Program-made: the position numbers and the translations under genes
Part shown: positions 1 to 64,000 of the stretch, one piece after another
How positions within the stretch are numbered: position 1 is the stretch's first letter
Layout: each line of letters starts with the position of its first letter
Notes under the pieces: generated by a model
Database searches by the model: none
Seen by the model: the letters and a program-made list of their open reading frames with translations, nothing else
What the model was told of the DNA's origin: nothing
Origin: Candidatus Marinacidobacterium sp.
Lineage (GTDB): Bacteria; Acidobacteriota; Vicinamibacteria; Marinacidobacterales; Marinacidobacteraceae
Length of the DNA: 64,000 nt
Reading direction: 5' to 3'
Assembly: GCA_965204755.1 (NCBI GenBank)
Contig: OZ242011.1
Coordinates: 1,920,001 to 1,984,000, forward strand

Positions 1-9
1 GGCCTGCTG

Positions 10-1038
10 GTGCAGGAGCGCGCCGCCGACACCTTGGAGCGCCTCGCCGAAGAAGGCGGCGACTACTTCTACCGCGGCGACTTCGCCCGGAAGGTCTGCG
101 AAGTGGTGAAGGCCGCCGGCGGCGTGCTCACGCCCGACGACTTCGCCCGTTGGGAACCGCGCTGGCAGGAACCGGCGTGGGGCCGCTACCGCGACTGGCG
201 CATCGCCGGTTCCCCGCCGCCGGACAACGGCGGCACGCACCTCATCGAGATGCTCCAGATGCTCGAGCACTTCGACCTCGACCACCACGGCCCGCCCACC
301 GAGTCCGCCGAGTCCCTGCTGCAGTTGGTGCGCATCAGCCACGCCGTGTACACGGAAGGCGCCCGGCAGAACGACCCGGAGACCCACCCGCTGCCGCTCG
401 AGACGATCCTCTCGCCGGAGTACGCGCGGATGCGATACGAGTTGCTGCAGATGGGGCACCCGGTAACCGACCCGGCCGACCCGCCGCCCCCCGCCGGCAG
501 CAACCATGTGACCGTGGTGGACGCCGCCGGCAATGTGGCGACGATCCTCCATTCCTGCATGTCCTACCCGTGGAGCAACGGCCTCTTCGCCGAGGGCGTG
601 AGCATCTGCGCCGCCGGAGCGCACTTCCTGCGCGTGATGCCGCGCCCCGGCCAGCGGATCTCGGCGTATGTCGCGCCGAACATCGTCTTCCGGGGCGACC
701 GCCCGGTGCTGGCGTCCGGCTCGCCGAGCGTCAGCCTGCTGCAGAACATCCTCCAGAACAGCCTGAACCTGCTGCAGTTCGGTGAGGAGGTGGAGGAGTC
801 GGTGCACCGCCCGCGCTTCGGCGGCCCGTCGCTCACCGTTCCCGGAGCGGTCCTGATCGAGGCCGACTTCCCGGAGGCGGTGCGCGAGAAGGTCGCGGAG
901 CGGGGAATCCGCTTCGATGTGGTGAATCCCTGGAACTGGCACCACGGCTCGTTCGAGGGCATCCACCTCGGCGAAGACGGCGAGCGCCGCGCCTGCGGCG
1001 ACCCGCGCCGGTGCAGCATGGCGGAGGCCTCCGCGTAG
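10..1038 (+). CDS. ggt: Gamma-glutamyltransferase family protein (Ntn-hydrolase), 5' part lies outside the window
   Basis: FYRGDFA, SPPPDNGG, S-N-H-V-T-V-V-D-x-x-G-N small-subunit start, GSP and HRPRF motifs in GGT order. Confidence 0.85.
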   Translation: MQERAADTLERLAEEGGDYFYRGDFARKVCEVVKAAGGVLTPDDFARWEPRWQEPAWGRYRDWRIAGSPPPDNGGTHLIEMLQMLEHFDLDHHGPPTESAESLLQLVRISHAVYTEGARQNDPETHPLPLETILSPEYARMRYELLQMGHPVTDPADPPPPAGSNHVTVVDAAGNVATILHSCMSYPWSNGLFAEGVSICAAGAHFLRVMPRPGQRISAYVAPNIVFRGDRPVLASGSPSVSLLQNILQNSLNLLQFGEEVEESVHRPRFGGPSLTVPGAVLIEADFPEAVREKVAERGIRFDVVNPWNWHHGSFEGIHLGEDGERRACGDPRRCSMAEASA

Positions 1039-2339
1039 TGGCCCGCCGCTCCGTTTCGTTCGCGCCCCGCCGTTTCCCGGCGTTCGGGCTCCCGGTCGTC
1101 GCCGGTCTCCTGTTCGCCGGCGTTCTGCCGGCAGCGGCCCAGGACACCCTGCTCCGTTGCGGAGCGGTCTTCGACGGCGAAACCCTTTCCGGCGCCGCCG
1201 AGATCCGCGTGAGCGGCGACCGCATCGCCGGCCTCGAAGGCGGCGCCGCGGAAGAAGTCGTGGACCTCGGCGATTACACCTGCCTCCCCGGCCTCATCGA
1301 CCTCCACGCCCACCTCACGATCAACCCGGAGACGCTCACCGCCCTCGACCTCTACCGCTCGAGCGCGGCCCGGACGCTCGACGCCCTGAAGAACGCGCAG
1401 GCGATGCTCGGCGCCGGCTTCACCACGCTGCGGTCACCGGGCGAGTTCGACGGCTACTACGGGATCGTGGACCTGAAACGCGCCATCGCCCGCGGCGACC
1501 ACGAAGGGCCGCGCCTGCTGGTCGCGCCGCACGCGATCTCCGCCACCGGCGGACACGGCGACTTCAACAACCTGATGGCGGACCTCCACATCGAAACCCC
1601 GACGCGCATCGCCGACGGCCCGGAGCAACTCCGCGCCGAGATCCGCCGCGAGTTCAAGTACGGCGCCGACTGGATCAAGTTGATGATGACCGGCGGCGTG
1701 ATGTCCGCCGGCGACGACCCGAATGTCAGCACCTACACCGAAGAAGAGATCCGCGCCGCCGTCGAGGAAACCCACCGCCACGGCAAACGGATCACCGTGC
1801 ACGCCCACGGCGCTCCGGGAATCGTCATGGCCCTCCGCGCCGGAGTGGATTCGGTGGAGCACGCCACCCTGGTGGACGAAGAAGGCGCCGCCCTCTTCCG
1901 CGAACGCGGCGTCCCGATGGTGCCCACGCTCTATGTCATGAACTACATCGTCGAAGAGGGCGAAGCCATCGGCTTCCCCCGCGAGAGCATCGAGAAGGCG
2001 CGCGCCCTGATGGAAGAACGCAACCGCCGCATCGGCGCCGCCTTCGCCTCCGGCGTCCCCGTCGCCTTCGGCTCCGACACGATCTTCCCCCACGAAACCG
2101 CCGCCCGCGAGTTCGCGGTCATGGTCGGCCTCGGCCTCTCCCCGGAAAACGCCCTCCGCTCCGCCACCACCGTCGCCGCCCGCGCCCTCGGCCTCGAAGC
2201 CGAAATCGGCCGCCTCGCCCCCGGCTACACCGCCGACCTCATCGCCGTCGCCGACAACCCGTTGGAGGACATCCGCACGATGGAGAATGTCCTCTTCGTA
2301 ATGCGCTCCGGCCGCATCGTGAAACTTCCGGCCTCGTGA
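1038..2339 (+). CDS. Secreted metal-dependent amidohydrolase (Xaa-Pro dipeptidase-like)
   Basis: Signal peptide, PGLIDLHAH, GADWIK, VHAHG, SVEHA, AFGSD and ADLIAV..NPLEDI motifs. GTG at 1038 overlaps the upstream TAG stop. Confidence 0.9.
   Translation: MARRSVSFAPRRFPAFGLPVVAGLLFAGVLPAAAQDTLLRCGAVFDGETLSGAAEIRVSGDRIAGLEGGAAEEVVDLGDYTCLPGLIDLHAHLTINPETLTALDLYRSSAARTLDALKNAQAMLGAGFTTLRSPGEFDGYYGIVDLKRAIARGDHEGPRLLVAPHAISATGGHGDFNNLMADLHIETPTRIADGPEQLRAEIRREFKYGADWIKLMMTGGVMSAGDDPNVSTYTEEEIRAAVEETHRHGKRITVHAHGAPGIVMALRAGVDSVEHATLVDEEGAALFRERGVPMVPTLYVMNYIVEEGEAIGFPRESIEKARALMEERNRRIGAAFASGVPVAFGSDTIFPHETAAREFAVMVGLGLSPENALRSATTVAARALGLEAEIGRLAPGYTADLIAVADNPLEDIRTMENVLFVMRSGRIVKLPAS
2031..2323 (+). 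repeat. Direct repeat copy 1 (3' 293 bp of the amidohydrolase gene)
   Basis: Aligns without gaps to 6091-6383; 14 mismatches counted by eye. Confidence 0.95.
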
Positions 2340-2427
2340 CAGCGATCCGCAAGCGCTCCGGGTTGGAAGGAAGGCCGGCGCAGCGCCCATGGTCTCTCTC
2401 ATCCGCGCCCGCTGAGGATCCCCAATC

Positions 2428-3408
2428 GTGACTTCGGAATCGCCACTCTCCACCCTGCGGAAAACGAGTGAGAAAATCGCGCGAGACTTCGTGGATCGCC
2501 CGATCGTCTTTCGCGGATACCTCAGCCAAGTGCTCTCTCCCGCTCTGACCGACATACTCGGCCCTGTCAAGGAACAGATCCTCAAGGACTTCCACCGCCC
2601 CGAAGCGACGACTTCCATCACGCACTACACGAGCCTCGCCGCGCTCTTGTCGCTCATCGAGGGCTCGCCGAAGACCGCGAAAGCGAATTCGTTGCGCCTG
2701 TTGCCCACCTATCGCTTCAACGATCCCACGGAGGGGGCGTACTTGCCTCGGGAGATCGCGCGTGTTACTGATCATGACTGGCTCGAGGCCGATGTTGCTC
2801 CGCTCGCTTTCGCTGCCTGTTTCGTAAGTAACGGCAACGAGAACGCCGGTGATGATCTCGTGTACTGGCGCAGTTACGGCAGTGACGGGGAGGGTTGCTC
2901 GATTACTTGGAAGCCGGAGGGTTTGACGAACCTCTATGCCGTCGCGTATTCGGACGGTGTGGAACGCGTCACGAAGCGACTCGAACCGATCCTCGCGGCC
3001 CTCCAGCCCGCGCTCCATGCTCCGGATCCCACCTGCAGCCGTGAGGCGCGACGCGTCCTCGGTCGAACCTTCTGGAAATCACTGACGGAACTCCGCTATC
3101 TCTACAAGAGCGACGCCTATCGGCACGAGCGCGAGTCTCGAGTTCTGATTACGGAGGGAGGCAAGTCCTTCCAGCCGGACCGTGTGGTCTTCGTGCGCAA
3201 GGATGAGCCGGACGGCTATCCCGATCTCTGCCGGTATTATGTCGATCCTTCCCTATCGGCAGAGCGCATCTTCCGTCCCGGAACCCGAATCACCTTGGGC
3301 CCCCAAGTCCGACACGCGCCGGACGCCAAGGCCTACATCGAAAACCGACTCAAGACTCCACTTCTGGCTGAGGTCAGGGTGTCCTCCGTCCCGTACCGAA
3401 CCACTTAG
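2428..3408 (+). CDS. DUF2971 domain protein
   Basis: HYTS, FNDPTEG, ACF, DDLVYWRSYG..G.GCSI and YK..AY.HERESR motifs; lower GC than flanking core genes. Confidence 0.8.
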   Translation: MTSESPLSTLRKTSEKIARDFVDRPIVFRGYLSQVLSPALTDILGPVKEQILKDFHRPEATTSITHYTSLAALLSLIEGSPKTAKANSLRLLPTYRFNDPTEGAYLPREIARVTDHDWLEADVAPLAFAACFVSNGNENAGDDLVYWRSYGSDGEGCSITWKPEGLTNLYAVAYSDGVERVTKRLEPILAALQPALHAPDPTCSREARRVLGRTFWKSLTELRYLYKSDAYRHERESRVLITEGGKSFQPDRVVFVRKDEPDGYPDLCRYYVDPSLSAERIFRPGTRITLGPQVRHAPDAKAYIENRLKTPLLAEVRVSSVPYRTT

Positions 3409-4834
3409 CGAGAGGTCGGATAAGGTTGTCAAAGGACGAGCGCGGCGGTTCGGTCGAGGTGACATAGTGCGGTATTTCACTGTCGCCTCGCGCTCTTCGA
3501 CGACGAAAGGAACAGTGTTCGTGGCAGTCGCCCTTCATAACCCGGGTTTCTCCCGTCACGAACTGGTGTTCCTGCCAGGTCGCATCCGGCCACCAGTCCG
3601 GCGCCAGCAGGTAGCGAAGCCATAGATTGACCTGCATTCCGGCTACTCCGAGGGCGAAGGGAAAGACATTCTCGTTCCGCTTCGACTCCGCGGGGAGGTT
3701 GCGGATGTAAGTGGGGGCGTCCAGCGAACCGTCGAGTTCGGCGACGACCATCCCCGAAGAATATTGCTCGCTGCACCTCAGGCATTGGTGGTGCGGAGTC
3801 ACGATCTGCGTGCGCCAATGGGCCGAGAACAGGCGATCTCGCTTGGGGTCCGTAGCAACGGCCACGCCGCCGTCCACGACGGGGATCAGGTGGGCATTGG
3901 CGATGTAGTTCAACACATCCCGCGCTATGGGACGGTCCACGCAACTGAACAGCACATCGCAGTCCAAGGCGGCGAGGTATCCACGCTTTCGATGTACGGA
4001 CACCGGCAACCGTTCGATTTCGACCTTGGCAGCCGTGGCGTGCCTCCGGAGCCGACGCGCGGCGACATCCACCTTGGCGCGGCCGATGTCGCTCGCCGTC
4101 GCGTGGAGGAGCCGGTCGAGGTTGTGCTCTTCGACGCGGTCCGGGTCGATCAGCGTGATTTTCGCCACCCCGATACGGGCGACGGACTCGGCCACGATCG
4201 AACCGACGCTTCCTGCTCCGATCACACCGACACGCAGTCGAGCGATGGTGTTCTGGACATCGTGGCCCCAAGTATCGAAGGTCCGCCGCAAGAGGTTGCG
4301 ACGACGCGGCGGGGGGAAGGAACGGTCGTTGAAGTAGTAGCGGCACGCTCCTCGGGAGAGGATACGCACCTTGCTGCACCAATTCCGGCGCATGACCGCG
4401 CCATCGCGTTCCCAGAAGCGCGCGCTCCAGTAGCCATCGGCGCCGATCGTCAGGCCCACGAGCGGCAACTTGGTGGCATGGGCGGGGTAGGCGATCACAT
4501 CCCGCTCCGCGACGGTGTCGGCTGGGCTCAGGTCCTGCCATCCGTCGGTCGGATGACTATGCATGAAGGCGAGCCCCATGCCGCGCTGCTGCGCTGTCAG
4601 GAGGGCTCGCGCGAGATAGGCGGGTGTGAAACTCACATTTCCGTGGAGTCGGCGCTCCCCGGAGCGCGGGAGCAGGACCTCGGAGATCAACGCCGTGCGG
4701 CGTACGGCGCCGGTAGCCGGCCGCCACATGGCGAAGCACAGGTCTTCCTGCGCTTCGTCCTTCCGCAGGTGCTGGAGGAGATGGGAGGCGGCCGCCTCGT
4801 CCGCCTCGGCAGTGAGGGCGGCGTCGAAGATCAC
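3374..4834 (-). CDS. JAB/MPN peptidase fused to ThiF/E1-like adenylyltransferase (about 486 aa)
   Basis: N-terminal E...HSHP...SPAD JAB motif; GAGSVGS, LIDPDRVEEHNLDRL, SCVDR and Zn-type CLRC / CHEHC motifs. GTG start at 4834 overlaps the upstream stop (ATGTGA). Confidence 0.88.
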   Translation of the reverse strand: MIFDAALTAEADEAAASHLLQHLRKDEAQEDLCFAMWRPATGAVRRTALISEVLLPRSGERRLHGNVSFTPAYLARALLTAQQRGMGLAFMHSHPTDGWQDLSPADTVAERDVIAYPAHATKLPLVGLTIGADGYWSARFWERDGAVMRRNWCSKVRILSRGACRYYFNDRSFPPPRRRNLLRRTFDTWGHDVQNTIARLRVGVIGAGSVGSIVAESVARIGVAKITLIDPDRVEEHNLDRLLHATASDIGRAKVDVAARRLRRHATAAKVEIERLPVSVHRKRGYLAALDCDVLFSCVDRPIARDVLNYIANAHLIPVVDGGVAVATDPKRDRLFSAHWRTQIVTPHHQCLRCSEQYSSGMVVAELDGSLDAPTYIRNLPAESKRNENVFPFALGVAGMQVNLWLRYLLAPDWWPDATWQEHQFVTGETRVMKGDCHEHCSFRRRRARGDSEIPHYVTSTEPPRSSFDNLIRPLAKWFGTGRRTP

Positions 4835-5223
4835 ATGGCCGCCCAGAGGCGCCGCAGGTGTTCCTTGAAGAAGAGGCTCATGTGCTTGGTGGGGAAGCGG
4901 TCCCACGACGGGCCGGGCGGGCGGCTCATCGCGATCCAGTCGCGGTTCTCGGGATCGGTGTACTTCTGGGTCACGCCTCCCCGTCCGTCGTCCATGGGCG
5001 GGGAGATGTGGACCCAGTGCGGAGGGTATTCGGGATAACCCTCGCTGCCCTGCATGCTCACTCCGATGCGCACCCGGCGACCTTGGTGGGAGCCGGTTGG
5101 GACTTCGTAGTCGAACGATACGACCTCGCCGTGGGGGCTCGCGGAAACCGCGGTCGCGTAGCCGAGCGCCTCGATTTCCTGCCGGATCCGATGGAGGCTG
5201 TAGGACTGAAGACCGTCGGGCAT
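4831..5223 (-). CDS. Prokaryotic E2-like (Prok-E2_E-type) protein, cysteine-free
   Basis: GYPEYPP..., W...SR...W and terminal HL helix pattern; located between the Ubl and JAB-E1 genes. Confidence 0.7.
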   Translation of the reverse strand: MPDGLQSYSLHRIRQEIEALGYATAVSASPHGEVVSFDYEVPTGSHQGRRVRIGVSMQGSEGYPEYPPHWVHISPPMDDGRGGVTQKYTDPENRDWIAMSRPPGPSWDRFPTKHMSLFFKEHLRRLWAAM

Positions 5224-5236
5224 TCTCTTCGTGGGA

Positions 5237-5488
5237 TCAGGCTACGGGAGTGGCCCCGATCGGAATCGTCAGGAAGTGGGAGTCTTCTCTCAGGTCCACG
5301 GTCTCGTCCCAACCGTATCGGCGTTTGTCGCCCTGGAGCCGGTACTGGTCCGGCGGCTCCGGCATCGCGTGGTGTTTTTCGGCCAGTTCGAGGATGTCGT
5401 GAGCGACCGGAGTCGGCGTGCGCATCGTCATTTCGATGCCGTTCACCTTGAGAGTGAACTCTTCGCCGGTAGTCGAGGTAGCGCCCAT
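5237..5488 (-). CDS. Ubiquitin-like (multiubiquitin-type beta-grasp) protein
   Basis: 83 aa with F.LKVNG, ILELA, Y.L and ETVDL...F pattern; first gene of the Ubl-E2-E1 operon. Confidence 0.75.
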   Translation of the reverse strand: MGATSTTGEEFTLKVNGIEMTMRTPTPVAHDILELAEKHHAMPEPPDQYRLQGDKRRYGWDETVDLREDSHFLTIPIGATPVA

Positions 5489-6090
5489 CGTGTGGTGACC
5501 CCCTGCGCGATTGTGTGCTTGGTTCGCTTCGTCCGCCCCGGACGCCCGCAGCGAGAGAGGTGGAAGACGAGCCGTCGACGAGACGGACTCCGGAGCCGAA
5601 GAACACCCCTATCTTAGCCATCCGACGGAGCCATGAGTCCGGTCGTCCCCTCCTCGGCCCGTCCTCGTGGAACCCGCGGAGCCACGGTCGGACGGGCCCG
5701 TCGGCCCGGCCTGTTCCCCGCCGACCTGCTGCTGCGGCAGGCGCTGGTGGCCCGCCAGGACCGGCGGACGCGCGGGGCGCGGCTCTCGGAGGCGAGCCAG
5801 ACGCGGAGGAGGCCCGCCTGACCTTGGGGGTGCAACAAGGTGTTCGGCGCGCTCCGGGCCGAGGCGGGGCGGGACGGGGTGTGGCGGCGCGCCGCCTGGT
5901 GTCGGGCCCGGTGTTCGGCTGGTGGGCCGGCAACTGCCCCGGCGGGCCGCGCCGGTTCCACCCCCGCGCCGACTCCGCGAAGTCGCCTAACCCCCGACAC
6001 CCCCGCCGGACTTCGCCCGGTTTGTAGTGTGCCTACGAAACCAACTTCCCAACTGTCAATCACTTACAAAGCCAAACCGTCGAAGTCGAG

Positions 6091-6383
6091 ATCGGCGCCG
6101 CCTTCGCCTCCGGCGTCCCCGTCGCCTTCGGCTCCGAAACGATCTTCCCCCACGCCACCGCCGCCCGCGAGTTCGCCGTCATGGTCGGCCTCGGCCTCTC
6201 CCCGGAAAACGCCCTCCGCTCCGCCACCACCGTAGCCGCCCGCGCGCTCGGCCTCGAAGACGAAATCGGCCGCCTCGCCCCCGGCTACGCCGCCGACCTC
6301 ATCGCCGTCGCCGACAACCCCTTGGAGGACATCCGCACGATGGAACGAGTCCTCTTCGTAATGCGCTCCGGCCGCGTCGTGAA
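6091..6383 (+). pseudogene. Direct repeat copy 2: orphan 3' fragment of the amidohydrolase gene
   Basis: About 95% identical to 2031-2323; lacks the 5' ~1 kb; FGSD is changed to FGSE. Confidence 0.9.
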
Positions 6384-6567
6384 GGGGCCGCCTGCTCGGT
6401 GAATGTTGCCGGACTTTCCGGACGCAGTGTGGACGGCGGCGGAGCCGTGAATTCCGCCACCGGCATCGCGTATTCTTCCGCTTCACGCTCTTTGCGAACG
6501 CCCTCGCTCGCATCGCCGGTCATCTGGTGGATGGCGAAGGCACGAGCCCGAACTACCAGAGAGGAAC

Positions 6568-6993
6568 ATGACCTTCGAGACACTTGTGAACCTCGTGATT
6601 GCGATCGCGGTCGTCCAGATCGGTTGGTTGATTTGGTTCACGATCAGCATCACTGAAATGCGCCGATCTCTTCGGACGCTGAGTCATCACGCGATCACAC
6701 GAGAGTTCCGTATCGAGCGGGTCGATCAAGAACAGTTCCGCCTGTTGAACGCTTCGACACCTACTATGTGTGGCGGTTGTAGCCGCGTGCTGGATGATTG
6801 GGTCAGCGAGAAGGAGCAGGTGGTTCGCGCCGTGGCGTATGTTCGGCGTCACGGGATTCCCGCTCGGCTTTGCCTCGAATGTGCGGAGAAAGAACACCGT
6901 GATGTTCTGCGAGAGTGGGATCGGGAGACCGAAGAGGCGGCCGTCGCGAAGTTGCTCGAGGAGTCCGGAATCGGGAAGCGCGACGATTCTTGA
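6568..6993 (+). CDS. Hypothetical protein with N-terminal TM helix and two CxxC motifs
   Basis: GAGG RBS before ATG; hydrophobic residues 6-28; CGGC and CLEC. Confidence 0.65.
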   Translation: MTFETLVNLVIAIAVVQIGWLIWFTISITEMRRSLRTLSHHAITREFRIERVDQEQFRLLNASTPTMCGGCSRVLDDWVSEKEQVVRAVAYVRRHGIPARLCLECAEKEHRDVLREWDRETEEAAVAKLLEESGIGKRDDS

Positions 6994-7048
6994 TTTCGAC
7001 GGTTCGAGCAGTGCGGCCCGTGACTCGGGACGCCGAACCGAGTACGGC

Positions 7049-8203
7049 TCAGCGCCGCGCGAATTCCCGGGGCAGGCGGTCGACGCCCCGCGGGGCGGTC
7101 GTCGGCTCGATGATTTCGGCGAGGCTCAGGCCGGCGTCCAACTCCGCTTGGATATCCGGGAGGTCGCTTCCCAGCCGGACCTCCGTCCCTTCCGGGCCGG
7201 GGCTCAGGACGACGACTTCGTCCTTGCCGAGCCCCTCGTCCTCGAGCAGTTCGCGGGAATGCGAGGTCAGGATCACCTGCGGCCCGCCGTGGAACCGCAT
7301 CCGGCTGAGAATCGTCGGCAACAGGCGGACGAGCGACGGGTGGAGATTCGCTTCCGGTGTCTCCATGAGCAGCGGCCCATGCGACTCCCTTCCTTCCAAT
7401 AGCGCCCAGAGGAGTTCGATCAGGCGGAGAGTCCCGTCGGAAAGGTCGCGCTCGGTGTGTCGAGCATCCTCGGCGCGCCAGTGTTCGTACCGGACTCGCA
7501 GGCGACGCCGGCCGACTTCGTCCGTCCCGAGTTCCACTCTCTCGAGTTGTGGAATCGCGATCCCGAGCGCTCGACCGAGACGGCGCAGCCGCGCGGCGCG
7601 GATCCGTTCCGGCGTCCGCGCCATCCGCTGCAGGAAGTCCGCCCGGTCGGAATCGTCGGTCGGGGCCTCCGTTCGTTGCGGGCTGCGGAACCGCCGCGGG
7701 GCCGGATCGAGATACCGGATGGAACGAAAGAACGCCCCGACTTCCCGAAACTCCCGATTCTGGTTGACCTGCTCGAGGGCGGTCTGCGTCATCCCCTCCC
7801 GATCGGATCGGTCCTCCGGGGTGGGTCGCGAAAGGACCTCGCGTCCGTCCAGAGTGACGGACTCGCGCACCACGACCGGACGCCGCCGCCCGCGCGGTTC
7901 GACGCCGAAAGCGAGTTCGTAGGCCGCGGAGCCGCCGCCGTCGCCGAGTTCCGCCCGGATCGTCGAGGGGACGCGGGCGGAGCCGGGGGCGGCGAGACAG
8001 CGCCGCCGGGACGGGCCGCCGCGGTAGCGGACGGCTGCCTGGAACCCGCCGGGCGAGGCGACCTGCCGGAGGAAGCGGAGGGCTTCCAACAGGTTGGACT
8101 TCCCGACCCCGTTCGGCCCCACGACGACCATCCGCTCCTGCAGGGGGAAGTCCGCCCGGCGGAAGTTCATCCAATTCTTCAGCGTGAGACGGGAGAGGCG
8201 CAC
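7049..8203 (-). CDS. AAA_21/RecF-like ABC-type ATPase (about 384 aa)
   Basis: LTLKNWMNF, Walker A GPNGVGKSN, LSDGT signature, ETPEANLHP and ILTSHS motifs. Real start is GTG 8203, not the 1069-aa ORF start. Confidence 0.85.
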   Translation of the reverse strand: MRLSRLTLKNWMNFRRADFPLQERMVVVGPNGVGKSNLLEALRFLRQVASPGGFQAAVRYRGGPSRRRCLAAPGSARVPSTIRAELGDGGGSAAYELAFGVEPRGRRRPVVVRESVTLDGREVLSRPTPEDRSDREGMTQTALEQVNQNREFREVGAFFRSIRYLDPAPRRFRSPQRTEAPTDDSDRADFLQRMARTPERIRAARLRRLGRALGIAIPQLERVELGTDEVGRRRLRVRYEHWRAEDARHTERDLSDGTLRLIELLWALLEGRESHGPLLMETPEANLHPSLVRLLPTILSRMRFHGGPQVILTSHSRELLEDEGLGKDEVVVLSPGPEGTEVRLGSDLPDIQAELDAGLSLAEIIEPTTAPRGVDRLPREFARR

Positions 8204-8365
8204 GCTCCGGAGCCTACGCCGCCGGGGGGCCACCCGCCATCGGCTTGCCGGCCCCGCCTCGGCCCCGTCGCGCGCCCGGTCCGGCGCCCCGGACAAGCGG
8301 TTGCGGCGGCGGAGGCGGGTCTCGTACACTCGGTTCCCCCTACTCGCTGACAGCAAGGAGCCCAC

Positions 8366-11263
8366 ATGCGCAACCGACTTACCCTCGCGGCCTTCGGGGC
8401 CGCGCTCGCTTTTGCCCTGCCCGCCGCGAGTCCGGCGGCCGCCCAGGAACTCCGGGGGCGGCTGGTCGGCACCGTGAGCGACGCCACCGGGGCCGTCCTC
8501 CCCGGGGTGACGGTCATGGCGTCCAGCCCGGCGATGATCCAGGACCAGACCACGGTCACCGGCGGGCAGGGGACCTATGTGTTCCCCGCGCTGCCCACCG
8601 GGGTCTATTCGGTGACCTTCTCGCTCTCCGGGTTCGGCTCGGTCGTCCGGGAAGACATCCAGATGACCCTGAACACCACCCTCACGGTGAACGCCACGCT
8701 CAATGTGGGCGGGGTCGAGGAGGTCATCACGATCACCGGTGAAGCGCCGGTGGTGGATGTGAAGACCACCGCCACCGGCGTGAACTTCACCGAGGAACTC
8801 CTCGAAGACATCCCGAACGCCCGCGACATCTGGGCGGCCATGGCGCAGGCGCCCGGCTTCCAGATGGAGGGCTACGATGTGGGCGGCTCCCATACCGGCA
8901 CGCAGACCGGCTTCCAGGCCTTCGGCTTCGGCGACCAGCACCGGACGCTGCTCGAAGGCATCAATGTGACGGAGACCACCTCCGGCAACGCCGGCTACTT
9001 CGACTACGGGAGTTTCGAGGACTTCCAACTCGGCGGTTCGGGCAACATGGGCGAAACCCACGGCCTCGGCGCCTTCTTCAACCTCACGGTGAAGTCCGGC
9101 GGCGACCGCTTCAACGGCGACATCTATGTGGACTTCGAGAACGACAGCACGGTCGGCGACAATGTGCCGGATTCGCTCCGCACCGGCGGCGGCACCGTAG
9201 GGCCGTACAAGGCCGGCGGCGACGGCCTCCAGGCCGGGAACCCGATCACGCTGCAGAGCGACATCAATGTGGGAATCGGCGGCCCGATCTGGCCCGGCAA
9301 GGCGTGGTTCTACGCGGGCTACCGCCTGAACCACCAGGAGAAGTTGACGATCGGCAACCCCGACCCGGCGACGACCCAGTTGGGCAACTGGACGGGGAAG
9401 GCGACCTACCAGTTGTCCGATTCCAGCCAGTTGATCGGCTTCTTCAACCGGCGCTCCAAACTCCAGGCCGAGCGCGGACTCGGCGGCGATCGGCCGCTCG
9501 ACACGGCGTGGTATCAGGCATCCGTCAACAAGCCGATGAAGATCGAGTACACGAATGTGGTTTCCGACCAGGTGTTCCTCAACTTGCAGGTGAGCCACTG
9601 GATCAACCAGTTCCCGTTGTATCCGACCCAAACGAAGTCCGAAAGCGTGGAAGGCATTTCCGCGGGCCGTCGCGACCAAGGGACCGGCGACTACACGAAC
9701 GCCTACTCCTACTATCACTTCCGCAAGGTCACGAAGCCGCAGTTTTCGGGCAACCTGACCTACTTCGCCGATGATTTGGGCGGGCAGCACACTTTCAAGA
9801 TCGGCACGGAGGTCTACCGGGAGCGTCGGAGTTTCTTGCGCATGCAGCCCGAAGACATCTTCTATTGGGATCGGGACGGCGAAGTCGAGGATGTATCCAT
9901 CTACAACACGCCGAACACCGGCGTGAACGACATCTATCTCACTTCCGCCTATGCGCAGGATGCGTGGACGATCAACGACCGACTCACCCTGAACCTCGGC
10001 CTTCGCTTCGACCGCTACCGCATGGGATGGCCGGACCAGTCCATGTCCCCGACCCACTCCGACATCTTCGCTCCGCTCGAGGTGTCGCAGCGCGATGTCC
10101 TGACCTTCTCGAACATCGGGCCTCGGATCGGCGCCGCCTTCGACTTGACCGGTGAAGGAACGACCGTGCTGAAGTTGTTCGGCGGCCGGTTCTACTGGAA
10201 TCCCAGCACGACGATCGTCGACGACGAGAATCCCGTCGGCCAAGCCGCATTCCGCCACCGCTTCAATGACCTCAACGGCAACCGGATCTTGGATCCCGGG
10301 CCGAGCGGCGGCTTGGCGGACTCACCGGAACTGGGCGAAAAACTGAGCACCTCGGGCGGCGCCGGTTTCGTCACCGTGGACCCGAACCTGACGAACGCCT
10401 ACGGCCACGAAGCCTCGGCGCACTTCGAGCACCAGTTGGCGGACAACTTCTCCTTCCGCGCCTCCTATGTGCACAAGAACTCGCGCAACGGCTACGGCAT
10501 CGTGGACTTGGGCCGGGCGAACGCCTACAACATCCCGTTCACCTACGAAGACCGGGGCGCGGACAATGTGGCCGGTACCGGCGACGACCAGACGATCCAA
10601 CTCGTGGACCGTCCGTCGGGCGTCGATGAGAACCGGATGTATGTGAACCCCGGAGCGCACGGCTTGCCGGCGCCGGACGGGAACTACCACACCATCGAAG
10701 TGGCCCTGAACCGGCGTTTCTCCGACCGCTGGATGTTCCTGACCTCGTTCCTCCACACCTGGGCCAACGCCCACATGCGCACGACCGCCTCGACCAGCGT
10801 GCGCGCCGCCGCCCGTTTCGACTTCGTCGAGGGGACGACCTACGAGTGGCGGCCGAACCAGTCGCTCCGCCTCGGCGCCATCGACACGACCTACTGGAAC
10901 TACAAGATGGTCGGTCGCTACATCTTCCCGTGGGATGTGGGCGTCAGCGCGTCCTACAAACTGCAGAGCGGCTACCAGACGGCTCGCCGGATCAGCGTCC
11001 GGCTGCCGAACGCCGGCACGGAGCGCGTGATGGCCTCGCCGTACGACGAACGCGCCCCCAGCGTCGGCATCTTCGACATGCGCGCCGAGAAGGCGTTCAC
11101 GCTCCCGAAGGGCGTGAATGTGGCCCTGCTGTTCGACGGCTTCAACCTGCTCAACAGTTCGACGGTGCTCAACTACCGCACCATCTCGGGCGGCCGCTAC
11201 AACGAGATCGTCGCCATTCTCGACCCCCGCATCTTCCGCGTAGGCGTCCGGATCGAGTTCTGA
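8366..11263 (+). CDS. TonB-dependent receptor with N-terminal carboxypeptidase-regulatory-like domain
   Basis: Signal peptide, GTVSDATGAVLPGVTV, YAQDAWTINDRLTLNLGLRFD, C-terminal PR...GVRIEF; AAGGAG RBS. Confidence 0.93.
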   Translation: MRNRLTLAAFGAALAFALPAASPAAAQELRGRLVGTVSDATGAVLPGVTVMASSPAMIQDQTTVTGGQGTYVFPALPTGVYSVTFSLSGFGSVVREDIQMTLNTTLTVNATLNVGGVEEVITITGEAPVVDVKTTATGVNFTEELLEDIPNARDIWAAMAQAPGFQMEGYDVGGSHTGTQTGFQAFGFGDQHRTLLEGINVTETTSGNAGYFDYGSFEDFQLGGSGNMGETHGLGAFFNLTVKSGGDRFNGDIYVDFENDSTVGDNVPDSLRTGGGTVGPYKAGGDGLQAGNPITLQSDINVGIGGPIWPGKAWFYAGYRLNHQEKLTIGNPDPATTQLGNWTGKATYQLSDSSQLIGFFNRRSKLQAERGLGGDRPLDTAWYQASVNKPMKIEYTNVVSDQVFLNLQVSHWINQFPLYPTQTKSESVEGISAGRRDQGTGDYTNAYSYYHFRKVTKPQFSGNLTYFADDLGGQHTFKIGTEVYRERRSFLRMQPEDIFYWDRDGEVEDVSIYNTPNTGVNDIYLTSAYAQDAWTINDRLTLNLGLRFDRYRMGWPDQSMSPTHSDIFAPLEVSQRDVLTFSNIGPRIGAAFDLTGEGTTVLKLFGGRFYWNPSTTIVDDENPVGQAAFRHRFNDLNGNRILDPGPSGGLADSPELGEKLSTSGGAGFVTVDPNLTNAYGHEASAHFEHQLADNFSFRASYVHKNSRNGYGIVDLGRANAYNIPFTYEDRGADNVAGTGDDQTIQLVDRPSGVDENRMYVNPGAHGLPAPDGNYHTIEVALNRRFSDRWMFLTSFLHTWANAHMRTTASTSVRAAARFDFVEGTTYEWRPNQSLRLGAIDTTYWNYKMVGRYIFPWDVGVSASYKLQSGYQTARRISVRLPNAGTERVMASPYDERAPSVGIFDMRAEKAFTLPKGVNVALLFDGFNLLNSSTVLNYRTISGGRYNEIVAILDPRIFRVGVRIEF

Positions 11264-11301
11264 GTCCGAACGAAACGACCGTGTAGAACCCTACCCGGCG
11301 C

Positions 11302-11340
11302 GGGCGGCGCTCCCCACCGAGGGAGCGCCGCCCTTCGTGT
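11302..11340 (+). terminator. Putative intrinsic terminator after the TonB receptor
   Basis: Perfect 13-bp stem GGGCGGCGCTCCC / GGGAGCGCCGCCC with 6-nt loop; weak U tail. Confidence 0.55.
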
Positions 11341-11487
11341 GTACTCCGGGCTCCCCGGAAGTGGCCGCGCTGCGATGTCGTTGGCGACAGGATCGGTGCC
11401 TCCACCCTCGGTGATCCGGCTAAACTTCACCCGTCCGGGCCGCCTCGCGCGGCTTGGACACTACTTGGCCCGAAAGGAGGGCTGAAC

Positions 11488-11718
11488 ATGCTTGACCTGA
11501 AGAAACTCATCGAGGAGGCGATGTCTCTCGTTGCCGACCGGCACGCGCTCTCGCTGTACAGCAATGGTGACTTCGTGGTGTCGGGCGAAGTCCCGCCCGT
11601 CGTGGTGAGCGCCGACAAGCGATCGTCGTCCGCGGTCTCGATAACGGGACGAGGACAGACGCTTGAAGACGCGCTGACCGCGTTCATCAACCGCGCCGCT
11701 GCCAAGGAGGGCGAATAG
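11488..11718 (+). CDS. Small hypothetical protein (weak HicB-like G.T.EDA motif)
   Basis: AAGGAGG RBS; 76 aa; first of three coupled low-GC ORFs. Confidence 0.65.
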   Translation: MLDLKKLIEEAMSLVADRHALSLYSNGDFVVSGEVPPVVVSADKRSSSAVSITGRGQTLEDALTAFINRAAAKEGE

Positions 11719-11720
11719 CC

Positions 11721-12029
11721 GTGGTTTCCATCTCACTGGACGCGATACCCGACGAAGTTCTGGGTGTCTCGTTAGAAGACCGGTCGATGGCGATGTACCT
11801 TTCGATCCATGTCGTGAAGAAGATTCTCGCTGCCGTACACGCGGAGAAAGCGGAAGTCGTGATCAACAAACCGAAAGGCGAAGCCTTTTATCGGTTCGTG
11901 CACGATGGCGATGTGCATGAGATCGAGATCGCGTCGCGCCACGAAATTGAGTCGTTGATGAAGAATCTCAATGTGACCTATCGTGATCTCTTGGATCACG
12001 AGAGTAATTCTGCGGCGGGTGTTGCATGA
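11721..12029 (+). CDS. Small hypothetical protein
   Basis: AAGGAGG RBS; starts 2 nt after the upstream stop; stop overlaps next start (ATGA). Confidence 0.65.
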   Translation: MVSISLDAIPDEVLGVSLEDRSMAMYLSIHVVKKILAAVHAEKAEVVINKPKGEAFYRFVHDGDVHEIEIASRHEIESLMKNLNVTYRDLLDHESNSAAGVA

Positions 12030-12388
12030 CTGCCAAGAAGCCGGGGATTCACGGGTTGATTCTTCGAGACGGAGACCCATTGTGGTTGATCTTCCCCTCC
12101 ACTCGCCCGTCCGACCTTCGTCGGATTCTGATGGAACAGAAGGGCCAACAGGAAGCCGCTATCGAGATCGACAGTCGTGGCGGCAGCATTGATGCGGCAT
12201 GGGAGATGAAGAAGGTAATCGAGGAGTTTAGGGCGGAGACAGGTATGAGAATAGTGTCCCATACCCGCCTTGCCGTTGTAGCCGCCACGATCCCGATGCT
12301 GGCGTGCGATCATCGAATCATGTATCACGACGGCAAGATGTGTTTTGCTGGACCTCGTGTGCCGTTCGGACTCAGCGATCCGCTCTGA
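12026..12388 (+). CDS. Truncated ClpP/crotonase-like protein with substituted catalytic residues
   Basis: IEIDSRGGSI and LAVVAATIPMLACDHRIM...MCFAGP align with ClpP INSPGG / AASAAS..AGD.R.M...MIHQP. Confidence 0.55.
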   Translation: MTAKKPGIHGLILRDGDPLWLIFPSTRPSDLRRILMEQKGQQEAAIEIDSRGGSIDAAWEMKKVIEEFRAETGMRIVSHTRLAVVAATIPMLACDHRIMYHDGKMCFAGPRVPFGLSDPL

Positions 12389-12438
12389 TGCACGCCGACG
12401 CGGGCGAAATGGGCGGATCGCTCACGCCGCCCACCGGG

Positions 12439-13782
12439 TCATGGATGCGTGCGGGCGAGCCTGACCGGTACCGGCGACGCCCCGGCCTGCTCCGCCCCGA
12501 AGCGCGACAGCGAGAAGAACGGCTCCTTCTCCCGCTCCCCCAGCGCCTGCGCCGCGGTCATCTCCCCCAGCGACGGCCCCAACTTGTACCCGTGCCCCGA
12601 GCCCCCGCCCACGAGCCACGCGTTGTCCGCCTCCGGGTGCGTGTCCACGATCAGGTGGCCGTCGGCGCTCTGCTCGTACTGGCACACCCGCGCCTCCAAC
12701 AGCGGCGCGCCGCGCATCGCCGGGAACCGCCGCTCCATGTACTCCCGCCCGGCCCGGATCGCTTCCGGTGACGGTGTCCGGTCGCCGTTCGTGGGGTCGA
12801 ACGGCGCCCCCCGCGCGTCGTCCGCCACCTTGAACCCGCGGTAGTTGCTGCCGGGAATGCCGTAGAACAGGCTCTCCCCGCTCTCCACCCAAACCGGCAA
12901 CTCGGCCTCGGTGAGGTCCGTCCTCCCCGGCGGCGTCCCGAAGTAGAGGATCTCCTGCCGCGTCGGCTCCACCAGCGGCGGATCGAACCCCGGGAACAAC
13001 TCCGGCAGCCACGGCCCGGCGGCGAACACGAAGAGGTCCGCTTCGACCCGCTCCGCCCCTCCCACCCGCAACTCGCGCATCCGTCCCCCGCGCATCGCGC
13101 CGGGCGCCGCCTCCGCGGTGCGGAAGGTCCCGCCCTCCCGCGCGAACGCCTCGAGCACCCGCTGGCAGCCGCGCCGCGCGAGCAGGTAACCGGCGCCCTT
13201 CTCGTGGAGCGCGTAGGTGATCCCCTCCGGCGAAATCTGCGGGAACCGGCGGCCGACCTCCGGGCCGTCCAGTTCGTCGAAGTCGAGCCCGAGGTCGCGG
13301 AAGATCGGCGCGGCGTCCCGCGCGTAGTCGTCGTCCCCGCCGCTCATCCAGAGCGCGCCTGTGGGGAAGAGCAGCCGGTCGCTCCACCGCGCCTCGTTCT
13401 CCCGCCAGAGTTCGAGCGCCCGCACCACCATCTCGGTGTAGATCCGGAACGGCCCGTAGGTGGCGCGGATGACCCGCGTCTCGCCGCCGGAACTCGCCCG
13501 CGAATTCCCCGGCCCCCACGCGTCCACCAGCGTGACCTCCGCCCCGGCCCGCAGCAGGTGGAGCGCCGTCCACCCCCCGAACGCCCCGGCCCCGACCACC
13601 GCCGCCCGAACCCCCCGCCCGGCCTGCGCCCCCGGCGCCCCGAGCGGCGCCGCCTCAGCGCGGCGACGGCCCCCGCCGAGGAGCCCCGCCGCCGACCCGG
13701 CGGTAGCGATCCCGGCCGTAGCGAACGAAGTCGCCAGCACCCGCCGACGGGAGATGCGGTTGTTGTCTCGCGGTTCCATCAC
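12439..13782 (-). CDS. Tat-exported FAD-dependent oxidoreductase (sarcosine oxidase/SolA-like)
   Basis: SRRRVL Tat motif, VVGAGAFG, ASSGGETRVIR, VCQYE and GGSGHGYK motifs. Confidence 0.88.
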   Translation of the reverse strand: MMEPRDNNRISRRRVLATSFATAGIATAGSAAGLLGGGRRRAEAAPLGAPGAQAGRGVRAAVVGAGAFGGWTALHLLRAGAEVTLVDAWGPGNSRASSGGETRVIRATYGPFRIYTEMVVRALELWRENEARWSDRLLFPTGALWMSGGDDDYARDAAPIFRDLGLDFDELDGPEVGRRFPQISPEGITYALHEKGAGYLLARRGCQRVLEAFAREGGTFRTAEAAPGAMRGGRMRELRVGGAERVEADLFVFAAGPWLPELFPGFDPPLVEPTRQEILYFGTPPGRTDLTEAELPVWVESGESLFYGIPGSNYRGFKVADDARGAPFDPTNGDRTPSPEAIRAGREYMERRFPAMRGAPLLEARVCQYEQSADGHLIVDTHPEADNAWLVGGGSGHGYKLGPSLGEMTAAQALGEREKEPFFSLSRFGAEQAGASPVPVRLARTHP

Positions 13783-14057
13783 GGCCTCCTGCTCCTCTCT
13801 GCCCGCGGCCGACCGCCGACCGGGGAGTTATCGGATGATGGCCGATTCTACGGACGAACGCGCCTCGGAGCGGGGGAAAGCCGTCGCCGGCGAGCCCCCC
13901 GCCGCCGTCCCGTGGGGACGGGCGCCGCTGGCTATGGTTCGCTTCGGCGACGCGTCCCCCGATCCACCGTCGAGCGACCGGCCTCCGAGGAGACCCGGCG
14001 CGACGGCGCGATCCGACACCCGGCGGGGCGATTCACGCTCTCGAAGGAGATCCGACG

Positions 14058-14621
14058 ATGACCGACACCGAACTCGCCGCGGCCGTCACCTCTCTCGTGT
14101 CGCTGGCCGGGCTGCTCGTTCTTCTCCGCCTCTACCGGGACTACTCGGTGGACCGGTTCCGCGCGGAGATGTTCGCGCTCCGCGACGAGATGTTCGACTT
14201 CGCCGCCTCCGGAGGAATCGCCTTCTGGCGCCCCGCCTACGGAAGGCTCCGGCTGACGATGAACGGCTTCGCGCGCCGGGCGCCCCGGATGCGACTCATG
14301 GAGATCGTCCTCTTTCGGCTCCTTTCCCGACGCGACCGCGGCGGGATCGCCGAAATCGACGCGGCCTGGGAAAAGGCGCTCGACGGCCTGGACGACACCG
14401 CGCGGCGCCGACTGAACGACTTTCGAGGCCGTATGCGCCGAATCGTGATCGCCCACCTGCTGTTCCGCTCTCCCGCCGCCGTCGCCACGCTCATCGCCTC
14501 TCTGGCGACTCGGGCCGCCGGCGCGAGGTTCACCGACTTCGCGAGGGACCGGACGAAGGCGCTCCTGGCGAGTGCGGAAGCCGTAGCGTTCGAGTACGGA
14601 CAGACGCCGGCGACGGCCTGA
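14058..14621 (+). CDS. Hypothetical membrane-anchored protein
   Basis: AAGGAG RBS; N-terminal TM helix followed by FR..MF.LRDEMFD. Confidence 0.7.
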   Translation: MTDTELAAAVTSLVSLAGLLVLLRLYRDYSVDRFRAEMFALRDEMFDFAASGGIAFWRPAYGRLRLTMNGFARRAPRMRLMEIVLFRLLSRRDRGGIAEIDAAWEKALDGLDDTARRRLNDFRGRMRRIVIAHLLFRSPAAVATLIASLATRAAGARFTDFARDRTKALLASAEAVAFEYGQTPATA

Positions 14622-14631
14622 TCTCCGTCAC

Positions 14632-15507
14632 CTACTCTGCAGGAGCCGGCGAATAGCCGGATTCGCTCGGCCCTGCCGCGAAGATCGTGAGCAGCAACTC
14701 CGATTCGTTGATGAGACGATATTCGGGACGCCGTCCGGAGTATTCCTCGCTTCGCCGAAGCAGGATTCGAACACCCTCGCCTCGACTCTTCATGAGAGTC
14801 GTCTGCCTCGTCTTGAGCCGGGGTATCCCGGACGGCACCTCGATATCCTCCAGCAGACTGGAAACTGCGATGTTTCGCGTAACTTGGCGGAACTGCAGGG
14901 TTTCGATACTGAGCGAGTTGAGCAACCTTCCGGGAGAGTAGATCTCCAAGCGGTCGCAGAACATCCGGAGGCGGATGTGGGATCCACTCACCGAGTAGTC
15001 CCGGTGGGCGACGGCGTTCACCAACGCCTCGAAAACGGACATCATGTCGTACTGGGGGATGTCCATTCTTCCGACGGCCTTCGTCGCCGCGACCTTCTGG
15101 TTTCGAGCGACGAAGTGGCAGGCCTCTTCGATCTGCCGATCCAGCGGGCCTTCGATGTCGCGGGCGTCCAGTTGATAGTGCGTGGCATCCAGGGACTCGA
15201 CGATCTTCCTTCCCCGGTAGGCAACCGCTTGGACGAAGGCGTGCGGGAACCATTGCTGCGGGTTCGTCGAGCCGAGCAGGATCCCGGCTACCGTCGGTCG
15301 AGTGTCTTGGTCTTCCGAGACCGTGACCATGTTGCGCCTCCCCGCAACGGTCAGTTCGTCCTCCTTCTTCGCCTCGGCGCCGAATCGCCGGATCAGCGCC
15401 ATGTCCAAGTCTCCGACTGACGCCGTAGGGACGATCTGCTCATCGAAAGAGATCCAGGGCACCCCGCCGAGATGCGGCAGGAACGGGGACCACATCTCGG
15501 TGTTCAT
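14632..15507 (-). CDS. HATPase_c_4 (RecG C-terminal-like) protein lacking the AlbA_2 domain
   Basis: FDEQIV, PTVAGILL, EALVNAVAHRDYS, DRLEIYSPG and RGEGV motifs; ATG at 15507. Confidence 0.82.
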   Translation of the reverse strand: MNTEMWSPFLPHLGGVPWISFDEQIVPTASVGDLDMALIRRFGAEAKKEDELTVAGRRNMVTVSEDQDTRPTVAGILLGSTNPQQWFPHAFVQAVAYRGRKIVESLDATHYQLDARDIEGPLDRQIEEACHFVARNQKVAATKAVGRMDIPQYDMMSVFEALVNAVAHRDYSVSGSHIRLRMFCDRLEIYSPGRLLNSLSIETLQFRQVTRNIAVSSLLEDIEVPSGIPRLKTRQTTLMKSRGEGVRILLRRSEEYSGRRPEYRLINESELLLTIFAAGPSESGYSPAPAE

Positions 15508-15629
15508 GGCCGTTTCGAACTCCCGATCCGTTTGAGGTGTCCGCCCGGTCCCAAAAGGGGGTGCGGGCGGGCGTAGAGCGTAACGTGCCGGCGTTTCCGG
15601 GAACGAGCGCCCTCGAGGGGCAGGCCCGG

Positions 15630-17747
15630 CTACTCCGCGAGGGCCTTGAACACCGCGTTGGCGGGGTCGGCGTAGAACTCGATGTTGATCTTGGTCCAGA
15701 AGTTGTCGGGGAGGTCGTTCAGGTCGCGGCGCGAAGACACCGGCATCAGCAGGGTCGTGGCTTGGCGGTCCACGGCGGCTTCGGCGATCTCCACCGGCTT
15801 CGGCAGCCGCTCGACCGCCCCCCCGAGGCTCAGCGCCCCGACGACGACCGCGCCGCCGCGGACGCGGCGCTCCAGCAGCCCGCCCACCAGCGCCACCAGC
15901 GCCGGCAACCCGAGACCCGCGCCCGAACGGTCGGCGTCCAAGGCGTGGAGTTGGACCTGGTATTCGTGGCCGCGCGGATCGCGGTCGCCCACCAACTCCT
16001 TCGCCAGCGCGTAGAGGTTCTGTTCGCCGACGCGGACGCTCTCCCGGAAGCGCGGGGGCACCGGGTGGTTCAGGACGCGGGCGCCGCTCCCCGGGCCGAC
16101 CGCCGCCTCGATCCGGTAGAGGCCGGGCCCGGTTTCGCCGGTTCCCGGCCCGAAGGCCCAGACCTGCCCCGGCGGGAGCGGGTCCTCGTCGATCGCGTCG
16201 TCGCTCCGCAACTCCGGCGTGCCGACGAACTGCTCGATGCCGTCCGCGCCGAGCGTGTACGAGAAGCCGGTGTTGCGGAACTCGCTCTTGAGGCACCGCT
16301 TCTGCTGCTCCTTGACCCGGCGGCGCGCTTCCAGCGCCATCCTCACGATCCCTTCCAGGTCTTCGTCCGGGATCTCGGTCTCCGGGTCGGGGAACAGCAA
16401 CTTGACCAGCGCCGAGCAGGTCTTGTTCACCGCTTCCTGGTCGCGTCCGCTGAGCGCGCCGCCCCAATAGACCCGGTTGTGCAGGGCCGAAATCCTCGGC
16501 GCCTTCCGCATCTCGGTCCAGCACTCGCTGAGGAAGTCGCTGACCAGGCCGAACCGGTCGGTCAGGTGCGCTTCCGGGTCGAGTTTCGGGAAGTCCCAGC
16601 CGGGCGCGAAGGCGTGGATGCGGTCGTGGAAGGCGGTGTCGTTCCGCATCTCCTTCGGCAGCGGGCTGAGCAGGTGCCCGACCCGCTGTTGCCGCTCCAC
16701 ATCCAGGTCGAAGTTGCCGACCATGACGATGCCGCCCTCGGCGCGGATGCTCTCTTTGCCGCGGCTGAACTCGCCCGACGCCATGTAGCCCTTCATGATG
16801 TTCGCGCCGTCCTTCTGGTCGAAGGAGATGCCGGACACTTCGTCGAAGCAGACCACATCGTATTGGCACACCAGCCCGCGCTGGCCGCTCGCCATGTTGA
16901 CGAACATCTTGGCGACGGTGGCCTTGCCCCCGGAGATCAGGTGCGAGTAGGGCGAGATCTGCTGGTAGAGGTGGCTCTTGCCGGTGCCGCGCGGCCCGAG
17001 TTCGACCAGGTTGTAGTTCCGCTCCACGAACGGCGCCATCCGCAGCAGCGCGACCCGCTTGGCCCGCTCGTCGAGCGCCCCCGGTTCGAGTCCCACGGAA
17101 CGCAGCAGGAAGTCGCGCCATTCCTCGGTGCTGAACCGGCCGCGCCCTTCCGCCAGCCGCTTCAGGACATCCGGGTCCGACATCTGGATCGGGCGCAGGG
17201 ACTCGATGCGGAACGGTTCGCCGCCGGACTCCTGAGCCGCGATCGCGTCGTAGCGGAGCGTCACTTCGGCGTAGAAGCCGTCGGTGAGCATCCGCTGGTT
17301 CTCGCGCACCGTCGTCGGCTCGATACCCACCTGGCGCTCGCCGAGACTGGGCAACTCGACCAGGTAGCGGTCGCGCCGGGCGTCCAGCCGCGCCCGCACC
17401 AAGTCGATCAACTTGACCGTGCCGCGTTCCCGGGCGTCGGAGCGGAACCGCTCCCGGTCGGAGACGCGCACGGTGCGGCCCTGCAGTTGGCCTTCGACGA
17501 TCTGGAGCCCCTCCTCGATCTCGGCGTCGTCGGTGCTGGCGCAGAACCGCCCGAGCAGGAACTCCACCACATAGGTCGGCACCGGGAACTGCCGCGCGTA
17601 GCGGCGCACCAGGTCCTTGCGGACGAGGTAACCCGGGAACGCGTCCGCCGCGATCCGGTCGAGCGAGTCGAGTTCCCTCGGCGCCCCGTTGCCGTTTCCG
17701 GCGCCCGTTCCGTTGCCGTTGACGCCGGCGCTTTCGGATTCGTTCAT
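15630..17747 (-). CDS. brxL: BREX Lon-like protein BrxL
   Basis: VPTYVVEFLLG, FVERNYNLVELGPRGTGKSH, DVVCFDEV, GYMASGEFSRG and C-terminal Lon-like domain; ATGA coupling with pglZ. Confidence 0.95.
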   Translation of the reverse strand: MNESESAGVNGNGTGAGNGNGAPRELDSLDRIAADAFPGYLVRKDLVRRYARQFPVPTYVVEFLLGRFCASTDDAEIEEGLQIVEGQLQGRTVRVSDRERFRSDARERGTVKLIDLVRARLDARRDRYLVELPSLGERQVGIEPTTVRENQRMLTDGFYAEVTLRYDAIAAQESGGEPFRIESLRPIQMSDPDVLKRLAEGRGRFSTEEWRDFLLRSVGLEPGALDERAKRVALLRMAPFVERNYNLVELGPRGTGKSHLYQQISPYSHLISGGKATVAKMFVNMASGQRGLVCQYDVVCFDEVSGISFDQKDGANIMKGYMASGEFSRGKESIRAEGGIVMVGNFDLDVERQQRVGHLLSPLPKEMRNDTAFHDRIHAFAPGWDFPKLDPEAHLTDRFGLVSDFLSECWTEMRKAPRISALHNRVYWGGALSGRDQEAVNKTCSALVKLLFPDPETEIPDEDLEGIVRMALEARRRVKEQQKRCLKSEFRNTGFSYTLGADGIEQFVGTPELRSDDAIDEDPLPPGQVWAFGPGTGETGPGLYRIEAAVGPGSGARVLNHPVPPRFRESVRVGEQNLYALAKELVGDRDPRGHEYQVQLHALDADRSGAGLGLPALVALVGGLLERRVRGGAVVVGALSLGGAVERLPKPVEIAEAAVDRQATTLLMPVSSRRDLNDLPDNFWTKINIEFYADPANAVFKALAE

Positions 17748-20062
17748 GAGTCCTCCCCTACGCGGGTCGGGACGGTGGCGAGCACGCGGTCGTCTTCGTC
17801 CAGGACGACGACGGAGAGCGCGGCCGTTTCGTGTTCGTCGCCGGACAGCACCAGGCTGACGGAACCGTCCGCGTCCACCGGCTTCGGCTGAGCGACGGAC
17901 TCCCCGGAGGGGCCGCCGAGCCGCAGGGCCGCCGTCCACCCCGCGCCCCCGCCGGCGACGACGAGGCGGCACCGGAACCGTCTCCAGGTCACGGAAGTGA
18001 TGGAAGCGTCCGCCGCGCTCCCGGCCGGGCGCTCGACCACGATGTCCGGCGTCAGGCATTCCTGGATGCTGAGGCCGCCGTGCGCGAAGGCGTCCGACTT
18101 GTTGAAACAGGAGATGCCCGCGGCGGCGGCGAACCATTCCCCGGCGTTCCAACCCCACGGGTAGCGCGGCGCGCCCGGATCCGATTCCCCGGCGATGACC
18201 GCGCACCGCGCCCACCGGGTTTCCGTGAGGTGCTTCGGCAAGTCCGTCTTCGGCAGCCCGCCGGGAAGGAGCAGCCATCCGTGGTCGGTAACCACCCGAA
18301 CCGTCTTCCAGCCGGCGTCCAGAAGGTCGGCGATTCGCCGGGCGAGGCCGTCGAGTTTCTCCGGGAGGCGCGACGCCAGCCCGGCCTGCTCGTGGTGTCC
18401 GGTCTTGTCGATTTCCCCGGTTTCGAGCCACCCGCGCGCCGCCGCCGAGCGGGGTCGGTCGAAGGCGCCGGCGCCGAGGATCTGGTAGCCGCGTTCCGTC
18501 ATCGCCGCGCGAAGGCCGGACGCGTCCACGGCGCGGCCGTCGGAACGGAAGCGGGGCGCGAAGGACTTGTCGAGCGCGGCCGCTTCGAGGTCACCGGCCA
18601 CCGGAGTCACCCCCGCCTTCGCGGTCGCGGTAACCGTCGGGAGCGCCGCCCAACGCGTGTCCACGGCCGCCCGCAGGCCCCGCGCTTCCAGTCGTTCGGC
18701 GAGCCGCCGGCCGAGGTCGTAGCGAAGACCGTCCACGAAGAAGAGGCAGCCGTCCCCGCCCGCTTCGACGAGCGGTTGTTCGCCCGCTCCGGGAAGCGGT
18801 TTCCGGAGAACGGCCCGCTGGAAGGCCAGCGCGGAATCGTGCAGCCACGGTTCCAGCAGGTGCCGCACGACTTCCGACACCAACTCTTCGTCCGCGCCCC
18901 CCACCGCCGCCACCGCTTCCCAGGCGGCCGCGTCGGCGCCCCACCCGCGCTCCAAGTACGCCGACCGCACTTCCTCCGGATCGCCGCCGCCGAGCGGCGA
19001 TTTCGCCGCCGCCGCCAGCCGCGCCAGCGGTTCGAGCGCCGCCGCGAGCGGCGACCGGCCGAGTTTCGCCCAGACCCAACCCCGCCGCTTCCCGTGTTCC
19101 TCCTCGAGTTTCACCACCCGGTCGCACGCTTCCCGCTGCGGCAGCGCGCCCAGCCCGGCGAGCGCGTCGCGGAGCGCCCCTTCGCGCCGTTCGTTCTCCT
19201 TCGGCCAGCGCTCCGGCGCCGCCGTCAGGAGTTTGCCCCGAGGCTGGCTCCGCTTCAGGACATCCACGACCTCGCGGAACGCCGTCGGGGAGTCGGTGAA
19301 TCGAGCCCAGACCGGATCCCATCCGGAAGCGCCCGAACCGAGACGCTGCCCGGCCTCCACCTCCGATTTCTCCCCGGGATCGAAGTCCAAGTCCTTCGCG
19401 CACTGGCCGCGGAAGGCGTCCCAGCGTTCCCCCAGCCGGGCGCGCGTCCCCGACGGGTCACCCATCCAGAGGAGGAGATCCCGGCGGGCGTCCGCGACCT
19501 GAAGCCGTTGGAAGTCGTCCGCTTCCAGCCGCCGACCCCGGAGCCGGGCGAGCGGCGTCACCGCCACTTCCGGCAACGCCTGCCGCAGCGCGTCCCTGGT
19601 GTCGCGGTCTTCGGCCACCTCGCACTGCGCCCCGTGGCGCGAACCGAGGAACCCGGCGGCGGTCCAGTCCTTCCCGTTCGGATGCAGCCACGCCGCGCCC
19701 CGATGGAGCAGTTCGATCAGCGGCTTCAGCCGATCCGGGCAGTCGTCGCCGGCGCGGAGGTCTTGCTTCCCGATACCGGGCAGGTAGAGGATCGGCACGC
19801 CCTCGCCGTTGGCAGCGCGGTCCACCTCGCACCGCAACCAGATCGCCGGCCCGGAGCGTTTCTCCGGCTCGTACTCCCCGAGGACGAACAGTTCGGGAAC
19901 CCGTTCGCGCGCCAGGCCGGCGACCCGTTTCCAGTCGCCCTTCGGGTCCGGCCAGAGGATCGCCGCCGGCCGCGTCTCCCCGTCCACCGGGACGCCGCGG
20001 GCGCGGAGGCTCTCGATCACCCGGTCGAGCAGCGTCGCCTCGTCCCGCGGCAGCAGGTTCAC
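17744..20062 (-). CDS. pglZ: BREX-1 phosphatase PglZ (type B)
   Basis: AAILWPD, GPAIWLRC, FVDGLRYD, LPTVTATAK, VTDHG and HGGLSIQE motifs. Confidence 0.95.
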   Translation of the reverse strand: MNLLPRDEATLLDRVIESLRARGVPVDGETRPAAILWPDPKGDWKRVAGLARERVPELFVLGEYEPEKRSGPAIWLRCEVDRAANGEGVPILYLPGIGKQDLRAGDDCPDRLKPLIELLHRGAAWLHPNGKDWTAAGFLGSRHGAQCEVAEDRDTRDALRQALPEVAVTPLARLRGRRLEADDFQRLQVADARRDLLLWMGDPSGTRARLGERWDAFRGQCAKDLDFDPGEKSEVEAGQRLGSGASGWDPVWARFTDSPTAFREVVDVLKRSQPRGKLLTAAPERWPKENERREGALRDALAGLGALPQREACDRVVKLEEEHGKRRGWVWAKLGRSPLAAALEPLARLAAAAKSPLGGGDPEEVRSAYLERGWGADAAAWEAVAAVGGADEELVSEVVRHLLEPWLHDSALAFQRAVLRKPLPGAGEQPLVEAGGDGCLFFVDGLRYDLGRRLAERLEARGLRAAVDTRWAALPTVTATAKAGVTPVAGDLEAAALDKSFAPRFRSDGRAVDASGLRAAMTERGYQILGAGAFDRPRSAAARGWLETGEIDKTGHHEQAGLASRLPEKLDGLARRIADLLDAGWKTVRVVTDHGWLLLPGGLPKTDLPKHLTETRWARCAVIAGESDPGAPRYPWGWNAGEWFAAAAGISCFNKSDAFAHGGLSIQECLTPDIVVERPAGSAADASITSVTWRRFRCRLVVAGGGAGWTAALRLGGPSGESVAQPKPVDADGSVSLVLSGDEHETAALSVVVLDEDDRVLATVPTRVGEDS

Positions 20063-21381
20063 GATTCGCCTCCGCCGGGGTAGGGGCGAGGCGCGGGATT
20101 CGGCCAGCCGCCGGATTCCGCGGCCAACTCGCCGTCCGGATTCGCATTGAAGAGGCGGATGACGAAGATGTCGCGTTCCGCCGAGATCTCCGGCGGGGGC
20201 AAGGAGTTCTTCCGCATTTCGTTGTGGATGCGGGTCACGCCCTCTCCCTTGCCGTGCATGTAGCCGGCGGCGGCGAGGGCGCGAGCCAGCAGCGGATTCC
20301 GGGAGGAGTGCGCGCGAGCCCCTTCTCGCAGTTCCGCCTCGGTCGCCGGAGGCATTACCCCACCGGGACTCTCGACCTCCACGCGATCCGCAAAGAACCA
20401 GACCTCCGTTTCGCGCCCCTGGATCCCGTAGTCGCGGTGCGCGACGGCGTTGACGATCGCTTCCCGGAGGGCGAACTCCGGAATCTCCGAGAAGGTTTCG
20501 AACCGCATGCCGTTGAAGCGCTCCACGCGGCGGATTTGCGTGGGGCAGACCAGGAGCGCGTCTCGCAGCGCGTCGGCGACCGGGGCTTCGAGCGTCGCGA
20601 GTTGGCTCACATTCCGATGCCGGCCGGGCCGTCGCTCGGTCCCGAAAACGCGAAAGAGGCGGATGCCGGCCCGCGGATGCGACGGGTAACCCGCGCGTCG
20701 TCCGAAGAGGAGCAGGGCGGCGTTCGTGAGCCGCCAGTCGTGCGGCCCATGTTCGATCAACCCATAGTGACGGAGGGCATCGACCGGCGACCGCCCTCCG
20801 AGCGGCGTCCGTTCCATGAAGCGTCCGACGAGGCCCAGGTCCAACGCGTCCAAGGTGGCATCCGGGCTGAATCGCGGCTCATAGCCGCCACCCCGATACG
20901 CCTGCTTCTTCGCACTTATGGTCTCTTGCCGCTCGCGGACGATCTGCGCCCCGACGCGGTACGGGAACCCGTTCCCTTCGACCGTGACTGCTTCGGGCGC
21001 CATGCCGGCGGCGAAGACCAGGACCTCGAAATCCCCGACCCTTCCTCGCGCGGCGTGGCAGGAGACGCAGCGGTCGAGTCGCGTCTCGGGGACGGCGAGC
21101 AGGCCCTCCACCACATTCTCGGGATAGCCGTGACCCGACGGAGCGCGGTCGTCCTCCACGCCCACGAGCAACACTCCACCGTCGGCGTTGGCGAACGCGG
21201 CGACCACTTCCGCGATCTCGTCGCGGAGCGCCCGTCGCGGAAGCGGCGTCGCCCGGTCTCCGCTTCGATCCCAGGCGGACTTGAACTCGAGGAACTGCCC
21301 TTCGCCACGCTCGATCAGCGCGACCAGTTCGGACTCGGTGTAATCGAACGCGCGCCCGGGAGCGACTTCGTTCCCCGTCAT
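20059..21381 (-). CDS. AlbA_2 (Schlafen-like) plus HATPase_c_4 protein
   Basis: GEGQFLEFKS, AFANADGGVLLVGVED, EAIVNAVAHRDY, VESPGG and SRNPLL motifs; 4-nt overlaps with both neighbours. Confidence 0.88.
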   Translation of the reverse strand: MTGNEVAPGRAFDYTESELVALIERGEGQFLEFKSAWDRSGDRATPLPRRALRDEIAEVVAAFANADGGVLLVGVEDDRAPSGHGYPENVVEGLLAVPETRLDRCVSCHAARGRVGDFEVLVFAAGMAPEAVTVEGNGFPYRVGAQIVRERQETISAKKQAYRGGGYEPRFSPDATLDALDLGLVGRFMERTPLGGRSPVDALRHYGLIEHGPHDWRLTNAALLLFGRRAGYPSHPRAGIRLFRVFGTERRPGRHRNVSQLATLEAPVADALRDALLVCPTQIRRVERFNGMRFETFSEIPEFALREAIVNAVAHRDYGIQGRETEVWFFADRVEVESPGGVMPPATEAELREGARAHSSRNPLLARALAAAGYMHGKGEGVTRIHNEMRKNSLPPPEISAERDIFVIRLFNANPDGELAAESGGWPNPAPRPYPGGGES

Positions 21382-22313
21382 CGGCCGCACTTCACCTCCG
21401 CGCCGCAGCGCAGCGGATCGGTGTTCGCGAGGCGCTCGGCGCCGGCCCCAGCGTTCGTCGTCGTTAGCACCGAGTCCCGCTCCTCGTCTGGCGGCGAGGA
21501 AGGAAACGAGCCGGCCCGTTCCCGACTCGCGGCGTAGATCGTCAGCCGGAGGCCGCCGTCCCGCAACTCGTACTCCGGCGTCCGCCCCGAGTGCTCCTCA
21601 CTCCTCTCGAGGATCGGCTCGACTCCCCGGCCGCGCCAATCCATGAGCGTCTCCCGCTCGGTGGCGAGATCCGGGAACTCGGCGGGGACGGGGCACTTCG
21701 CGAGCAGGCTGGTGATCGTCTGGTTCCGGCTGACCTGCCGGTACGCGAGCCACTCCACGGGAGTCTCGCGCGGAGGCTCCCCCGGGGAATCGAGTTCGAG
21801 CCGGTCGGAGAACAGCCTCAGCCGGATCGCGGGTTCGTAGATCGAGTAGTCGCGATGCGCCACGGCGTTCACGACCGCCTCGAAGACCGCGGTGAAGTCG
21901 TACGGCGGAGCGCCGCCGCCCCCGGTTCCCGCTGCGGCGCGCGCGTTCCGGAGGACGAACCGACATGCCTCGGCCACCTGCGCATCGAGCGGGCCGCGGA
22001 TGTCCTGCGCCGCGATCCGGCGACCGCTCTCTTCGCCCTCGCCGCCGGCAGCCCGCCCGCGGTACGCCTCGGCCCGCAGGAACGCGTTCGGCAGCCAGCG
22101 GGTCGTCGGCTCTTTCGCGGCCATCAGGAGGCCGGTGACCGTCGGGCGCAACTCGTCGCCGCGCTCCCGGCGCGCCAGCCCGAACCGGTAGGCCCAAGTT
22201 TCGTCGTCTGCCGACTCTCCGGCGACCCGGAAACGCCGGATGAGCCGCGGGTCGAGGTCGCTGAACGCGGCAGCCGCCACGATTTCTTGGTCGAACTGGA
22301 TTGTCTTGAACAT
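21378..22313 (-). CDS. HATPase_c_4 protein lacking AlbA_2 (alternative start 22337)
   Basis: FDQEIV, PTVTGLL, EAVVNAVAHRDYS, DRLELDSPG and RGRGV motifs; GGGAG upstream of ATG 22313. Confidence 0.82.
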   Translation of the reverse strand: MFKTIQFDQEIVAAAAFSDLDPRLIRRFRVAGESADDETWAYRFGLARRERGDELRPTVTGLLMAAKEPTTRWLPNAFLRAEAYRGRAAGGEGEESGRRIAAQDIRGPLDAQVAEACRFVLRNARAAAGTGGGGAPPYDFTAVFEAVVNAVAHRDYSIYEPAIRLRLFSDRLELDSPGEPPRETPVEWLAYRQVSRNQTITSLLAKCPVPAEFPDLATERETLMDWRGRGVEPILERSEEHSGRTPEYELRDGGLRLTIYAASRERAGSFPSSPPDEERDSVLTTTNAGAGAERLANTDPLRCGAEVKCGR

Positions 22314-22317
22314 TCGC

Positions 22318-23217
22318 TCAGGCTCCCTTCCGGTCATTGGTTGGAGCGAAACGGAAGGTCAGGCGGACGAGATCGCCGTCGGTGCGGTTGATGAGTTCCG
22401 GCTCGGTGCCGTTGAAGTCCCGCATGGCGTTGCGCATGACGAACCAGCCGCGCCCGCGCTTTTCCATCAACCCGGCTTCGACGAGGAAGTTCGCCAGCAT
22501 CTCGTTTCGGGACCACGACCCGCCGCCGACTTTCACCGCCTCCACCGTCATGGGGTTGGGCAGGGTTCCCGGGCTGGTGATCTCGGCCCGGTCGGCGAAG
22601 ACATCGAGCAGGACCGCCGAACCCGTGGCCGTGTAGTCCCGGTGGGCCACCGCGTTGACGAGAGCCTCGCGGAGCGCCTCGGGCGGGAGTCGCGGGATGT
22701 CCTCGCGTTCCACTCCCTCGTACTTCTCCCTCCAGCCGAGCGAGCGGAACCACCCCAGCGCTCGCCGGACCTGTTCGTCCAGAGGGCCGTCGGCTTCCCC
22801 GGCGAGGATGACTTCGGTTCCGCGGTCGTCACCCGCGTAGGCGGCGCACCGAACGAGGAAACTCGTCGTGTACGGGTGAGCCTGCGGCGTCCGGCCGAAC
22901 CGGAGGATGCCGTAGAGGGTCGGGTAGTGCTTGCCGTCATACTCGCGAACGACCCGGAAGTTGCGCCAGTCGGCCACGGTCGCCGGCTGCGGCTCGTTGC
23001 CGGTACGGAAACCGCGAGCGACGAGGAACCTCTCGAACCTCGAAGCGTCCAGATGCGCCAAGTCGGCCGCGGGGACGATCTGTTCCTCGGTAAGCCGAAA
23101 GCGGAGGCCGCTCCACATGTCCGGCCGTTCCGTCGGCGATGGCTCGACACCGCTCCGCAGCCGGCGGCCATCCTCACCGCCGGCGATTCGCCCTTCCACT
23201 TCGGGCCAGTCCGTCAC
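22318..23217 (-). CDS. HATPase_c_4 protein with internally deleted AlbA_2 domain
   Basis: Starts with AlbA-type helix DW.EV..RIAGGED, then TEEQIV, PTLYGIL, EALVNAVAHRDY, ITSPG, SRNE and RGRG. GTG start overlaps the pglX stop. Confidence 0.82.
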   Translation of the reverse strand: MTDWPEVEGRIAGGEDGRRLRSGVEPSPTERPDMWSGLRFRLTEEQIVPAADLAHLDASRFERFLVARGFRTGNEPQPATVADWRNFRVVREYDGKHYPTLYGILRFGRTPQAHPYTTSFLVRCAAYAGDDRGTEVILAGEADGPLDEQVRRALGWFRSLGWREKYEGVEREDIPRLPPEALREALVNAVAHRDYTATGSAVLLDVFADRAEITSPGTLPNPMTVEAVKVGGGSWSRNEMLANFLVEAGLMEKRGRGWFVMRNAMRDFNGTEPELINRTDGDLVRLTFRFAPTNDRKGA

Positions 23218-26200
23218 GCCGTCCCCCTCTCGTTCCCAGTGCCGCTGGCCATGGCGTCTTCCGACGGCTTGTCCGCCAAATCTCGCTCGTGGCGCTCGCG
23301 GGCGGCGCGTTTGGCGGGGAGCGTGTAATGGAGATCGTTCCAACGACTGCCGTCGAATTCGGTACCGCCCATGAAGTCGGTGCGCTCGTCCTTCGTGCCG
23401 GTTCCGGCACAGGCCCAGAACCAAGGAAAATCCTTTTTCGGTCGGATCTCCTTGGGAAGACTAGCTTTGCCCTTCTCCTCGCCCTTACGTCTCATTCGAG
23501 GTCTCTGCGGTTCTGCGCCGCGATCCTTTTTCCAGTGGATCGTCGGCTTGGCCCGCAAAAGACCCGCACCACTCCGGTCGTCGTTCGTGAGTTTTGCCCG
23601 TATGAAGGGGCGTATGTTCAGGCGGACGCCGTCGTCGAGGTCCGGCTCCCAGCCAACAGATTGCCGATGGAGCGGCTTCCACCGGACGAAGAGGTCGAGC
23701 GGTGATTCGCCCTCCAGGATCTTTTGGAGTTGGTACTGAAGTCTCTGAGCGGCCACGAGTCGCCCCTCGGCCCTTGGTGTGCTGTCGTCCTGCGCCGTGT
23801 GCTGCCGAGCGATCCAGTCACCGAGATACCGAAAGGTCATGGACTCGAGCGTCCGTTGCCCCTCGCCGTGCGGGCCGGCCAGCCGGTGGTAGTTGACGAG
23901 GGCGTGGAAGCCGTCGGGAAGCCCGTCCCAGATGTGCCAGACGAGCGGGCGTTGGTGGAAGATGCCGCAGTGTGCCTTGAAGAAATCCCGACGCAGCCAG
24001 TCGTCTAGGTTGTCCGCCTGTCCGCCGGCCGCCGTCCGCAGCAGACGCCGCTCGATCGTCGTGTCCCAGTCGTTCCCGTAGGCGGCGGCGAGAAGGGAGC
24101 GCAAGCGGTCGGCGGCGGGCGCCTCGCCGCCCACAGCGGGCAGGCAGACGATCCCGTCCTCGTCAGCAAACGCGTGGAGATCCGCGCAGCGATCTATCCA
24201 AGCGCGCTGTTCCTCGGCGAGACGCATCTCCGGGTTGCATTCGGCCGGCCAGCGGTACCCGAGCAGCCGCAGGACCGCGACATGTAGAACCGTCGGGTCG
24301 GTTCGGAGAGGCCCGTCCGCAGTACGCTTAGTGTCTTCGTCCCACACGACGCTCCCGCACGGGTGACCGTGGAAGATCCACTGGGTAGGATCGTCGGAAT
24401 AGGGTTCCGGGAGGCCCTTCGGGTACTGTTCGGCGGCGACGGCTTTCCAGCGATCGAGATCGAACGGGACCTTGACAAGAGACGCGTTGGTTACCTTGAG
24501 TGCCTGGTCGATCTCGCGCACTGACCTCGTGTATTCCGGCGTCGCGCAGAAGCACCAGGTGGCTGCGAGTTCGGCGTCGCTCAGCGGGCCGACCGCGCTT
24601 ACGTTGTTGTCGAAATGCTCTCCCGTGTACAGAGTCGCCGACAAGTTCCGAATCTGGGACACTGCCACGCCCTGCTTCTTCCAGATACTCCGGCCGCGTA
24701 TCGTCGCTCCAGGACTCTCGGCGAGTGATCCGCCGGGTCCACAATGCACGACGTGCTCTCTCCCTCCGAAATGCCGTGTCGCGGCGACAGTACTCTGCTG
24801 TGGAACCCACGACGCCGCAAAGTCCGTAGACTCCCAGAACTTCCGACCGAAACGTGCGTAGTCGCCAGTAGTCGTTCCGTTTAGACCGTCACAGAGCCTT
24901 TCGAGAAGCGGCACACTCTCGTCGAATAGACGAATCCGGATTACCGCATCCGGATAGCCGCGCAGCGGTGCCTGTGGTATCAGGTGTACCTCTGCCGTCA
25001 TTCGTAGAGAGTCGGCCTTCTCTCGCGTCGGTAGTCGTGTCTTGCCACGAGTGGAGGCATCAACGCCTGCCATCTCCCATCCATCAACGGGAGAATCGGC
25101 GGACACGATCGTCATCGCGGCGAACGCGCCGGCTGCGGATGTGTCTTGGAAAGCGTGTTCGCCAAGTCTCGCCACGAATCGCCACTGTCTTTGGGATAGC
25201 AGACCTCTGCGCAGTTTACGGTAGGCCTTTAGGAAGAGCCAGTTCTGCGGCACGACGAGTGCTTCGACTCCACTCTCACCCAACAATGCGAAGACCCGCA
25301 CGAGGAATGCCGTAGCCAAGTCATGCTTCGCACTCGGATAGCGAACTCCTAGGAGAGTGGCCAATTCAACACTCTGCCGCTGTCGACTCAGATAGGGCAC
25401 ATTCGTAATGACCAACGAATATGTCTCTGCGAGGAGATCAGCAGCCCCCGCCATTCCGGCGGCAGCGATGGCCTGCTCCCTGCGCTCCGGCTCCTCCTCG
25501 GCTTCTGCGAGAACGGAGTCCAGCAAGGGACGGATGGCGTCGAACCTAGCACCGAAGATGCTCGTGTCGTCATGGCGGGGCTCAATCAGGGAACCGATTG
25601 TCGGTGCCTGGGCGAAGAGGTCGTGCAGTGTTCCGAAGGTCTGGCGGAGTGCGCCCGAGACCAAGGTATCCTGTGTGCGGTAGAGCGTCTTGTCCGGCGC
25701 GGAGCCGGCGGTGCCCGCGGCTCTTTCTGCGAGCGCAATCCATTCATCCTTCGCGGCGTTCGGGGCAAGACCGGAGCAAGCGATCCGGAGAGGCGGGAGT
25801 TCTATGGCCTTTCCGGCGAGTTTCCATGCGGCGAACGCCACCGAGAAGGCGGCGACCTGCGCACACCTCGGGTCTATCTCCAAACCATGGAGGTTGTCGC
25901 GGAGCACCGCCCTGATCGCATCACCAAGAGATAGGCCCTCTTCCTCCATCCGCAGCCGAACGACCAGGTGGAGGCCTTCAACGAGGAAGTGTCCGCTTCC
26001 GCAGCAGGGATCGAGAACACGCAATTCGGCAGCGCGGGCGGGCCACTTGTCGAACGACCCGGCGGCGGGCCGCCAAGGGCCGGAAGCGCCTCCGTTGTCG
26101 GTCCCGTTGCCCGGTTCACGAACGAAGCGCAAGTAGTCGAAGTCGTAGCCGTCCTCCGCCTCGAGGCGCACGGCGCGCCGGAGGTCGTCTTCACTCTCGG

Positions 26201-26936
26201 CGCTCCTCGCGAGTTCGGGACGGTCGGCCAGGAGACGCCCCGCTCGCCACGCGCCCACGGTGTTGTGGAACAGGAAGCGCACCATGTAGGGCTCGGTGAA
26301 CAGTTGGGTCACCGCCGGTAGTTCGTCCGCCCCGATCTTGACGCCGCTCCGGTTCACTTCGTCTTTTCGGTCGGTCTGCCAGAACTGGTAGGTCCAACCG
26401 AGGGCATCATCGGCCAGGAAGACCGCCGGGGGCAGACCGGCGAGTGTCCTCTCGAGTTCTCGCTGCGTCTCCGGGGGAAGCCGCACGGCCAGCGACGGGT
26501 CATCGGGCCGGAAGATGCGCGGCAACATCGCTGCTGCGAATTCGGCGGCCACCGCCCAGATGTCCCTACGGGACTCCCGGGCGATGTCCCGGCACTCGTC
26601 GAGCGACACCGGCACTCCGTGCGTCGGCTCGACCAGCAGCCCGTTCTCGGCGAGGAACCGGGCGAACAGCATCCGGTGCCAATGTTCGTAGGCGACCTCG
26701 TGCGCGAGTCGGCCCACCTCCTGTTCGGCTCCCTGCCGCAGGTCCCCGAGTTGCCGCCCGTGCGCCCGCAGCCGGCGCCGAAGCGCCCGTTCTTCCGCGC
26801 TCAGGGAAGAATCGGGTTCGGCAGCGGCCACCGTGAGCGCCGTAAGCGCGTTGCGAGCCCCGGCCTCCGCCGTCTTCCGTGCCGCCCGCACCGCCTTCGC
26901 CAGTTCCCGGCGCAGTCCCCGATCCAGCGCGCTCAC
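23214..26936 (-). CDS. pglX: BREX adenine methyltransferase PglX (BrxX), about 1240 aa
   Basis: EVAYEHWHRMLFARFLAEN, LGWTYQFWQ, TQLFTEPYMV, motif I VLDPCCGSGHFL, motif IV TNVPY, GVRLNIRPF; GTG 26936 with GGAG RBS. Confidence 0.95.
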   Translation of the reverse strand: MSALDRGLRRELAKAVRAARKTAEAGARNALTALTVAAAEPDSSLSAEERALRRRLRAHGRQLGDLRQGAEQEVGRLAHEVAYEHWHRMLFARFLAENGLLVEPTHGVPVSLDECRDIARESRRDIWAVAAEFAAAMLPRIFRPDDPSLAVRLPPETQRELERTLAGLPPAVFLADDALGWTYQFWQTDRKDEVNRSGVKIGADELPAVTQLFTEPYMVRFLFHNTVGAWRAGRLLADRPELARSAESEDDLRRAVRLEAEDGYDFDYLRFVREPGNGTDNGGASGPWRPAAGSFDKWPARAAELRVLDPCCGSGHFLVEGLHLVVRLRMEEEGLSLGDAIRAVLRDNLHGLEIDPRCAQVAAFSVAFAAWKLAGKAIELPPLRIACSGLAPNAAKDEWIALAERAAGTAGSAPDKTLYRTQDTLVSGALRQTFGTLHDLFAQAPTIGSLIEPRHDDTSIFGARFDAIRPLLDSVLAEAEEEPERREQAIAAAGMAGAADLLAETYSLVITNVPYLSRQRQSVELATLLGVRYPSAKHDLATAFLVRVFALLGESGVEALVVPQNWLFLKAYRKLRRGLLSQRQWRFVARLGEHAFQDTSAAGAFAAMTIVSADSPVDGWEMAGVDASTRGKTRLPTREKADSLRMTAEVHLIPQAPLRGYPDAVIRIRLFDESVPLLERLCDGLNGTTTGDYARFGRKFWESTDFAASWVPQQSTVAATRHFGGREHVVHCGPGGSLAESPGATIRGRSIWKKQGVAVSQIRNLSATLYTGEHFDNNVSAVGPLSDAELAATWCFCATPEYTRSVREIDQALKVTNASLVKVPFDLDRWKAVAAEQYPKGLPEPYSDDPTQWIFHGHPCGSVVWDEDTKRTADGPLRTDPTVLHVAVLRLLGYRWPAECNPEMRLAEEQRAWIDRCADLHAFADEDGIVCLPAVGGEAPAADRLRSLLAAAYGNDWDTTIERRLLRTAAGGQADNLDDWLRRDFFKAHCGIFHQRPLVWHIWDGLPDGFHALVNYHRLAGPHGEGQRTLESMTFRYLGDWIARQHTAQDDSTPRAEGRLVAAQRLQYQLQKILEGESPLDLFVRWKPLHRQSVGWEPDLDDGVRLNIRPFIRAKLTNDDRSGAGLLRAKPTIHWKKDRGAEPQRPRMRRKGEEKGKASLPKEIRPKKDFPWFWACAGTGTKDERTDFMGGTEFDGSRWNDLHYTLPAKRAARERHERDLADKPSEDAMASGTGNERGTA

Positions 26937-26965
26937 GACTCCACTACTCCGCGCTCGGTGCCCAC

Positions 26966-27526
26966 TCAATCGAGCGGCGCGATCTTCCCCGGGGTTTCCC
27001 CGTGCCGCGCCCGTTCCCACGCCTTCAAGAGTTCGTCGCGGTGCTCGGCCGCCCACTCCAGCACGAGCATGCGAGCGCGCTCCCGCAACTCGCCCTCCAA
27101 CAGCATCAGATCGCGAATACCGATCGCGGCCTCCGTTTCCGCATACCGAGCGTGGAAATGTGGCGGCTTGTGCTCCCGAAAATCGATTCGGACGACGATG
27201 CCGTAGAACCGGCTGACTTCGGCGTCTTCCGTTGCGCCCCGCAATCCGGGCATGACTTCCTCGGGAGTCTTGCCCGTGATCTCCATGTAGAGCGCATCGG
27301 GACACAACTCGATCTCGTCGCTCCAGGCGATGCTCCGCCATTCCGAGATGTACACGCCTTCGAAGAAGCGACGATCGTTCCATACCGTGAAAACACCTTC
27401 GCCCGCCAAGTGGGAAAGATCCACTTCCCCCTCGACACCATCGGCGTAGCGCAACCAGATCCGATGCCCTTCTCGCGGCGCCACGGCCACGGGCTGCAGC
27501 AGGTCGTGGTTGGTTTGGGCCGTCAT
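26966..27526 (-). CDS. DUF2442-DUF4160 in-frame fusion (putative antitoxin-toxin pair)
   Basis: N-half: LRYADG..GEVDL...W...ELCPDALY (DUF2442). C-half: EVSRFYGIV...EHKPPHFHARY...LEWA..H (DUF4160). Confidence 0.85.
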   Translation of the reverse strand: MTAQTNHDLLQPVAVAPREGHRIWLRYADGVEGEVDLSHLAGEGVFTVWNDRRFFEGVYISEWRSIAWSDEIELCPDALYMEITGKTPEEVMPGLRGATEDAEVSRFYGIVVRIDFREHKPPHFHARYAETEAAIGIRDLMLLEGELRERARMLVLEWAAEHRDELLKAWERARHGETPGKIAPLD

Positions 27527-27536
27527 GCCGAAGTCG

Positions 27537-27992
27537 TCAGCGGATCGCCGCGAACACGATGACGGCGAGGAAGAGCAGGGAAAAGATGACGGGGAGCGAA
27601 GTCTCGACGACGGTCAGTCGCCAGTAGCGGCGGAAGTCCCGTCCTTCGCGAAGCAGTTCCCATTCGCGTCGGAAGAACTGATACGGCATGGCCTGTTCCA
27701 GTTCTTGGAGCGCCTTGAATTTGCCTGTGTTCAGTTGTCGGTAGGACCGGATGACAACGAACCAAGCCGCAGAGAGAATTACGCCGACGACGCCGAAGAA
27801 GACCATGACGGCGTTCCCGCCCAAGTCCCCGGTTCCGAGGCGCAGAAGCGCCGCCAGAAACACCATGAGGCCGGTGAGCAGGCTCACGAACAGGCGATTC
27901 GCCCTTTCGCGGCGCTGGCTCACCCGATCGGCGAGTTCCGCGTGGAGTCTGTAGATTCCGAACAGTTCATCCGGGCTGTTCTCGGCCATCAC
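27537..27992 (-). CDS. RipA-family (octameric) small membrane protein
   Basis: Y...ADRVSQRR..AN..F, two TM helices, SYRQLNTGKF...ELE..P...EW and LT.VE..LP pattern. Confidence 0.72.
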   Translation of the reverse strand: MMAENSPDELFGIYRLHAELADRVSQRRERANRLFVSLLTGLMVFLAALLRLGTGDLGGNAVMVFFGVVGVILSAAWFVVIRSYRQLNTGKFKALQELEQAMPYQFFRREWELLREGRDFRRYWRLTVVETSLPVIFSLLFLAVIVFAAIR

Positions 27993-28044
27993 GCCAACTC
28001 CCTGAACGCCGGTTTCTGCCGTTGCCGCTCAATCGAACGCCGGC

Positions 28045-28380
28045 TCACCCCTCGGGCGCCGGCGTAGTCCCGGCGTCGTCGGACGGATGCGGCGCGGCGG
28101 TGCGGCCGCCGAAGTAGAAGCCCATCACCGAGCCGCTCAGCGTGGTGAGCGCGGCGATCACTTCACCGAAGTGGTCACCGGCCGGTTCGGATCCGAAGAG
28201 CAGCGCATTGATGGTCGAGCCGACGATGAGAAGCGCCAACATGCTTCGCACCGAGCCTCTCGGCAGCCCGAGGCCTCGGCTGGTTTCGTGCTGCGTTCTG
28301 CCTCGCACCCAGAAGAACAGGGGCAGCATGAAGAGGACGAGGAAGGCCAAGACGATTTCGGCCCACATCAGGTTGTTCAT
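28045..28380 (-). CDS. Small 3-TM hypothetical membrane protein
   Basis: GAGG RBS; LGLPRGSVRSMLALL and VMGFYFGGR motifs. Confidence 0.75.
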   Translation of the reverse strand: MNNLMWAEIVLAFLVLFMLPLFFWVRGRTQHETSRGLGLPRGSVRSMLALLIVGSTINALLFGSEPAGDHFGEVIAALTTLSGSVMGFYFGGRTAAPHPSDDAGTTPAPEG

Positions 28381-28398
28381 CGCGTTCCTCCCCTCGTC

Positions 28399-31300
28399 CT
28401 AGCCGACGAGGATGGGGCCCTTTCGGACCCGTTCCAGCAGGACGACCTCGGTTTCCTTCAACCAGTCCTCGACCGCCGCTTCATCGGCGAGCGTAGCGCG
28501 GCGGAGGGTGACCGCGGCGGGGGCGCGGGTGTCGGGCTGCGGGTCGTTCGGGGGTGCCGGGGGCGTTTCGCCTTCGGGTGTGTTTGCCGTGTCGTCCGCG
28601 GTCGTGGGGGCGGTGGCGCCGCGCGCGGCGGCCAAGGCGTCTGCGGTCCGTTTCGGGACGGCGTCTGTCTCGGCCCGCCAGACGGCCAGCGGGCGGTCGT
28701 CGAGGGTCCGGAGCAGGGTTTCGTCCGTCGCGATGTCGAGAGGCGCGGGGGCGACGAGACCGTAGCGGCGGCGGATTTCTTCCTGTCGGGCGGAATCGAG
28801 GGCCGGCCAGGCGGGGTCGGCGGCGAGAGTGCCGTCCGCCCTGCCGATCGCGTCCGAGAGGGCGCGGTGGAGGCGCGTCAGTTCCCGTCGGAGGGCGTCC
28901 GCCAGTTTCGCGGCGAGCGGTGCGACCGGGTTGGACTCGGCCAGCAGGGATCGCCGGACGAGGATCGTTTCCAGTTCCGGGCCCACTTCCTCGATCACCG
29001 GAAGGCCCGCCGCGCGATTGCGGAGCCGCATCGTCCGGTCCCACTGCTCCCGGCGCGGCCTGATGCGCTCGGCGAGGGCGCTCCACTCCGGCCACAACTG
29101 CCGGAGTTCCTCGAGGTTCTCGTGGACGGCGGCCAGTTGTTCGTTCCCCGTCTTCCGGCCCAGGCCGTCGAGGAGGGCGGAGACCGGCGGCGCCGGGAGC
29201 GGCGGCTCGCCACCGGCGGCGGCGGCCAAGAACTGGAGCGTTGCCAGGAAGTCCGCCGCCCCGCGCTCCTCTTCCCCGGAAGCGACGGAGACGCCGGCCG
29301 TCTGGAAGAGGCCGCGGAGCGCGATCTTCTCCGCGGTCTTGAGGACGACTTGTTCCGGGCGGAAGTTGGTCGTCTTGACCGCCGCTTGGTCGAGTTTGCC
29401 GGGCTGCACCTGTTGGCCGTTGCGCTCCGCCTTCAACCGTCCGGCGTGGAAGAGCGCGATCAGCGCGGCGTCTATCGCGTCCTGGGGCCAGCCGAACGGC
29501 GCGGAGCGCAGTTTCCGGTGGACTTCGGGCCCGCGCGCTCCGGCGCCGACCGTGTTCATGACCTCCTTCGCCACCGGGTGGTCGGCGGTGTCCCGGTCCC
29601 AGTTGACCGGGGCGAAGGGGCGGTCGGACCTCTCCCTGGCGCGTTTCACCGCCGTGCCCCAGTGCGCGTGGTCGCCCTCGTCGAACCGCGGGAACAGGCG
29701 GGCGAGCGACGACCGGGCGCCGGAGGCGATCTTCGCGGCGAGATCGGCCCCGTACACCTCGCTGCCGCCGCCCTGCAGCACCTGCGTATGGCGCAGCAGG
29801 TTGTCCACGATGCCGTCCCGGCCCTTCTCCGCCGCGGCGAGGCGGCTCTTCATGCTGTTGCGCGCCTCGTGCCCTTCCCGCGAGGCCGGGTTGCCGCGAA
29901 GGTCGAGGACGCGCTGCGCGGCCAGCGCCGTCGCGATCCGGGCCTTCAGGTCGTCGGCGTCGCGCCTGGGGATGTGGACATGGAGCGTCGGGTCGTCGGT
30001 TCCGCCCGAACGCGCCTGCCGCGCGAAGTCGCGGTCGGAACACTGCCAGCCGTCGCGCAGCCAGACGAAGACGGCGTTGGCGTCCCCCCCCGAAGGGGCT
30101 TCGGCCGCGAGGTGGAGGACTAGCGAGCGGCGTTCCTTCGAGTCGCCGTGCGGCACGCGGACCTTGCCGAGGGCCTGCTGGACGGCGGCGCGGAAGAGAT
30201 CGTCGCGTTCGGCGGCGATGTCCGCCTCGTTGTTGCGGCACCGCCCTTCGTGCACCCGGAACTCGCGGTCCCACTCGGCGCCCTCGGTGGTCTGGATGCG
30301 GTACTCGCTCTCGACCTTCATCAGGACGCCCTCGTCCGCCAGCGCGTCGAGGGCCGCCGCCGCCCGCTGCCGGAGCGGGCCGGAGTCGGCGTTCAGGTCG
30401 GTGACGAGGAGGTCGGCCAGCGTGGCCACATCGGCCCGGACTCCGGTGTCCACGCCCGGGTTGCGCGGCAACTTGCCGATGAGGAAGACGAGCGCGGCCA
30501 GGTCGCGGCGAAGCGTTCCTTCGTCGGTTCCGTCGTCCAACTTGGTGATCCGCGTGAAGATTTCGTTCAGGAGGACGCCCGACGAGACGAGATCCGCCGA
30601 GACCGCGTGGAACAGGTCGCTCGTGGGAATGACCGCGCCGAGCGGCCGCTCCGCGACCGCGACGAGCGAGTCGTGGAGGATCCGGAGTTGCGAGCGCAAC
30701 TGGCTGTGGACGCCTTCGCCGGCTTCCGCGGCGCGGAGGCAGGCTTCCCAGAAGCGGCGGCGGGTGCTGAGGAGCGGGTAGTCGGTCTGGCGGGTCGCGC
30801 CGTCGCCGGGCTGCGTGGCGAGGCGGGTGTCGCGCAGGTGGCGGGAGACTTCGCCTTCCCGGTCGGCGAACATCCGTTCGATCGCCGGGCCCGCGCTCGG
30901 CTTCTTGCGGAGCAGGACCTCGCGGGTCACCTTCTCCACATCGGCGTCGGTCAACTCGACCTGGATGCGGAACCGGTCGCGGAGTTTCTGGAGCGCCGGC
31001 GTCGCGGAGAGCGCGGATTGGCCGGAGGCGACGAGGCCCACCCGGCCGTCGAATTGGGTCTGGAGGGCTTCGGCCATCTCGGTGAACACCGCGGAGCGTT
31101 CGTCGGAGCCGCCGATGTACTGCTGGGCCTCGTCGAGCACCAGCGCGGTCAAGGGCAGGGTTTCGTCCTTGCTCCCGAAGCAGAGGGCTTTCCGGGCCAG
31201 GGTCACGAACTGCTCGGTGGTGAGGTCTCCGGAGCGCGGCGGGAACTGGGCGTTGATCGCCGTCCGCGCCTGCTTGGCGCCCGATGCGAAGTCGGGGCTC

Positions 31301-31959
31301 GCTTCCAGAAGCGCTTCGGCGATGCGCGTGCTCACATGGAGGTTGTTCAGTTCCTTCGCCCAGGACTTGCCGCGGGATTCGACGCCGGCCCGGACCTTCT
31401 CCAGGAGACCCTGTTCTTCGAGCCAGAAGCAGAACCCCGCCTGCGGGATCCCGGTGGGGAGGCCGCGGGCCCGGAGGAGGATCGAGAGCGCGGCGACGCG
31501 AACCTGCTCGTTTCCGCTGAGCAGGGTTCCCGCGGCGGCGAACAGCGGCTTCCCGGCGCGGCGGGCGCGGGTGTCGAGTTCGGTGAAGTTCGCCTGGATG
31601 TCCTTCGGCAGGCCGCCCGGGACGAGGCTCCGGGCCTTCGCGCCGTCGTCGAACGCCGTGTTCATCCACAGGTGGGTGAGCATCTTCAGCAGGTGCGACT
31701 TGCCGCTGCCGAAGAAGCCGCTGACCCAGGCGGCTTCCTGCCGGCTGCCGCCGAGGTCGGAGAGGAACCGTTCGAGGATGCGCTGCAGGCCGTCGGCGAA
31801 CCGGCCGTCGCAGACGAAGGTCTCCAGTTCGGCGCGGAGGGCGCCTTCGCGGGCTTCGTCCGGGGCGTCGCCGATCCGCGCCTGCCCCTTGTTGGCGAGC
31901 GGGGAGGTGCGCGGGTCCCGCTCGAGGAGTTCGTGGATCTCCGGAGTCTTCGCGGGCAC
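28399..31959 (-). CDS. brxC: BREX P-loop ATPase BrxC (about 1186 aa)
   Basis: ELETFVCDG, WVSGFFGSGKSHLLK, LDEAQQYIG, LRDRF and PFGWPQDAID motifs; GTG at 31959. Confidence 0.95.
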   Translation of the reverse strand: MPAKTPEIHELLERDPRTSPLANKGQARIGDAPDEAREGALRAELETFVCDGRFADGLQRILERFLSDLGGSRQEAAWVSGFFGSGKSHLLKMLTHLWMNTAFDDGAKARSLVPGGLPKDIQANFTELDTRARRAGKPLFAAAGTLLSGNEQVRVAALSILLRARGLPTGIPQAGFCFWLEEQGLLEKVRAGVESRGKSWAKELNNLHVSTRIAEALLEASPDFASGAKQARTAINAQFPPRSGDLTTEQFVTLARKALCFGSKDETLPLTALVLDEAQQYIGGSDERSAVFTEMAEALQTQFDGRVGLVASGQSALSATPALQKLRDRFRIQVELTDADVEKVTREVLLRKKPSAGPAIERMFADREGEVSRHLRDTRLATQPGDGATRQTDYPLLSTRRRFWEACLRAAEAGEGVHSQLRSQLRILHDSLVAVAERPLGAVIPTSDLFHAVSADLVSSGVLLNEIFTRITKLDDGTDEGTLRRDLAALVFLIGKLPRNPGVDTGVRADVATLADLLVTDLNADSGPLRQRAAAALDALADEGVLMKVESEYRIQTTEGAEWDREFRVHEGRCRNNEADIAAERDDLFRAAVQQALGKVRVPHGDSKERRSLVLHLAAEAPSGGDANAVFVWLRDGWQCSDRDFARQARSGGTDDPTLHVHIPRRDADDLKARIATALAAQRVLDLRGNPASREGHEARNSMKSRLAAAEKGRDGIVDNLLRHTQVLQGGGSEVYGADLAAKIASGARSSLARLFPRFDEGDHAHWGTAVKRARERSDRPFAPVNWDRDTADHPVAKEVMNTVGAGARGPEVHRKLRSAPFGWPQDAIDAALIALFHAGRLKAERNGQQVQPGKLDQAAVKTTNFRPEQVVLKTAEKIALRGLFQTAGVSVASGEEERGAADFLATLQFLAAAAGGEPPLPAPPVSALLDGLGRKTGNEQLAAVHENLEELRQLWPEWSALAERIRPRREQWDRTMRLRNRAAGLPVIEEVGPELETILVRRSLLAESNPVAPLAAKLADALRRELTRLHRALSDAIGRADGTLAADPAWPALDSARQEEIRRRYGLVAPAPLDIATDETLLRTLDDRPLAVWRAETDAVPKRTADALAAARGATAPTTADDTANTPEGETPPAPPNDPQPDTRAPAAVTLRRATLADEAAVEDWLKETEVVLLERVRKGPILVG

Positions 31960-31961
31960 GG

Positions 31962-32519
31962 TCAGCCCTCGTCGTGCAGGGTGATGGCCTGCGCCAGGTA
32001 GTTCCAGCCGTCGCGGGCGTTCAGCAGGCGGTAGTTCGTTCCGTCCTTCGCGCCGGGGAAGAAGACGACCAGGCGGCCGCGGATGTCGGGCTCGACCCGG
32101 CGGACCAGGTTGGAGACGCGGAGGAAGCCGTAGAGCGACCCCACCCCGGTGAGGGCGGTCACGCCGTTCTCGTCCGACTTCGCCAGCGCTCGGCCGAGCC
32201 GCTCGGCGGCGTACTCCGGGAACTCCGCTTCCAGTTTGGGCGCGAGGAGTTCCGGCTGCTCGAACCACGCTTCGCGGTAGTCCTCGTCTTCGGCGGCGAG
32301 CCAGTCGGCGAACCAGGAGGTGGAGTCGGTCTGCGTCCAGCCGTGCTCGGCGGCCTCGGTCACTCGCCGGAACTCGTCGATCCGCGCCCGGAGCATCCGC
32401 TCGCGTTTCTCCGGGTACACCACGAAGACCACCCGCTGCGCCCCGGCGAGCGAGTGCGGCCACGGGGAGAGCACATGGCGCTGGTATCTGTCGACGAGTT
32501 CCTCCACCTGGTTCTTCAT
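31962..32519 (-). CDS. brxB: BREX protein BrxB (DUF1788)
   Basis: FVVYP..ER.LR, GSLYGFLRVS, GRLVVFFPG and YRLLNARDGWNYLA motifs; ATGA coupling with brxA. Confidence 0.92.
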   Translation of the reverse strand: MKNQVEELVDRYQRHVLSPWPHSLAGAQRVVFVVYPEKRERMLRARIDEFRRVTEAAEHGWTQTDSTSWFADWLAAEDEDYREAWFEQPELLAPKLEAEFPEYAAERLGRALAKSDENGVTALTGVGSLYGFLRVSNLVRRVEPDIRGRLVVFFPGAKDGTNYRLLNARDGWNYLAQAITLHDEG

Positions 32520-33343
32520 CGCGCCGCCTCCCGCGGGTCGAGCCGGTCCGCGCGGATTTCCAGCACGCCGCCGCTGCGGCGGATCTCGAGCAGGCCCAGC
32601 CGGACGGCCTCGGTCGCGGCTTCGAGCAGTTGGTTCGGGTTCCGGTCCAGCACCCGCGCCCAGCGGCTCTCGAGCAGCGCGCGGCCGCCGTCGCCTTCCC
32701 GTTCGCCCAGCCAGACCGCGAAGGCGAGCGCGCCCGGGGTCGGCGCCACCCGTCGGCGGATCTTCCGGACGCGCCCTTCGAGGTGGCCGGACTGCGACCA
32801 GGAACTGGCGGCGTTGCGGGCCACCTTGTCGAGCACCGCGTCGTTGAAGCGGTCGCCGGTTCCGGCGCGGATCGCTTCGAGGAAGGGGCCGCGGACCAGT
32901 TCCGCCCCGACCGGCAGCGGGAGGACGGCGGGGGCGGTGGCGCGGAGCACCGGGTCGCGGGCGAGCGCGGCGAGCAGGGCCAGCAGGGGGCGGCCCGGTT
33001 CGTCCGTGTTCCACAGCCGCCGGAGGACGCGGAAGATCGGGAAGCGCGGGTCGCAGCCGTACATCTCCCGGAGGTGCTGGCGGGAGTGGCGGCGGGACGC
33101 GGCGGTGGGCTTGCCGAGGGCGTTCTCGGCGAGCACCGCTTCGGTGTAGGCCGCCGCCGGCGCGTCCTCCGGGATGGCGCCGAGCAGTTCCCCGAGTTCC
33201 GCGAGCATGATCGTCCGGCTGCTGTGCGAGCCCCGGTCGCCGAACCGGAACCCGGCCCGCTCGGCGGCGGGTGCTCCCTCCGCGCGCTCGCCCCGGTGGG
33301 CGGGGGTCGTCCGGGCGGCGGGCGCGGCTGCGGGAGCGGGCAT
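32516..33343 (-). CDS. brxA: BREX protein BrxA-like
   Basis: HSSRTIML.EL, ENALGKPT, ARDPVLR and SSWSQSGHL.GR motifs; first gene of the BREX operon. Confidence 0.8.
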   Translation of the reverse strand: MPAPAAAPAARTTPAHRGERAEGAPAAERAGFRFGDRGSHSSRTIMLAELGELLGAIPEDAPAAAYTEAVLAENALGKPTAASRRHSRQHLREMYGCDPRFPIFRVLRRLWNTDEPGRPLLALLAALARDPVLRATAPAVLPLPVGAELVRGPFLEAIRAGTGDRFNDAVLDKVARNAASSWSQSGHLEGRVRKIRRRVAPTPGALAFAVWLGEREGDGGRALLESRWARVLDRNPNQLLEAATEAVRLGLLEIRRSGGVLEIRADRLDPREAAR

Positions 33344-33353
33344 CGAGCCGGGG

Positions 33354-33407
33354 AGGATGGATGACGCCCGTGGGGAAGTCAAGGTTCTACCGGCATACTT
33401 GCCGGTA
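33354..33407 (-). promoter_or_regulatory. Putative sigma70 promoter of the BREX operon with upstream palindrome
   Basis: TTGACT-N17-CATCCT ending 10 nt before the brxA ATG; inverted repeat TACCGGCA-N4-TGCCGGTA at 33388-33407. Confidence 0.5.
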
Positions 33408-33437
33408 AGTAGGGACGAAACCGGCTAGAAGGCCCGG

Positions 33438-34514
33438 CTACCGGAGCGGGGTTCGCCAGGTGGGGCCGGTCGGCGCGCCGCGGGCGATGTGGACCGCGTC
33501 GCGGAGCATGGCGGCCGCGGTCGGGGTGGCGTCGTTCTCGGTGCAGGAGAACCGCTGTGTCCCGTAGATGTCCGTCTCCCATTCCAGCGCCATGTCGCCG
33601 CTGCCGATGCCGCCGAAGAACGAGTCCCGCGGGACGGCGACCGGGCGGACCGAGAGGGCGAACCCGCCGTCCCCCGCCGGCGCCGCCTCGCCGATCAGGC
33701 GGACGACTTCGCCGCTCGCCGGGGTCGGCGCGGCCTCGATCCCGGCGCGCTCCACCTGGTCGAACGACGCGGCCAAGCCCAGCACCGTGCGGGCGATGAT
33801 CGCCAGTTTCATGGCGGTGTCCGTGCCGTCCAGGTCGTTCGTGGGATCCGTCTCCGCGATGCCCCGGCGCTGCGCTTCGGCGACCGCCGCTTCGCGGGTG
33901 TCCCCGGCGGCCAGGCGGTCGAGCACCAGGTTGCTGGTCGCGTTGAACACGCCCCGGACTCGCCCGAACCGCGCCGCCACCAGGTCGCGGGTTCCCGCGT
34001 TCACGATCGGCAGCGCGCCGCAGACGGTGGCGCTCCAGCCGAAGCCGCCTCCCCGGCGCTCGGCCAGGTCGGCGAGTTCGTCGAAGGCGAGGGCCACCGC
34101 CGACTTGTTGGCGAAGACCACCGAGCGGCCGGTCTTGAGCGCCCGCCGCGCCGCCGTCAGGCCGGCGCCGCCGGTGCGCGTTTTCATGGAGGCGGCGTCA
34201 AGCAGGATCGCGCGCGGCCCGGCGTGGACCAGGGCGTCGGCGAAAGAGACCGGCGTCGCGCCGGGGACTTCGCGGAGCGGTGTTCCGGCCTCCTTGCCGG
34301 CGATGAGGTCGGCGGCGGTTACGCCGCTCCCGGGCGAGTCGGGGCCGCGGATCCAACCGGCCCGGTCGCCGCAGGCGACGACCTCGAACGCCACGCCGTA
34401 GCGCCCGGCCAGTTCCTCCCGCTTCGCCGCGAGGATGCGGAGCAGCGCCCGGTGCACATTCCCCAGCCCCAGCAGCAGGAGCGGCCGGGTGGTCACGGCG
34501 CGGGGCCGGGCCAT
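33438..34514 (-). CDS. hom: Homoserine dehydrogenase
   Basis: LGLGNV, ANK, ATVCGALP, GVFNATSN and GIAETDPTNDLDGTDTAMK motifs. Confidence 0.88.
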   Translation of the reverse strand: MARPRAVTTRPLLLLGLGNVHRALLRILAAKREELAGRYGVAFEVVACGDRAGWIRGPDSPGSGVTAADLIAGKEAGTPLREVPGATPVSFADALVHAGPRAILLDAASMKTRTGGAGLTAARRALKTGRSVVFANKSAVALAFDELADLAERRGGGFGWSATVCGALPIVNAGTRDLVAARFGRVRGVFNATSNLVLDRLAAGDTREAAVAEAQRRGIAETDPTNDLDGTDTAMKLAIIARTVLGLAASFDQVERAGIEAAPTPASGEVVRLIGEAAPAGDGGFALSVRPVAVPRDSFFGGIGSGDMALEWETDIYGTQRFSCTENDATPTAAAMLRDAVHIARGAPTGPTWRTPLR

Positions 34515-34551
34515 GGGGCGAGTCCCGGCCGGCGCGGCGACGCCCGCGCGT

Positions 34552-34818
34552 TCAGCCGTCCCGGGTCGCCGGCGACTCGGAGGACGGGGCGATCACCCGG
34601 ATGTCGCGGGCGAGGAAGCCGCCGCGCGCCGGCAGCACCTCGAACTCCACGGTCTGCCCCTCGACCAACTCCGGGGGCCCCGGGACGGCGATGGAACTCG
34701 CCGGCGCCTCCACATCCGGGCCGTCGTCCCGGCGGATGAACCCCCGGCCGGCCTGGGCGTCGTACCACTTCACCACGCCCCGGATGACCCGGCCGGGCTT
34801 CGGCGCGTCCACGCTCAC
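34552..34818 (-). CDS. Cold-shock domain protein (divergent)
   Basis: GVVKWYD...GFI...DG.DV and L.EGQTVEFEV motifs; GTG start overlaps the desaturase stop. Confidence 0.8.
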   Translation of the reverse strand: MSVDAPKPGRVIRGVVKWYDAQAGRGFIRRDDGPDVEAPASSIAVPGPPELVEGQTVEFEVLPARGGFLARDIRVIAPSSESPATRDG

Positions 34819-35939
34819 ACCGCCGCCGGGGCGCGCCAGTCCGTGTGCGGCGCGCGGTTCTCGCCGAACCACAGCCACAGCAGCCGGCCGTAGCCGCTCG
34901 GCCGGGCACCGATCTCGCGGAAGAACGGGGTGAGCGCCCGGTGGAGCGCCCGCAGGTTGTAGAAGGGCACGCGGGGAAAGTAATGGTGTTCGAGGTGGTA
35001 CGCCGACCACAGGAACGCCGCGTCCCAGAATCGGGACGGGCGCATGAGGGTGCCCCACAGCGCCGGGTTCCCCGGGACGATGTCGTAGTGCTGGCCCAGC
35101 CGGTTCAGCGTGAAGGCGGCGGGGAAGACGACGAACACCGGGGCCAGGTACACCCGCCAGGCCGCCTCGGGGCCGCCGGCCGCGAAGATCGCGGCCAGGA
35201 GCAGCAGGTGCCCGGCGACGGTGAGCCGGCGCTCCCGGCGGATGGCGCGGCGGACCGCGTCCGGGTACCCGGCGGACTCGGCGCGGGCCGCCCGGAAGTA
35301 GATGGGGATGAGCGCCGGCGTCAGGTAGAGCGCCTTGAACCAGCGGCGGTTCCGCCTCGGCGAGAGGCGGTGGCGCTTGGGGTCGAGTTCCCCGTCGCCG
35401 AGTTGCGCGTGGTGGTCGAGGTGCCACCGGGTGAACTGGGTGGCGGAGATCCCGCTCCAGAAGGCGTAGAAGTGGCCGAGCGCCCGGTTCCGGCGCGGCC
35501 GGGGCTTGGCGAACACGGTCTCGTGGACCACTTCGTGGAGCATCACCGTGAAGTTGAAGACGGTGAGCCCGACCACCGCGGAGCCGAGCGCGGCGACCCA
35601 GCCGGAGGACGCGCTCCAGGCCAGCGCGCCGCCGCCGACCAGCAGCAGGAGTTGCCGAGCAAGCACGAGGAAGTGCCGAACGGGTTGCCGGCGATGCAGA
35701 CGCCGCAACTCCTCGCGGGGGACGGCGTTCGCCAGCCGCTCCCGGAGGTCCCGGGTGGCGTCGGCCCAGTGCGAGGCGCGCGGTTCGCCGGGCGCCCCTT
35801 CCGCCGCCGCCTCCGGGAAAGCCGCCGCGGCCGGGAAAGCCGCCGCGGCCGGGGAAGCCGCCGCGGCCGGGACAGCCGCCGCGGCCGGGGCCTCCGCCTT
35901 CGCCGCCGCTCCGGTCATGCCGCGCCGCAGTTTATCCAC
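34815..35939 (-). CDS. Membrane fatty acid desaturase family protein (alternative start 35918)
   Basis: Three His boxes HEVVH, HLDHH and HLEHH; TM helices. Confidence 0.9.
   Translation of the reverse strand: MDKLRRGMTGAAAKAEAPAAAAVPAAAASPAAAAFPAAAAFPEAAAEGAPGEPRASHWADATRDLRERLANAVPREELRRLHRRQPVRHFLVLARQLLLLVGGGALAWSASSGWVAALGSAVVGLTVFNFTVMLHEVVHETVFAKPRPRRNRALGHFYAFWSGISATQFTRWHLDHHAQLGDGELDPKRHRLSPRRNRRWFKALYLTPALIPIYFRAARAESAGYPDAVRRAIRRERRLTVAGHLLLLAAIFAAGGPEAAWRVYLAPVFVVFPAAFTLNRLGQHYDIVPGNPALWGTLMRPSRFWDAAFLWSAYHLEHHYFPRVPFYNLRALHRALTPFFREIGARPSGYGRLLWLWFGENRAPHTDWRAPAAV
35803..35892. repeat. 18-bp tandem repeat, 5 imperfect copies (GCCGCCGCGGCCGGGAAA)
   Basis: Read directly; encodes PAAAAx repeats in the desaturase N-terminus. 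Confidence 0.85.
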
Positions 35940-35995
35940 CGCCCGCCGGGGTTCCCGCCGCCCGCCGCGGGGGCCGGTGTACGCTCGGTTCCGCC

Positions 35996-37864
35996 ATGGA
36001 AGACGCCGCGGCTTCCGGTCGCCGGAGAGTCTTCGCCGCCCGTTCCGAGAAGCCGCGGGGGGATCGGGCGGCGCTCGCCGAACGCTGCGGGAGGCTCGAC
36101 GGGCGCGCCTACGCGGCCTACCGCGACCTCGAAGGGGTCTGGACCCTCGGCGAACACCTGACGCTGTTCGTGGATCGGGCGGCGCCGGACCCGTTCGCGC
36201 CGCCCACCCGGATGCGGCTCCGGCTCTCCGGGGCGGCGGCCCGGATTCCCGCCGCGCTGCTGGCGGGCCGGATTCGGCGGATCGCCCTCTGCGACTGCCT
36301 GGCGCGCCGGGCGGCGGAGGCCGCGGGCCGCGAGGGTCGCGGGGGCGGTTCGGGCCACAGCGGCGAGATCCGGGTGGACGCCGGGAGCCAGGAAGTGCTG
36401 GAGCGGACGGCGATCCGCCTCGGGCCCGCCCCGGAAGGGGACGGTTCCGGGGTGTCCTTCGTGGAGGGGCGGGTGGAAGTCGGGCTTCCCGCCGCCGGGC
36501 GGCGCATCCTGGGCCGGTCGGCGGCGTCGCTCCTCACCGGGGCGCTCCCCCGAGTCGCGGCGGAAGGGCTGACGCTCCCGGATCCGCCGCCCGCGGAGGT
36601 GGAGGGTTTCATCCGGGTCGTCGAGGAGCAGGAGACGCTCCGCGCGGCCCTCCGGGAGCGGGGGCTGGTCGCGTTCGTCGCCGACGGCGCCGTCCTCCCC
36701 CGCCTCCACGGCGCGAGCCGCCTGCCGCTGGACGAGGACCGCGCCGCGCCTTTCGCCAGCCCGCCTTCGCTGCGGGTCACGCTGCCGCTCCGCGCGGAGG
36801 GCGGGGAGACCGTCTCCGGGATGGGGATCCCCGAAGGCGTCACCCTGATCGCGGGCGGCGGCTACCACGGGAAGTCCACGCTCCTCCAGGCCCTCGCCGC
36901 CGCCGTCTTCCCGCACATTCCCGGCGACGGGCGCGAGCGGTGCGTGACCCGGGCGGACGCGGTGACCGTCCGCGCCGAGGAGGGCCGCGCGGTGCACTCG
37001 GTGGATGTGAGCCCGTTCCTCCGCGACCTGCCCGGGGGCCGCGCCACGGAGTCCTTCTCCACCGAGGACGCCAGCGGCAGCACCAGCCAGGCCGCGGCGA
37101 TCGTGGAGGCGCTGGAGTCCGGCGCCCGGCTGCTGCTCCTGGACGAGGACACCTCGGCCACCAACCTGCTGATCCGCGACGCCCGGATGCAGGCGCTGGT
37201 CGCCGGGCGCGCCGAACCGATCGTCCCGTTCCTCGACCGCGCGCGCGAACTCTTCGAGCGCCATCGGGTCTCCACCATCCTGGTGATGGGCGGCTCCGGC
37301 GACTACTTCGACGCGGCGGACACGGTGATCCGGATGGACTCCTACCGGGCGGCGGACGCCACCGCCGAGGCCCGCCGGATCGCCGCCGCCTTCCCCACCC
37401 GCCGCGCCCCGGAAACGGACGCCGCCGCGTTCTTCGGGCGCGAGCGGACGCCGGTCGCGGCGACCTTCGACGCCTCCGGCCGCCGGGGCACCCCGCGCAT
37501 CCGCGCCATGGGCCGGAGCGCGCTGCTCTACGGCGAGCGCGAAGTGGCCCTCTTCGCCGTCGCCCAACTCTTCGAATCCAGCCAGACCCGCGCGGCCGGC
37601 TATGCGGTTTCCCTCCTGGCCGCGCGCTTCGCCGGCCGCCCCGTCGGCGAGGCGCTGGACGCCGTGGAGGCGTTGCTCGACGGCAGGGGCCTCGATGTCC
37701 TCACCGCGGGCGGCCGCGCCGGCCGCCACCCCGGCCGCTTCGCCCGCCCCCGCCGCCACGAGATCGCCGCGCTGCTGAACCGCCTGCGCGACGGCCGATT
37801 CGAGAACCGCCCGGTCGCCGGCGACGCCTCGCCGAGTCCCTCCGTCGAGGAATCCGCCGGGTAG
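35996..37864 (+). CDS. Predicted ABC-class ATPase (ABC_ATPase domain protein)
   Basis: DPFAPP, GLPAAGRRI, GGGYHGKSTLL, HIPGDGRE, DASGSTSQAA and LDEDTSATN motifs. Confidence 0.9.
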   Translation: MEDAAASGRRRVFAARSEKPRGDRAALAERCGRLDGRAYAAYRDLEGVWTLGEHLTLFVDRAAPDPFAPPTRMRLRLSGAAARIPAALLAGRIRRIALCDCLARRAAEAAGREGRGGGSGHSGEIRVDAGSQEVLERTAIRLGPAPEGDGSGVSFVEGRVEVGLPAAGRRILGRSAASLLTGALPRVAAEGLTLPDPPPAEVEGFIRVVEEQETLRAALRERGLVAFVADGAVLPRLHGASRLPLDEDRAAPFASPPSLRVTLPLRAEGGETVSGMGIPEGVTLIAGGGYHGKSTLLQALAAAVFPHIPGDGRERCVTRADAVTVRAEEGRAVHSVDVSPFLRDLPGGRATESFSTEDASGSTSQAAAIVEALESGARLLLLDEDTSATNLLIRDARMQALVAGRAEPIVPFLDRARELFERHRVSTILVMGGSGDYFDAADTVIRMDSYRAADATAEARRIAAAFPTRRAPETDAAAFFGRERTPVAATFDASGRRGTPRIRAMGRSALLYGEREVALFAVAQLFESSQTRAAGYAVSLLAARFAGRPVGEALDAVEALLDGRGLDVLTAGGRAGRHPGRFARPRRHEIAALLNRLRDGRFENRPVAGDASPSPSVEESAG

Positions 37865-37880
37865 AGTCCGCCGCCGTCCG

Positions 37881-39302
37881 ATGCACACCCTTCCCACTCC
37901 CGGCCTCCTGCTGGCCCTGCCGCTGGCCGGTTCCGCCTGTTCCGGCCCGCAGGACGCCGATGCCCCGGCGCCGAACCGCCTCCTCGTGGACGGCGGGACG
38001 GTGATCGTGATGGACGAAGCCGGCACGGTCCTCCCCGGCGGCGCCGTGCTGGTGGAAGGGGACCGGATCGCGGGCCTCTTCGACCGCGCCGCCCCGCGTC
38101 CGCCCGGCGTGGAGGTGGTGGACGCCGAAGGGCAACTGGTGATTCCCGGCCTGGTGAACACCCACGGGCACGCGGCGATGTCGCTGCTCCGGGGGCTCGC
38201 CGACGACCTCCCGCTGATGACCTGGCTGGAAGAGCACATCTTCCCGGCGGAGGCGGAACTGGTCGCCCCGGACTTCGTGTACTGGGGGACGCTGCTCTCG
38301 TCCATCGAGATGCTGAAGAGCGGCACCACCACCTTCGCGGACATGTACTTCTTCCGCGAGGATGTGGTCCGCGCGATCACCGAAGCCGGGATCCGGGCGG
38401 TGGCCGGGCCGAGCATCATCGGCTTCCCCGCGCCGGACTTCCCGACTCCGGGGGACTCGCTGGCCGGCGCGGACGCCTTCTTCGAGAAGTACCGCGACCA
38501 CCCGCTGCTCGTCCCCGGAACTTCCTCCCACGCGCTCTACACCACCAGCCTCGAAGACACGCGGGCCGCGCTCGAAGCGGCGAACCGCCGCGGCGCGCCG
38601 TTCCAGATCCACGCCGCCGAGGGCAAGGACGAGGACGACCGCGTCCGCGAAGTCACCGGGATGGGCGTCATCGAGGCGCTGGACTCCATCGGCGCCCTCC
38701 GCCCGGGGACGGTGCTCGCCCACGGCATCTACCTCTCCGAGGAGGACATCCGCCGGATCGCCGCCGGCGGGGCGGGAGTGGCGCACAACCCGGAGAGCAA
38801 CATGAAACTCGGCGCGGACCGGGCCGCGCCGGTCACCGAGTTGCTGGCCGCCGGGGTTCCCGTCGGGCTCGGCACCGACGGCCCGGCGAGCAACAACGAC
38901 CTCGACCTGTTCGGCGAGATGGACACCGCCGCGAAACTCCACAAGTTCGCCGCCGGCGACCCGGCGCTCCTGCCGGCGGAGACGGTGTTCCGCATGGCCA
39001 CGATGGGCGGCGCCCGGGTGTTGGGCCTCGCCGACCGCATCGGTTCCCTCGAAGTCGGCAAACGCGCCGACCTGGTTCTGGTCGAAACCCGCCGCGCCGG
39101 CCTCACCCCGCTCTACCGCCCCTACTCGCACCTGGTCTATGCGGTCCGCGGCAGCGATGTCCGCACCGTCCTGGTCAACGGCCGCATCGTGGTGCGCGAC
39201 GGCGAAATCCTCACCGTGGACGAGGCCGCGGTGATGGCGAAGGCCCGCGAGTTCCGCGACCGCGCCGCCGAAGTCGTCGCCCGAGTCCGCGCCTCCCGCT
39301 GA
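37881..39302 (+). CDS. Amidohydrolase, MTA/SAH deaminase (MtaD)-like, with signal peptide
   Basis: PGLVNTHGH, SGTTTFADMY, IHAAE, HNPESNMKL and GLGTDGPASNN motifs. Confidence 0.88.
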   Translation: MHTLPTPGLLLALPLAGSACSGPQDADAPAPNRLLVDGGTVIVMDEAGTVLPGGAVLVEGDRIAGLFDRAAPRPPGVEVVDAEGQLVIPGLVNTHGHAAMSLLRGLADDLPLMTWLEEHIFPAEAELVAPDFVYWGTLLSSIEMLKSGTTTFADMYFFREDVVRAITEAGIRAVAGPSIIGFPAPDFPTPGDSLAGADAFFEKYRDHPLLVPGTSSHALYTTSLEDTRAALEAANRRGAPFQIHAAEGKDEDDRVREVTGMGVIEALDSIGALRPGTVLAHGIYLSEEDIRRIAAGGAGVAHNPESNMKLGADRAAPVTELLAAGVPVGLGTDGPASNNDLDLFGEMDTAAKLHKFAAGDPALLPAETVFRMATMGGARVLGLADRIGSLEVGKRADLVLVETRRAGLTPLYRPYSHLVYAVRGSDVRTVLVNGRIVVRDGEILTVDEAAVMAKAREFRDRAAEVVARVRASR

Positions 39303-39364
39303 CCCGGCCGGACCGCCCGCCCCCGAACGCGCCACCAGCGCCCCGAGCGGGCAGCGGCGCCCGG

Positions 39365-39655
39365 TCAGCGCAGGTCGAGGGTCTGCGGCCGTTCCGGGTA
39401 GGCGCGCCGGTACCGTTTCGTTCGCCTCTCGATGACGGTGAAGCCGACGATGAGGATGAACAACCAGAGCCAGTCTTCGGGGCCGGGCATCGCGCCGGTC
39501 CCTTGGCCGTAGAGGATGGCCCGTAGCCAGTCCCACACGCCGAGCGCGACGGCCGCGGCGATCACCGCGGACTGGATGAGAAAGCACTCCGCGGCGAGCC
39601 GCAACCGATCGCGGCTCCGCGTCGGAAGAGCGCGAAACCGATCCACGATCGTCAT
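39365..39655 (-). CDS. Hypothetical 2-TM membrane protein
   Basis: 96 aa from ATG 39655 with two hydrophobic segments. Confidence 0.6.
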   Translation of the reverse strand: MTIVDRFRALPTRSRDRLRLAAECFLIQSAVIAAAVALGVWDWLRAILYGQGTGAMPGPEDWLWLFILIVGFTVIERRTKRYRRAYPERPQTLDLR

Positions 39656-39835
39656 TTCACTTCGCAACTGCCGATGCAGTGCGCCTCGATGCAGGTGTCG
39701 TGACTCGCGCGGTATGCGGACGCGGACGCGATTTCCGCCGCCGAGCAGCGGTCGGCGCGGTGGTTTCGGCGAGCCGCCGCGCACCGGGAACCGTCCTCGC
39801 GCGCTCGGTGAGCCGTCCGGTCCGGCTGTGTCTTC

Positions 39836-39958
39836 GTGCGCATGGAGGGGTTCGAGTGCCGCTTTGGCTCGACACCCTTATTTTCATACGGGCCGACCGA
39901 GGAAATTAAGCCCCCCACGGGTTCGAGTTGCCTCGACCGGGAGCGAGAGCGGGCGCAT
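39836..39958 (-). ncRNA. Unidentified structured RNA candidate
   Basis: Intergenic; minus-strand hairpins capped by GCAA and GAAA tetraloops plus a third competing stem; no known family recognised. Confidence 0.35.
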
Positions 39959-40023
39959 CCCGGGTGGGCCCCGCTGCCGTTGTCTTCGGCGCCCCGGCGC
40001 TCGGACGCCCCGGCGAGGACTCG

Positions 40024-40830
40024 CTACCGGGCGCGGGCCTCGCGGAGCATCGCCAGCACTTCGTCGTGGAGGGGGCCGTTGGTGCTCAGGGCGTTCGGGC
40101 CGTGGATCGTGCGGTTCCCGTCCCAGTCGGTGAACCGGCCGCCGGCCTCCTCCAGGATCGGCAGGAACGGGGAGGAGTCCCAGGCCTTCATCTCCGGGTC
40201 GAGGCCGATCTCCGAACGCCCGGTGCAGACCAGCGCGTGGCCGAAGGCGTCGCCCCAGGTGCGCCGGGTCGCGCCTCGCGCTCCCACCGCCTCCCAGATC
40301 GGGCCGATGGTGGCCGGATCGGTGGTGGTCGCCAGCGCGTCCTCCATCCGGGAGACCCGGGAGACCCGCGCCGGGCGGCCGTTCCACCAGGCGCCTTCGC
40401 CGACGGCGCCGGTGACCATCTCGCCGAGGCCGGACAGGTTGCAGACGCCGACCACCGCCTCCCCGCCGATCTCCAGGCCGATGAGGGTGCCGAACAGCGG
40501 CGTCCCGTGGATGAAACTGGTGGTGCCGTCGATCGGGTCGAGGATCCAGCGGTGGGTCGGGTCGCCGCCGGACTCGCCGTCCTCCTCGCCGAGCACCCGG
40601 TGGGTGGGGAACCGCTCCCCGATGCGCTTCCGCAGCAGGCGCTCGGCGGCGATGTCCGCTTCGGTCACCGGCGTCCGGTCCGGCTTCACCTCGACCCCGA
40701 CGCCCACCTGGAAGTGGCGGAGGACGAGCCGCCCGGCCTCCCAGGCGATCTCGGTGGCGAAGTCGAGCAACTCCCGCTTGCTGGCGGGGGGGCCGCCCCG
40801 AGGCCGGGAGGGGTCTCCGGGTTCGCTCAA
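40024..40830 (-). CDS. hisN: Histidinol-phosphatase (inositol monophosphatase family)
   Basis: KPDRTPVTEAD, LGEE, WILDPIDGT, WGDAFG and WD motifs. Confidence 0.82.
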   Translation of the reverse strand: MSEPGDPSRPRGGPPASKRELLDFATEIAWEAGRLVLRHFQVGVGVEVKPDRTPVTEADIAAERLLRKRIGERFPTHRVLGEEDGESGGDPTHRWILDPIDGTTSFIHGTPLFGTLIGLEIGGEAVVGVCNLSGLGEMVTGAVGEGAWWNGRPARVSRVSRMEDALATTTDPATIGPIWEAVGARGATRRTWGDAFGHALVCTGRSEIGLDPEMKAWDSSPFLPILEEAGGRFTDWDGNRTIHGPNALSTNGPLHDEVLAMLREARAR

Positions 40831-41000
40831 TCGAGTCTCCTTCCGCGCCGCTGCGGCGCCGGGCGCGGACTATGCCGTATGCGGCCGGCCGGGTCGGAGC
40901 CCGCCGCGGCGCGGCCTCCGACGCCCACGCGTCCCGGTGGCCGAAAGGGGCGTTCTCGCCGAAGGCGAACGGCGGCGCAACGGGCTAAATTCACGCGGTT

Positions 41001-43244
41001 ATGCCGCGTTCGAAGCCGCTTTTGCCGTTCGTCCTGCTCGTCGGGCTCGCCGCCGCCCCGTTCGCCGTCCCGGTCGGGGCCGAGGAGAGCGAGTCCGGCA
41101 CCCGGATCGGCCGGGCCGCGTCCACGCTGGAGGCGCCGGTGATAGACGGACGGATGGACGACGAGGTCTGGCAGGGGGCGGAGCCGCTCACCGGGTTCGT
41201 GCAGGCCAACCCCTTCGAGGGGCAGCCGGCCACCGAGCGCACCGAAGTGCGCATCCTCTTCGACGACGACGCGCTCTACATCGGCGCGACGCTCTACGAC
41301 AGCGACCCCGGCGCGATCATCGCCACGGACGCGCGGCGGGACTCCGGCCTCGACGACACGGACTCCTTCCGGGTGATCCTGGACACCTACCACGACCTCC
41401 AGAACGGCTTCGTCTTCGGCACCACCCCGGCCGGGCTGGAATACGACGGCCAGGTCAGCAACGCCGGCGGGGGCGGCGGCGGAGGCGGCGGCCCGCAGAT
41501 GCGCGCCCGCACCGGCTCCGGCGGCGGCTTCAACCTGAACTGGGACGCGAGTTGGACCGTGGCCACCTCGGTGGGCGACTACGGCTGGTCGGCGGAGTTC
41601 GCCATTCCCCTGCGCACGCTCCGCTACGGGACCAGTCCGCAGACCTGGGGAATCAACTTCCAGCGGAACATCCGGCGGAAACGCGAAGAGGACTTCTGGT
41701 CGCCGGTCGCCCGCGTCTACAACCTCTACCGGCTTTCCTCCGCCGGCGAACTCCACGGGCTGGAACTCCCCGCGCCGCGCAACCTCAAGATCATTCCCTA
41801 CGGCCTCGGCGCCGGCGGCCGGGACTACACGGTCGAGGCGGAAACGCAGTCGAACTTCGACTTCGGCGTGGACGCGAAGGTCGGCGTGACGCCGAGTCTC
41901 AACCTCGACCTCACCTACAACACGGACTTCGCCCAGGTCGAGGTGGACGACCAGCAGATCAACCTCACCCGGTTCAACCTCTTCTTCCCGGAGAAGCGGC
42001 CGTTCTTCCTGGAGAACGCCGGCAACTTCTCCATGGGCCGCGGCAGTTCGGTGGACCTGTTCTTCAGCCGGCGCATCGGCATCGGGCCGAACGGCGTGCC
42101 GGTGCCGATCCTCGGCGGCGCGCGCCTCTCCGGCAAGGCCGGCGACTACAACCTGGGCCTGCTGAACATGCAGACGCAGGAAGTGCCCGATGTGGTGGCC
42201 GCCAACAACTTCACGGTGATGAGCCTGAGCCGCGAGTTCGGGGAGCGTTCCTCGCTCGGCGCCATGTTCGTGAACCGGATGGGCACCGGCGCCGCCGCGC
42301 TCGAGGACGACTGGAACCGCACCTTCGGCGTGGACGGACAGTTGGGCATCGGCGAGCACCTCACCTTCACCGGTTTCGCCGCCCGCACCGTCACTCCGGG
42401 CTACGAGGATCTCGACGGCGGCGAGTACGCCTACAGCGCGCGCGGCGAGTTCTTCCGCAACGACATCCGGCTCTGGCTGGGGATGACCGAGGTTTCGCCG
42501 AACTTCAACCCGGAGGTCGGCTTCCTGCGGAGGAAGGCCTACCGCAACCTGGACTACGGCTGGTTCGGCTACTACCGGCCGAAGTGGCTCCCGGTCTTCC
42601 GCGAACTGCGCCCCCACATCACCTACACCGGCTTCCGCACGCTGGACGGTTTCCTCGAGACCAGCCGCCTCCATGTGGACAGCCACCTCGACTTCGAGAA
42701 CGGCTACTACCTGAGCCCGGCGTTCAACCGCATCACCGAGGGCCTGCTGGAGCCGTTCGAGATCCGCGAAGGGATCGTCGTTCCCCCGGGCACCTACGAG
42801 CACTGGCAACTCGGCTGGCGGTGGAACACCGACCGCTCCGACCCGGTTTCGTATTCCGGCGGCCTCGACTACGGCGGGTTCCTCTCCGGCGAGCAGCGCA
42901 CGCTGGACACCACGCTCAACTACCGCTGGGGCACGCGGCTCATCACTTCCGCATCCTGGCTCTACAACGACATCGCGTTGCCCGAAGGCTCCTTCGTGGC
43001 GAACCTCGGCCAGTTCCGTGCTTCGTTCAACTTCACGCCGGTGATCTACCTGCAGGCGCTCCTCCAATACAACGACGACGCGGACATCTGGTCGTCCAAT
43101 GTGCGTTTCAGTTGGCTGAACACCGCCGGCACCGGCCTGTTCGTGGTCTATAACGACACCGAAGGCCTCGGGAATGTGTTGATCGGGCCGCAGAACCGCA
43201 GCCTCACCGTCAAGTACACCCACCAGTTCGACATCGTGAGGTAG
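41001..43244 (+). CDS. DUF5916 / CBM9-like domain outer-membrane protein
   Basis: Signal peptide, IDGRMDD..W, W.AEFAIP, NTDFAQVEVD and FFPEKRPFFLE motifs. Confidence 0.88.
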   Translation: MPRSKPLLPFVLLVGLAAAPFAVPVGAEESESGTRIGRAASTLEAPVIDGRMDDEVWQGAEPLTGFVQANPFEGQPATERTEVRILFDDDALYIGATLYDSDPGAIIATDARRDSGLDDTDSFRVILDTYHDLQNGFVFGTTPAGLEYDGQVSNAGGGGGGGGGPQMRARTGSGGGFNLNWDASWTVATSVGDYGWSAEFAIPLRTLRYGTSPQTWGINFQRNIRRKREEDFWSPVARVYNLYRLSSAGELHGLELPAPRNLKIIPYGLGAGGRDYTVEAETQSNFDFGVDAKVGVTPSLNLDLTYNTDFAQVEVDDQQINLTRFNLFFPEKRPFFLENAGNFSMGRGSSVDLFFSRRIGIGPNGVPVPILGGARLSGKAGDYNLGLLNMQTQEVPDVVAANNFTVMSLSREFGERSSLGAMFVNRMGTGAAALEDDWNRTFGVDGQLGIGEHLTFTGFAARTVTPGYEDLDGGEYAYSARGEFFRNDIRLWLGMTEVSPNFNPEVGFLRRKAYRNLDYGWFGYYRPKWLPVFRELRPHITYTGFRTLDGFLETSRLHVDSHLDFENGYYLSPAFNRITEGLLEPFEIREGIVVPPGTYEHWQLGWRWNTDRSDPVSYSGGLDYGGFLSGEQRTLDTTLNYRWGTRLITSASWLYNDIALPEGSFVANLGQFRASFNFTPVIYLQALLQYNDDADIWSSNVRFSWLNTAGTGLFVVYNDTEGLGNVLIGPQNRSLTVKYTHQFDIVR

Positions 43245-43301
43245 TCCGCCCGGCTTCGGGCCCGCCCCGCCGCGCGGGTCGGCTGGTAGGGTTTTTTCCA
43301 T

Positions 43302-44141
43302 ATGGACTTCCTGACGCGCGCCGTCGGCGAACTCGGCGCGGTCTCGGTGGCCGCGGCGGCGGCGGTGCTCCTCTCCGGGCTCTACACCTCGTTCTGGGGC
43401 GGCTTCAAGGACTCGCCCTGGGAGGGGTTCAAGCCGCGCACCTTCCCGCGGAGCATCCTCTTCTCGGTCGGCATCTACGCCGGGCTGCTGCTCGTGCCGC
43501 CGCTGCGGGAGCGGGTCGGGGCGCTCTCGCTCGTCCACCTGTTCTTCCTGGTGATGGGGCTCGAGCGGTTCCTCACCGAGTTGTACAAGGGCTTCTTCCG
43601 CCGGGAGAACCAGGCGAAGTACTTCGTGCCCTCGCGGATCACGATCCTCGGACGCCCGCTCGAGAGCGAGCGGCTCCGCCGTTCCGCGGGCGTCGTGCTG
43701 GTCGCGTTGGTGTTGCTGGTGCTCCTGCTGCCCTATCCCGTCACCACTTTCCCCGGTTACCTGCTCACCGCCTACCTGACCGGTCTGCTCGTCGCCGGAG
43801 GCGGCGCGTACAAGGACGCCCCGTTCGAGGGATTCCGCTACCTGAAGTTCCAGCGCTCCGGTCTGGTGCTCGCCGTCCTGTCGCCGGTCTTCTGGTGGAT
43901 CCGGGACCCGGCGGTCCCGGTTTCGCTCGGGGTCCTGATCTACCTGAACGGCGGACTCGAACGTTTCGCCGTCGAGTACTACAAGACCTTCATCCAGCGG
44001 AACATGTCCGGGAAGTTCCGCCCGGACCTGCCGAAACTCGAAACGAAGCGGCGCGAAGCGTTCCACTTCGGCGCGCTCGCCATCATCGCCGCCGTCGCCG
44101 CGCTCAGCCTGCTGCTCGCGACGGGCGGCGCCGGCGGCTGA
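43302..44141 (+). CDS. Hypothetical polytopic membrane protein with two internal repeats
   Basis: GGFKDSPWEGF..FPRS / GAYKDAPFEGF..FQRS and LERF..ELYK / LERF..EYYK. Confidence 0.8.
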   Translation: MDFLTRAVGELGAVSVAAAAAVLLSGLYTSFWGGFKDSPWEGFKPRTFPRSILFSVGIYAGLLLVPPLRERVGALSLVHLFFLVMGLERFLTELYKGFFRRENQAKYFVPSRITILGRPLESERLRRSAGVVLVALVLLVLLLPYPVTTFPGYLLTAYLTGLLVAGGGAYKDAPFEGFRYLKFQRSGLVLAVLSPVFWWIRDPAVPVSLGVLIYLNGGLERFAVEYYKTFIQRNMSGKFRPDLPKLETKRREAFHFGALAIIAAVAALSLLLATGGAGG

Positions 44142-45685
44142 CGACGCCCGACCGCGGCGCCGCCCCCGCCGGCGGTTTCGACGCCGTCGTCGTCGGTTCC
44201 GGTCTCGGGGGAGCGTTCGCGGCGCTCGCCCTGACCGGGGCCGGGGCGCGAGCGCTGGTCCTCGAGCGCGGCGGGTGGCCGAAGCGGGACGAGACCGACT
44301 GGAACCCGCGCGCCATCCTGATCGAACACCGCTACCGGGGCAGCGCGCTCCCGGTAAACCAGGGGCCGCGCCCGGAAGAACTCCCGGTGAACGAAGTCGT
44401 GGGCGGGAAGTCGGTGTTCTACGGCGCGGCGTCGCTGCGCTTCCGGCCGGCCGACTTCGCGCGCTGGCCGGTCTCCTACGACGAGATGGAGCCGTTCTAC
44501 GCCGAGGCGGAGCGGCGGCTCGGCGTCCACGGAACCGCCGGCGCCGACCCCTGCGAGCCGCCGCGTTCCGGGCCGTATCCGCACCCGAGCCCGCCGCTCT
44601 CCGCTCCCGCCCGGCGCATCCGCGACGCCGGGCGGCGGTTGGGGTTCGAGCCGTTCCCGCTGCCGCTGGCGATCAACTTCGCGAACGAAGAGGCGCCGCA
44701 GTGCGTCCTCTGCGACACCTGCGACGGCTTCCCCTGCCGGATCGAAGCGAAGAACGACGCCGCCGGGATCCTCCGCTCGCCGGAAGCGGAGGGCCGCCTC
44801 ACCGTCGCGCCCGGCGTGTCCGTCCGCCGGCTGGTGGTGGAGCGGGGGCGGGTCACCGCCGTCGAGGGCGTCGAGCGCGCGACGGGACGGGAGGCGCGCT
44901 GGGCCGCCCCGCTGGTCGTCTTGGCCGCCGGGGCGATCGGGACCCCGGCGATCCTGCTCCGTTCCGGCCTCGACCGGTTCGGCGTGGGCCGCTTCCTGAT
45001 GCGCCACTGCAACGCGGTCGCCGCCGGCCTCTTCCCGTTCCCCACGAACCCGGAGCGGGTCTTCCACAAACAGGTCGGCTTCACCGACGGTTACGAGACC
45101 GGCCGCGGCCCGGACGGGCTCGCGCCGGGAGTCATCCAGGACATCTACACGCCCGCCCCGGAGGTCGTCCGCCACTTCGCCGGCGGCGCGGCGCGGCTCG
45201 CGCTCCCCGGCCCGGTGATCCGCCGGCTCCAGAACCTGATCTGCATCGCCGAGGACGAGGCGCGGGAAGACAACCGCGTCGCGCTCACCGGGGAGACCGA
45301 CGAGCGGGGGATCGAGCGCGCCGGCGTGACGCACCGCTACCGGGAGACCGACCGGGAGCGGCTCCGTTCGCTCACCCGCCGGGCGCGGCGCATCCTCCGC
45401 TCCGCCGGCGCCCTCGCCACCCGCGTCTGGCCGATCCGCAGTTTCTCCCACGCGGTGGGCACGGTTCGGATGGCGGCGGCCGAGGACGCCGGCCCGCTCG
45501 ACCCGCAGGGCCGGTTCCGGGGCGTCGAGAACCTCTTCGTGACCGACGGCTCCGCCTTCCCGTCCTCCGGCGGCGTGAACCCCAGCCTCACCATCGCCGC
45601 CAACGCCCTCCGCATCGCCTCGGGCATCTCGACTCGACCGGCGGGCCGCCCGCCGACCCCGCGCCCCGCGTCCGGCCGAGGTTGA
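44138..45685 (+). CDS. GMC family oxidoreductase
   Basis: VVVGSGLGG, VGGKS, CVLCDTCDGFPC, HAVGTVRM and DGSAFPSSGGVNPSLTI motifs; start uncertain (CTG at 44138). Confidence 0.88.
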   Translation: MTTPDRGAAPAGGFDAVVVGSGLGGAFAALALTGAGARALVLERGGWPKRDETDWNPRAILIEHRYRGSALPVNQGPRPEELPVNEVVGGKSVFYGAASLRFRPADFARWPVSYDEMEPFYAEAERRLGVHGTAGADPCEPPRSGPYPHPSPPLSAPARRIRDAGRRLGFEPFPLPLAINFANEEAPQCVLCDTCDGFPCRIEAKNDAAGILRSPEAEGRLTVAPGVSVRRLVVERGRVTAVEGVERATGREARWAAPLVVLAAGAIGTPAILLRSGLDRFGVGRFLMRHCNAVAAGLFPFPTNPERVFHKQVGFTDGYETGRGPDGLAPGVIQDIYTPAPEVVRHFAGGAARLALPGPVIRRLQNLICIAEDEAREDNRVALTGETDERGIERAGVTHRYRETDRERLRSLTRRARRILRSAGALATRVWPIRSFSHAVGTVRMAAAEDAGPLDPQGRFRGVENLFVTDGSAFPSSGGVNPSLTIAANALRIASGISTRPAGRPPTPRPASGRG

Positions 45686-45795
45686 ATCGTTGAAATCGCA
45701 AGTCGTTGACGAATGGGGCGTAACCGACCTGCCGAACCGGGCGTGGCGCCGCATCGACGGCGTGGCGGCGCGGGGCGCGGGTCTAAATTGACGGG

Positions 45796-46698
45796 ATGCG
45801 TTTTCGACTCTCGTTTCTCCTCGCCGCGGCGGCGCTCGTCGGCCTCGCCGGCGCCGCAGGCGCCCAGAACGGCTTCTACCTCGGCGCGGACCTCGGGACC
45901 GGCGGGACCAGGCCGCTCGAGTCCACCCGGACGAACCACGGCGTCTCGACGAACTGCGACCAGTGGCTCGCCTCCGCGACGCTGCCGGACGGGACCGCCG
46001 TGCCGCTGCCGCTCGAGCAGTGCGCCCCGCAGGCGCTCCCGGCGAGCCCCAGCCGGTTCACCCTCGGCCGGGCCGGGCTGATCGGCGGAGCGCACGCCGG
46101 CTACGCCTACGGCCGCATTCGCTTCGAAGGCGAGTACCTCCGCCGCGCCAACACCGGCGAGCAACTCGACCTCGTCGTCCCCGGCGACCCCAAGCAGGCG
46201 GAGTTCACCCAGCGCACCGAAGAGATCGACAACCTGCGCGGCGACCTCTTCTTCGCCAACCTGGTGGTGGACGCGAGCGGCCGGTCGGCTCGATTCCGCC
46301 CCCACTTCGGCGCCGGGTTCGGCGCCATGTGGATGGAGATGGAGTACGCCGGCGTCTCGGTCCGCACCGCCGACCGCGAGGTCCTGCTCTCGCTCGGCCG
46401 CAACCCCAACGCCGCCGGCCTGCGCTCGGTCGGCGAGGCCACGGTCCGCGACCGGCTCTGGGGCTGGCAGGCGCTCGCCGGACTCGACTTCGCGGTGACC
46501 GACCGCGTGGCGTTGACCGCGCGCTTCCGCTACCTGGACGCCTTCGGGACCTTCGAGGCGCCGGGGAACTCCTGGGATCCGCTGCGCGGCCACGAGTCGT
46601 CCGTCGGGCCGGGCGGCGAGGCGATCACCTACGACATCGGCGCCGAGGGTTTCGGCCTCTGGACGGCGACCGCGGGCATCCGGCTCTTCCTGAACTGA
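45796..46698 (+). CDS. Outer-membrane beta-barrel protein (OmpA/porin-like)
   Basis: Signal peptide, GFYLG, RFEGEY, P.FGAGFG, WQALAG and terminal GIRLF strands. Confidence 0.78.
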   Translation: MRFRLSFLLAAAALVGLAGAAGAQNGFYLGADLGTGGTRPLESTRTNHGVSTNCDQWLASATLPDGTAVPLPLEQCAPQALPASPSRFTLGRAGLIGGAHAGYAYGRIRFEGEYLRRANTGEQLDLVVPGDPKQAEFTQRTEEIDNLRGDLFFANLVVDASGRSARFRPHFGAGFGAMWMEMEYAGVSVRTADREVLLSLGRNPNAAGLRSVGEATVRDRLWGWQALAGLDFAVTDRVALTARFRYLDAFGTFEAPGNSWDPLRGHESSVGPGGEAITYDIGAEGFGLWTATAGIRLFLN

Positions 46699-46729
46699 CC
46701 CGGCGCGGCGCCGGCCTGAACCCTCCGTC

Positions 46730-47677
46730 GTGAGCCGTCCGGTCGTCGCCGTCGTCGGCGCCGGGAGCATCGCCCCCACCCACGCGAAGAACCTGCGGGG
46801 CGGGGCGCGGCTGCTGTTCGCCGCCCGCCGCCCCGTGTCCGCCCGCCACCTGGCGGCCCGCTTCGGCGGGGAACCGCTGGAGGGCGGGTTCGAGGAGGCG
46901 ATCGAGCGCCCGGAGGTCCGGGGAGTGGTCCTCGCCACCCCGGCGGAGCAGCACGCCGGGCAAGTCCTCGCCGCCCTGGCCGCCGGGAAGTCGGTGCTGG
47001 CGGAGAAGCCGATGACCACCGACTTCGCCGCCGTGGAGCGGATCGGCGAGGCCCTCGCCGGGCGTCCGCCGGGGTCGCTCATGGTGGCGGAGAACTACGC
47101 CTACCGCCCGGTGCTCCGGCTCCTCCGCCCGGCGCTGGCCGAGATCGGCCCGGTCCGCGCCGTCCGCCTGCGGAAGGTCTCGAACCAGCGCTCCCCCGGC
47201 TGGCGGGAGCGGCACGGCGCCCTGCTCGAAGGGGGCATCCACCTGGTGGCCTTCCTGGGCGCGCTGCTCGACTCGCCGCCCGACGCCGAGCCGCCGTCCG
47301 TCCGCGCGGAGTTCCCCGGCCCGGCCCGCCCCGAGCGCCACTCGATCACCCGGATCGAGTACCCGTCCGGCGTGGAGGCGGAAGTCCGCTACGGCTGGGA
47401 CCGCCCCTCCCTCCCCGGCGGGGTCTTCCAGCACTCCTCGGTCGAGGGCGAGCGGGGGCGGGTCGTCTTCGAGACGAACGGCCTCTATGTCCTCGTCCGC
47501 CGGCGGCGGTTCTTCCGCTTCCGCGCCGGGCCCCTCGCGGACCTGATGGGCTTCGCCGCGATGGCCCGCGACTTCCTCGCCGTCCTCCTCGACCCCTCCC
47601 GCCGCCCGGGATACGGCTTCCCCGAAGCCCGCCGCGACCTCGCCGTCGTCGAACGCGCCTACTCCTTCCTGAACTGA
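46730..47677 (+). CDS. Gfo/Idh/MocA family oxidoreductase
   Basis: VVGAGSIA, ATP..QH, AGKSVLAEKP and GALLEGGIH motifs. Confidence 0.88.
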   Translation: MSRPVVAVVGAGSIAPTHAKNLRGGARLLFAARRPVSARHLAARFGGEPLEGGFEEAIERPEVRGVVLATPAEQHAGQVLAALAAGKSVLAEKPMTTDFAAVERIGEALAGRPPGSLMVAENYAYRPVLRLLRPALAEIGPVRAVRLRKVSNQRSPGWRERHGALLEGGIHLVAFLGALLDSPPDAEPPSVRAEFPGPARPERHSITRIEYPSGVEAEVRYGWDRPSLPGGVFQHSSVEGERGRVVFETNGLYVLVRRRRFFRFRAGPLADLMGFAAMARDFLAVLLDPSRRPGYGFPEARRDLAVVERAYSFLN

Positions 47678-47807
47678 GGCCGCCCCGCCCGCCTCCCGGT
47701 TTCGCCCGGCGGGCGGCTCGTGATAGAGTCCCGCGTGCATCGAGGATTCACCTCCACTCACTCGGTGCCCGGCTTGTCCGGGGGCTGTCGCAACAAGACC
47801 CACCCAT

Positions 47808-47843
47808 CCCCTTCGCGGCAGCCCGAAGGGGGTTTTCGCGTTT
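47808..47843 (+). terminator. Intrinsic terminator
   Basis: CCCCTTCG-N8-CGAAGGGG followed by GTTTTCGCGTTT. Confidence 0.65.
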
Positions 47844-47934
47844 AAGGGGCGCCGTTCGAGCAGGCGCTCCGGAGGATCGGCGTGGGAATTCCCGCAACGA
47901 TGGCTGGCCCGCTGCGGCTCGCTACCATCGACCC

Positions 47935-48195
47935 ATGACCGAATCGGTCTCGTTCGACACCCATCGGTTCGTGAAGACCTTGGTGGACGGCGGTTTTTCG
48001 GAGAACCAAGCCGAGGCCTTGGCCGTGGCGCAGGCCGCCGTTCTCGCCAGGAGTCCGGCGCTCGAACGGGAAATCGAAAGGGTGCGGGCAGAAGGGGAAA
48101 TCCACAAGATCGAGGCCGATCTTCTCGAGTGGATATTCCGCGCCCTGCTGATCGCCCAGACCGCGCTCTACGCCGTGGTCGTTCCGTTGTCGTAG
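47935..48195 (+). CDS. Short DUF1640/CCDC90-like protein
   Basis: FDTHRFVKTL..GGFSE.QAEAL, short coiled coil, LL.W and C-terminal TM helix. Confidence 0.75.
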   Translation: MTESVSFDTHRFVKTLVDGGFSENQAEALAVAQAAVLARSPALEREIERVRAEGEIHKIEADLLEWIFRALLIAQTALYAVVVPLS

Positions 48196-48255
48196 CCGCG
48201 CCGTCCGCGCGCGGCCCCGGCGAAGGACCTCCGGGGGATCCCGGTCAGGTCGGGG

Positions 48256-49428
48256 TCAGGCGGGCTCGAACCTCGTGGGGCGGTAGTCGGCGAGGAGGGA
48301 CACCGCCACATCGTCGAGGATCTCGGTGGCGGCGAAGCGGCCCACCACCGGGGCCAGGGTGATCCCGCTGTGCATCGAGGCCAGGTAGAGGCCCGGCGCG
48401 CCCGGGTGGAAGCCCAGCACCGGATGCCCGTCCTTCGGCAGCACCCGGTAGCCGAGGGTGACATCGCCGAGGGCGAGGTCCCTCGCCGCCGGGAGCACCC
48501 GGGTCACGGACTCCAGGATCCGTTCGCCCATCTCCCGCGACGCGTCCTTCGAGCCGGCGCCGGCGAACCCGACGCCGGCGCTCACCCGCCCGGCGACCTG
48601 CCGCACATGGACCTCCGGGGCGAGGGCGATGCGATCCAACTTCGGGTCGGCGGGGGCGGAGTGGGCGAGGATGCCCGGCGACTCGACCAGCGGCAGCGCG
48701 ACCCCTGCCTGGGCGGCGAGGCGCGGCGCCTCCACCCCGGCCGCCAGCACCAGCAGGTCGAGCGGCCGGTCGCCCTCCGTGGTCTGCACGCCGCGCAGCG
48801 AGCCGAAGCGCACATCGAGCCGCTCCACTTCGGCGGTGACCACCGTCGCCCCGGCGGCCTCCGCCGCCGAGAGCAGCGCCCGGTTCGCGCTGACCGGGTC
48901 CACCGTCCCCTCGGCGGAGGAGAACGCCGCCGCCAGCACCGGCCCCTCGGGGTCGAGCCCCGGCTCCAGCCGGGCGAACTCCGCCGAGTCCACCGCCCGC
49001 GCCGGGTACCCCCACCGTTGGTGGCGGGCCAACTGCTCGGTGAGGCGGCGCGCCCGCTCCGGGTCCTCCCAGTACTGGAGGCTCCCGCCCCAGCGGACTT
49101 CCAGGGCGCCGCCGAGTTCCGCTTCCAGCCGCCGCCAGCCGCGGACCCCCGCCCAGTTCAACTCGAAGTAGGAGCGGGGGCGCTTCGACCAGGTGGCGTT
49201 GATCCAGGCGAAGGACTTGCCGGTGGCGCCCGCCGCCGGGCACTCGCGCTCGAAGACGACGACTTCCGCGCCGCGCCGCGCCAGGTGGAGCGCGATGGAG
49301 GCACCGATCATACCGGCGCCGACCACGCCGATCCGCGCCGAGGCCCGCTCCGCCGCCCCGACCCCGCGGTAGCCGGAAAGGCCGGCGGCCAAGCCGGACA
49401 CCGAGGAGAGGAAGCGGCGGCGCTCCAT
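48256..49428 (-). CDS. Tat-exported FAD-dependent oxidoreductase (DAO family)
   Basis: ERRRFL, VVGAGMIG, ATGKSFAWIN, R.LPKDG.P and HSGITL motifs. Confidence 0.88.
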   Translation of the reverse strand: MERRRFLSSVSGLAAGLSGYRGVGAAERASARIGVVGAGMIGASIALHLARRGAEVVVFERECPAAGATGKSFAWINATWSKRPRSYFELNWAGVRGWRRLEAELGGALEVRWGGSLQYWEDPERARRLTEQLARHQRWGYPARAVDSAEFARLEPGLDPEGPVLAAAFSSAEGTVDPVSANRALLSAAEAAGATVVTAEVERLDVRFGSLRGVQTTEGDRPLDLLVLAAGVEAPRLAAQAGVALPLVESPGILAHSAPADPKLDRIALAPEVHVRQVAGRVSAGVGFAGAGSKDASREMGERILESVTRVLPAARDLALGDVTLGYRVLPKDGHPVLGFHPGAPGLYLASMHSGITLAPVVGRFAATEILDDVAVSLLADYRPTRFEPA

Positions 49429-49444
49429 CGCTACTTCGTTCCCC

Positions 49445-50593
49445 TTACCCCGCCATCACGGTGCGGGTGAACTGGGCGTTGTCCTCCCAGTAGGTCTTCT
49501 TGAGGCTCAGGTCGGCGGGCTGTTCGCGGCCGAGTTCGTCCACCGCGTTCGAGACCAGCGTGTGCTCGCCGGGGGAGAGCGCTCCCAGTTCCGCCTCGAA
49601 GAACACCCAGGCGTAGCGGTCGCGCCGGTCGAGGCTGGCCGCCGTCCACTCGCCGCCGTCGAGTTGGACCGAGACCTCGCGGATCGGCGTTCCGTCGTTC
49701 CAGGCGGCGCCGAACACCCGCGTCCCGCCGGAATCCGTCTTCGTGACCCGCGCGATGACCGACTTGATCCGCTGCCGGGTGACCGAGCGCTCGAACCAGA
49801 CGGTCTCGCCGTCCCGCTCCTCGCCGATGATCGTCACATAGTCGCGCCCCATGAACCGGTTCATGAGCCGCCGGTCGGCGAGTTGGATCCGGGTGAGCCA
49901 CTTCACATGGCCGATCCCGTACCAGCCGGGCACGATGAGCCGGAGCGGGTAGCCGTTCTTCGCCGGGAGCGGCTCGCCGTTCATCTCGTACGCGAGCAGC
50001 GCGCCGGACTCCATCGTGTCGTCGATCGACATCGCCCGCGCGAAGTTCTGCGGGTACTCGTTGCCCCGGATGGTCTCCGTGCCGTGGTCCGCCGCCCAGA
50101 AGACGCTCTCGATCACCGTGGACGCCGGCTTCGCCGCCTCGAGCAGCGGGCGGAGCGGGGTTCCGGCCCAGACCGCGTTGCCCACCATGCCGTGGTGGCG
50201 GATCCCCTGGTTCCCGGAGCACTCGAAGGTGACCGTGCGCTCCTCGCGGGGCAGGGCGCGGAGGTCGTCCAGCGTGAAGGTGCGCGGGTTCTCCACCAGC
50301 CCGTCGAGGCGGAGCGACCAGCCGTCGGCGGCGATCTCCGGCCGGTTGTAGTGGGCGACGGAGAAGAAGTCCTCGTTCGCGGTGAGGTAGTCGCGCAGTT
50401 CGCGCAGGTCGAGCCGGAACACGAACTCGCCGCGCCGGGTGGAGAAGTCCTCCGGGACATCGGTGAACGGGATGACTTCCTCGTCCGCCTGCCGGCGGAG
50501 CGCGGCGAAGAGCGCGGTCTTCGGCAGCGCGGCGGCCGCGGCCAGCGCGGAGAGGATGCGGAGCGTCTCCCGGCGGGACGACGAATGGGCCAT
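49445..50593 (-). CDS. Tat-exported sulfite oxidase family molybdoenzyme
   Basis: SRRETL, ECSGN, LLAYEMNGEPL...GYPLRLIVPGWYG..VKWL motifs and dimerisation domain. Confidence 0.9.
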   Translation of the reverse strand: MAHSSSRRETLRILSALAAAAALPKTALFAALRRQADEEVIPFTDVPEDFSTRRGEFVFRLDLRELRDYLTANEDFFSVAHYNRPEIAADGWSLRLDGLVENPRTFTLDDLRALPREERTVTFECSGNQGIRHHGMVGNAVWAGTPLRPLLEAAKPASTVIESVFWAADHGTETIRGNEYPQNFARAMSIDDTMESGALLAYEMNGEPLPAKNGYPLRLIVPGWYGIGHVKWLTRIQLADRRLMNRFMGRDYVTIIGEERDGETVWFERSVTRQRIKSVIARVTKTDSGGTRVFGAAWNDGTPIREVSVQLDGGEWTAASLDRRDRYAWVFFEAELGALSPGEHTLVSNAVDELGREQPADLSLKKTYWEDNAQFTRTVMAG

Positions 50594-50722
50594 GGGACAG
50601 CGCCTCCTTGGAGCGGTTTCGCCGGAGTTCGGCGAAGGAAGAAGACTCTAATGGAATCCGGCGGGGGCCGCCGCGTTCGCGGGGCCGGGCCGGGGAATAC
50701 GATTTCGCCCGCAACTGTCGGC

Positions 50723-52690
50723 ATGGAACGGCCCGAGAGCGCCTCCGCACGGCCGGGAAACGGGGAACCGGCCCCGACGGCCGCGCCCGCGGCGCGAAGA
50801 GACGAAGACGCCGCCCTGGGTATGGGCCGGAGCATCACCCGGCGGGACTTCCTGAACGGGGTCCCCGTCGGAATCGCCGGCTTGGCGGCGCTTCCCGCGC
50901 TCGCGCCGGGACTCCTCGGCGCTGAAGAGTCCGCCGCGCCCTACCCGCCGGCGCTCACCGGCCTTCGCGGCAGCCACCCGGGGTCGTTCGAGGTCGCCCA
51001 CCGGCTGGCGCGCCTCGTCCGGGAGGGAAGGGCCTGGGACGACTCCGGCGCCGCCGACGGGGGCGAGTTCGACCTGGTCGTGGTCGGCGGCGGCATCAGC
51101 GGGCTCGCCGCGGCCCACCTCTACCGGAAGGCGGCCGGGCCGGACGCCCGCATCCTGGTCCTCGACAACCACGACGACTTCGGCGGCCACGCCAAGCGCA
51201 ACGAGTTCACCTACGAGGGGCGGACGATCCTGGGCTACGGCGGCACCCAGTCGCTGGATTCGCCCGCGACTTTCAGCCCCGCCGCCCGGTCGCTGCTGGA
51301 TGACCTCGGCGTGGACCTCGACCTCTTCTACACGGCGTTCGACCGCGACTACTACTCCTCGCGCGGCCTCGGTTCCGCGGTCTTCTTCGGCGAAGAGGAC
51401 TTCGGACGCGACCGGCTGGTGGGCGGGTTCGGGCGCCGCCCGCCGGCCGACCTCGCCGCGGAGGCGCCGCTCTCCCCGGCCGGCCGGGCCGACTTCGTCC
51501 GCCTCCTCGAAGACCCCGGCGACCCGTGGCCGCACCTGTCCGCCGCCGCCAAGAAGGACCGGCTGGCGACGGTGAGTTACCGCGGCTTCCTGGATGAGTT
51601 GGGGATGGGGCCGGAGGCGCAGGCGCTCTACCGGCAGCGGCCCCACTCGCTCTTCGGCATGGGCGGCGACGGCGTGCCGGCGCTCGACCTGTGGTCGCTC
51701 GGCTATCCCGGCTTCGACGGGATGAACCTGCCGCCGGGGGACCACCCGCGGCTCAGCCTCACCGCGAAGCCGGCGGCGGCGCCGGAGCCCTACATCTTCC
51801 ACTTCCCCGACGGCAACGCCACCGTCGCCCGGCTCCTCGTCCGCCGCCTGATCCCGGAGGCGGCGCCCGGCGGCACCGGCGAGGACATCGTGCTGGCGCG
51901 GCTGGACTACGGCGCGCTCGACCGGCCTGGCGCGCCCTGCCGGATCCGGCTCTCCTCGACCGCGGTGCGCGTCCGCCCCGGCGGGCCGCGGGCCCCGGCG
52001 AGCGTGACTTATGTGCGGGGCGGCTCGGAAACGCGCGTTCGCGCCGGGGCGGTGGTGCTCGCCGGCTACAACCGGGTCGTCCCGTTCCTCCTCCCGGAAC
52101 TCCCCGCCGAGCAGCGGCGGGCGCTCCGGTACCCGCCCAAGGTTCCGCTGGTGTACACGAATGTCCTGCTCCGGGACTGGCGGAGTTTCGCCGCCGCCGG
52201 CGCCGCCCGGATCCACTTCCCGGCCGGGTTCCACTCCTCGCTCTCGCTGGACTTCCCGGTGAGCCTCGGCGGCTACCGGTTCTCCGGGGGGCCGGAGGAG
52301 CCGATCGTCGTCCATGCCGTCCGGACGCCCTGTTCACCCGGCCGGAGCGCCCGGGAGCAGCACCGCGCCGGGCAGGCCGAACTGCTGCGGACGCCGTTCG
52401 CGGTCTTCGAGCGGGAGACGCGCCGCCAACTGGCCCGGGCGCTCGGCCCCCACGGGTTCGACCCGGCCCGGGACCTCGCGGGCCTCACCGTGAACCGGTG
52501 GCCGCACGGCTACACCTTCGAATACAACTCGCTGTGGGATCCGCCGTTTCCGCCCGGCGCGGCGCCCCACGAAGTCGCCCGCCGCCCGTTCGGCCGGGTC
52601 CGCCTCGCCGGCGCGGACTGCGGCGCTTACGCCTACACCCAGTCCGCGATCGACCAGGCCCACCGCGCCGTCGCCGAGATCGCGGGCTGA
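50723..52690 (+). CDS. Tat-exported FAD oxidoreductase, spermidine dehydrogenase (SpdH)-like
   Basis: ITRRDFLNG, YPPALTGLRGSHPGSF, DNHDDFGGHAKRNEF, HFPDGNA, VNRWPHGY and AIDQAHRAV motifs. Confidence 0.85.
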   Translation: MERPESASARPGNGEPAPTAAPAARRDEDAALGMGRSITRRDFLNGVPVGIAGLAALPALAPGLLGAEESAAPYPPALTGLRGSHPGSFEVAHRLARLVREGRAWDDSGAADGGEFDLVVVGGGISGLAAAHLYRKAAGPDARILVLDNHDDFGGHAKRNEFTYEGRTILGYGGTQSLDSPATFSPAARSLLDDLGVDLDLFYTAFDRDYYSSRGLGSAVFFGEEDFGRDRLVGGFGRRPPADLAAEAPLSPAGRADFVRLLEDPGDPWPHLSAAAKKDRLATVSYRGFLDELGMGPEAQALYRQRPHSLFGMGGDGVPALDLWSLGYPGFDGMNLPPGDHPRLSLTAKPAAAPEPYIFHFPDGNATVARLLVRRLIPEAAPGGTGEDIVLARLDYGALDRPGAPCRIRLSSTAVRVRPGGPRAPASVTYVRGGSETRVRAGAVVLAGYNRVVPFLLPELPAEQRRALRYPPKVPLVYTNVLLRDWRSFAAAGAARIHFPAGFHSSLSLDFPVSLGGYRFSGGPEEPIVVHAVRTPCSPGRSAREQHRAGQAELLRTPFAVFERETRRQLARALGPHGFDPARDLAGLTVNRWPHGYTFEYNSLWDPPFPPGAAPHEVARRPFGRVRLAGADCGAYAYTQSAIDQAHRAVAEIAG

Positions 52691-52722
52691 CCGGGGTTCG
52701 GCGCGTCGGCCTTCCGGACTCG

Positions 52723-53568
52723 ATGCCCGAACTCCCCGAAGTCGAACTCGCCCGCGAGAACCTGGCCGGGTGGCTGGTCGGCCGGCGCATCCGGCGGCTC
52801 CGGGCGCCGGACACCCGCATCCGCCGGGGCCAGGAGGAAGCGGAGATCCGCGCCGCCGCCGAAGGCCGGCGGGTGACGGCCGTCCGGCGGCGGGCGAAGT
52901 ACCTGCTGTTCGACCTCGACGGGCCGGCGCCCGCGGGTTCCGGCCTGCTCGGCCACCTGGGGATGACCGGCAAGTGGGTCCGCCGCCGGGGCGCCGAGCC
53001 CGACCCGCCGGCGGCGCGGGCGGAGTTGGGGCTCTCCGGAGGGGAGCGCGTCGTGTTCGCCGACCGTCGGCGCTTCGGCCACTTCTCGCTCCGCCGCGCC
53101 GAGGACGACGACCGACTCGCCGGGCTGGGCCCGGAGCCGCTCGCGCCGGCGTTCACCGCGCGCGCCCTGGCCGACCGGCTCCGGGGCGCGCCCGGCCCGG
53201 TGAAGGTCGTGCTCATGGATCAGCGCCGGATCGCCGGGCTCGGGAACATCCAGGCCGCCGAGGCGCTCTGGCGCGCCGGGGTCCATCCGGAGCGCGCCGC
53301 CGGGAGTCTCGAAGCGGGCGAAGTCCGCCGGCTCCACCGGGCGATCCGGGCGACGCTGCGGCGCACCATCCGGGAAGCGCGCGGCATCGAGATCCGGTAT
53401 GTCAGCGAAGGGCGGGCGGGGAACGAGAGCGCGCAGGGCCGTTTCTCGGTGTACGCCCACGAAGGGGAGACCTGTCCGAAGTGCCGGCGAAGCCGGATCC
53501 GGCGCCGCCGGCTCGCCGGGCGCTCCTCGTTCCATTGCCCGCGTTGCCAGCCGAGGCGCCCGACTTGA
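52723..53568 (+). CDS. mutM: Formamidopyrimidine-DNA glycosylase
   Basis: MPELPEVE, RRAKYL, HLGMTG, AGLGNI and C-terminal Zn finger. Confidence 0.93.
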   Translation: MPELPEVELARENLAGWLVGRRIRRLRAPDTRIRRGQEEAEIRAAAEGRRVTAVRRRAKYLLFDLDGPAPAGSGLLGHLGMTGKWVRRRGAEPDPPAARAELGLSGGERVVFADRRRFGHFSLRRAEDDDRLAGLGPEPLAPAFTARALADRLRGAPGPVKVVLMDQRRIAGLGNIQAAEALWRAGVHPERAAGSLEAGEVRRLHRAIRATLRRTIREARGIEIRYVSEGRAGNESAQGRFSVYAHEGETCPKCRRSRIRRRRLAGRSSFHCPRCQPRRPT

Positions 53569-53973
53569 ACCGGCTTCCGGCGCGCCCCGGGCGCCGGGCC
53601 GTATCCCGTTCGTGCTAATGTGCGCCTGACTGGATCGTTTGACCGGAGACTCCGGGCGCGGGAGTTCGCATCGAACGGGGCGCCCGACTCCATTGTTCAT
53701 CGCGGCGAAATTCGCCGCCGCGTTCGATCCGGTTTACCGACGAGTGGATCGTTTCCGCAACAGGAATGCGGAAGCGGCCGGGTATGCGCCGGCCGACCCG
53801 ATCCGCCCGCCCGGTCCAACTGCCGGGACGGATGGCCGGATCGGGTTGACCGGACGCGCCGCGACTTCCTCCATGCGCCACGAACGCCATCGTTCCTCCG
53901 TTCTCTTCGCGCGCCTCTCTGCGCCCTCCGCCGGCCGCTTCGAGAGGCGGCTTTCGTCTTCGGACCTGACTCC

Positions 53974-54423
53974 ATGAAGTACCGCCGAAAGGGCGGACGC
54001 CGCCGCGAACCGGACACGCCGGAACAACGGCGGTTCCGCCGCGACATGGAAGAGCGGCTCTCCGACCTCGGCAACACCGACCAACTGCGGACGCTGCGGC
54101 TGGCCGGCGACCGCCGGGCTTCGGTGGTCACCCGCTGCGCCAAATGCGGCTACCAGTGGCCGACCGGCGAGGTCTCCATCGTGGTCGGCGCGGTCTGCCC
54201 CACCTGCGGCACCGCGCTCCGCTCCTGCCGGCACTGCGCGCTCTTCGATCCGGGCGAGAGATTCGAATGCCGCGCGGAGATCCCGGAGCGCATCGCGAAC
54301 AAGTGGGCGGGGAACGAATGCTTCCACTTCCGCCCGGTCGAAGTGCTCGACCTCACCGGCCGGAAACTGGACACCGCCCGCGACGCCAAGGCCGCGTTCG
54401 ACAACCTGTTCGACGAGAGTTGA
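53974..54423 (+). CDS. Conserved hypothetical zinc-ribbon protein
   Basis: CAKC, CPTC, CRHC..FD...EC...NEC and C-terminal AKAAFDNLF. Confidence 0.75.
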   Translation: MKYRRKGGRRREPDTPEQRRFRRDMEERLSDLGNTDQLRTLRLAGDRRASVVTRCAKCGYQWPTGEVSIVVGAVCPTCGTALRSCRHCALFDPGERFECRAEIPERIANKWAGNECFHFRPVEVLDLTGRKLDTARDAKAAFDNLFDES

Positions 54424-55133
54424 TCCTCTTCGCCGGAACCTCCGGCTACGGGTTCCGGGAATGGGTCGGGACCTTCTATCCCGACAAGACGAAGTCGAAG
54501 GACTTCCTCGCTTACTACGCCTCGGTGTTCGGCAGCGTCGAGATCAACCACACCTTCCGCCGCTTTCCGAAGTCCGACCTCGCGGCCGCCTGGGCGGAGA
54601 GCACGCCTCCGGAGTTCCGCTTCTCGGTCAAGGCCCACCAGGGAATCACCCACCGCTCCCGCCTCCGGGACACGAAGGACGATGTCGAAGCCTTCGTCGC
54701 CGCGCTTTCGCCCCTCGGCGAACGCCTGGGCCCCATCCTCTTCCAGTGTCCGCCCTGGTTCCGGAGGGACGACGACCGCTTGGCCGAGTTCCTCTCGGCG
54801 TTACCGGAAGGCCGCCGCTACGCCCTCGAGTTCCGCCACGAGAGTTGGCGGTGCGAAGAAGTGGAGTCCGCCTGCCGCGAACACGGCGTCGCCCTCGCCG
54901 CCGGCATCTCCGACCTCGACGGCGACCTGCGCGTCCCGGTCACCGCCGACTTCGCCTATGTCCGCCTCCGCCGCGACCCGCCGTACGCGGAGTCCGAGCA
55001 AACGGCGATCCGTTCCCTCGTCCGCCGAGTCGAAACCGAAGCGGAGACGCTCTACCTCTATGTGAAACACGACGGCCCCGGCCTCGCCCCGGACGCCGTG
55101 CGTTGGATTCGCTCGCTCGCTACAGAGGCCTGA
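54420..55133 (+). CDS. DUF72 domain protein
   Basis: GTSGY...W...FYP, VEINHTF, FSVKA..ITH, LFQCPP, EFRHESW and YVRLR motifs; TTG start overlaps upstream TGA. Confidence 0.9.
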   Translation: MILFAGTSGYGFREWVGTFYPDKTKSKDFLAYYASVFGSVEINHTFRRFPKSDLAAAWAESTPPEFRFSVKAHQGITHRSRLRDTKDDVEAFVAALSPLGERLGPILFQCPPWFRRDDDRLAEFLSALPEGRRYALEFRHESWRCEEVESACREHGVALAAGISDLDGDLRVPVTADFAYVRLRRDPPYAESEQTAIRSLVRRVETEAETLYLYVKHDGPGLAPDAVRWIRSLATEA

Positions 55134-55189
55134 CCGCGGGCGCCGCCACGAACGCTCGCCGGCCAGCCCGCGGAGAGCCCACGGAGCGA

Positions 55190-55281
55190 CCCTCGGCGCG
55201 GAAGCGCCGAGGGGGGAGGGGTGCGGGGAGGGGGTGTCCCCCTCCCTGCGAAAGATGGCGAAGGGAATCGCGCAGCGATTC
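55190..55281. repeat. Cluster of three GC-rich hairpins between convergent genes (REP-like or bidirectional terminator)
   Basis: CCCTCGGCGC-GGAA-GCGCCGAGGG; GCGGGGAGGGGG-TGT-CCCCCTCCCTGC; GAATCGC-GCA-GCGATTC. Confidence 0.5.
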
Positions 55282-55384
55282 GCTTCGCCTGCCCGTGGGA
55301 AGAGCGCCCCGCCGGAAACGGAACGGGGAATTCGAGTCGTCAGGTCGAAGAGGGTAGGGGCGGGGCGTTCTTCCCACGGGCAGC

Positions 55385-58300
55385 CTAAAACGGCCAGCCC
55401 ATCCAGAAGTCGAACTTCCAGCCCGGGACCGTGGTGGAGAAGTCCGTGCGCCTCGACCAGGCGAAGTTGAGCGGCAGTCCCAGCAGGTAGATGCGGGCGT
55501 TGAAGCCGTAGGACGCGACGAAGTCGTCGAGCCCGAAGCCCTCGGAGACGCAGGCCGAGTTGTTCCGGGGGCCGCAGAGGTTCCCCAGCCGCGATTCCCT
55601 CCGGTCGGTGGAATAGATGCCCAGCGGGTCGCCGGCGTAGGCGGCGCCGCCGGCGTCCACGAAGACGCTGCCCCGGAGCGGGCCGACCAGTCCGATCGGC
55701 GTGATGGCGGCATCTATGATCGGGAAGCGGAACTCGACGGTGGCGTGTCCGCCCCGGTTTCCGGAGAACGAGTAGAGCGGGTAGCCGCGCAGTTCGCCGT
55801 TCCCGCCGAACCAGAAGAACCCCGGCGCCTCGCCGGCGCTGTGGAACCACTTGAGCCGCGCCGCCAGCACGCTGGCGGTGGTCACCTGGAAGTACTTGCG
55901 CGCGTCCAGGTTGAAGGTGGTCCGCGAAAGGAACGGCCCGCCCGGCGACCATTCGACGCCGGCCAGCACCGTGCTGCCGGCCTGCGGGAACACCGCCGGG
56001 CCGACCTGCCGGAACCGGATCGTCTCCTGCACGAACGAGAACCGCGTGGGCAGCAGGTGTCCGGTGGGGAATACCCGCTGGTAGAAGTCGGCGTACTGGC
56101 TGGTGAAGTCGCCGGGCAGCGTCGGGTCCTGGCCGGGCGTGAGGAACGGGTTCTGGAAACCGGAACTCTGGTAGTCGTAACCGATCCCCATCTCCAGCCG
56201 GCGGAACCGGCTCAGCGGATACAGCGCCCGCACCGACGCGCCGGAGGAGCGGATCGTGCCCAGCCGGTCGCGCCGGCTCCAGTAACTGCCGTAGTAGTAG
56301 GGGAGCCTCGGATAGAAGAACGAGGTGTTGTCGTGGCCTTCGACCGCGTACTGGAACCTTCCGGAGAGGTTGGCGTACTGGACGTTGTACACCCGGAACG
56401 AACGCACCGAGTAGGCGGTGAAGGAGAAGCGGTCGTCCCCCAGAACATCGGAGAACGAGATCGCGGTGCCGCCGAAGAAGTCCCCGTCGCTGGTGACCCC
56501 GGCCTGGATCGGCGGCGGGCCGTCGAGGAACAGCCGCTCGAACCGGCTCTTCTTGCGCTTGTTCTCGCTGATGACCTGGTGGTCCACGGTGGGGACGAAA
56601 TCTATGACCGGGCCGGGAGTGCGGATGACCGTGTCCGCCATGATCTCCTTCACCGGCTCGTCCATGGCGAGCGTGTGGAGGCCCCAGTTGCCCTTGTGGT
56701 AACTGGTGAACAGCAGCGTGTCCTGCCCGGTCTCCGGGTCGGACATCACGCTCGGCGCGAAGTTCCCTCCCAGCACATCGGTGTACTGGATGATGTCGCC
56801 GGTTTCGGTGTCCAGCGTCCGGATGTTGAAGATGCCGTCGTCTTCGTTGGAGGAATAGACCAGGTCCCGGCCGTTCGGCGCGAAGATCGGGGCCACATCG
56901 TGGAAGGTCCCGAAAGTGATCTGCTCTTTCTCCCCGGTGGCGATCCGCAGCCGGTACAACTTGTCGTAGCCGCTGATCCGGCGGCTGTAGTAGAGCCACT
57001 CGCCGTCCGGCGAGACGGTGGGGAACTTGTCGTGGAAGTCGTCCCTCGTCAGGTTCTCGATCTCCTCGGTGGCGAGGTCGATCCGGTAGATGTCCGCGAT
57101 GCCGTTCCGGAGCGCGGAGAAGTACACCCAGTCGCCGTCGGGGCCGACCTGGGGGAACTTGGCCCGGTCGAGCGGCATCTCGATCCGGCGGACGATCTCG
57201 GAGTCCACCACATCGGCGAACAGGAGAGCGCGCCGCTTCCGGAACTTCCCGAAGAAGGCCACCTGCGACCCGTCCGGCGTCCAACTCAGGTTGCGCCCGA
57301 TCAACTGGTCTTCGCCGGTCAGCCCCACCACATTGATGAACTCCCCGGCGTACCCGGGAGTCAGGTTGCGGATGACCTCGCCGTCCTTCGCCGACAGCAG
57401 CACCACATCGTATTCCGTCTCCCGGCGGTTCCCGGCGAGCACCGCGATCACTTCGCCCGAAGGGGAGTGCGCGGCGGAGATGGCGCCCACATAGCGGCCT
57501 TCGCGCGGGGAGAGGTCCACGCTGTAGTCCTCCGGGATCTCCTTGTCCCGGTACGGCTTGAACCGCTCCTTGATCCATCGCTTGTATTCCCGGTAGAACT
57601 CCTCCGGCGCCATCCGGAACGCCTGCTCATAGACCTCTTCGCTGACCCCGCCGGTGACCGCCCGGCGCAGTGAGAACACGAACTGCCGGACGCCTTCTTC
57701 GCCGAACCTCTCTTCCATGAAGTCGAAGATGGACGCGCCGAAGGAGTACGGCGTCCGGGTGAACGCCTGGTTCAACTCCGCGAAGGTCGGCACCTGGTCG
57801 GCCACCGCGGCGTCGCGCACCACCATCAGGTCGAGCGGGTCCCATTCGTCCTCCATGTAGGTGGCGAGCCCCTCGTCTATCCAGAGCGGCACGGTCTGGC
57901 GGAAGAGCGAACGGGGGACGATGTCGAATTCGAAGATGTGGGTGAGTTCGTGGAGGAAGAGTTCCTGCAGTTCGTCCGGCGGGTTGTCGATCGGGATCAC
58001 CATCCGGTCGCGGGCCGACTCGGCGAACGCGCCGACCCCCTCCGGGATCTCCGAAGGCGAGAGGTTGGTCTGGGCGAACTCGGAGAAGGTCCGGTAGAGG
58101 ATCAGCGGGATGGCGAACGGGATCTCGTGCTTGAGCCGGTCGGAGATCGTCTCGTAGGCGCTTTCGGCGTAACTCACCAGCCGCCCGAGTTCCTCCTCCA
58201 TCTCCGGGTAGTAATAGACATCGAAGTGGGGCGAGCGGTACACCTGCCAGTCGTGCCGGTCGTACTTGACCTTGTTCTTCCCGTAGAACGGGATGAAGTA

Positions 58301-58417
58301 CTGCGCCGCGGCCGGCGCGGCGAAGAGCGAAGCGGCGGCGGCGGCGAAAGCGGCGGCGAACAGGGCGGCGCGGGCGGCGCGCCCGAATCGGTCGAGGATC
58401 GAAGTGGTCGGCTTCAC
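55385..58417 (-). CDS. Peptidase MA-like + PD40/TolB propeller + BamA/TamA-type barrel protein
   Basis: Signal peptide, GKNKVKY, HELTH, PLWIDEGLA, SPDG repeats, LRGY motif and C-terminal F. Confidence 0.88.
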   Translation of the reverse strand: MKPTTSILDRFGRAARAALFAAAFAAAAASLFAAPAAAQYFIPFYGKNKVKYDRHDWQVYRSPHFDVYYYPEMEEELGRLVSYAESAYETISDRLKHEIPFAIPLILYRTFSEFAQTNLSPSEIPEGVGAFAESARDRMVIPIDNPPDELQELFLHELTHIFEFDIVPRSLFRQTVPLWIDEGLATYMEDEWDPLDLMVVRDAAVADQVPTFAELNQAFTRTPYSFGASIFDFMEERFGEEGVRQFVFSLRRAVTGGVSEEVYEQAFRMAPEEFYREYKRWIKERFKPYRDKEIPEDYSVDLSPREGRYVGAISAAHSPSGEVIAVLAGNRRETEYDVVLLSAKDGEVIRNLTPGYAGEFINVVGLTGEDQLIGRNLSWTPDGSQVAFFGKFRKRRALLFADVVDSEIVRRIEMPLDRAKFPQVGPDGDWVYFSALRNGIADIYRIDLATEEIENLTRDDFHDKFPTVSPDGEWLYYSRRISGYDKLYRLRIATGEKEQITFGTFHDVAPIFAPNGRDLVYSSNEDDGIFNIRTLDTETGDIIQYTDVLGGNFAPSVMSDPETGQDTLLFTSYHKGNWGLHTLAMDEPVKEIMADTVIRTPGPVIDFVPTVDHQVISENKRKKSRFERLFLDGPPPIQAGVTSDGDFFGGTAISFSDVLGDDRFSFTAYSVRSFRVYNVQYANLSGRFQYAVEGHDNTSFFYPRLPYYYGSYWSRRDRLGTIRSSGASVRALYPLSRFRRLEMGIGYDYQSSGFQNPFLTPGQDPTLPGDFTSQYADFYQRVFPTGHLLPTRFSFVQETIRFRQVGPAVFPQAGSTVLAGVEWSPGGPFLSRTTFNLDARKYFQVTTASVLAARLKWFHSAGEAPGFFWFGGNGELRGYPLYSFSGNRGGHATVEFRFPIIDAAITPIGLVGPLRGSVFVDAGGAAYAGDPLGIYSTDRRESRLGNLCGPRNNSACVSEGFGLDDFVASYGFNARIYLLGLPLNFAWSRRTDFSTTVPGWKFDFWMGWPF

Positions 58418-58460
58418 GGCGCCTCTCCTTCGTGGGTGAGCGCCCCGGCGAACGGCGGCG

Positions 58461-59246
58461 TCAGCGCAGCAGCACCCGGGTCCCCCGGAAGGTCTGCGGG
58501 GTGACGATGCTGAGGAAATTGGGCAGGATGCGGTCCATCAACTCGAAGTAGGAACTGAGCGCCGAACTCTCTTCGTCGCGGCCGAAGATGACTTCCTCGG
58601 TGAACCGCTCGCGGTGGATGGTGCGGCCGCTGGCTCCGTCGATGAAGTAGAACTCGGCCATGAAGGTGTAGGCGTTTCGTTCCTGGAACTGCGTGCTGCG
58701 GACGAGTTGGGGGCGGTTGAACGCGTCGCGGACATACCGGTCGCGCCGGGAGAAACCGGACCGCTCCTCGGCGTCGAAGCGGAGCCTCCCGCTCACGATG
58801 AGCGGCTCTTCGAACTCCTCGCCCAGTTGCCGCCAGTACTCCTCGTCTTCCAGCAACTTGTCCTGCTCGAGGTCGATCCATTCCTGCCGGGAGATCTCGC
58901 CGCCCTCGAAGACGCCGGCGGCCATCTCCTCGAACTGGACGCTCAGCCCGTTCGCCTCCATCGCGGCGTCGGAGAAGTCGCCGAGCGGCTCCACTTCCGC
59001 TTCGATGACCGAGAGGCGGGAGTTGATGCGCAGTTGGTTGCGGAGCAGCCGGGAGGTCTCGGAGTCGAGGTCGAGGTTCTCGTTCGTCTGGGTGACGAAA
59101 CTCCCCACCAGCACCCGGCCGTAGTCGGAGAGGTCGAGTTTCGCCTCGATCGGGATCTCGATGGGGACTTCGAGGTACGGGCTCGCCGCGCAGCCGCCGA
59201 GGCCGAGCGCGGCGGCGACTCCGAAGAGGACGGAGCGTCGGGGCAT
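58461..59246 (-). CDS. Putative lipoprotein
   Basis: Lipobox LGGC after a hydrophobic signal; co-oriented with TPR and BamA-like genes. Confidence 0.78.
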   Translation of the reverse strand: MPRRSVLFGVAAALGLGGCAASPYLEVPIEIPIEAKLDLSDYGRVLVGSFVTQTNENLDLDSETSRLLRNQLRINSRLSVIEAEVEPLGDFSDAAMEANGLSVQFEEMAAGVFEGGEISRQEWIDLEQDKLLEDEEYWRQLGEEFEEPLIVSGRLRFDAEERSGFSRRDRYVRDAFNRPQLVRSTQFQERNAYTFMAEFYFIDGASGRTIHRERFTEEVIFGRDEESSALSSYFELMDRILPNFLSIVTPQTFRGTRVLLR

Positions 59247-59255
59247 CGAGTCCGG

Positions 59256-59666
59256 TCAGCGGCGGTTCGCCGAGCGGGCGGCGTCCCGTTCCTTGCGCTT
59301 CTTGCGCTCGTAGGCTTCCCGGAAGAGTTCGTAGTTCTGGCGGATGTGGTCGCTGCGCGGATTCAACTCGAGCGCGGTCTCGTAGGAGTCCAGCGCTTCC
59401 TCGAATTTCCCGCCCCGCTCGTAGGCGACCCCCAAGTTGTTGTGCGCCCGGGCGTTCAGCGGGTCGAGCGCCACCGCCTTCTCCCAGCGGTAGGCGGCTT
59501 CCTTCCAGAGGCCCTTGCCGGCCACATCCACGCCGAAGGAGTTCTCCTGCGAGGCGCGCTCCTCGTCGGCGAGCGCCAGAGTGGGGGCGGCGGCGAAGGC
59601 GAGCAGGCCGGTCACCGCGAGGGTCGGGAGGAGGGAGCGGGAGGGAACGGGGAGGTTTCGGGGCAT
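59256..59666 (-). CDS. Secreted tetratricopeptide repeat protein
   Basis: Signal peptide, GLWKEA..RWEKA..LDP and AHNNLGVAYE..G..EEA...YE.AL repeats. Confidence 0.85.
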   Translation of the reverse strand: MPRNLPVPSRSLLPTLAVTGLLAFAAAPTLALADEERASQENSFGVDVAGKGLWKEAAYRWEKAVALDPLNARAHNNLGVAYERGGKFEEALDSYETALELNPRSDHIRQNYELFREAYERKKRKERDAARSANRR

Positions 59667-59908
59667 GACTACGGGGGGCTGGCGGGGCGGCTCGAAGGGC
59701 GTGGTTCGCTGCAAAGCGCGGACCGGCGGGCCCGCCCGGCGGCAGCGGAGAAAGGCAACTTCCGATAGTAGCGCGTACCGGTTCCGGGAGAAAAAGGACT
59801 TCGCGCGCGCCGGGTGAGCAGAAATCCGCCGGTATCCGTTCTATAGGGAGGAGAGGAACCGCGCGCCCCCGTCCGGGCGGCGCCCGGCGCCCCGAGGAGA
59901 CGCCCCCG

Positions 59909-61216
59909 ATGCCGAACGGCCCCCTGTCCAACCATGGGACCCCGAACCACCGGACGCCGGACCACCCGACGCCGAACCACCCGACCCCCGAACCGCGGGC
60001 CGACGCCCCCGCCGGGGACGCGCCGCCCGGCGCGGCGCTCACGCTCGCCGTCCTCGAGATCGCCCTCGACGACCGCCCGAAACCGGCGGAGCGCGCGGCG
60101 GCGTTCGCCGGCCGGCCCGCCGCCCGCGCGGTGGAGGCCTTCCTCTCCCGGTTCGGCCGCCCGGGCGCCGAGGCAAGAACCCGCGCTGCGGAGTGGCGGG
60201 AGGCCGCCCGCGCCGCCGGCCGGTCGCTCCTGCTCCTGTCCGGCCCGGGCTATCCGCCGCTCCTCGCGGAGATCGCCGTTCCCCCGATCGTCCTCGATGT
60301 CCTCGGCCCGATCGCGCCGCCTTCCGAGCCGCCCCCCGATCCGGCGTCCGATCCGCCCCCCGCTCCGCCCCGACGCGCCGCGGAGGAACTCGCCCGGCCC
60401 GCCGTCGCCGTCGTCGGCGCCCGCCGCGCCACGCCCTACGGGATCGGCGCCGCGGAGTCCCTGGCGGAGGGGCTCGCCGAGGCCGGGGTCACCGTGGTGA
60501 GCGGGCTCGCCCGGGGCGTGGACGCCGCCGCCCACCGGGCGGCGCTCCGGGGCGGGGGCCGGACGCTGGCGGTGCTCGGCGCCGGCCACGACCACCTATA
60601 CCCGCCGGAGCACCGGAACCTGGCGCGGGAGGTGGCCGCCTCCGGCGCGGTGCTCACCGAGTTCCCCCCGGACGCCCGGCCGCTGCCCCACCACTTCCCC
60701 CGGCGCAACCGCATCATCGCCGGGCTCGCCGCCGCCACCGTGGTGGTGGAGGCCCGCGAGCGGAGCGGCTCGCTCTCCACCGCCCGCCACGCCGCCGACT
60801 CGAACCGCGAGGTGTTCGCGGTGCCCGGCCCCATCACCTCCTCCCTCAGCGCCGGCTGCCACTCGCTCCTCCGCTCCGGCGCCGCCCTGGTCACCGGCGT
60901 CGCCGACCTGCTCGAGGAACTCGGCCCCGAGTTCGGCCCCGAGTTCTGCCCCGCCCCGGCGCTGTCCGCCCCGGGGCGGACGCCCACGGGCGCGGCGGCG
61001 ACCCGCGCCCGTCCCCGCCCCGCACCGCCCGACCCCGGAACCGCCGCGGCGGAGGTCCTGGAAACCCTCCGACAGCATCCCTCCGGCGCGAGTTTCGACG
61101 ACCTCCTCGACCACTGCCCCCTCTCCCCGCCGCTCGCGCTGGCCGCCGTTTCCGAGTTGGAGCGGCGCGGCCTGGTCGAGCGATTCCCCGGCGACTTCCT
61201 CCGGGCGAGGGCCTGA
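59909..61216 (+). CDS. dprA: DNA-processing protein DprA
   Basis: YPPLLAEI..PP, VAVVGAR..TPYG, VVSGLARGVD..AH, FPRRNRII, VVEA..RSGSL and C-terminal wHTH. Confidence 0.93.
   Translation: MPNGPLSNHGTPNHRTPDHPTPNHPTPEPRADAPAGDAPPGAALTLAVLEIALDDRPKPAERAAAFAGRPAARAVEAFLSRFGRPGAEARTRAAEWREAARAAGRSLLLLSGPGYPPLLAEIAVPPIVLDVLGPIAPPSEPPPDPASDPPPAPPRRAAEELARPAVAVVGARRATPYGIGAAESLAEGLAEAGVTVVSGLARGVDAAAHRAALRGGGRTLAVLGAGHDHLYPPEHRNLAREVAASGAVLTEFPPDARPLPHHFPRRNRIIAGLAAATVVVEARERSGSLSTARHAADSNREVFAVPGPITSSLSAGCHSLLRSGAALVTGVADLLEELGPEFGPEFCPAPALSAPGRTPTGAAATRARPRPAPPDPGTAAAEVLETLRQHPSGASFDDLLDHCPLSPPLALAAVSELERRGLVERFPGDFLRARA
59930..59989 (+). repeat. 15-bp tandem repeat, 4 imperfect copies (NHxTP peptide repeat)
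   Basis: AACCATGGGACCCCG / AACCACCGGACGCCG / GACCACCCGACGCCG / AACCACCCGACCCCC. Confidence 0.75.
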
Positions 61217-61281
61217 CGACCCCCCTTCCCGGCCTTCGCCCCGCCGTTACACTCGCCGCCGCCCCCGTCGGAACGACCCCC

Positions 61282-63585
61282 ATGAACTCCCTCGTCATCG
61301 TCGAGTCGAACGCCAAGGCGAAGACCATCGAGAAGTTCCTCGGCAAGTCCTACCGGGTGCTGGCCAGCGGCGGCCATGTGCGCGACCTGCCGTCGCGGGG
61401 CCTCTCCGTGGACATCGAAAACGGGTTCGCCCCGAAGTTCGAAGTGGTCCCCGACCGGGTCAAGATCCTGGACAGCCTGAAGCGGGCGGCCAAGCGCACC
61501 GACCGCATCTACCTGGCGACCGACCCGGACCGCGAAGGCGAAGCCATCAGCCACGACCTCGCCGAGGAGTTCCGCGCGGCGCTGGGCAAGGGGAAGCAGG
61601 TGCCCATCCAGCGGATCACCTTCCACGAGATCACCCCGCCGGCGGTGCGCCGGGCGCTCGAGGAAGCGGGCGAAGTGGACGCGAACCGGGTGGCGGCGCA
61701 GCAGACCCGCCGGGTGCTCGACCGGATCGTCGGCTACAAGATCTCCCCGCTCCTCTCGCGGAAGGTCGCTCCCCGGCTCTCCGCCGGGCGGGTGCAGTCG
61801 GTCGCGCTCCGGCTCATCTGCGAGCGGGAACGCGAAATCCGCGCGTTCGTCATGGAGGAGTACTGGCGGATCGAAGGCCACCTCGCCACCGAGTCCGGCG
61901 CCCCGGTGGTCGCGCTCGCGGACATCCCGGTGAACCCGCCGAAGAAGCCGGTCGCCCGCAACGAAACCGTCGCGACCGCGATCCGCGGCGCCCTCTCCCG
62001 CTGCCGGTTCCGGGTCGGCGCGGTGGAGTCCAAGACCCGCCGCGACCACGCGCCCCCGCCGTTCATCACCAGCACGCTGCAGCGCCAGGCCGCCTCCGCG
62101 TTCCGCTTCCCCGCCGCCCGGACGATGCGCACCGCCCAAGCCCTCTACGAGGGCGTGGACCTCGGCTCCGGCGACCGGGTCGGCCTCATCACCTACCTGC
62201 GGACCGACTCCACCCGCGTCTCGAAGGAAGCGCTCGGCGAAGTCCGCCGGCACATCGCGCAGCGGTTCGGCGGCGACTTCCTGCCGGAGAAACCCAACTT
62301 CTTCCGCAAGGGGAAAGGCGCGCAGGACGCCCACGAAGCCATCCGCCCCACCTCGGTGGAGCGGACCCCGGACGCGGTCGCGCCCTACCTGAACGACGAC
62401 CAGCGGAAGTTGTACCGGATGATCTGGGAGCGCTTCGTCGCCTCGCAGATGCGCCCGGCGGTCTTCCACGACACCCGGGTGACCGTCCGCGCCGAACACC
62501 CGGAGGGCCGCCCCCCGGAGATCGCGGACTTCGGCCCCGCCCCCGAAACCCTCACCGCGACCGGCTCCGTCCTCGTGGAGAAGGGGTACCGGGTGCTCTA
62601 CCGGGAGACCGCCGAAGAAGTGGCGGCGGACGCCGACGCCGACGACGCGCGCCGCCCGCTGCCGGCCCTCGAGCAGGGGCAGCCGCTGCGCCTCCGCGAG
62701 ATCCGGCCCCGCCAGCACTTCACCTCGCCCCCGCGCCGCTACAGCGAGGCCGGGTTGATCCGCAAGTTGGAGCAGAACGGCATCGGCCGGCCGAGCACCT
62801 ATGTCCCGACGCTCCGCCGCATCAAGGACCGGGAATATGTGCGGACGAAGGCCCGGGTGTTCATGCCCACCGAAGTGGGGATGCTGGTGAGCGACTTGCT
62901 GACCTTCAGTTTCGACGCGCTGTTCAATGTCCGCTACACCGCCGGGATGGAGGCGAACCTCGACCGGATCGAACAGGGGGACGCGGACTACCTGACCACG
63001 CTCGAAGCGTTCTACGAGGAGTTCTCGAAGACGCTGGACCGGGCGCTGGTGGAGATGCCCCGGATCAAGGGGCTCCCTACCGCCGAAGGATGCGAACTCT
63101 GCGGGAAGCCGCTGGTCCTGCGCTGGAGCGGCGGGGAGAAGTTCCTCGGTTGCGCCGGGTTCCCGGAGTGCCGGGGGAGCCGGTCGCTGCCCGGGGAAGG
63201 CGCGGCGGAGATCGAGGACGAGTCGCCGCCCTGCCCGGAGTGCGGCGCGGCGATGAGCGCCCGGCGCGGCCGGTTCGGCCCGTTCCTCGGCTGCTCCCGC
63301 TACCCGGAGTGCCAGACGATCATCCAGTTGCGCGACGGCCGGCTGGTGCCGAAGGCGAAGGCGGAACCGGTGGACGAGAAGTGTCCGGAGTGCGGGAAGC
63401 AGTTGGTGAGGCGGCAGAGTCGGCGCGGCCCGTTCCTCGGCTGCAGCGGTTTCCCCGGCTGCCGCTACCTCCGCTCCGAACGCGGCGCGGCGAAGACCGG
63501 CCGGAAGAAGAAGACGGCGAGGAAGAAGGCGGTCTCCCGGAGGCGAACCGCGGCGACCGGCCGCGCCGCCGCCGCCCCGGCGTGA
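61282..63585 (+). CDS. topA: DNA topoisomerase I
   Basis: LVIVES.AKAKTI, ATDPDREGE, SAGRVQS, ITYLRTDS, GIGRPST and three C-terminal Zn ribbons. Confidence 0.96.
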   Translation: MNSLVIVESNAKAKTIEKFLGKSYRVLASGGHVRDLPSRGLSVDIENGFAPKFEVVPDRVKILDSLKRAAKRTDRIYLATDPDREGEAISHDLAEEFRAALGKGKQVPIQRITFHEITPPAVRRALEEAGEVDANRVAAQQTRRVLDRIVGYKISPLLSRKVAPRLSAGRVQSVALRLICEREREIRAFVMEEYWRIEGHLATESGAPVVALADIPVNPPKKPVARNETVATAIRGALSRCRFRVGAVESKTRRDHAPPPFITSTLQRQAASAFRFPAARTMRTAQALYEGVDLGSGDRVGLITYLRTDSTRVSKEALGEVRRHIAQRFGGDFLPEKPNFFRKGKGAQDAHEAIRPTSVERTPDAVAPYLNDDQRKLYRMIWERFVASQMRPAVFHDTRVTVRAEHPEGRPPEIADFGPAPETLTATGSVLVEKGYRVLYRETAEEVAADADADDARRPLPALEQGQPLRLREIRPRQHFTSPPRRYSEAGLIRKLEQNGIGRPSTYVPTLRRIKDREYVRTKARVFMPTEVGMLVSDLLTFSFDALFNVRYTAGMEANLDRIEQGDADYLTTLEAFYEEFSKTLDRALVEMPRIKGLPTAEGCELCGKPLVLRWSGGEKFLGCAGFPECRGSRSLPGEGAAEIEDESPPCPECGAAMSARRGRFGPFLGCSRYPECQTIIQLRDGRLVPKAKAEPVDEKCPECGKQLVRRQSRRGPFLGCSGFPGCRYLRSERGAAKTGRKKKTARKKAVSRRRTAATGRAAAAPA

Positions 63586-64000
63586 GTCGGCGCGGCGCCG
63601 CCGCCTCCCGGAAGAACCCGGCTTCCGCGCCGCTCGCGGAACACGCGGCCTCCTTCCTCACCGACCTCGAAGAGCGGCGGGGCGCCTCGCCCCACACGGT
63701 GCGCAGTTACCGGAGCGACCTCGCGGACTTCCTCGAGTACCTGGACGCGGTTTCGGCGGACGACGCCGAGCCGGCCGCTCCCCCGACGGCGGATTCGGTG
63801 GACATCGCGCTCCTCCGCAGTTACCTGGCCTCGCTCCACGAGCGCGGTCTCGGCCGGACCACCGCCGCCCGGAAACTGGCGGCGCTCCGTTCGTTCTACC
63901 GCTACCTCGGGCGGATCGGCGCGGTGGAGCGGGACCCGGCGCGGGCGGTTCGCGCCCCGAAGACGCCGCGCCGCATCCCGCAGCGGCTCGAACTCGGGGA
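63582..64000 (+). CDS. xerC: Tyrosine recombinase XerC, N-terminal part (runs off the window)
   Basis: Manual translation: SPHTVRSYRSDL..F, RTTAARKLAALRSFYRYL, DPA..VRAPK...IP; GTGA overlap with topA; dprA-topA-xerC synteny. Confidence 0.85.
   Translation, partial: MSRRGAAASRKNPASAPLAEHAASFLTDLEERRGASPHTVRSYRSDLADFLEYLDAVSADDAEPAAPPTADSVDIALLRSYLASLHERGLGRTTAARKLAALRSFYRYLGRIGAVERDPARAVRAPKTPRRIPQRLELG

Follow-up and report, generated by a model that had tools for sequence, protein, structure and literature searches.

The tetranucleotides ACGT and AGCT are nearly absent from the genome of this high-GC acidobacterium, and the pattern of their loss points to long-lasting selection against the words themselves, probably arising from self-damage by Type II restriction. 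The 3,975,858 bases of the genome contain 265 copies of ACGT and 332 of AGCT. Base composition leads to an expectation of 10,247 and a Markov model to one of 7,147 (ACGT) and 7,446 (AGCT); genome-wide observed/expected ratios for both words are 0.03-0.045.

The window considered here is the whole analysed stretch of 64,000 nucleotides, with a GC content of 69.9%. The original prediction had listed its surviving sites by eye, and an exhaustive count returns identical positions: seven of ACGT (15583, 23487, 24601, 24751, 24852, 43961 and 56382) and one of AGCT (23463). Expected numbers are 177 for each word from base composition, and 126 ACGT and 128 AGCT from a second-order Markov model. A codon-aware null was obtained by shuffling synonymous codons 200 times within 29 high-confidence open reading frames (ORFs; 42.7 kb). 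By this measure ACGT occurs twice in coding DNA against 85.3 +/- 5.2 expected (lowest shuffle 73), and AGCT not at all against 107.3 +/- 6.9 (lowest shuffle 84). The predicted depletion is therefore strong under Markov and codon-shuffled nulls alike, with ratios nowhere near 1. GATC, TCGA, GTAC and TGCA are common, as had been remarked, with 403, 498, 103 and 67 copies respectively. The excess of C-to-T product words that was anticipated is clear in the coding DNA for ATGT (84 against 31.8 expected from the codon shuffle), AGTT (133 against 59.7) and AACT (131 against 80.1), and slight for ACAT (74 against 64.8). The depletion, the surviving sites and the neighbouring genes of the BREX locus are as follows.

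1..64000, no strand: window-wide depletion of ACGT and AGCT, part of the genome-wide depletion.
15583..15586: ACGT survivor bordering the BREX locus, immediately 3' of brxL.
15630..18431, minus strand: brxL, Lon-like BREX protein (BrxL, 916 bits), without ACGT or AGCT.
17744..20062, minus strand: pglZ (PglZ, 830 bits), without ACGT or AGCT.
23214..27383, minus strand: pglX, BREX N6-adenine methyltransferase of 1389 aa (PADLOC PglX, 1422 bits; Eco57I/N6_Mtase domains).
23463..23466: AGCT survivor within the 3' end of pglX, the sole one in the window.
23487..24855: four ACGT survivors (23487, 24601, 24751, 24852) in the low-GC 3' part of pglX.
28399..32463, minus strand: brxC (BrxC, 1189 bits), without ACGT or AGCT.
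32516..33343, minus strand: brxA (BrxA, 297 bits).
43961..43964: ACGT survivor early in a GMC-oxidoreductase ORF (43895-45685, plus strand).
56382..56385: ACGT survivor inside a PD40-repeat ORF (55385-58417, minus strand).

The 3' part of pglX carries five of the eight surviving sites and is compositionally foreign, GC falling to 58-65% at 23.2-25.6 kb against ~70% around it. Four of the seven CTAG sites of the window are also in this gene (23461, 24005, 25349 and 25546). Across the genome, survivors are clustered, with 42% of gaps shorter than 500 bp where a Poisson process gives 7%; 539 of the 796 5-kb bins hold no ACGT survivor, and 49% of those that remain lie in the lowest-5% GC windows. 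Observed/expected ratios rise from 0.009-0.019 at GC of at least 0.71 to 0.27-0.33 at GC 0.58-0.62, so that the depletion, itself lineage-specific and patchy, is weaker in recently acquired (low-GC) DNA. The largest cluster is the rRNA operon, present as a single operon and holding ~32 of the ~600 sites. Its 16S gene retains four ACGT and six AGCT at positions common to relatives.

The loss is indifferent to coding context. In 1,822 ORFs of the genome, codon shuffling predicts 4,690 ACGT and 5,999 AGCT, where 76 and 65 are observed (ratios 0.016 and 0.011). Broken down by reading frame, the ratios are 0.014, 0.014 and 0.050 for ACGT and 0.013, 0.007 and 0.058 for AGCT. Intergenic DNA (764 spacers, 100 kb) gives 0.019 and 0.061. 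With a hyphen marking the codon boundary, A-CGT stands at 14/5,340 and A-GCT at 15/5,583, a depletion of about 20-fold in a frame where the C-to-T change alters the amino acid. The depletion thus acts on DNA whatever its frame or coding status. Several 6-bp palindromes are moderately avoided as well, for example GTCGAC (416 against 2,076). CTAG is also strongly depleted, with 385 copies genome-wide (observed/expected 0.04 by composition, 0.13 by Markov model). All sampled family members have few copies of it (0-6 per 20 kb), and its scarcity is an older feature, separate from the loss of ACGT and AGCT.

Among relatives the trait is young, recurrent and patchy, even between close kin. A genome of the same genus (G001; 16S 98.8% identical) has observed/expected ratios of 0.09 for both words over 200 kb, and one from another genus (G005) is depleted in ACGT only, at 0.06 over 180 kb; both words occur at normal levels in 21 other relatives. 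G005 is sister to a non-depleted genus (SH-aLRT 99), and the family shows two independent losses of ACGT. Sponge and marine metagenomes contain DNA that is near-identical or closely related.

How the lost sites were replaced bears directly on the cause. Genome-wide, ATGT/ACAT (~1.65) and AGTT/AACT (~1.5-1.6) exceed their Markov expectations, and codon-pair usage has been reshaped as foreseen, with 3,782 xAT-GTx against 796 expected and 1,330 AGT-T against 342. In coding frame 1 the xAT-GTx excess of +2,986 equals the xAC-GTx deficit of -2,986. Since those frames offer no synonymous way out but the C-to-T product, its excess is not evidence of deamination; it is mostly forced by the genetic code. 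Threonine codons before T leave the choice free, and here ACC makes up 74%, ACT 22%, ACA 2.9% (119/4,059) and ACG 0.5%, while 897 of the 1,952 ACT codons precede T. A four-state model predicts an ACA share of 39-47% under neutral deamination and of 1.9-3.5% under selection against the word. At positions in rpoB and rpoC where relatives have ACG-T (n=50), this genome has ACCT at 27, ACTT at nine and ACAT at none. G001 shows the same pattern (ACG-T 4/208, ACA 8), and G005 follows the trend with ACG-T at 6/209. In 11 non-depleted relatives ACG-T stands at 148/603. Replacements therefore follow synonymous availability rather than C-to-T change, which argues that the word itself is selected against.

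The chief rival is neutral erosion, in which ACGT and AGCT, methylated by resident C5 enzymes, would turn into ATGT/ACAT and AGTT/AACT at a higher rate than new copies arise. The genome carries six C5-methyltransferase genes, the product words are in excess, the gain and loss in frame 1 match, and at one variable 16S position all three ACGT-depleted genomes have ATGT where two normal relatives have ACGT. ACA-T is also raised about threefold in G005 (21/209, 10%, with ACG-T at 6/209), which may reflect a minor mutational contribution; even this share is far below 39-47%. Against erosion stand the low ACA share of this genome, the ~20-fold depletion where the products change the amino acid, and the spacers, which hold 118 ATGT/ACAT where baselines are 74-140 and ~275-340 would be needed, some 200 more, to absorb the loss. 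The AGY share of serine before T has fallen (22% against 36% in relatives) instead of being kept as AGT, a Vsr mismatch-repair gene that would counter decay lies near five of the six C5 enzymes, and M3-, M5- and M6-type enzymes are carried elsewhere without depletion. We consider erosion very unlikely. Of the causes originally proposed, selection against the words stands, with restriction as its probable source, and C5-methylation erosion is unsupported. In a mixed form of the idea, methylated, hypermutable sites would be selected out as a mutational hazard, with deamination helping in synonymous frames. This would explain the depletion in non-synonymous frames without a nuclease, and it would suit the many C5-methyltransferases and the slight excess of ACA-T over the codon shuffle (119 against 66), larger in G005. 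With symmetric methylation, however, the change from ACG-T to ACA-T should dominate, and ACA-T is not raised relative to other contexts (2.9% against 1.0-3.5%, ACG set aside). Moreover, the coefficient of selection would be the size of a mutation rate, a very weak force to have purged the words 60- to 90-fold, and spacers, where there is no such hazard, are depleted as much as genes. The mixed model thus appears improbable. A technical origin, in base-calling or polishing errors at methylated motifs of a long-read assembly, might be suspected from the single-contig assembly and from substitutes that are mostly C-to-T products. Yet ACC and ACT, which arise by G to C or T, are among the replacements, the amino acid is kept, rRNA sites read normally, and the trait is found in three separate assemblies. 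Over 6 kb of the window, contigs from another study are identical (0 differences); those of two further studies differ by ~1-3%, and the 40 listed of their 188 differences create neither word. One differing contig carries what we take to be a short-read sequencing adapter. An artefact is accordingly an explanation with next to no probability.

The C5-methyltransferase and vsr genes to which the original prediction had looked are present, as six C5-methyltransferases and six Vsr homologues, together with 26 N6_N4_Mtase matches. Two of the C5 enzymes have nucleases of the EcoRII-like and BbrUII/HgiDII families next to them. Neither a restriction enzyme nor a methyltransferase could be assigned to ACGT or AGCT, and it is partly on this account that an agent different from orthodox Type II systems must be weighed: cassettes of the PADLOC PDC-M33 type, some other form of DNA surveillance, or an RNA nuclease reading ACGU and AGCU. 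A cassette comprising the C5-methyltransferase M3, PDC-M33 A/B/C and Vsr occurs, among 55 genomes of the order, only in the two AGCT-depleted ones, this genome and G001. The related M6 cassette is found in the ACGT-depleted genomes G005 (70% identity) and our own. A further precedent is the AGCT loss of pandoraviruses, for which the relevant sections of the report reject restriction-modification and describe non-directed replacements (bioRxiv 10.1101/712018). The M3 co-occurrence is, however, a single phylogenetic event, and the same cassettes, with conserved recognition regions, are present in dozens of undepleted genomes of other phyla. M6 homologues also occur in G001 (43%) and in G054 (40%), which is not depleted despite its copy, and at the 58 other loci with an M6 homologue the ACGT ratio is never below 0.41. 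Six loci with 62-67% M3 homologues have AGCT ratios of 0.51-1.38, and 27 of the 28 M5-homologue loci, among those listed, are not depleted. In the M6 and M5 families, target-recognition regions show the same degree of conservation as the cores. The M3, M5 and M6 C5-methyltransferase families thus fare poorly as candidate agents, their other carriers not being depleted. Avoidance of GTCGAC does not track the one candidate cognate nuclease in this family, which makes gene presence a poor guide here in either direction. A reader of RNA is opposed by the abundant rRNA, which keeps both words, and restriction avoidance is the documented cause of such depletion in prokaryotes, as set out in the parts of PMC4687349 devoted to it. 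An agent outside the orthodox Type II class is on balance unlikely, if still a credible contender. The narrower proposal, that the purge was driven by cassettes of the PDC-M33 kind (a C5-methyltransferase with proteins of ~630-740 aa and 300-345 aa, with or without DUF6339, and Vsr) acting as uncharacterised restriction-like systems with 4-bp targets, is rather doubtful. Were it true, the self-toxicity of such cassettes could make a word 30- to 90-fold rarer in the time it takes a genus to diverge, and bacteria would have their own equivalent of the AGCT anomaly of pandoraviruses, itself unexplained.

The preferred reading remains restriction avoidance. Selection against the words is supported by the data, and a restriction enzyme is what we infer as the agent. 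On this model the lineage, with its genome of ~4 Mb, would have been under long-lasting selection against ACGT and AGCT themselves, owing to self-damage by orthodox Type II endonucleases cutting AGCT (AluI-type) and ACGT (MaeII/HpyCH4IV-type), which this genome may still encode or its ancestors may have encoded. Sites removable without cost would have been replaced by whatever local option was neutral, a synonymous codon in genes or any base in spacers, and sites would stay only where functionally frozen (rRNA) or recently imported (low-GC islands, the 3' part of pglX). An active enzyme would need a protecting methylase, since ~600 sites survive. ACGT is the site of MaeII and HpyCH4IV. AGCT is that of AluI, as stated in the relevant passage of bioRxiv 10.1101/712018. 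The sections of PMC4687349 on Type II systems describe orthodox systems as causing avoidance, the long-lived ones more so, and avoidance as often outliving its restriction system.

The genome offers a natural experiment in how far selection on a 4-bp word can rewrite a genome, ~17,000-20,000 expected sites having been removed. Both the purge and the visible codon-pair distortion arose in the time over which a single genus diverged, and one family has seen ACGT purged twice, independently. The case also cautions that an excess of C-to-T look-alikes in coding DNA is by itself no evidence of methyl-cytosine decay; the discriminating test lies in whether ACG-T gives way to ACA or to ACC and ACT, in the non-synonymous frames and in the spacers. 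Surviving sites, in turn, mark recently imported DNA, in the window the 3' part of the BREX methyltransferase gene.

Several parallels can be drawn with known systems. Methylated CpG is depleted through 5-methylcytosine deamination in vertebrate genomes and some Mollicutes; there too a short C-containing word is lost and TG/CA-type products are in bulk excess, whereas in the present genome the loss is not taken up by the products where choice is free, and non-synonymous frames are equally depleted. Palindrome avoidance in prokaryotes was reportedly the subject of earlier work by Gelfand and Koonin and by Rocha et al. Restriction-site avoidance, in the sections of Rusinov et al. (2015, PMC4687349) that describe it, shares with the present case short palindromic restriction targets rarer than composition-aware expectation, a lineage-specific distribution common to close relatives, a host rich in restriction-modification genes, and possible persistence without an identifiable cognate system, as 'traces of lost systems'. 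It differs in that the depletion here is 30- to 90-fold, against 2- to 5-fold for the 6-bp sites of this genome, affects two unrelated 4-bp words at once, has no cognate enzyme identified, and arose for ACGT twice independently within a family. CTAG, whose under-representation in bacteria is noted in the relevant part of PMC4687349, is scarce here too, but family-wide, while ACGT and AGCT are low in particular genera only. The A-clade pandoraviruses, as portrayed in the pertinent sections of Poirot et al. (2019, bioRxiv 10.1101/712018), show a near-total, clade-specific loss of AGCT from a GC-rich genome, striking coding and non-coding DNA with non-directed replacement and no enzyme found. For these viruses, by the same account, restriction was tested and rejected and ACGT is abundant. 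Here, by contrast, ACGT is lost too, sites survive in rRNA and imported DNA, and the genome is a cellular one with more than 30 methyltransferase genes, in which restriction is plausible.

The palindromes ACGT (a MaeII/HpyCH4IV-type site) and AGCT (an AluI-type site) are almost absent from the window. An exhaustive count of its 64 kb (69.9% GC) places ACGT at 15583, 23487, 24601, 24751, 24852, 43961 and 56382, and AGCT at 23463 only, precisely the positions that the original prediction had picked out by eye; its statement that GATC, TCGA, GTAC and TGCA are common in the window is likewise borne out by count. Base composition would give 177 copies of each word, and a second-order Markov model 126 of ACGT and 128 of AGCT. 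A codon null was obtained by shuffling synonymous codons inside each gene. The ORFs were our own calls, subject to a minimum length of 100 aa, GC3 > 0.8 and GC3 > GC1 > GC2 (n=1,822, 68% of the genome; 29 in the window), and since they were selected by length and GC3 pattern, atypical genes are absent from the codon counts. In the window ORFs (42.7 kb), ACGT occurs twice against 85.3 +/- 5.2 expected (minimum 73 in 200 shuffles) and AGCT not at all against 107.3 +/- 6.9 (minimum 84). Over the full genome (3,975,858 bases in one contig, 71.7% GC) there are 265 ACGT and 332 AGCT against a composition expectation of 10,247, and its 1,822 ORFs hold 76 ACGT and 65 AGCT against codon-shuffled expectations of 4,690 and 5,999. 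Both nulls, which had been proposed as a check on the visual scan, therefore leave the two words far under expectation in window and genome. The depletion is a real, genome-level property rather than a window-level one.

The 597 sites surviving genome-wide are heavily clustered, with 42% of gaps shorter than 500 bp against 7% under a Poisson process, and 539 of 796 5-kb bins without any surviving site. Nearly half of the ACGT survivors (49%) lie in the lowest-5% GC windows, and in 2-kb windows observed/expected rises from 0.009-0.019 at GC >= 0.71 to 0.27-0.33 at GC 0.58-0.62. The biggest cluster falls in the rRNA operon, present once at about 2,265-2,272 kb, whose 16S gene has retained ACGT four times and AGCT six times, at positions common to relatives. 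The only variable ACGT position in 16S is alignment column 177 (genome about 2,266,410), which reads ATGT in the genome under study and in two other ACGT-depleted genomes, a same-genus relative (G001) and a relative of another genus (G005); both normal relatives compared have ACGT there. In the window, a search with Rfam gave no RNA gene. Of the window's eight survivors, five fall within the 3' part of pglX, where GC is low (58-65%), and a sixth directly past brxL; both genes belong to a full type-1-like BREX locus (brxA, brxC, pglX, pglZ, brxL) at 15630-33343 on the minus strand:

32516-33343, minus strand: brxA
28399-32463, minus strand: brxC
23214-27383, minus strand: pglX (1389-aa ORF)
20059-23424, minus strand: three Schlafen/AlbA_2 + HATPase_c_4 ORFs between pglX and pglZ
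17744-20062, minus strand: pglZ
15630-18431, minus strand: brxL

The BREX genes other than pglX contain no ACGT and no AGCT. Within the locus, low GC together with ACGT, AGCT and CTAG is confined to the 3' part of pglX, which looks as though the portion of PglX that carries methyltransferase specificity had recently been swapped.

The original prediction described the missing words as replaced by their C-to-T products and proposed long-term C5-methylation erosion, or else restriction avoidance. In bulk counts the replacement holds: in coding frame 1 the gain of xAT-GTx (+2,986; hyphens mark codon boundaries) equals the loss of xAC-GTx (-2,986). For xAC-GTx, xAG-CTx and AGC-T, however, the C-to-T product is the sole one-step synonymous escape, so that these three frames are uninformative on mutation versus selection. 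ACG-T is the first of three discriminating contexts: lower-strand deamination would lead to synonymous ACA, whereas selection could also use ACC or ACT. Among the 4,059 Thr codons before T in the genome's ORFs, 3,023 are ACC, 897 ACT, 119 ACA and 20 ACG. A four-state substitution model fitted on other contexts predicts ACA at 39-47% if an extra G-to-A rate lowers ACG to 0.5%, and at 1.9-3.5% under selection against the word; the observed share is 2.9%. In rpoB/rpoC, ACG-T is present in at least one of 13 non-depleted relatives at 50 positions; there the genome has ACCT 27 times, ACTT 9 times and ACAT never. Non-depleted relatives (11 genomes, 22 loci) use ACG-T in 148 of 603 cases. The corresponding Thr counts before T are 4 ACG of 208, with 8 ACA, in the same-genus relative and 6 ACG of 209, with 21 ACA, in G005; the latter ACA figure, about threefold raised, is a hint, and the only indication, of a mutational share. 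Erosion fares no better in the frames where C-to-T products are non-synonymous: A-CGT stands at 14 of 5,340 and A-GCT at 15 of 5,583, compared with 4-12% in other contexts (observed/expected 0.050 and 0.058). Intergenic spacers (764, 100 kb) have observed/expected ratios of 0.019 for ACGT and 0.061 for AGCT, and their ATGT/ACAT count of 118 lies within baselines of 74-140, where roughly 275-340 would be required to take up the ~200 lost sites. Furthermore, the AGY share of Ser before T is reduced (22% against 36% in non-depleted relatives), and thus many AGC-T became TCN rather than AGT. Because ACG-T, the non-synonymous frames and the spacers all disagree with it, neutral methyl-cytosine erosion is rejected as the main cause, and the C-to-T products, valid as a bulk description, fail as a sign of deamination. 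A pure "mutational hazard" variant is rejected as well, since the synonymous ACA route would remain open under it.

An assembly artefact, in the form of base-calling error at methylated motifs, would disregard reading frame and yield C-to-T alone. The reading conflicts with the ACC/ACT replacements and the intact rRNA sites, as well as with the occurrence of the trait in three separate assemblies. As an independent check, contigs of four public runs from four studies were aligned on window 40001-46000; two runs show 0 differences and the other two about 1-3% divergence, and among the 40 differences listed of 188, none creates ACGT or AGCT. A loose end in the contigs of one divergent run is presumably a short-read sequencing adapter. 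Two of the four runs are labelled sponge and marine metagenomes. Selection, then, acts against the word itself. As to how sites escaped, ACT makes up 22% of Thr codons before T, about twice the ~12% given by proportional redistribution of lost ACG according to relatives' usage, and 897 of 1,952 ACT codons stand before T; a general preference for T-ending codons before T is the sole explanation offered for this surplus. As a guide to timing, escapes shared at AGCT positions were counted: the genome and its same-genus relative made the same choice in 19 of 27 cases against 14.1 expected, a sample too small to weigh.

Words were counted in 23 relatives of the same order (20-200 kb each; 12 of the 27 other family genomes fall outside the sample). 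The same-genus relative, 98.8% identical in 16S and 65% identical at rpoB/rpoC third positions, is depleted in both words: in 200 kb they occur 46 and 48 times, an observed/expected ratio of 0.09. G005 has 35 copies of ACGT in 180 kb (0.06) and normal AGCT, and the remaining 21 relatives are normal for both. A protein tree from rpoB/rpoC groups G005 with a non-depleted genus as its sister (SH-aLRT 99), apart from the two congeners; either ACGT was therefore lost on two occasions, or its loss was undone several times. Among unrelated genomes (117 loci of at least 9 kb, fetched for other purposes), one word falls below 0.2 in three and both in none. Low counts are seen in a Bacteroidetes contig (L207; ACGT 2 against 42 expected), an Armatimonadaceae contig (L159; AGCT 10 against 76) and an Oscillatoriales contig (L235; ACGT 14 against 80). 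Single-word purges of a similar kind recur sporadically over phyla. CTAG, with 385 copies in the genome, is about 25-fold under composition expectation; it is low in every sampled family member (0-6 per 20 kb) and less depleted in the order's lower-GC families (5-28 per 20 kb).

The search for C5 methyltransferases and vsr that the original prediction had called for yielded six C5-methyltransferase genes (M1-M6) and six Vsr homologues, five of them near a C5 gene, and the genome has 26 N6_N4_Mtase matches. The surroundings of the six genes are as follows:

M1: adjoins an EcoRII homologue
M2 (genome 1,859,991-1,862,866): in a trio with Vsr and a 330-aa ORF whose match to a Type II nuclease is weak
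M3: in a cassette of C5-methyltransferase, two large proteins without known function, DUF6339 and Vsr, which matches PADLOC candidate system PDC-M33 A/B/C
M4: adjoins a BbrUII/HgiDII-family nuclease (351 bits against a curated cut-off of 550, a family-level resemblance only)
M5: in a gene cluster at genome 2,905,095-2,908,435
M6: in a cassette of four genes, related to the M3 cassette, with two large proteins without known function and Vsr

The two cassettes are at genome 1,259,155-1,263,828 (locus L043, 9155-13828) and genome 1,516,107-1,521,298 (locus L046). Loci sharing their gene orders number 46 and 7 and come from many phyla (Acidimicrobiia, Dehalococcoidia, Thermoanaerobaculia, Gemmatimonadota and others), with many sponge-associated by title. 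The same-genus relative has a syntenic M3 of 72.6% identity, and M3 was found in no further genome of the 55 compared in the order. For M6, G005 has a syntenic copy of 68-70% identity, and there are homologues of 43% in the same-genus relative and 40% in G054, another genome of the order, which is not depleted. Co-occurrence of M3 and M6 with the trait inside the order is suggestive of a link to depletion, and the exact co-occurrence of PDC-M33-type cassettes with it there is the most interesting lead. The link fails a broader test of prediction. M6 homologues (best-segment identity 47-83%) occur in 58 other loci, which span many phyla and are often of sponge-associated lineages by title, and there ACGT observed/expected is at least 0.41; at six loci with 62-67% M3 homologues, AGCT is at 0.51-1.38. 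Among the 28 of 60 M5-homologue loci listed, 27 are undepleted; the exception, a Bacteroidetes contig with ACGT at 2 against 42, has an enzyme no nearer M5 than the others. Within both the M6 and the M5 family, recognition regions are conserved to the same degree as the catalytic cores, so divergent specificity is an unlikely excuse for undepleted carriers. No close counterpart of M2 or M5 was found in G001 or G005 (identity at most 47%), and M2 relatives amount to one weak match in metagenome contigs and, with a threshold of E <= 1e-60, none across 400 further genomes from the phylum. A beta-class methyltransferase that all three of these depleted genomes share is rejected, as it occurs throughout the family (16 of 27 genomes, some of them non-depleted). 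The 7,403 M5 relatives included no informative names, and for the methyltransferases NCBIfam returned only generic names. The presence of the tested methyltransferases is not sufficient for depletion, and their undepleted carriers are a further argument against methylation-driven decay. The search of the genome's methyltransferase families named no enzyme as the agent behind the ACGT/AGCT loss.

GTCGAC, which we take to be the target of the BbrUII/HgiDII nuclease family represented beside M4, is avoided 5-fold in the genome (416 against 2,076 expected; 0.20). CTATAG is also low (9 against 66). Avoidance of GTCGAC is patchy, being equally strong in 7 of 13 sampled relatives, with 8 of 14 genomes, including that under study, at or below 0.26. 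Most GTCGAC-low relatives have no nuclease of this family, and one sampled genome (G004) has 30-31% homologues. Since avoidance does not track the nuclease gene, GTCGAC is uninformative as a positive control. Its decoupling fits the published finding (PMC4687349) that word avoidance frequently persists after the annotated system is gone, or is not coupled to it.

Several other elements of the genome may be recorded. Sequence ahead of a small CRISPR array (3,176,418-3,177,040; 37-nt repeat, about 8 units) may belong to the 3' end of a cas gene. On the minus strand at 1,433,100-1,433,750, imperfect repeats of 18-24 nt form a long run that would, judged from the DNA, encode a lysine/alanine/arginine-rich protein. 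More defence genes lie at 3,377,766-3,386,548 (L198) and 1,096,844-1,101,928 (L196), among them a DarT-type DNA ADP-ribosyltransferase toxin, a BPTD_3080-family restriction endonuclease fused within a 1446-aa ORF, and a 1694-aa ProA/Hhe-type anti-phage helicase adjoining a methyltransferase.

The best explanation is DNA-level selection against both words, most probably through avoidance of restriction by AluI-type and MaeII/HpyCH4IV-type activities. These could be resident now, shielded by a putative methylase, or could have been resident in recent ancestors. A literature search under the genus name found no papers. The purge is extreme, an unusually strong case of an already known kind of phenomenon, probably restriction-site avoidance, and its closest unexplained likeness is the loss of AGCT in A-clade pandoraviruses (bioRxiv 10.1101/712018).

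Follow-up and report, generated by a model that had tools for sequence, protein, structure and literature searches.

A bacterial four-gene cassette pairs a Bub-related, apparently cysteine-independent ubiquitin-like conjugation module with a probable ADP-ribosyltransferase-fold protein

Organization and distribution of the cassette

The window analyzed here, a stretch of 64,000 nucleotides from a Candidatus Marinacidobacterium sp. genome (contig OZ242011.1), contains three adjacent minus-strand genes encoding a ubiquitin-like protein (Ubl), an E2-like protein and a JAB-E1 fusion. A fourth gene converges on them from the plus strand, and the whole cassette is bounded by a 293-nt direct repeat.

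1011-2339: intact amidohydrolase gene (Amidohydro_1, E 2.5e-46) beside the cassette
2031..2323, plus strand: left copy of the 293-nt direct repeat, at the 3' end of the amidohydrolase gene
2428..3408, plus strand: ART-like fourth gene; 326 aa, DUF2971-like, probable ADP-ribosyltransferase fold (DarT/Tpt1-like)
3374..3408: tail-to-tail coding overlap of the JAB-E1 and ART-like genes, 35 nt, read from the stop codons
3374..4834, minus strand: JAB-E1 gene; JAB/JAMM peptidase and ThiF-type E1 fusion, 486 aa with the GTG at 4834 as start
4831..5223, minus strand: E2-like gene; 130 aa, 0 Cys, UBC fold of BubB / Prok-E2_E type
5237..5488, minus strand: Ubl gene; 83 aa, single Multi_ubiq-type (predicted beta-grasp) domain, C terminus ...TIPIGATPVA
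6091..6383, plus strand: right copy of the direct repeat, 95% identical to the left, in a leftover amidohydrolase 3' fragment (ORF 6181-6402)

A sequence-only reading of this DNA had described a tightly coupled trio, and the genes agree with it: the Ubl and E2 genes are spaced by 13 nt, and the E2 stop codon overlaps the JAB-E1 start as GTGA. The full JAB-E1 open reading frame spans 3374-4906 on the minus strand. The true start is almost certainly the GTG at 4834, not 4906, because of this overlap and because the homologues in a 74-sequence alignment start at the same position. The protein features listed in that reading are also present, namely an Ubl ending in IPIGATPVA, a cysteine-free E2-like protein whose W...SR motif carries a serine, and a JAB-E1 lacking cysteine between its zinc-binding pairs, where a DAPTYI stretch is found.

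The trio was found again in 76 distinct genomic loci. The searches also returned 274 E2 relatives at E <= 0.001 (from 279 candidates) and 61 Ubl relatives, so the shared sequence features of the three proteins are far beyond chance. The four-gene cassette is genuine and shared by many bacteria, and it appears to carry out conjugation of an alanine-ended Ubl without catalytic cysteines. The JAB-E1 tree, with members from 11 phyla, requires 18 changes of phylum where 10 would be the minimum, and the E2 is present in 6 of 41 related genomes, the window's own counted, with a same-genus genome lacking it. Similarity to the same-genus genome ends at 2323, the last position of the left repeat. The cassette has a patchy distribution among uncultured bacteria of 11 phyla and appears to spread between them. 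No conserved flanking genes were found across the 76 loci; in the window, an AAA_21/AAA_15 ATPase gene adjoins the cassette. No CapH/CapP-like or WYL regulator was recognized among the five window ORFs scanned.

The conjugation proteins

The JAB-E1 protein matches Pfam ThiF (E 9.1e-35), and PADLOC E1-E2 (Cap2) models match its E1 domain. Its closest solved relative is BubCD (9ea4_A, E 1.3e-24), with both the JAB and the E1 domain covered. In the 486-aa numbering, the JAB residues are E30, H92, S93, H94, S103, and D106, and those of the E1 are G206 and G211 of the glycine-rich loop, N238, R241, D300, and Y376 of the crossover loop. The four zinc cysteines (C351/C354 and C437/C441) are present in 100% of 74 JAB-E1 sequences, and the crossover tyrosine is invariant. 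Between the pairs, CLRC and CHEHC, there are zero cysteines and the stretch LDAPTYI, and no crossover-loop column of the 74-sequence alignment contains cysteine in 30% or more of the proteins. The tyrosine, JAB, and ATP-site residues are invariant across the JAB-E1 proteins of the window, its family, actinobacteria, Oscillatoria, and Citrobacter freundii; identity to the BubCD-type proteins of the last two is only 24-26%.

The AF2 model of the E2-like protein (pLDDT 78.5) has a UBC fold, and among solved structures it lies closest to Citrobacter BubB (9eae_C, Z 8.6, rmsd 3.8, 116 residues aligned), with canonical E2/UEV proteins next at Z 5-8. Pfam Prok-E2_E is matched by 32 of 106 E2 homologues (best E 4.1e-07). 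The window protein itself gave no match to Pfam, NCBIfam, or PADLOC models; the E2 profile found nothing among PDB sequences, and Foldseek returned 0 matches for the model at E <= 0.001. The hhalign comparison of the family with BubAB reached an E of only 0.056. It placed H69 on BubB Asp-299, and S100-R101 aligned with the catalytic S333-R of BubB. An S-R-x-x...S-W-D motif is common to the family and the C. freundii BubB domain, and the Oscillatoria BubB shares the W-S-R-H core. The invariant residues are H69, W70, D79, W96, S100, R101, W107, and D108 (S100, R101, and H69 each in 106/106 homologues), with W96...S100-R101 forming the motif in the window protein. No column has more than 19% cysteine, and 60 of the 106 proteins are entirely cysteine-free. 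We propose S100, from its conservation and alignment, as the catalytic residue. The family has a conserved histidine at the position of BubB Asp-299 and a conserved proline at that of BubB His-335; these accessory residues are thus not kept, and S100 may rely on another mode of activation or lack one altogether.

The Ubl matches Pfam Multi_ubiq with an E of 5.1e-05 and 23.8 bits, just below the cut-off of 24.5, and only 4 of its 61 homologues match at E <= 0.01. A VA-ended homologue from Clavibacter lies above the cut-off (43.9 bits), and the family profile aligns with a Nocardioides plasmid Ubl at 90.8% probability (hhalign, E 1.2e-6). V82 and A83 are invariant in 61/61 Ubls, and 59 terminate exactly at that alanine. 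Among 74 Ubls taken from the loci, 54 have VA as their last residues, 4 terminate there with IA, AA, VS, or VT, 14 carry unrelated variable tails of 2-9 residues past that position, and 1 continues into a fused E2. In Ubl-E2 fusions of distant relatives, the junction falls at TPV[A/S/T]. The idea that the window holds a decayed copy was rejected, because the cysteine-free, Ala-ended state is conserved throughout the family.

The sequence-only reading had left two routes for the Ubl, ligation through its alanine or trimming by the JAB to the glycine of IPIG. We favor ligation via alanine, given the invariance of V82/A83 and the tails that begin only after them, and propose Ala-83 as the conjugation terminus. 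Trimming to glycine would make the Ubl a precursor from which the JAB cuts ATPVA, and conjugation would go through glycine, the route of canonical Bub, Bil, and ubiquitin. The window Ubl does have a glycine five residues from its C terminus, and Citrobacter BubAB is described as processed by the JAB after a conserved glycine (10.1101/2024.11.21.623953). Yet this column is glycine in only 6 of 61 Ubls and mostly K, A, T, or Q (the preceding one is mostly N), and no other glycine near the end is conserved in the 61-sequence alignment, whereas the terminal Val-Ala is invariant, which makes glycine trimming highly improbable. It is somewhat easier to imagine, but still quite unlikely, that Ala-83 is a one-residue cap removed by the JAB, with conjugation through Val-82. 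The Type II BilA protein is reported to end in Gly97-Ala98 and to be unreactive until the peptidase BilC cuts at Gly-97 and exposes it (10.1101/2023.09.26.559546), and V82 matches A83 in invariance. Variability would be expected of a cap, however, whereas the variable tails of this family begin past the alanine, and the only substitutions at position 83 are small (Ser, Thr), as expected of a residue that enters an adenylation site. Adenylation of a C-terminal valine by an E1 is not known to us. For alanine there is a precedent in the cGAS proteins conjugated by Cap2, which are reported to have a C-terminal Gly or Ala (PMC10097602). A third alternative concerns the E2-like protein, which could be a non-catalytic, RWD-like adaptor in a module that only adenylates the Ubl for another modification, or whose E1 conjugates directly. 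Iyer et al. 2006 regarded the E2-fold proteins of 6e operons that lack cysteine as likely to be inactive (PMC1779556), and the replaced BubB accessory residues fit such a role. Against it, serine and arginine are retained in every homologue at the BubB catalytic position; the invariance of H69, D79, W96, W107, and D108 exceeds what a scaffold is expected to require, and conjugation in Citrobacter is abolished by BubB S333A/H335A and by BubCD Y370F. An adaptor role is therefore considered improbable, and a catalytic S100 remains our proposal.

The ART-like fourth gene

The sequence-only reading had seen no target or E3-like gene in the operon. This needs revision, since an ART-fold DUF2971 gene adjoins it in 65 of the 76 loci (BLASTP and HMM agree), leaving 11 without. 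The arrangement is convergent in 52 of the 65 loci, co-directional in 9, and rearranged in 4; 44 of the 52 convergent pairs overlap by 16-50 nt, in 27 cases by exactly 35 nt.

Pfam DUF2971, a family that has been predicted to belong with the DarT/AbiGi-related ARTs (PMC12522546), is matched by 19 of 29 homologues of the fourth protein (best E 9.1e-05), by the window protein at an E of only 0.026, and in 27 of the 30 Protein Atlas clusters nearest to it. The AF2 model has a pLDDT of 91.4. With VIA-align it matched Tpt1 (7yw4, Z 8.1), four DarT entries over residues 58-324 (Z 6.2-6.5), and TreTu (Z 5.1), values of 5-8 that fall within what the tool grades as "middling"; Foldseek found nothing for this model. 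The invariant residues are H66-Y67-T68, D99, P100, E102, G103, W147, Y150, G151, G156, C157, Y174, K227, Y231, the E-x-E pair E234 and E236, and R238, so that the conserved tyrosine and E-x-E of DUF2971 are present. The product is probably an ADP-ribosyltransferase-fold protein of the DUF2971/DarT type. It differs from DarT and DUF2971 ARTs in long helical insertions, and its ART activity is putative. Unlike in DarTG, no DarG-like macrodomain antitoxin was recognized among the conserved cassette genes; the partner is the Ubl conjugation module.

Relation to known systems and proposed pathway

The cassette is related to the oxyester pathway of Type I Bub (6E), whose operon (formerly 6E.1) consists of BubAB, BubCD, and BubE (Ye, Gong, Chambers, Corbett, bioRxiv 10.1101/2024.11.21.623953; PDB 9ea4, 9ea5, 9eae). 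The Bub-like, cysteine-free E1/E2/Ubl system anticipated earlier is borne out by the matches to BubCD and BubB and by the invariant crossover tyrosine and S100. Shared with Type I Bub are the JAB-E1 fusion without crossover cysteine, the Cys-less UBC-fold E2 with its Ser-Arg, the Multi_ubiq-type Ubl, and the order of the coupled genes, Ubl-E2-(JAB-E1). The Ubl and E2 genes are separate in the cassette, as they are in Oscillatoria. What is new relative to known Bub is the Val-Ala end in place of the glycine of the Bub Ubl, the His/Pro substitutions of the E2, and an ART partner instead of DUF6527/BubE; the family conserves all three. Searches for DUF6527/BubE came up empty in the window's genome and in 5/5 host genomes sampled from the 76 loci. 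Type II CBASS also combines E1/E2 machinery with a JAB peptidase (Cap2/Cap3) and joins its substrate via a C-terminal Gly or Ala, but Cap2 is an E2-E1 fusion with catalytic cysteines, and the tag is the cGAS enzyme itself instead of a beta-grasp Ubl.

Closer relatives are operons annotated as "multiubiquitin / hypothetical / ThiF" on plasmids of Nocardioides, Clavibacter, Rhodococcus, and Mycobacteroides abscessus, for which we found no description in the literature. Their Ubls end in VA, their E2 proteins have PPHW.H and the invariant S-R, and the JAB-E1 is 36-38% identical over its full length (Nocardioides and Clavibacter only; tblastn local identity up to 43%). As in the cassette, no DUF6527 is annotated nearby. 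They differ in the E2 motif (H-S-R-[DE] versus M-S-R-P-P), in Ubls that in some cases have two beta-grasp repeats, and in an ImmA/IrrE family gene near 3 of the 4 operons (not Clavibacter), with a sigma factor gene near one. In sampled plasmid operons, an E2 with PPHW.H...HSR[DE] pairs with a VA-ended Ubl in 4/4 cases, and an E2 with D...S-R-H pairs with a Gly-ended Ubl in 4/4.

Our preferred reading, with a probability of about 0.6, is that the cassette is a mobile branch of Bub (6E-type) Ubl conjugation that uses no catalytic cysteine and an Ala-terminated tag, includes an ART-like effector or target, and acts in defense. A literature search returned no description of a Cys-free, Ala-ended Ubl cassette with a probable ADP-ribosyltransferase partner. 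By homology, the E1 domain would adenylate the Ala-83 carboxylate, and the Ubl would then be held as an oxyester on Tyr-376 of the crossover loop. It would next pass to Ser-100 of the E2, probably helped by His-69, before final transfer to a target nucleophile. Oxyester chemistry in this clade is inferred from the homologous Citrobacter and E. coli Bub proteins, at only 24-26% E1 identity. The fused JAB, with an intact metalloprotease site, may trim the post-Ala extensions or the fused E2 of some orthologues and probably deconjugates as well. In place of DUF6527/BubE, we regard the DUF2971/DarT-like protein, with its intact H...Y...E-x-E signature, as the probable effector or regulated target of the tagging module.

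Two further alternatives bear on the fourth gene and on the biological role. The ART-like gene might be an independent neighbor outside the pathway, for example a solitary toxin or defense gene that travels along: it lies on the opposite strand in 52 of 65 loci, is absent from 11 of 76, and has no annotated counterpart near the VA-type operons of the four actinobacterial plasmids. The pairing nevertheless persists in three arrangements and across 11 phyla despite differing flanks, and is retained by a second, decayed cassette copy in the window's genome. Pairwise distances of JAB-E1 and the ART-like protein also correlate (r = 0.81; 0/999 permutations as high), where co-inheritance indicates linkage, not interaction. 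We regard chance companionship as unlikely. A less remote prospect, still doubtful, is a function in symbiosis or stress physiology of sponge-associated bacteria, such as tagging of their own or host proteins. Metagenome-assembled genomes are the source of all 76 loci, with sponge-associated candidate taxa named in several record titles, and the sequencing runs containing the stretch, with no RNA runs among them, are labeled sponge or marine metagenome. No cassette relatives were found on viral contigs, and the papers on Bub do not commit to a biological role. Against this stand the patchiness among close relatives and the apparent inter-phylum spread, and the five ORFs of the window that were scanned, all four cassette proteins among them, gave no family match pointing to export. 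We infer a horizontally spread conflict or defense system whose uncultured hosts are largely sponge- or marine-associated. Its surroundings also speak for defense over symbiosis: related operons adjoin ImmA/IrrE-HTH pairs, and defense-type neighbors occur, those of ART-less loci being methylase plus PIN, a STAND-like ATPase, UvrD-PD(D/E)XK, and patatin genes.

Ubl, E2, and JAB-E1 Proteins

The cassette consists of three genes on the minus strand and a fourth on the plus strand:

2428-3408, plus strand: ART-like gene, 326 aa, converging on the JAB-E1 gene with a 35-nt overlap
3374-4834, minus strand: JAB-E1 (peptidase/ThiF-type fusion), 486 aa from the GTG at 4834, within a long ORF at 3374-4906
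4831-5223, minus strand: E2-like protein, 130 aa, no cysteine
5237-5488, minus strand: ubiquitin-like protein (Ubl), 83 aa, C terminus IPIGATPVA

The three minus-strand reading frames were confirmed from the DNA as a sequence-only reading had described them, with an Ubl that terminates in ...IPIGATPVA. The stop codon of the E2 gene (TGA) overlaps the GTG of the JAB-E1 gene as GTGA, and the homologues in a 74-sequence alignment begin at the position of this GTG. The JAB-E1 is therefore taken as the shorter product, translationally coupled to E2.

Relatives of the E2 number 274 at E <= 0.001 among 279 candidates, and nearly all are about 125 aa long. Among 106 aligned sequences, H69, W70, D79, W96, S100, R101, W107, and D108 are invariant. 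Conservation of the E2 Ser, which the sequence-only reading had proposed to check, is thus complete (106 of 106). Its report of an E2 with no Cys at all also held; in the family, Cys does not exceed 19% in any alignment column and 60 of the 106 proteins are entirely Cys-free. The Pfam family Prok-E2_E is matched by 32 of the 106.

VIA-align of the AF2 model of E2 (pLDDT 78.5) ranked BubB first (9eae_C, Z 8.6, rmsd 3.8, 116 residues aligned), with many canonical E2 and UEV domains next (Z 5-8). Foldseek returned nothing at E <= 0.001 for this model or for that of the ART-like protein, so the fold assignments of both rest on VIA-align. When PDB sequences were searched with E2 or Ubl, as single sequence or as profile, chance-level matches alone were obtained, and the profile of the ART-like family gave nothing meaningful.

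The E2 site was compared with that of BubB, in which Ser333 acts with His335 and Asp299 according to the Bub preprint (10.1101/2024.11.21.623953). The E2 segment S100-R-P-P-G-P-S-W-D parallels S333-R-H-R-S-W-D of BubB, and on the basis of the common S-R...S-W-D motif S100 is the probable equivalent of S333. Alignment of the E2 profile with C. freundii BubAB by hhalign was weak (E 0.056) and placed H69 on Asp299. Position +2 after S100, a His in the S-x-H of BubB, is Pro in 102 of 106 sequences. Together, the motif and the profile alignment suggest that the catalytic Ser-Arg is retained, with Asp replaced by His and the +2 His by Pro; neither Asp299 nor the S-x-H His is kept in the window E2. 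In common with Type I Bub, the cassette has a UBC-fold E2 whose invariant Ser stands in place of the catalytic Cys.

The JAB-E1 carries its JAB motif, FMHSHP...SPAD, ahead of a ThiF-type E1 (ThiF E 9.1e-35). Its closest solved relative is BubCD (phmmer to 9ea4_A, E 1.3e-24, both domains covered), and identity to the canonical BubCD proteins is 24-26%. BubCD is described in the preprint as a JAB-E1 without the crossover Cys and with a catalytic Tyr370 (10.1101/2024.11.21.623953). The window protein likewise has no Cys between its two Zn-binding Cys pairs, where LDAPTYI is found, as had been noted from the sequence. Among the 74 aligned sequences, no column of this stretch reaches 30% Cys, and the Tyr is invariant. 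The crossover Tyr is Y376 in the window, and the same column holds Tyr in both canonical BubCD proteins. An alignment that joined the window protein to four members of the family, two proteins from actinobacteria, and BubCD of Oscillatoria and C. freundii showed Y376, E30, H92, H94, S103, D106, R241, and D300 to be invariant. The features of a Type I enzyme are therefore present, namely a BubCD-like JAB/JAMM-E1 with intact peptidase and adenylation sites and a Tyr for the Cys. PADLOC and NCBIfam gave no system-level call for the five window ORFs scanned, with generic ThiF/Cap2 E1 matches and a weak PDC-S31 match alone. To our knowledge, oxyester intermediates have been reported for no ubiquitin-type cascade other than Bub.

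Val-Ala Terminus and Relation to Bub Operons

In Type I Bub a conserved Gly closes the mature Ubl, and the C terminus of the window Ubl departs from this. All 61 Ubl relatives carry V82 and A83 without exception, a check on the TPVA-like tail that the sequence-only reading had proposed, and 59 of the 61 have the exact VA end. The window Ubl scores 23.8 bits against Multi_ubiq (PF14452; cut-off 24.5), and the family is matched by 4 of 61 homologues. Two VA-ended homologues lie above the cut-off, that of Clavibacter with 43.9 bits and that of Rhodococcus with 25.4 bits, and the Ubl family profile aligned with the Nocardioides Ubl at 90.8% probability.

A pattern scan with one genome per species confirmed 93 stretches, of which the best 80 gave 76 distinct loci. 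BLASTP on the ORFs of these 76 loci found E2 and JAB-E1 in all and Ubl in 74. Among the 74 Ubls, 54 end in VA, 4 stop at the same point of the alignment with IA, AA, VS, or VT, and 14 carry unrelated tails of 2-9 residues immediately after it; one is fused to E2 and one is apparently disrupted. Variable sequence thus starts only after a small invariant residue, which is the pattern of a processing site and conjugation terminus. Processing after this residue would also explain why the JAB site (E30, H92, H94, S103, D106) stays intact.

Three other readings were weighed. The sequence-only reading had suggested that the JAB might trim the Ubl to expose the Gly of IPIG. This is rejected, since that column holds Gly in just 6 of 61 Ubls and no conserved Gly lies near the C-terminal end. 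It had also allowed that close homologues with a terminal Gly and a catalytic Cys would make this a decayed copy of such a system; the Cys-free, Ala-ended state proved to be the norm that the family conserves, and decay is likewise rejected. A third reading takes Ala83 as a one-residue cap. Work on Type II BilA (10.1101/2023.09.26.559546) describes an end of Gly97-Ala98 that the peptidase BilC pre-processes, exposing the glycine, and this precedent advises caution in reading Ala as the conjugated end. The penultimate residue is Gly in BilA, whereas it is an invariant Val in the window Ubl family. For a conjugated Ala there is precedent in the Cap2-conjugated cGAS proteins, which end in Gly or Ala according to PMC10097602.

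The Type I operon is set out in the preprint as BubAB, a Ubl-E2 fusion from which the JAB domain releases the Ubl by cutting past a conserved Gly, together with BubCD and the DUF6527 serine protease BubE, and the same text states that "All Bub operons possess bubE" (10.1101/2024.11.21.623953). The window cassette shares with Bub the catalytic residues of E1 and E2. It differs from Type I in four defining features: the Ubl does not terminate in Gly, Ubl and E2 are not fused, the accessory Asp and His are not kept, and no BubE was found. It also adds an ART-fold partner. The Ubl and E2 genes in the window are separate, 13 nt apart, with no fusion of the BubAB kind, and the Ubl ORF is separate from E2 in 73 of the 74 loci with a Ubl (76 loci from the best 80 of 93 stretches). 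Ubl-E2 fusions are rare. They occur in locus L005, in P0108, and in about 12 of 111 cluster representatives from an E2 profile search of 1.84 billion proteins; in the fused cluster representatives, TPV and then A, S, or T stand at the junction.

DUF6527 (PF20137) was not found in the window's own genome, a single contig of 3.98 Mb with 89% completeness by markers, or in any of the five host genomes sampled from the 76 loci (best 80 of 93 stretches); a control genome was matched. The Bub catalogue was assembled from DUF6527-containing operons (10.1101/2024.11.21.623966), so a clade of the VA type would have escaped it.

Ten related plasmid operons were sampled. Those from C. freundii, Oscillatoria, Mesorhizobium, and Acidiphilium have E2 proteins with D...S-R-H and a Gly at the Ubl end or junction (4 of 4). 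Those from Nocardioides, Clavibacter, Rhodococcus, and Mycobacteroides abscessus have E2 proteins with PPHW.H...H-S-R-[DE] and a VA-ended Ubl (4 of 4), and the annotation shows no DUF6527 next to them. The remaining two, from Bradyrhizobium and a haloarchaeon, are more divergent. This pattern suggests that the Ala terminus and the His-type E2 go together and form a sister branch of canonical Type I Bub. The window JAB-E1 is 36-38% identical over its full length to two actinobacterial proteins, and up to 43% locally by tblastn. From sequence, we infer that the cassette works like Bub; its chemistry, the role of the ART-like protein, and a function in defence are predictions.

The VA-type plasmid operons (L077, L078, L084, and L085, in the order of hosts listed) belong to cultured actinobacteria, which makes the chemistry accessible to study outside the uncultured hosts. 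Their third gene is a JAB-E1, and they are annotated solely as multiubiquitin, hypothetical, or ThiF. An ImmA/IrrE family gene lies near three of the four, and the Nocardioides operon also has a sigma factor gene nearby. Related plasmid operons are often found beside ImmA/IrrE-HTH pairs, and the Bub preprint ties an ImmA/IrrE-type regulator to immune operons (10.1101/2024.11.21.623953). Distant JAB-E1 relatives (about 27% identity) are carried by haloarchaeal plasmids, among them that of Salinirubellus (L086), where the upstream small protein ends in GSGRS, the E2-like protein is larger (163 aa), and RNase H-like and helicase genes follow.

A Convergent ART-like Partner

The sequence-only reading had found no target or E3-like gene in the operon. 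This picture changes with the fourth gene, for which BLASTP and an HMM each found a homologue adjoining the operon in 65 of 76 loci (best 80 of 93 stretches). In this set it is convergent in 52 loci, co-directional downstream in 9, and rearranged in 4. Of the convergent pairs, 44 overlap by 16-50 nt and 27 by exactly 35 nt. Apart from shadow ORFs, no other gene family occurs in more than 11 of these loci by all-against-all clustering. Pairwise distances of JAB-E1 and the ART-like protein correlate (r 0.81, 60 sequences; 0 of 999 permutations as high), which shows co-inheritance, not interaction.

The window protein matches Pfam DUF2971 (PF11185) at E 0.026 and 16.3 bits, under the 22-bit cut-off. 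Of 29 family members, 19 match the domain at E <= 0.01, the best with 9.1e-05, and it is present in 27 of the 30 nearest Atlas clusters. DUF2971 proteins are predicted in PMC12522546 to be DarT/AbiGi-related ARTs in which a Tyr and an E-x-E motif are conserved. The AF2 model (pLDDT 91.4) was compared by VIA-align with 48,161 chains. Its matches include the tRNA 2'-phosphotransferase Tpt1 (Z 8.1, rmsd 2.9, 110 aligned) and four DarT structures, 7omu, 7omv, 7yk3, and 8baq, which align over residues 58-324 with Z 6.2-6.5 and 127-140 residues; TreTu, an ART toxin, reached Z 5.1. Such values are moderate overall, and the list is mixed with helical-bundle matches to inserted helices. The model nevertheless predicts an ART fold for the fourth-gene product. 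In 29 sequences, H66-Y67-T68, Y150, Y174, and E234-x-E236 are invariant; the model places H66 in a predicted strand (64-68) and puts E234 and E236 where strand 236-242 begins. The ART signature is thereby present, with a motif I His/Arg, a motif II Tyr, and a Glu (E-x-E) opening the catalytic strand, and H66, Y150, Y174, E234, and E236 are the candidate catalytic residues.

The tagging module and the ART enzyme could constitute one bacterial pathway in which ubiquitin-like conjugation is coupled with ADP-ribosylation, a reading to which we give a chance of roughly one in five. In one version, an Ala-linked Ubl, passed via Tyr and Ser oxyesters, would switch the DarT-like toxin on or off, and the Ubl module would take the role that the DarG antitoxin has in DarTG. 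In the other, the ART would modify the Ubl, its C terminus, or its conjugates, and would provide a prokaryotic parallel to the crosstalk between ubiquitin and ADP-ribose seen with SidE-type effectors and DELTEX ligases. Were the single-pathway reading true, the VA-terminated clade with a His-type E2 would represent a third type of Bub, chemically distinct, which transfer would have carried between sponge-associated bacteria in many phyla. A literature search of sources other than supplementary Table S1 of the Bub preprints returned no Ubl/E1/E2 operon with DUF2971 or an ART, no "Type III Bub," no sponge-symbiont Ubl system, and no account of a VA-type clade. The clade indicates that the Cys-free design is wider than the DUF6527-defined catalogue. 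An Ala (or Ser/Thr) terminus paired with a remodelled E2 site offers a natural comparison for the roles of the terminal residue and of the Asp/His pair, and the ART-fold enzyme is a candidate effector linked to tagging machinery, giving a handle on the purpose of such pathways.

Genomic Setting and Distribution

The cassette is bracketed by a direct repeat, and further genes follow on its right side:

2031-2323 and 6091-6383: direct repeat, 293 nt, 95% identical
6568-6993, plus strand: 141-aa ORF between the right repeat and the ATPase gene
7049-8200, minus strand: AAA_21/AAA_15 ATPase (Pfam E 3.6e-28), just past the right repeat
8366-11263, plus strand: outer-membrane beta-barrel gene

The left repeat copy is the 3' end of an intact amidohydrolase gene (1011-2339), and the right copy lies within a leftover 73-aa 3' fragment of the amidohydrolase gene (ORF 6181-6402). 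No integrase or transposase gene is present between the copies. A genome of the same genus is similar up to position 2323, precisely where the left repeat ends. A clean empty site was sought in that genome and not found; the DNA past 2323 differs, so that an insertion event is not demonstrated. ATPases of the AAA_21/AAA_15 kind are frequent in defence and toxin-antitoxin modules. A 1069-aa ORF at 7049-10258 was rejected as mostly a GC-rich artefact that overlaps the real beta-barrel gene. The 141-aa ORF product has an N-terminal hydrophobic stretch, a CxxC...CxxC spacing, and weak sub-threshold matches to zf-IS66 and DUF4390.

E2 was found in 6 of 41 related genomes, including the window's own, and is absent from the same-genus genome. 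A FastTree tree of JAB-E1 covers 11 phyla with 18 phylum changes against a minimum of 10. All 76 loci (best 80 of 93 stretches) come from metagenome-assembled genomes, and several titles name sponge-associated taxa. The sequencing runs that hold the window stretch are labelled sponge or marine metagenome, with no RNA run among them. A scan of viral contigs gave 16 pattern matches, none of which was confirmed.

Neighbours at ART-less loci include a DNA methylase with a PIN protein, a STAND-like ATPase, a UvrD-PD(D/E)XK protein, and a patatin. In two such loci, L055 and L065, JAB-E1 is followed by three ORFs in the same orientation (911, 139, and about 771 aa), of which the first two in L055 are the DNA methylase (N6_N4_Mtase) and the PIN protein; these ORFs may be an alternative partner module or a neighbouring defence system. 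In locus L001, an extra ORF (1010-1387) between Ubl (687-998) and E2 (1883-2260) clusters with the E2/Ubl group and may reflect local duplication. The window's own genome holds a second, diverged copy of the cassette about 0.72 Mb away (L083, G000:C1:2644500-2652500). No Ubl was detected there by BLASTP at E <= 1e-3, and the JAB-E1 is split into two ORFs, so that the JAB part is broken. The E2 (43-46% identity) and the convergent ART-like gene are intact, and the copy looks like a decaying paralogue.
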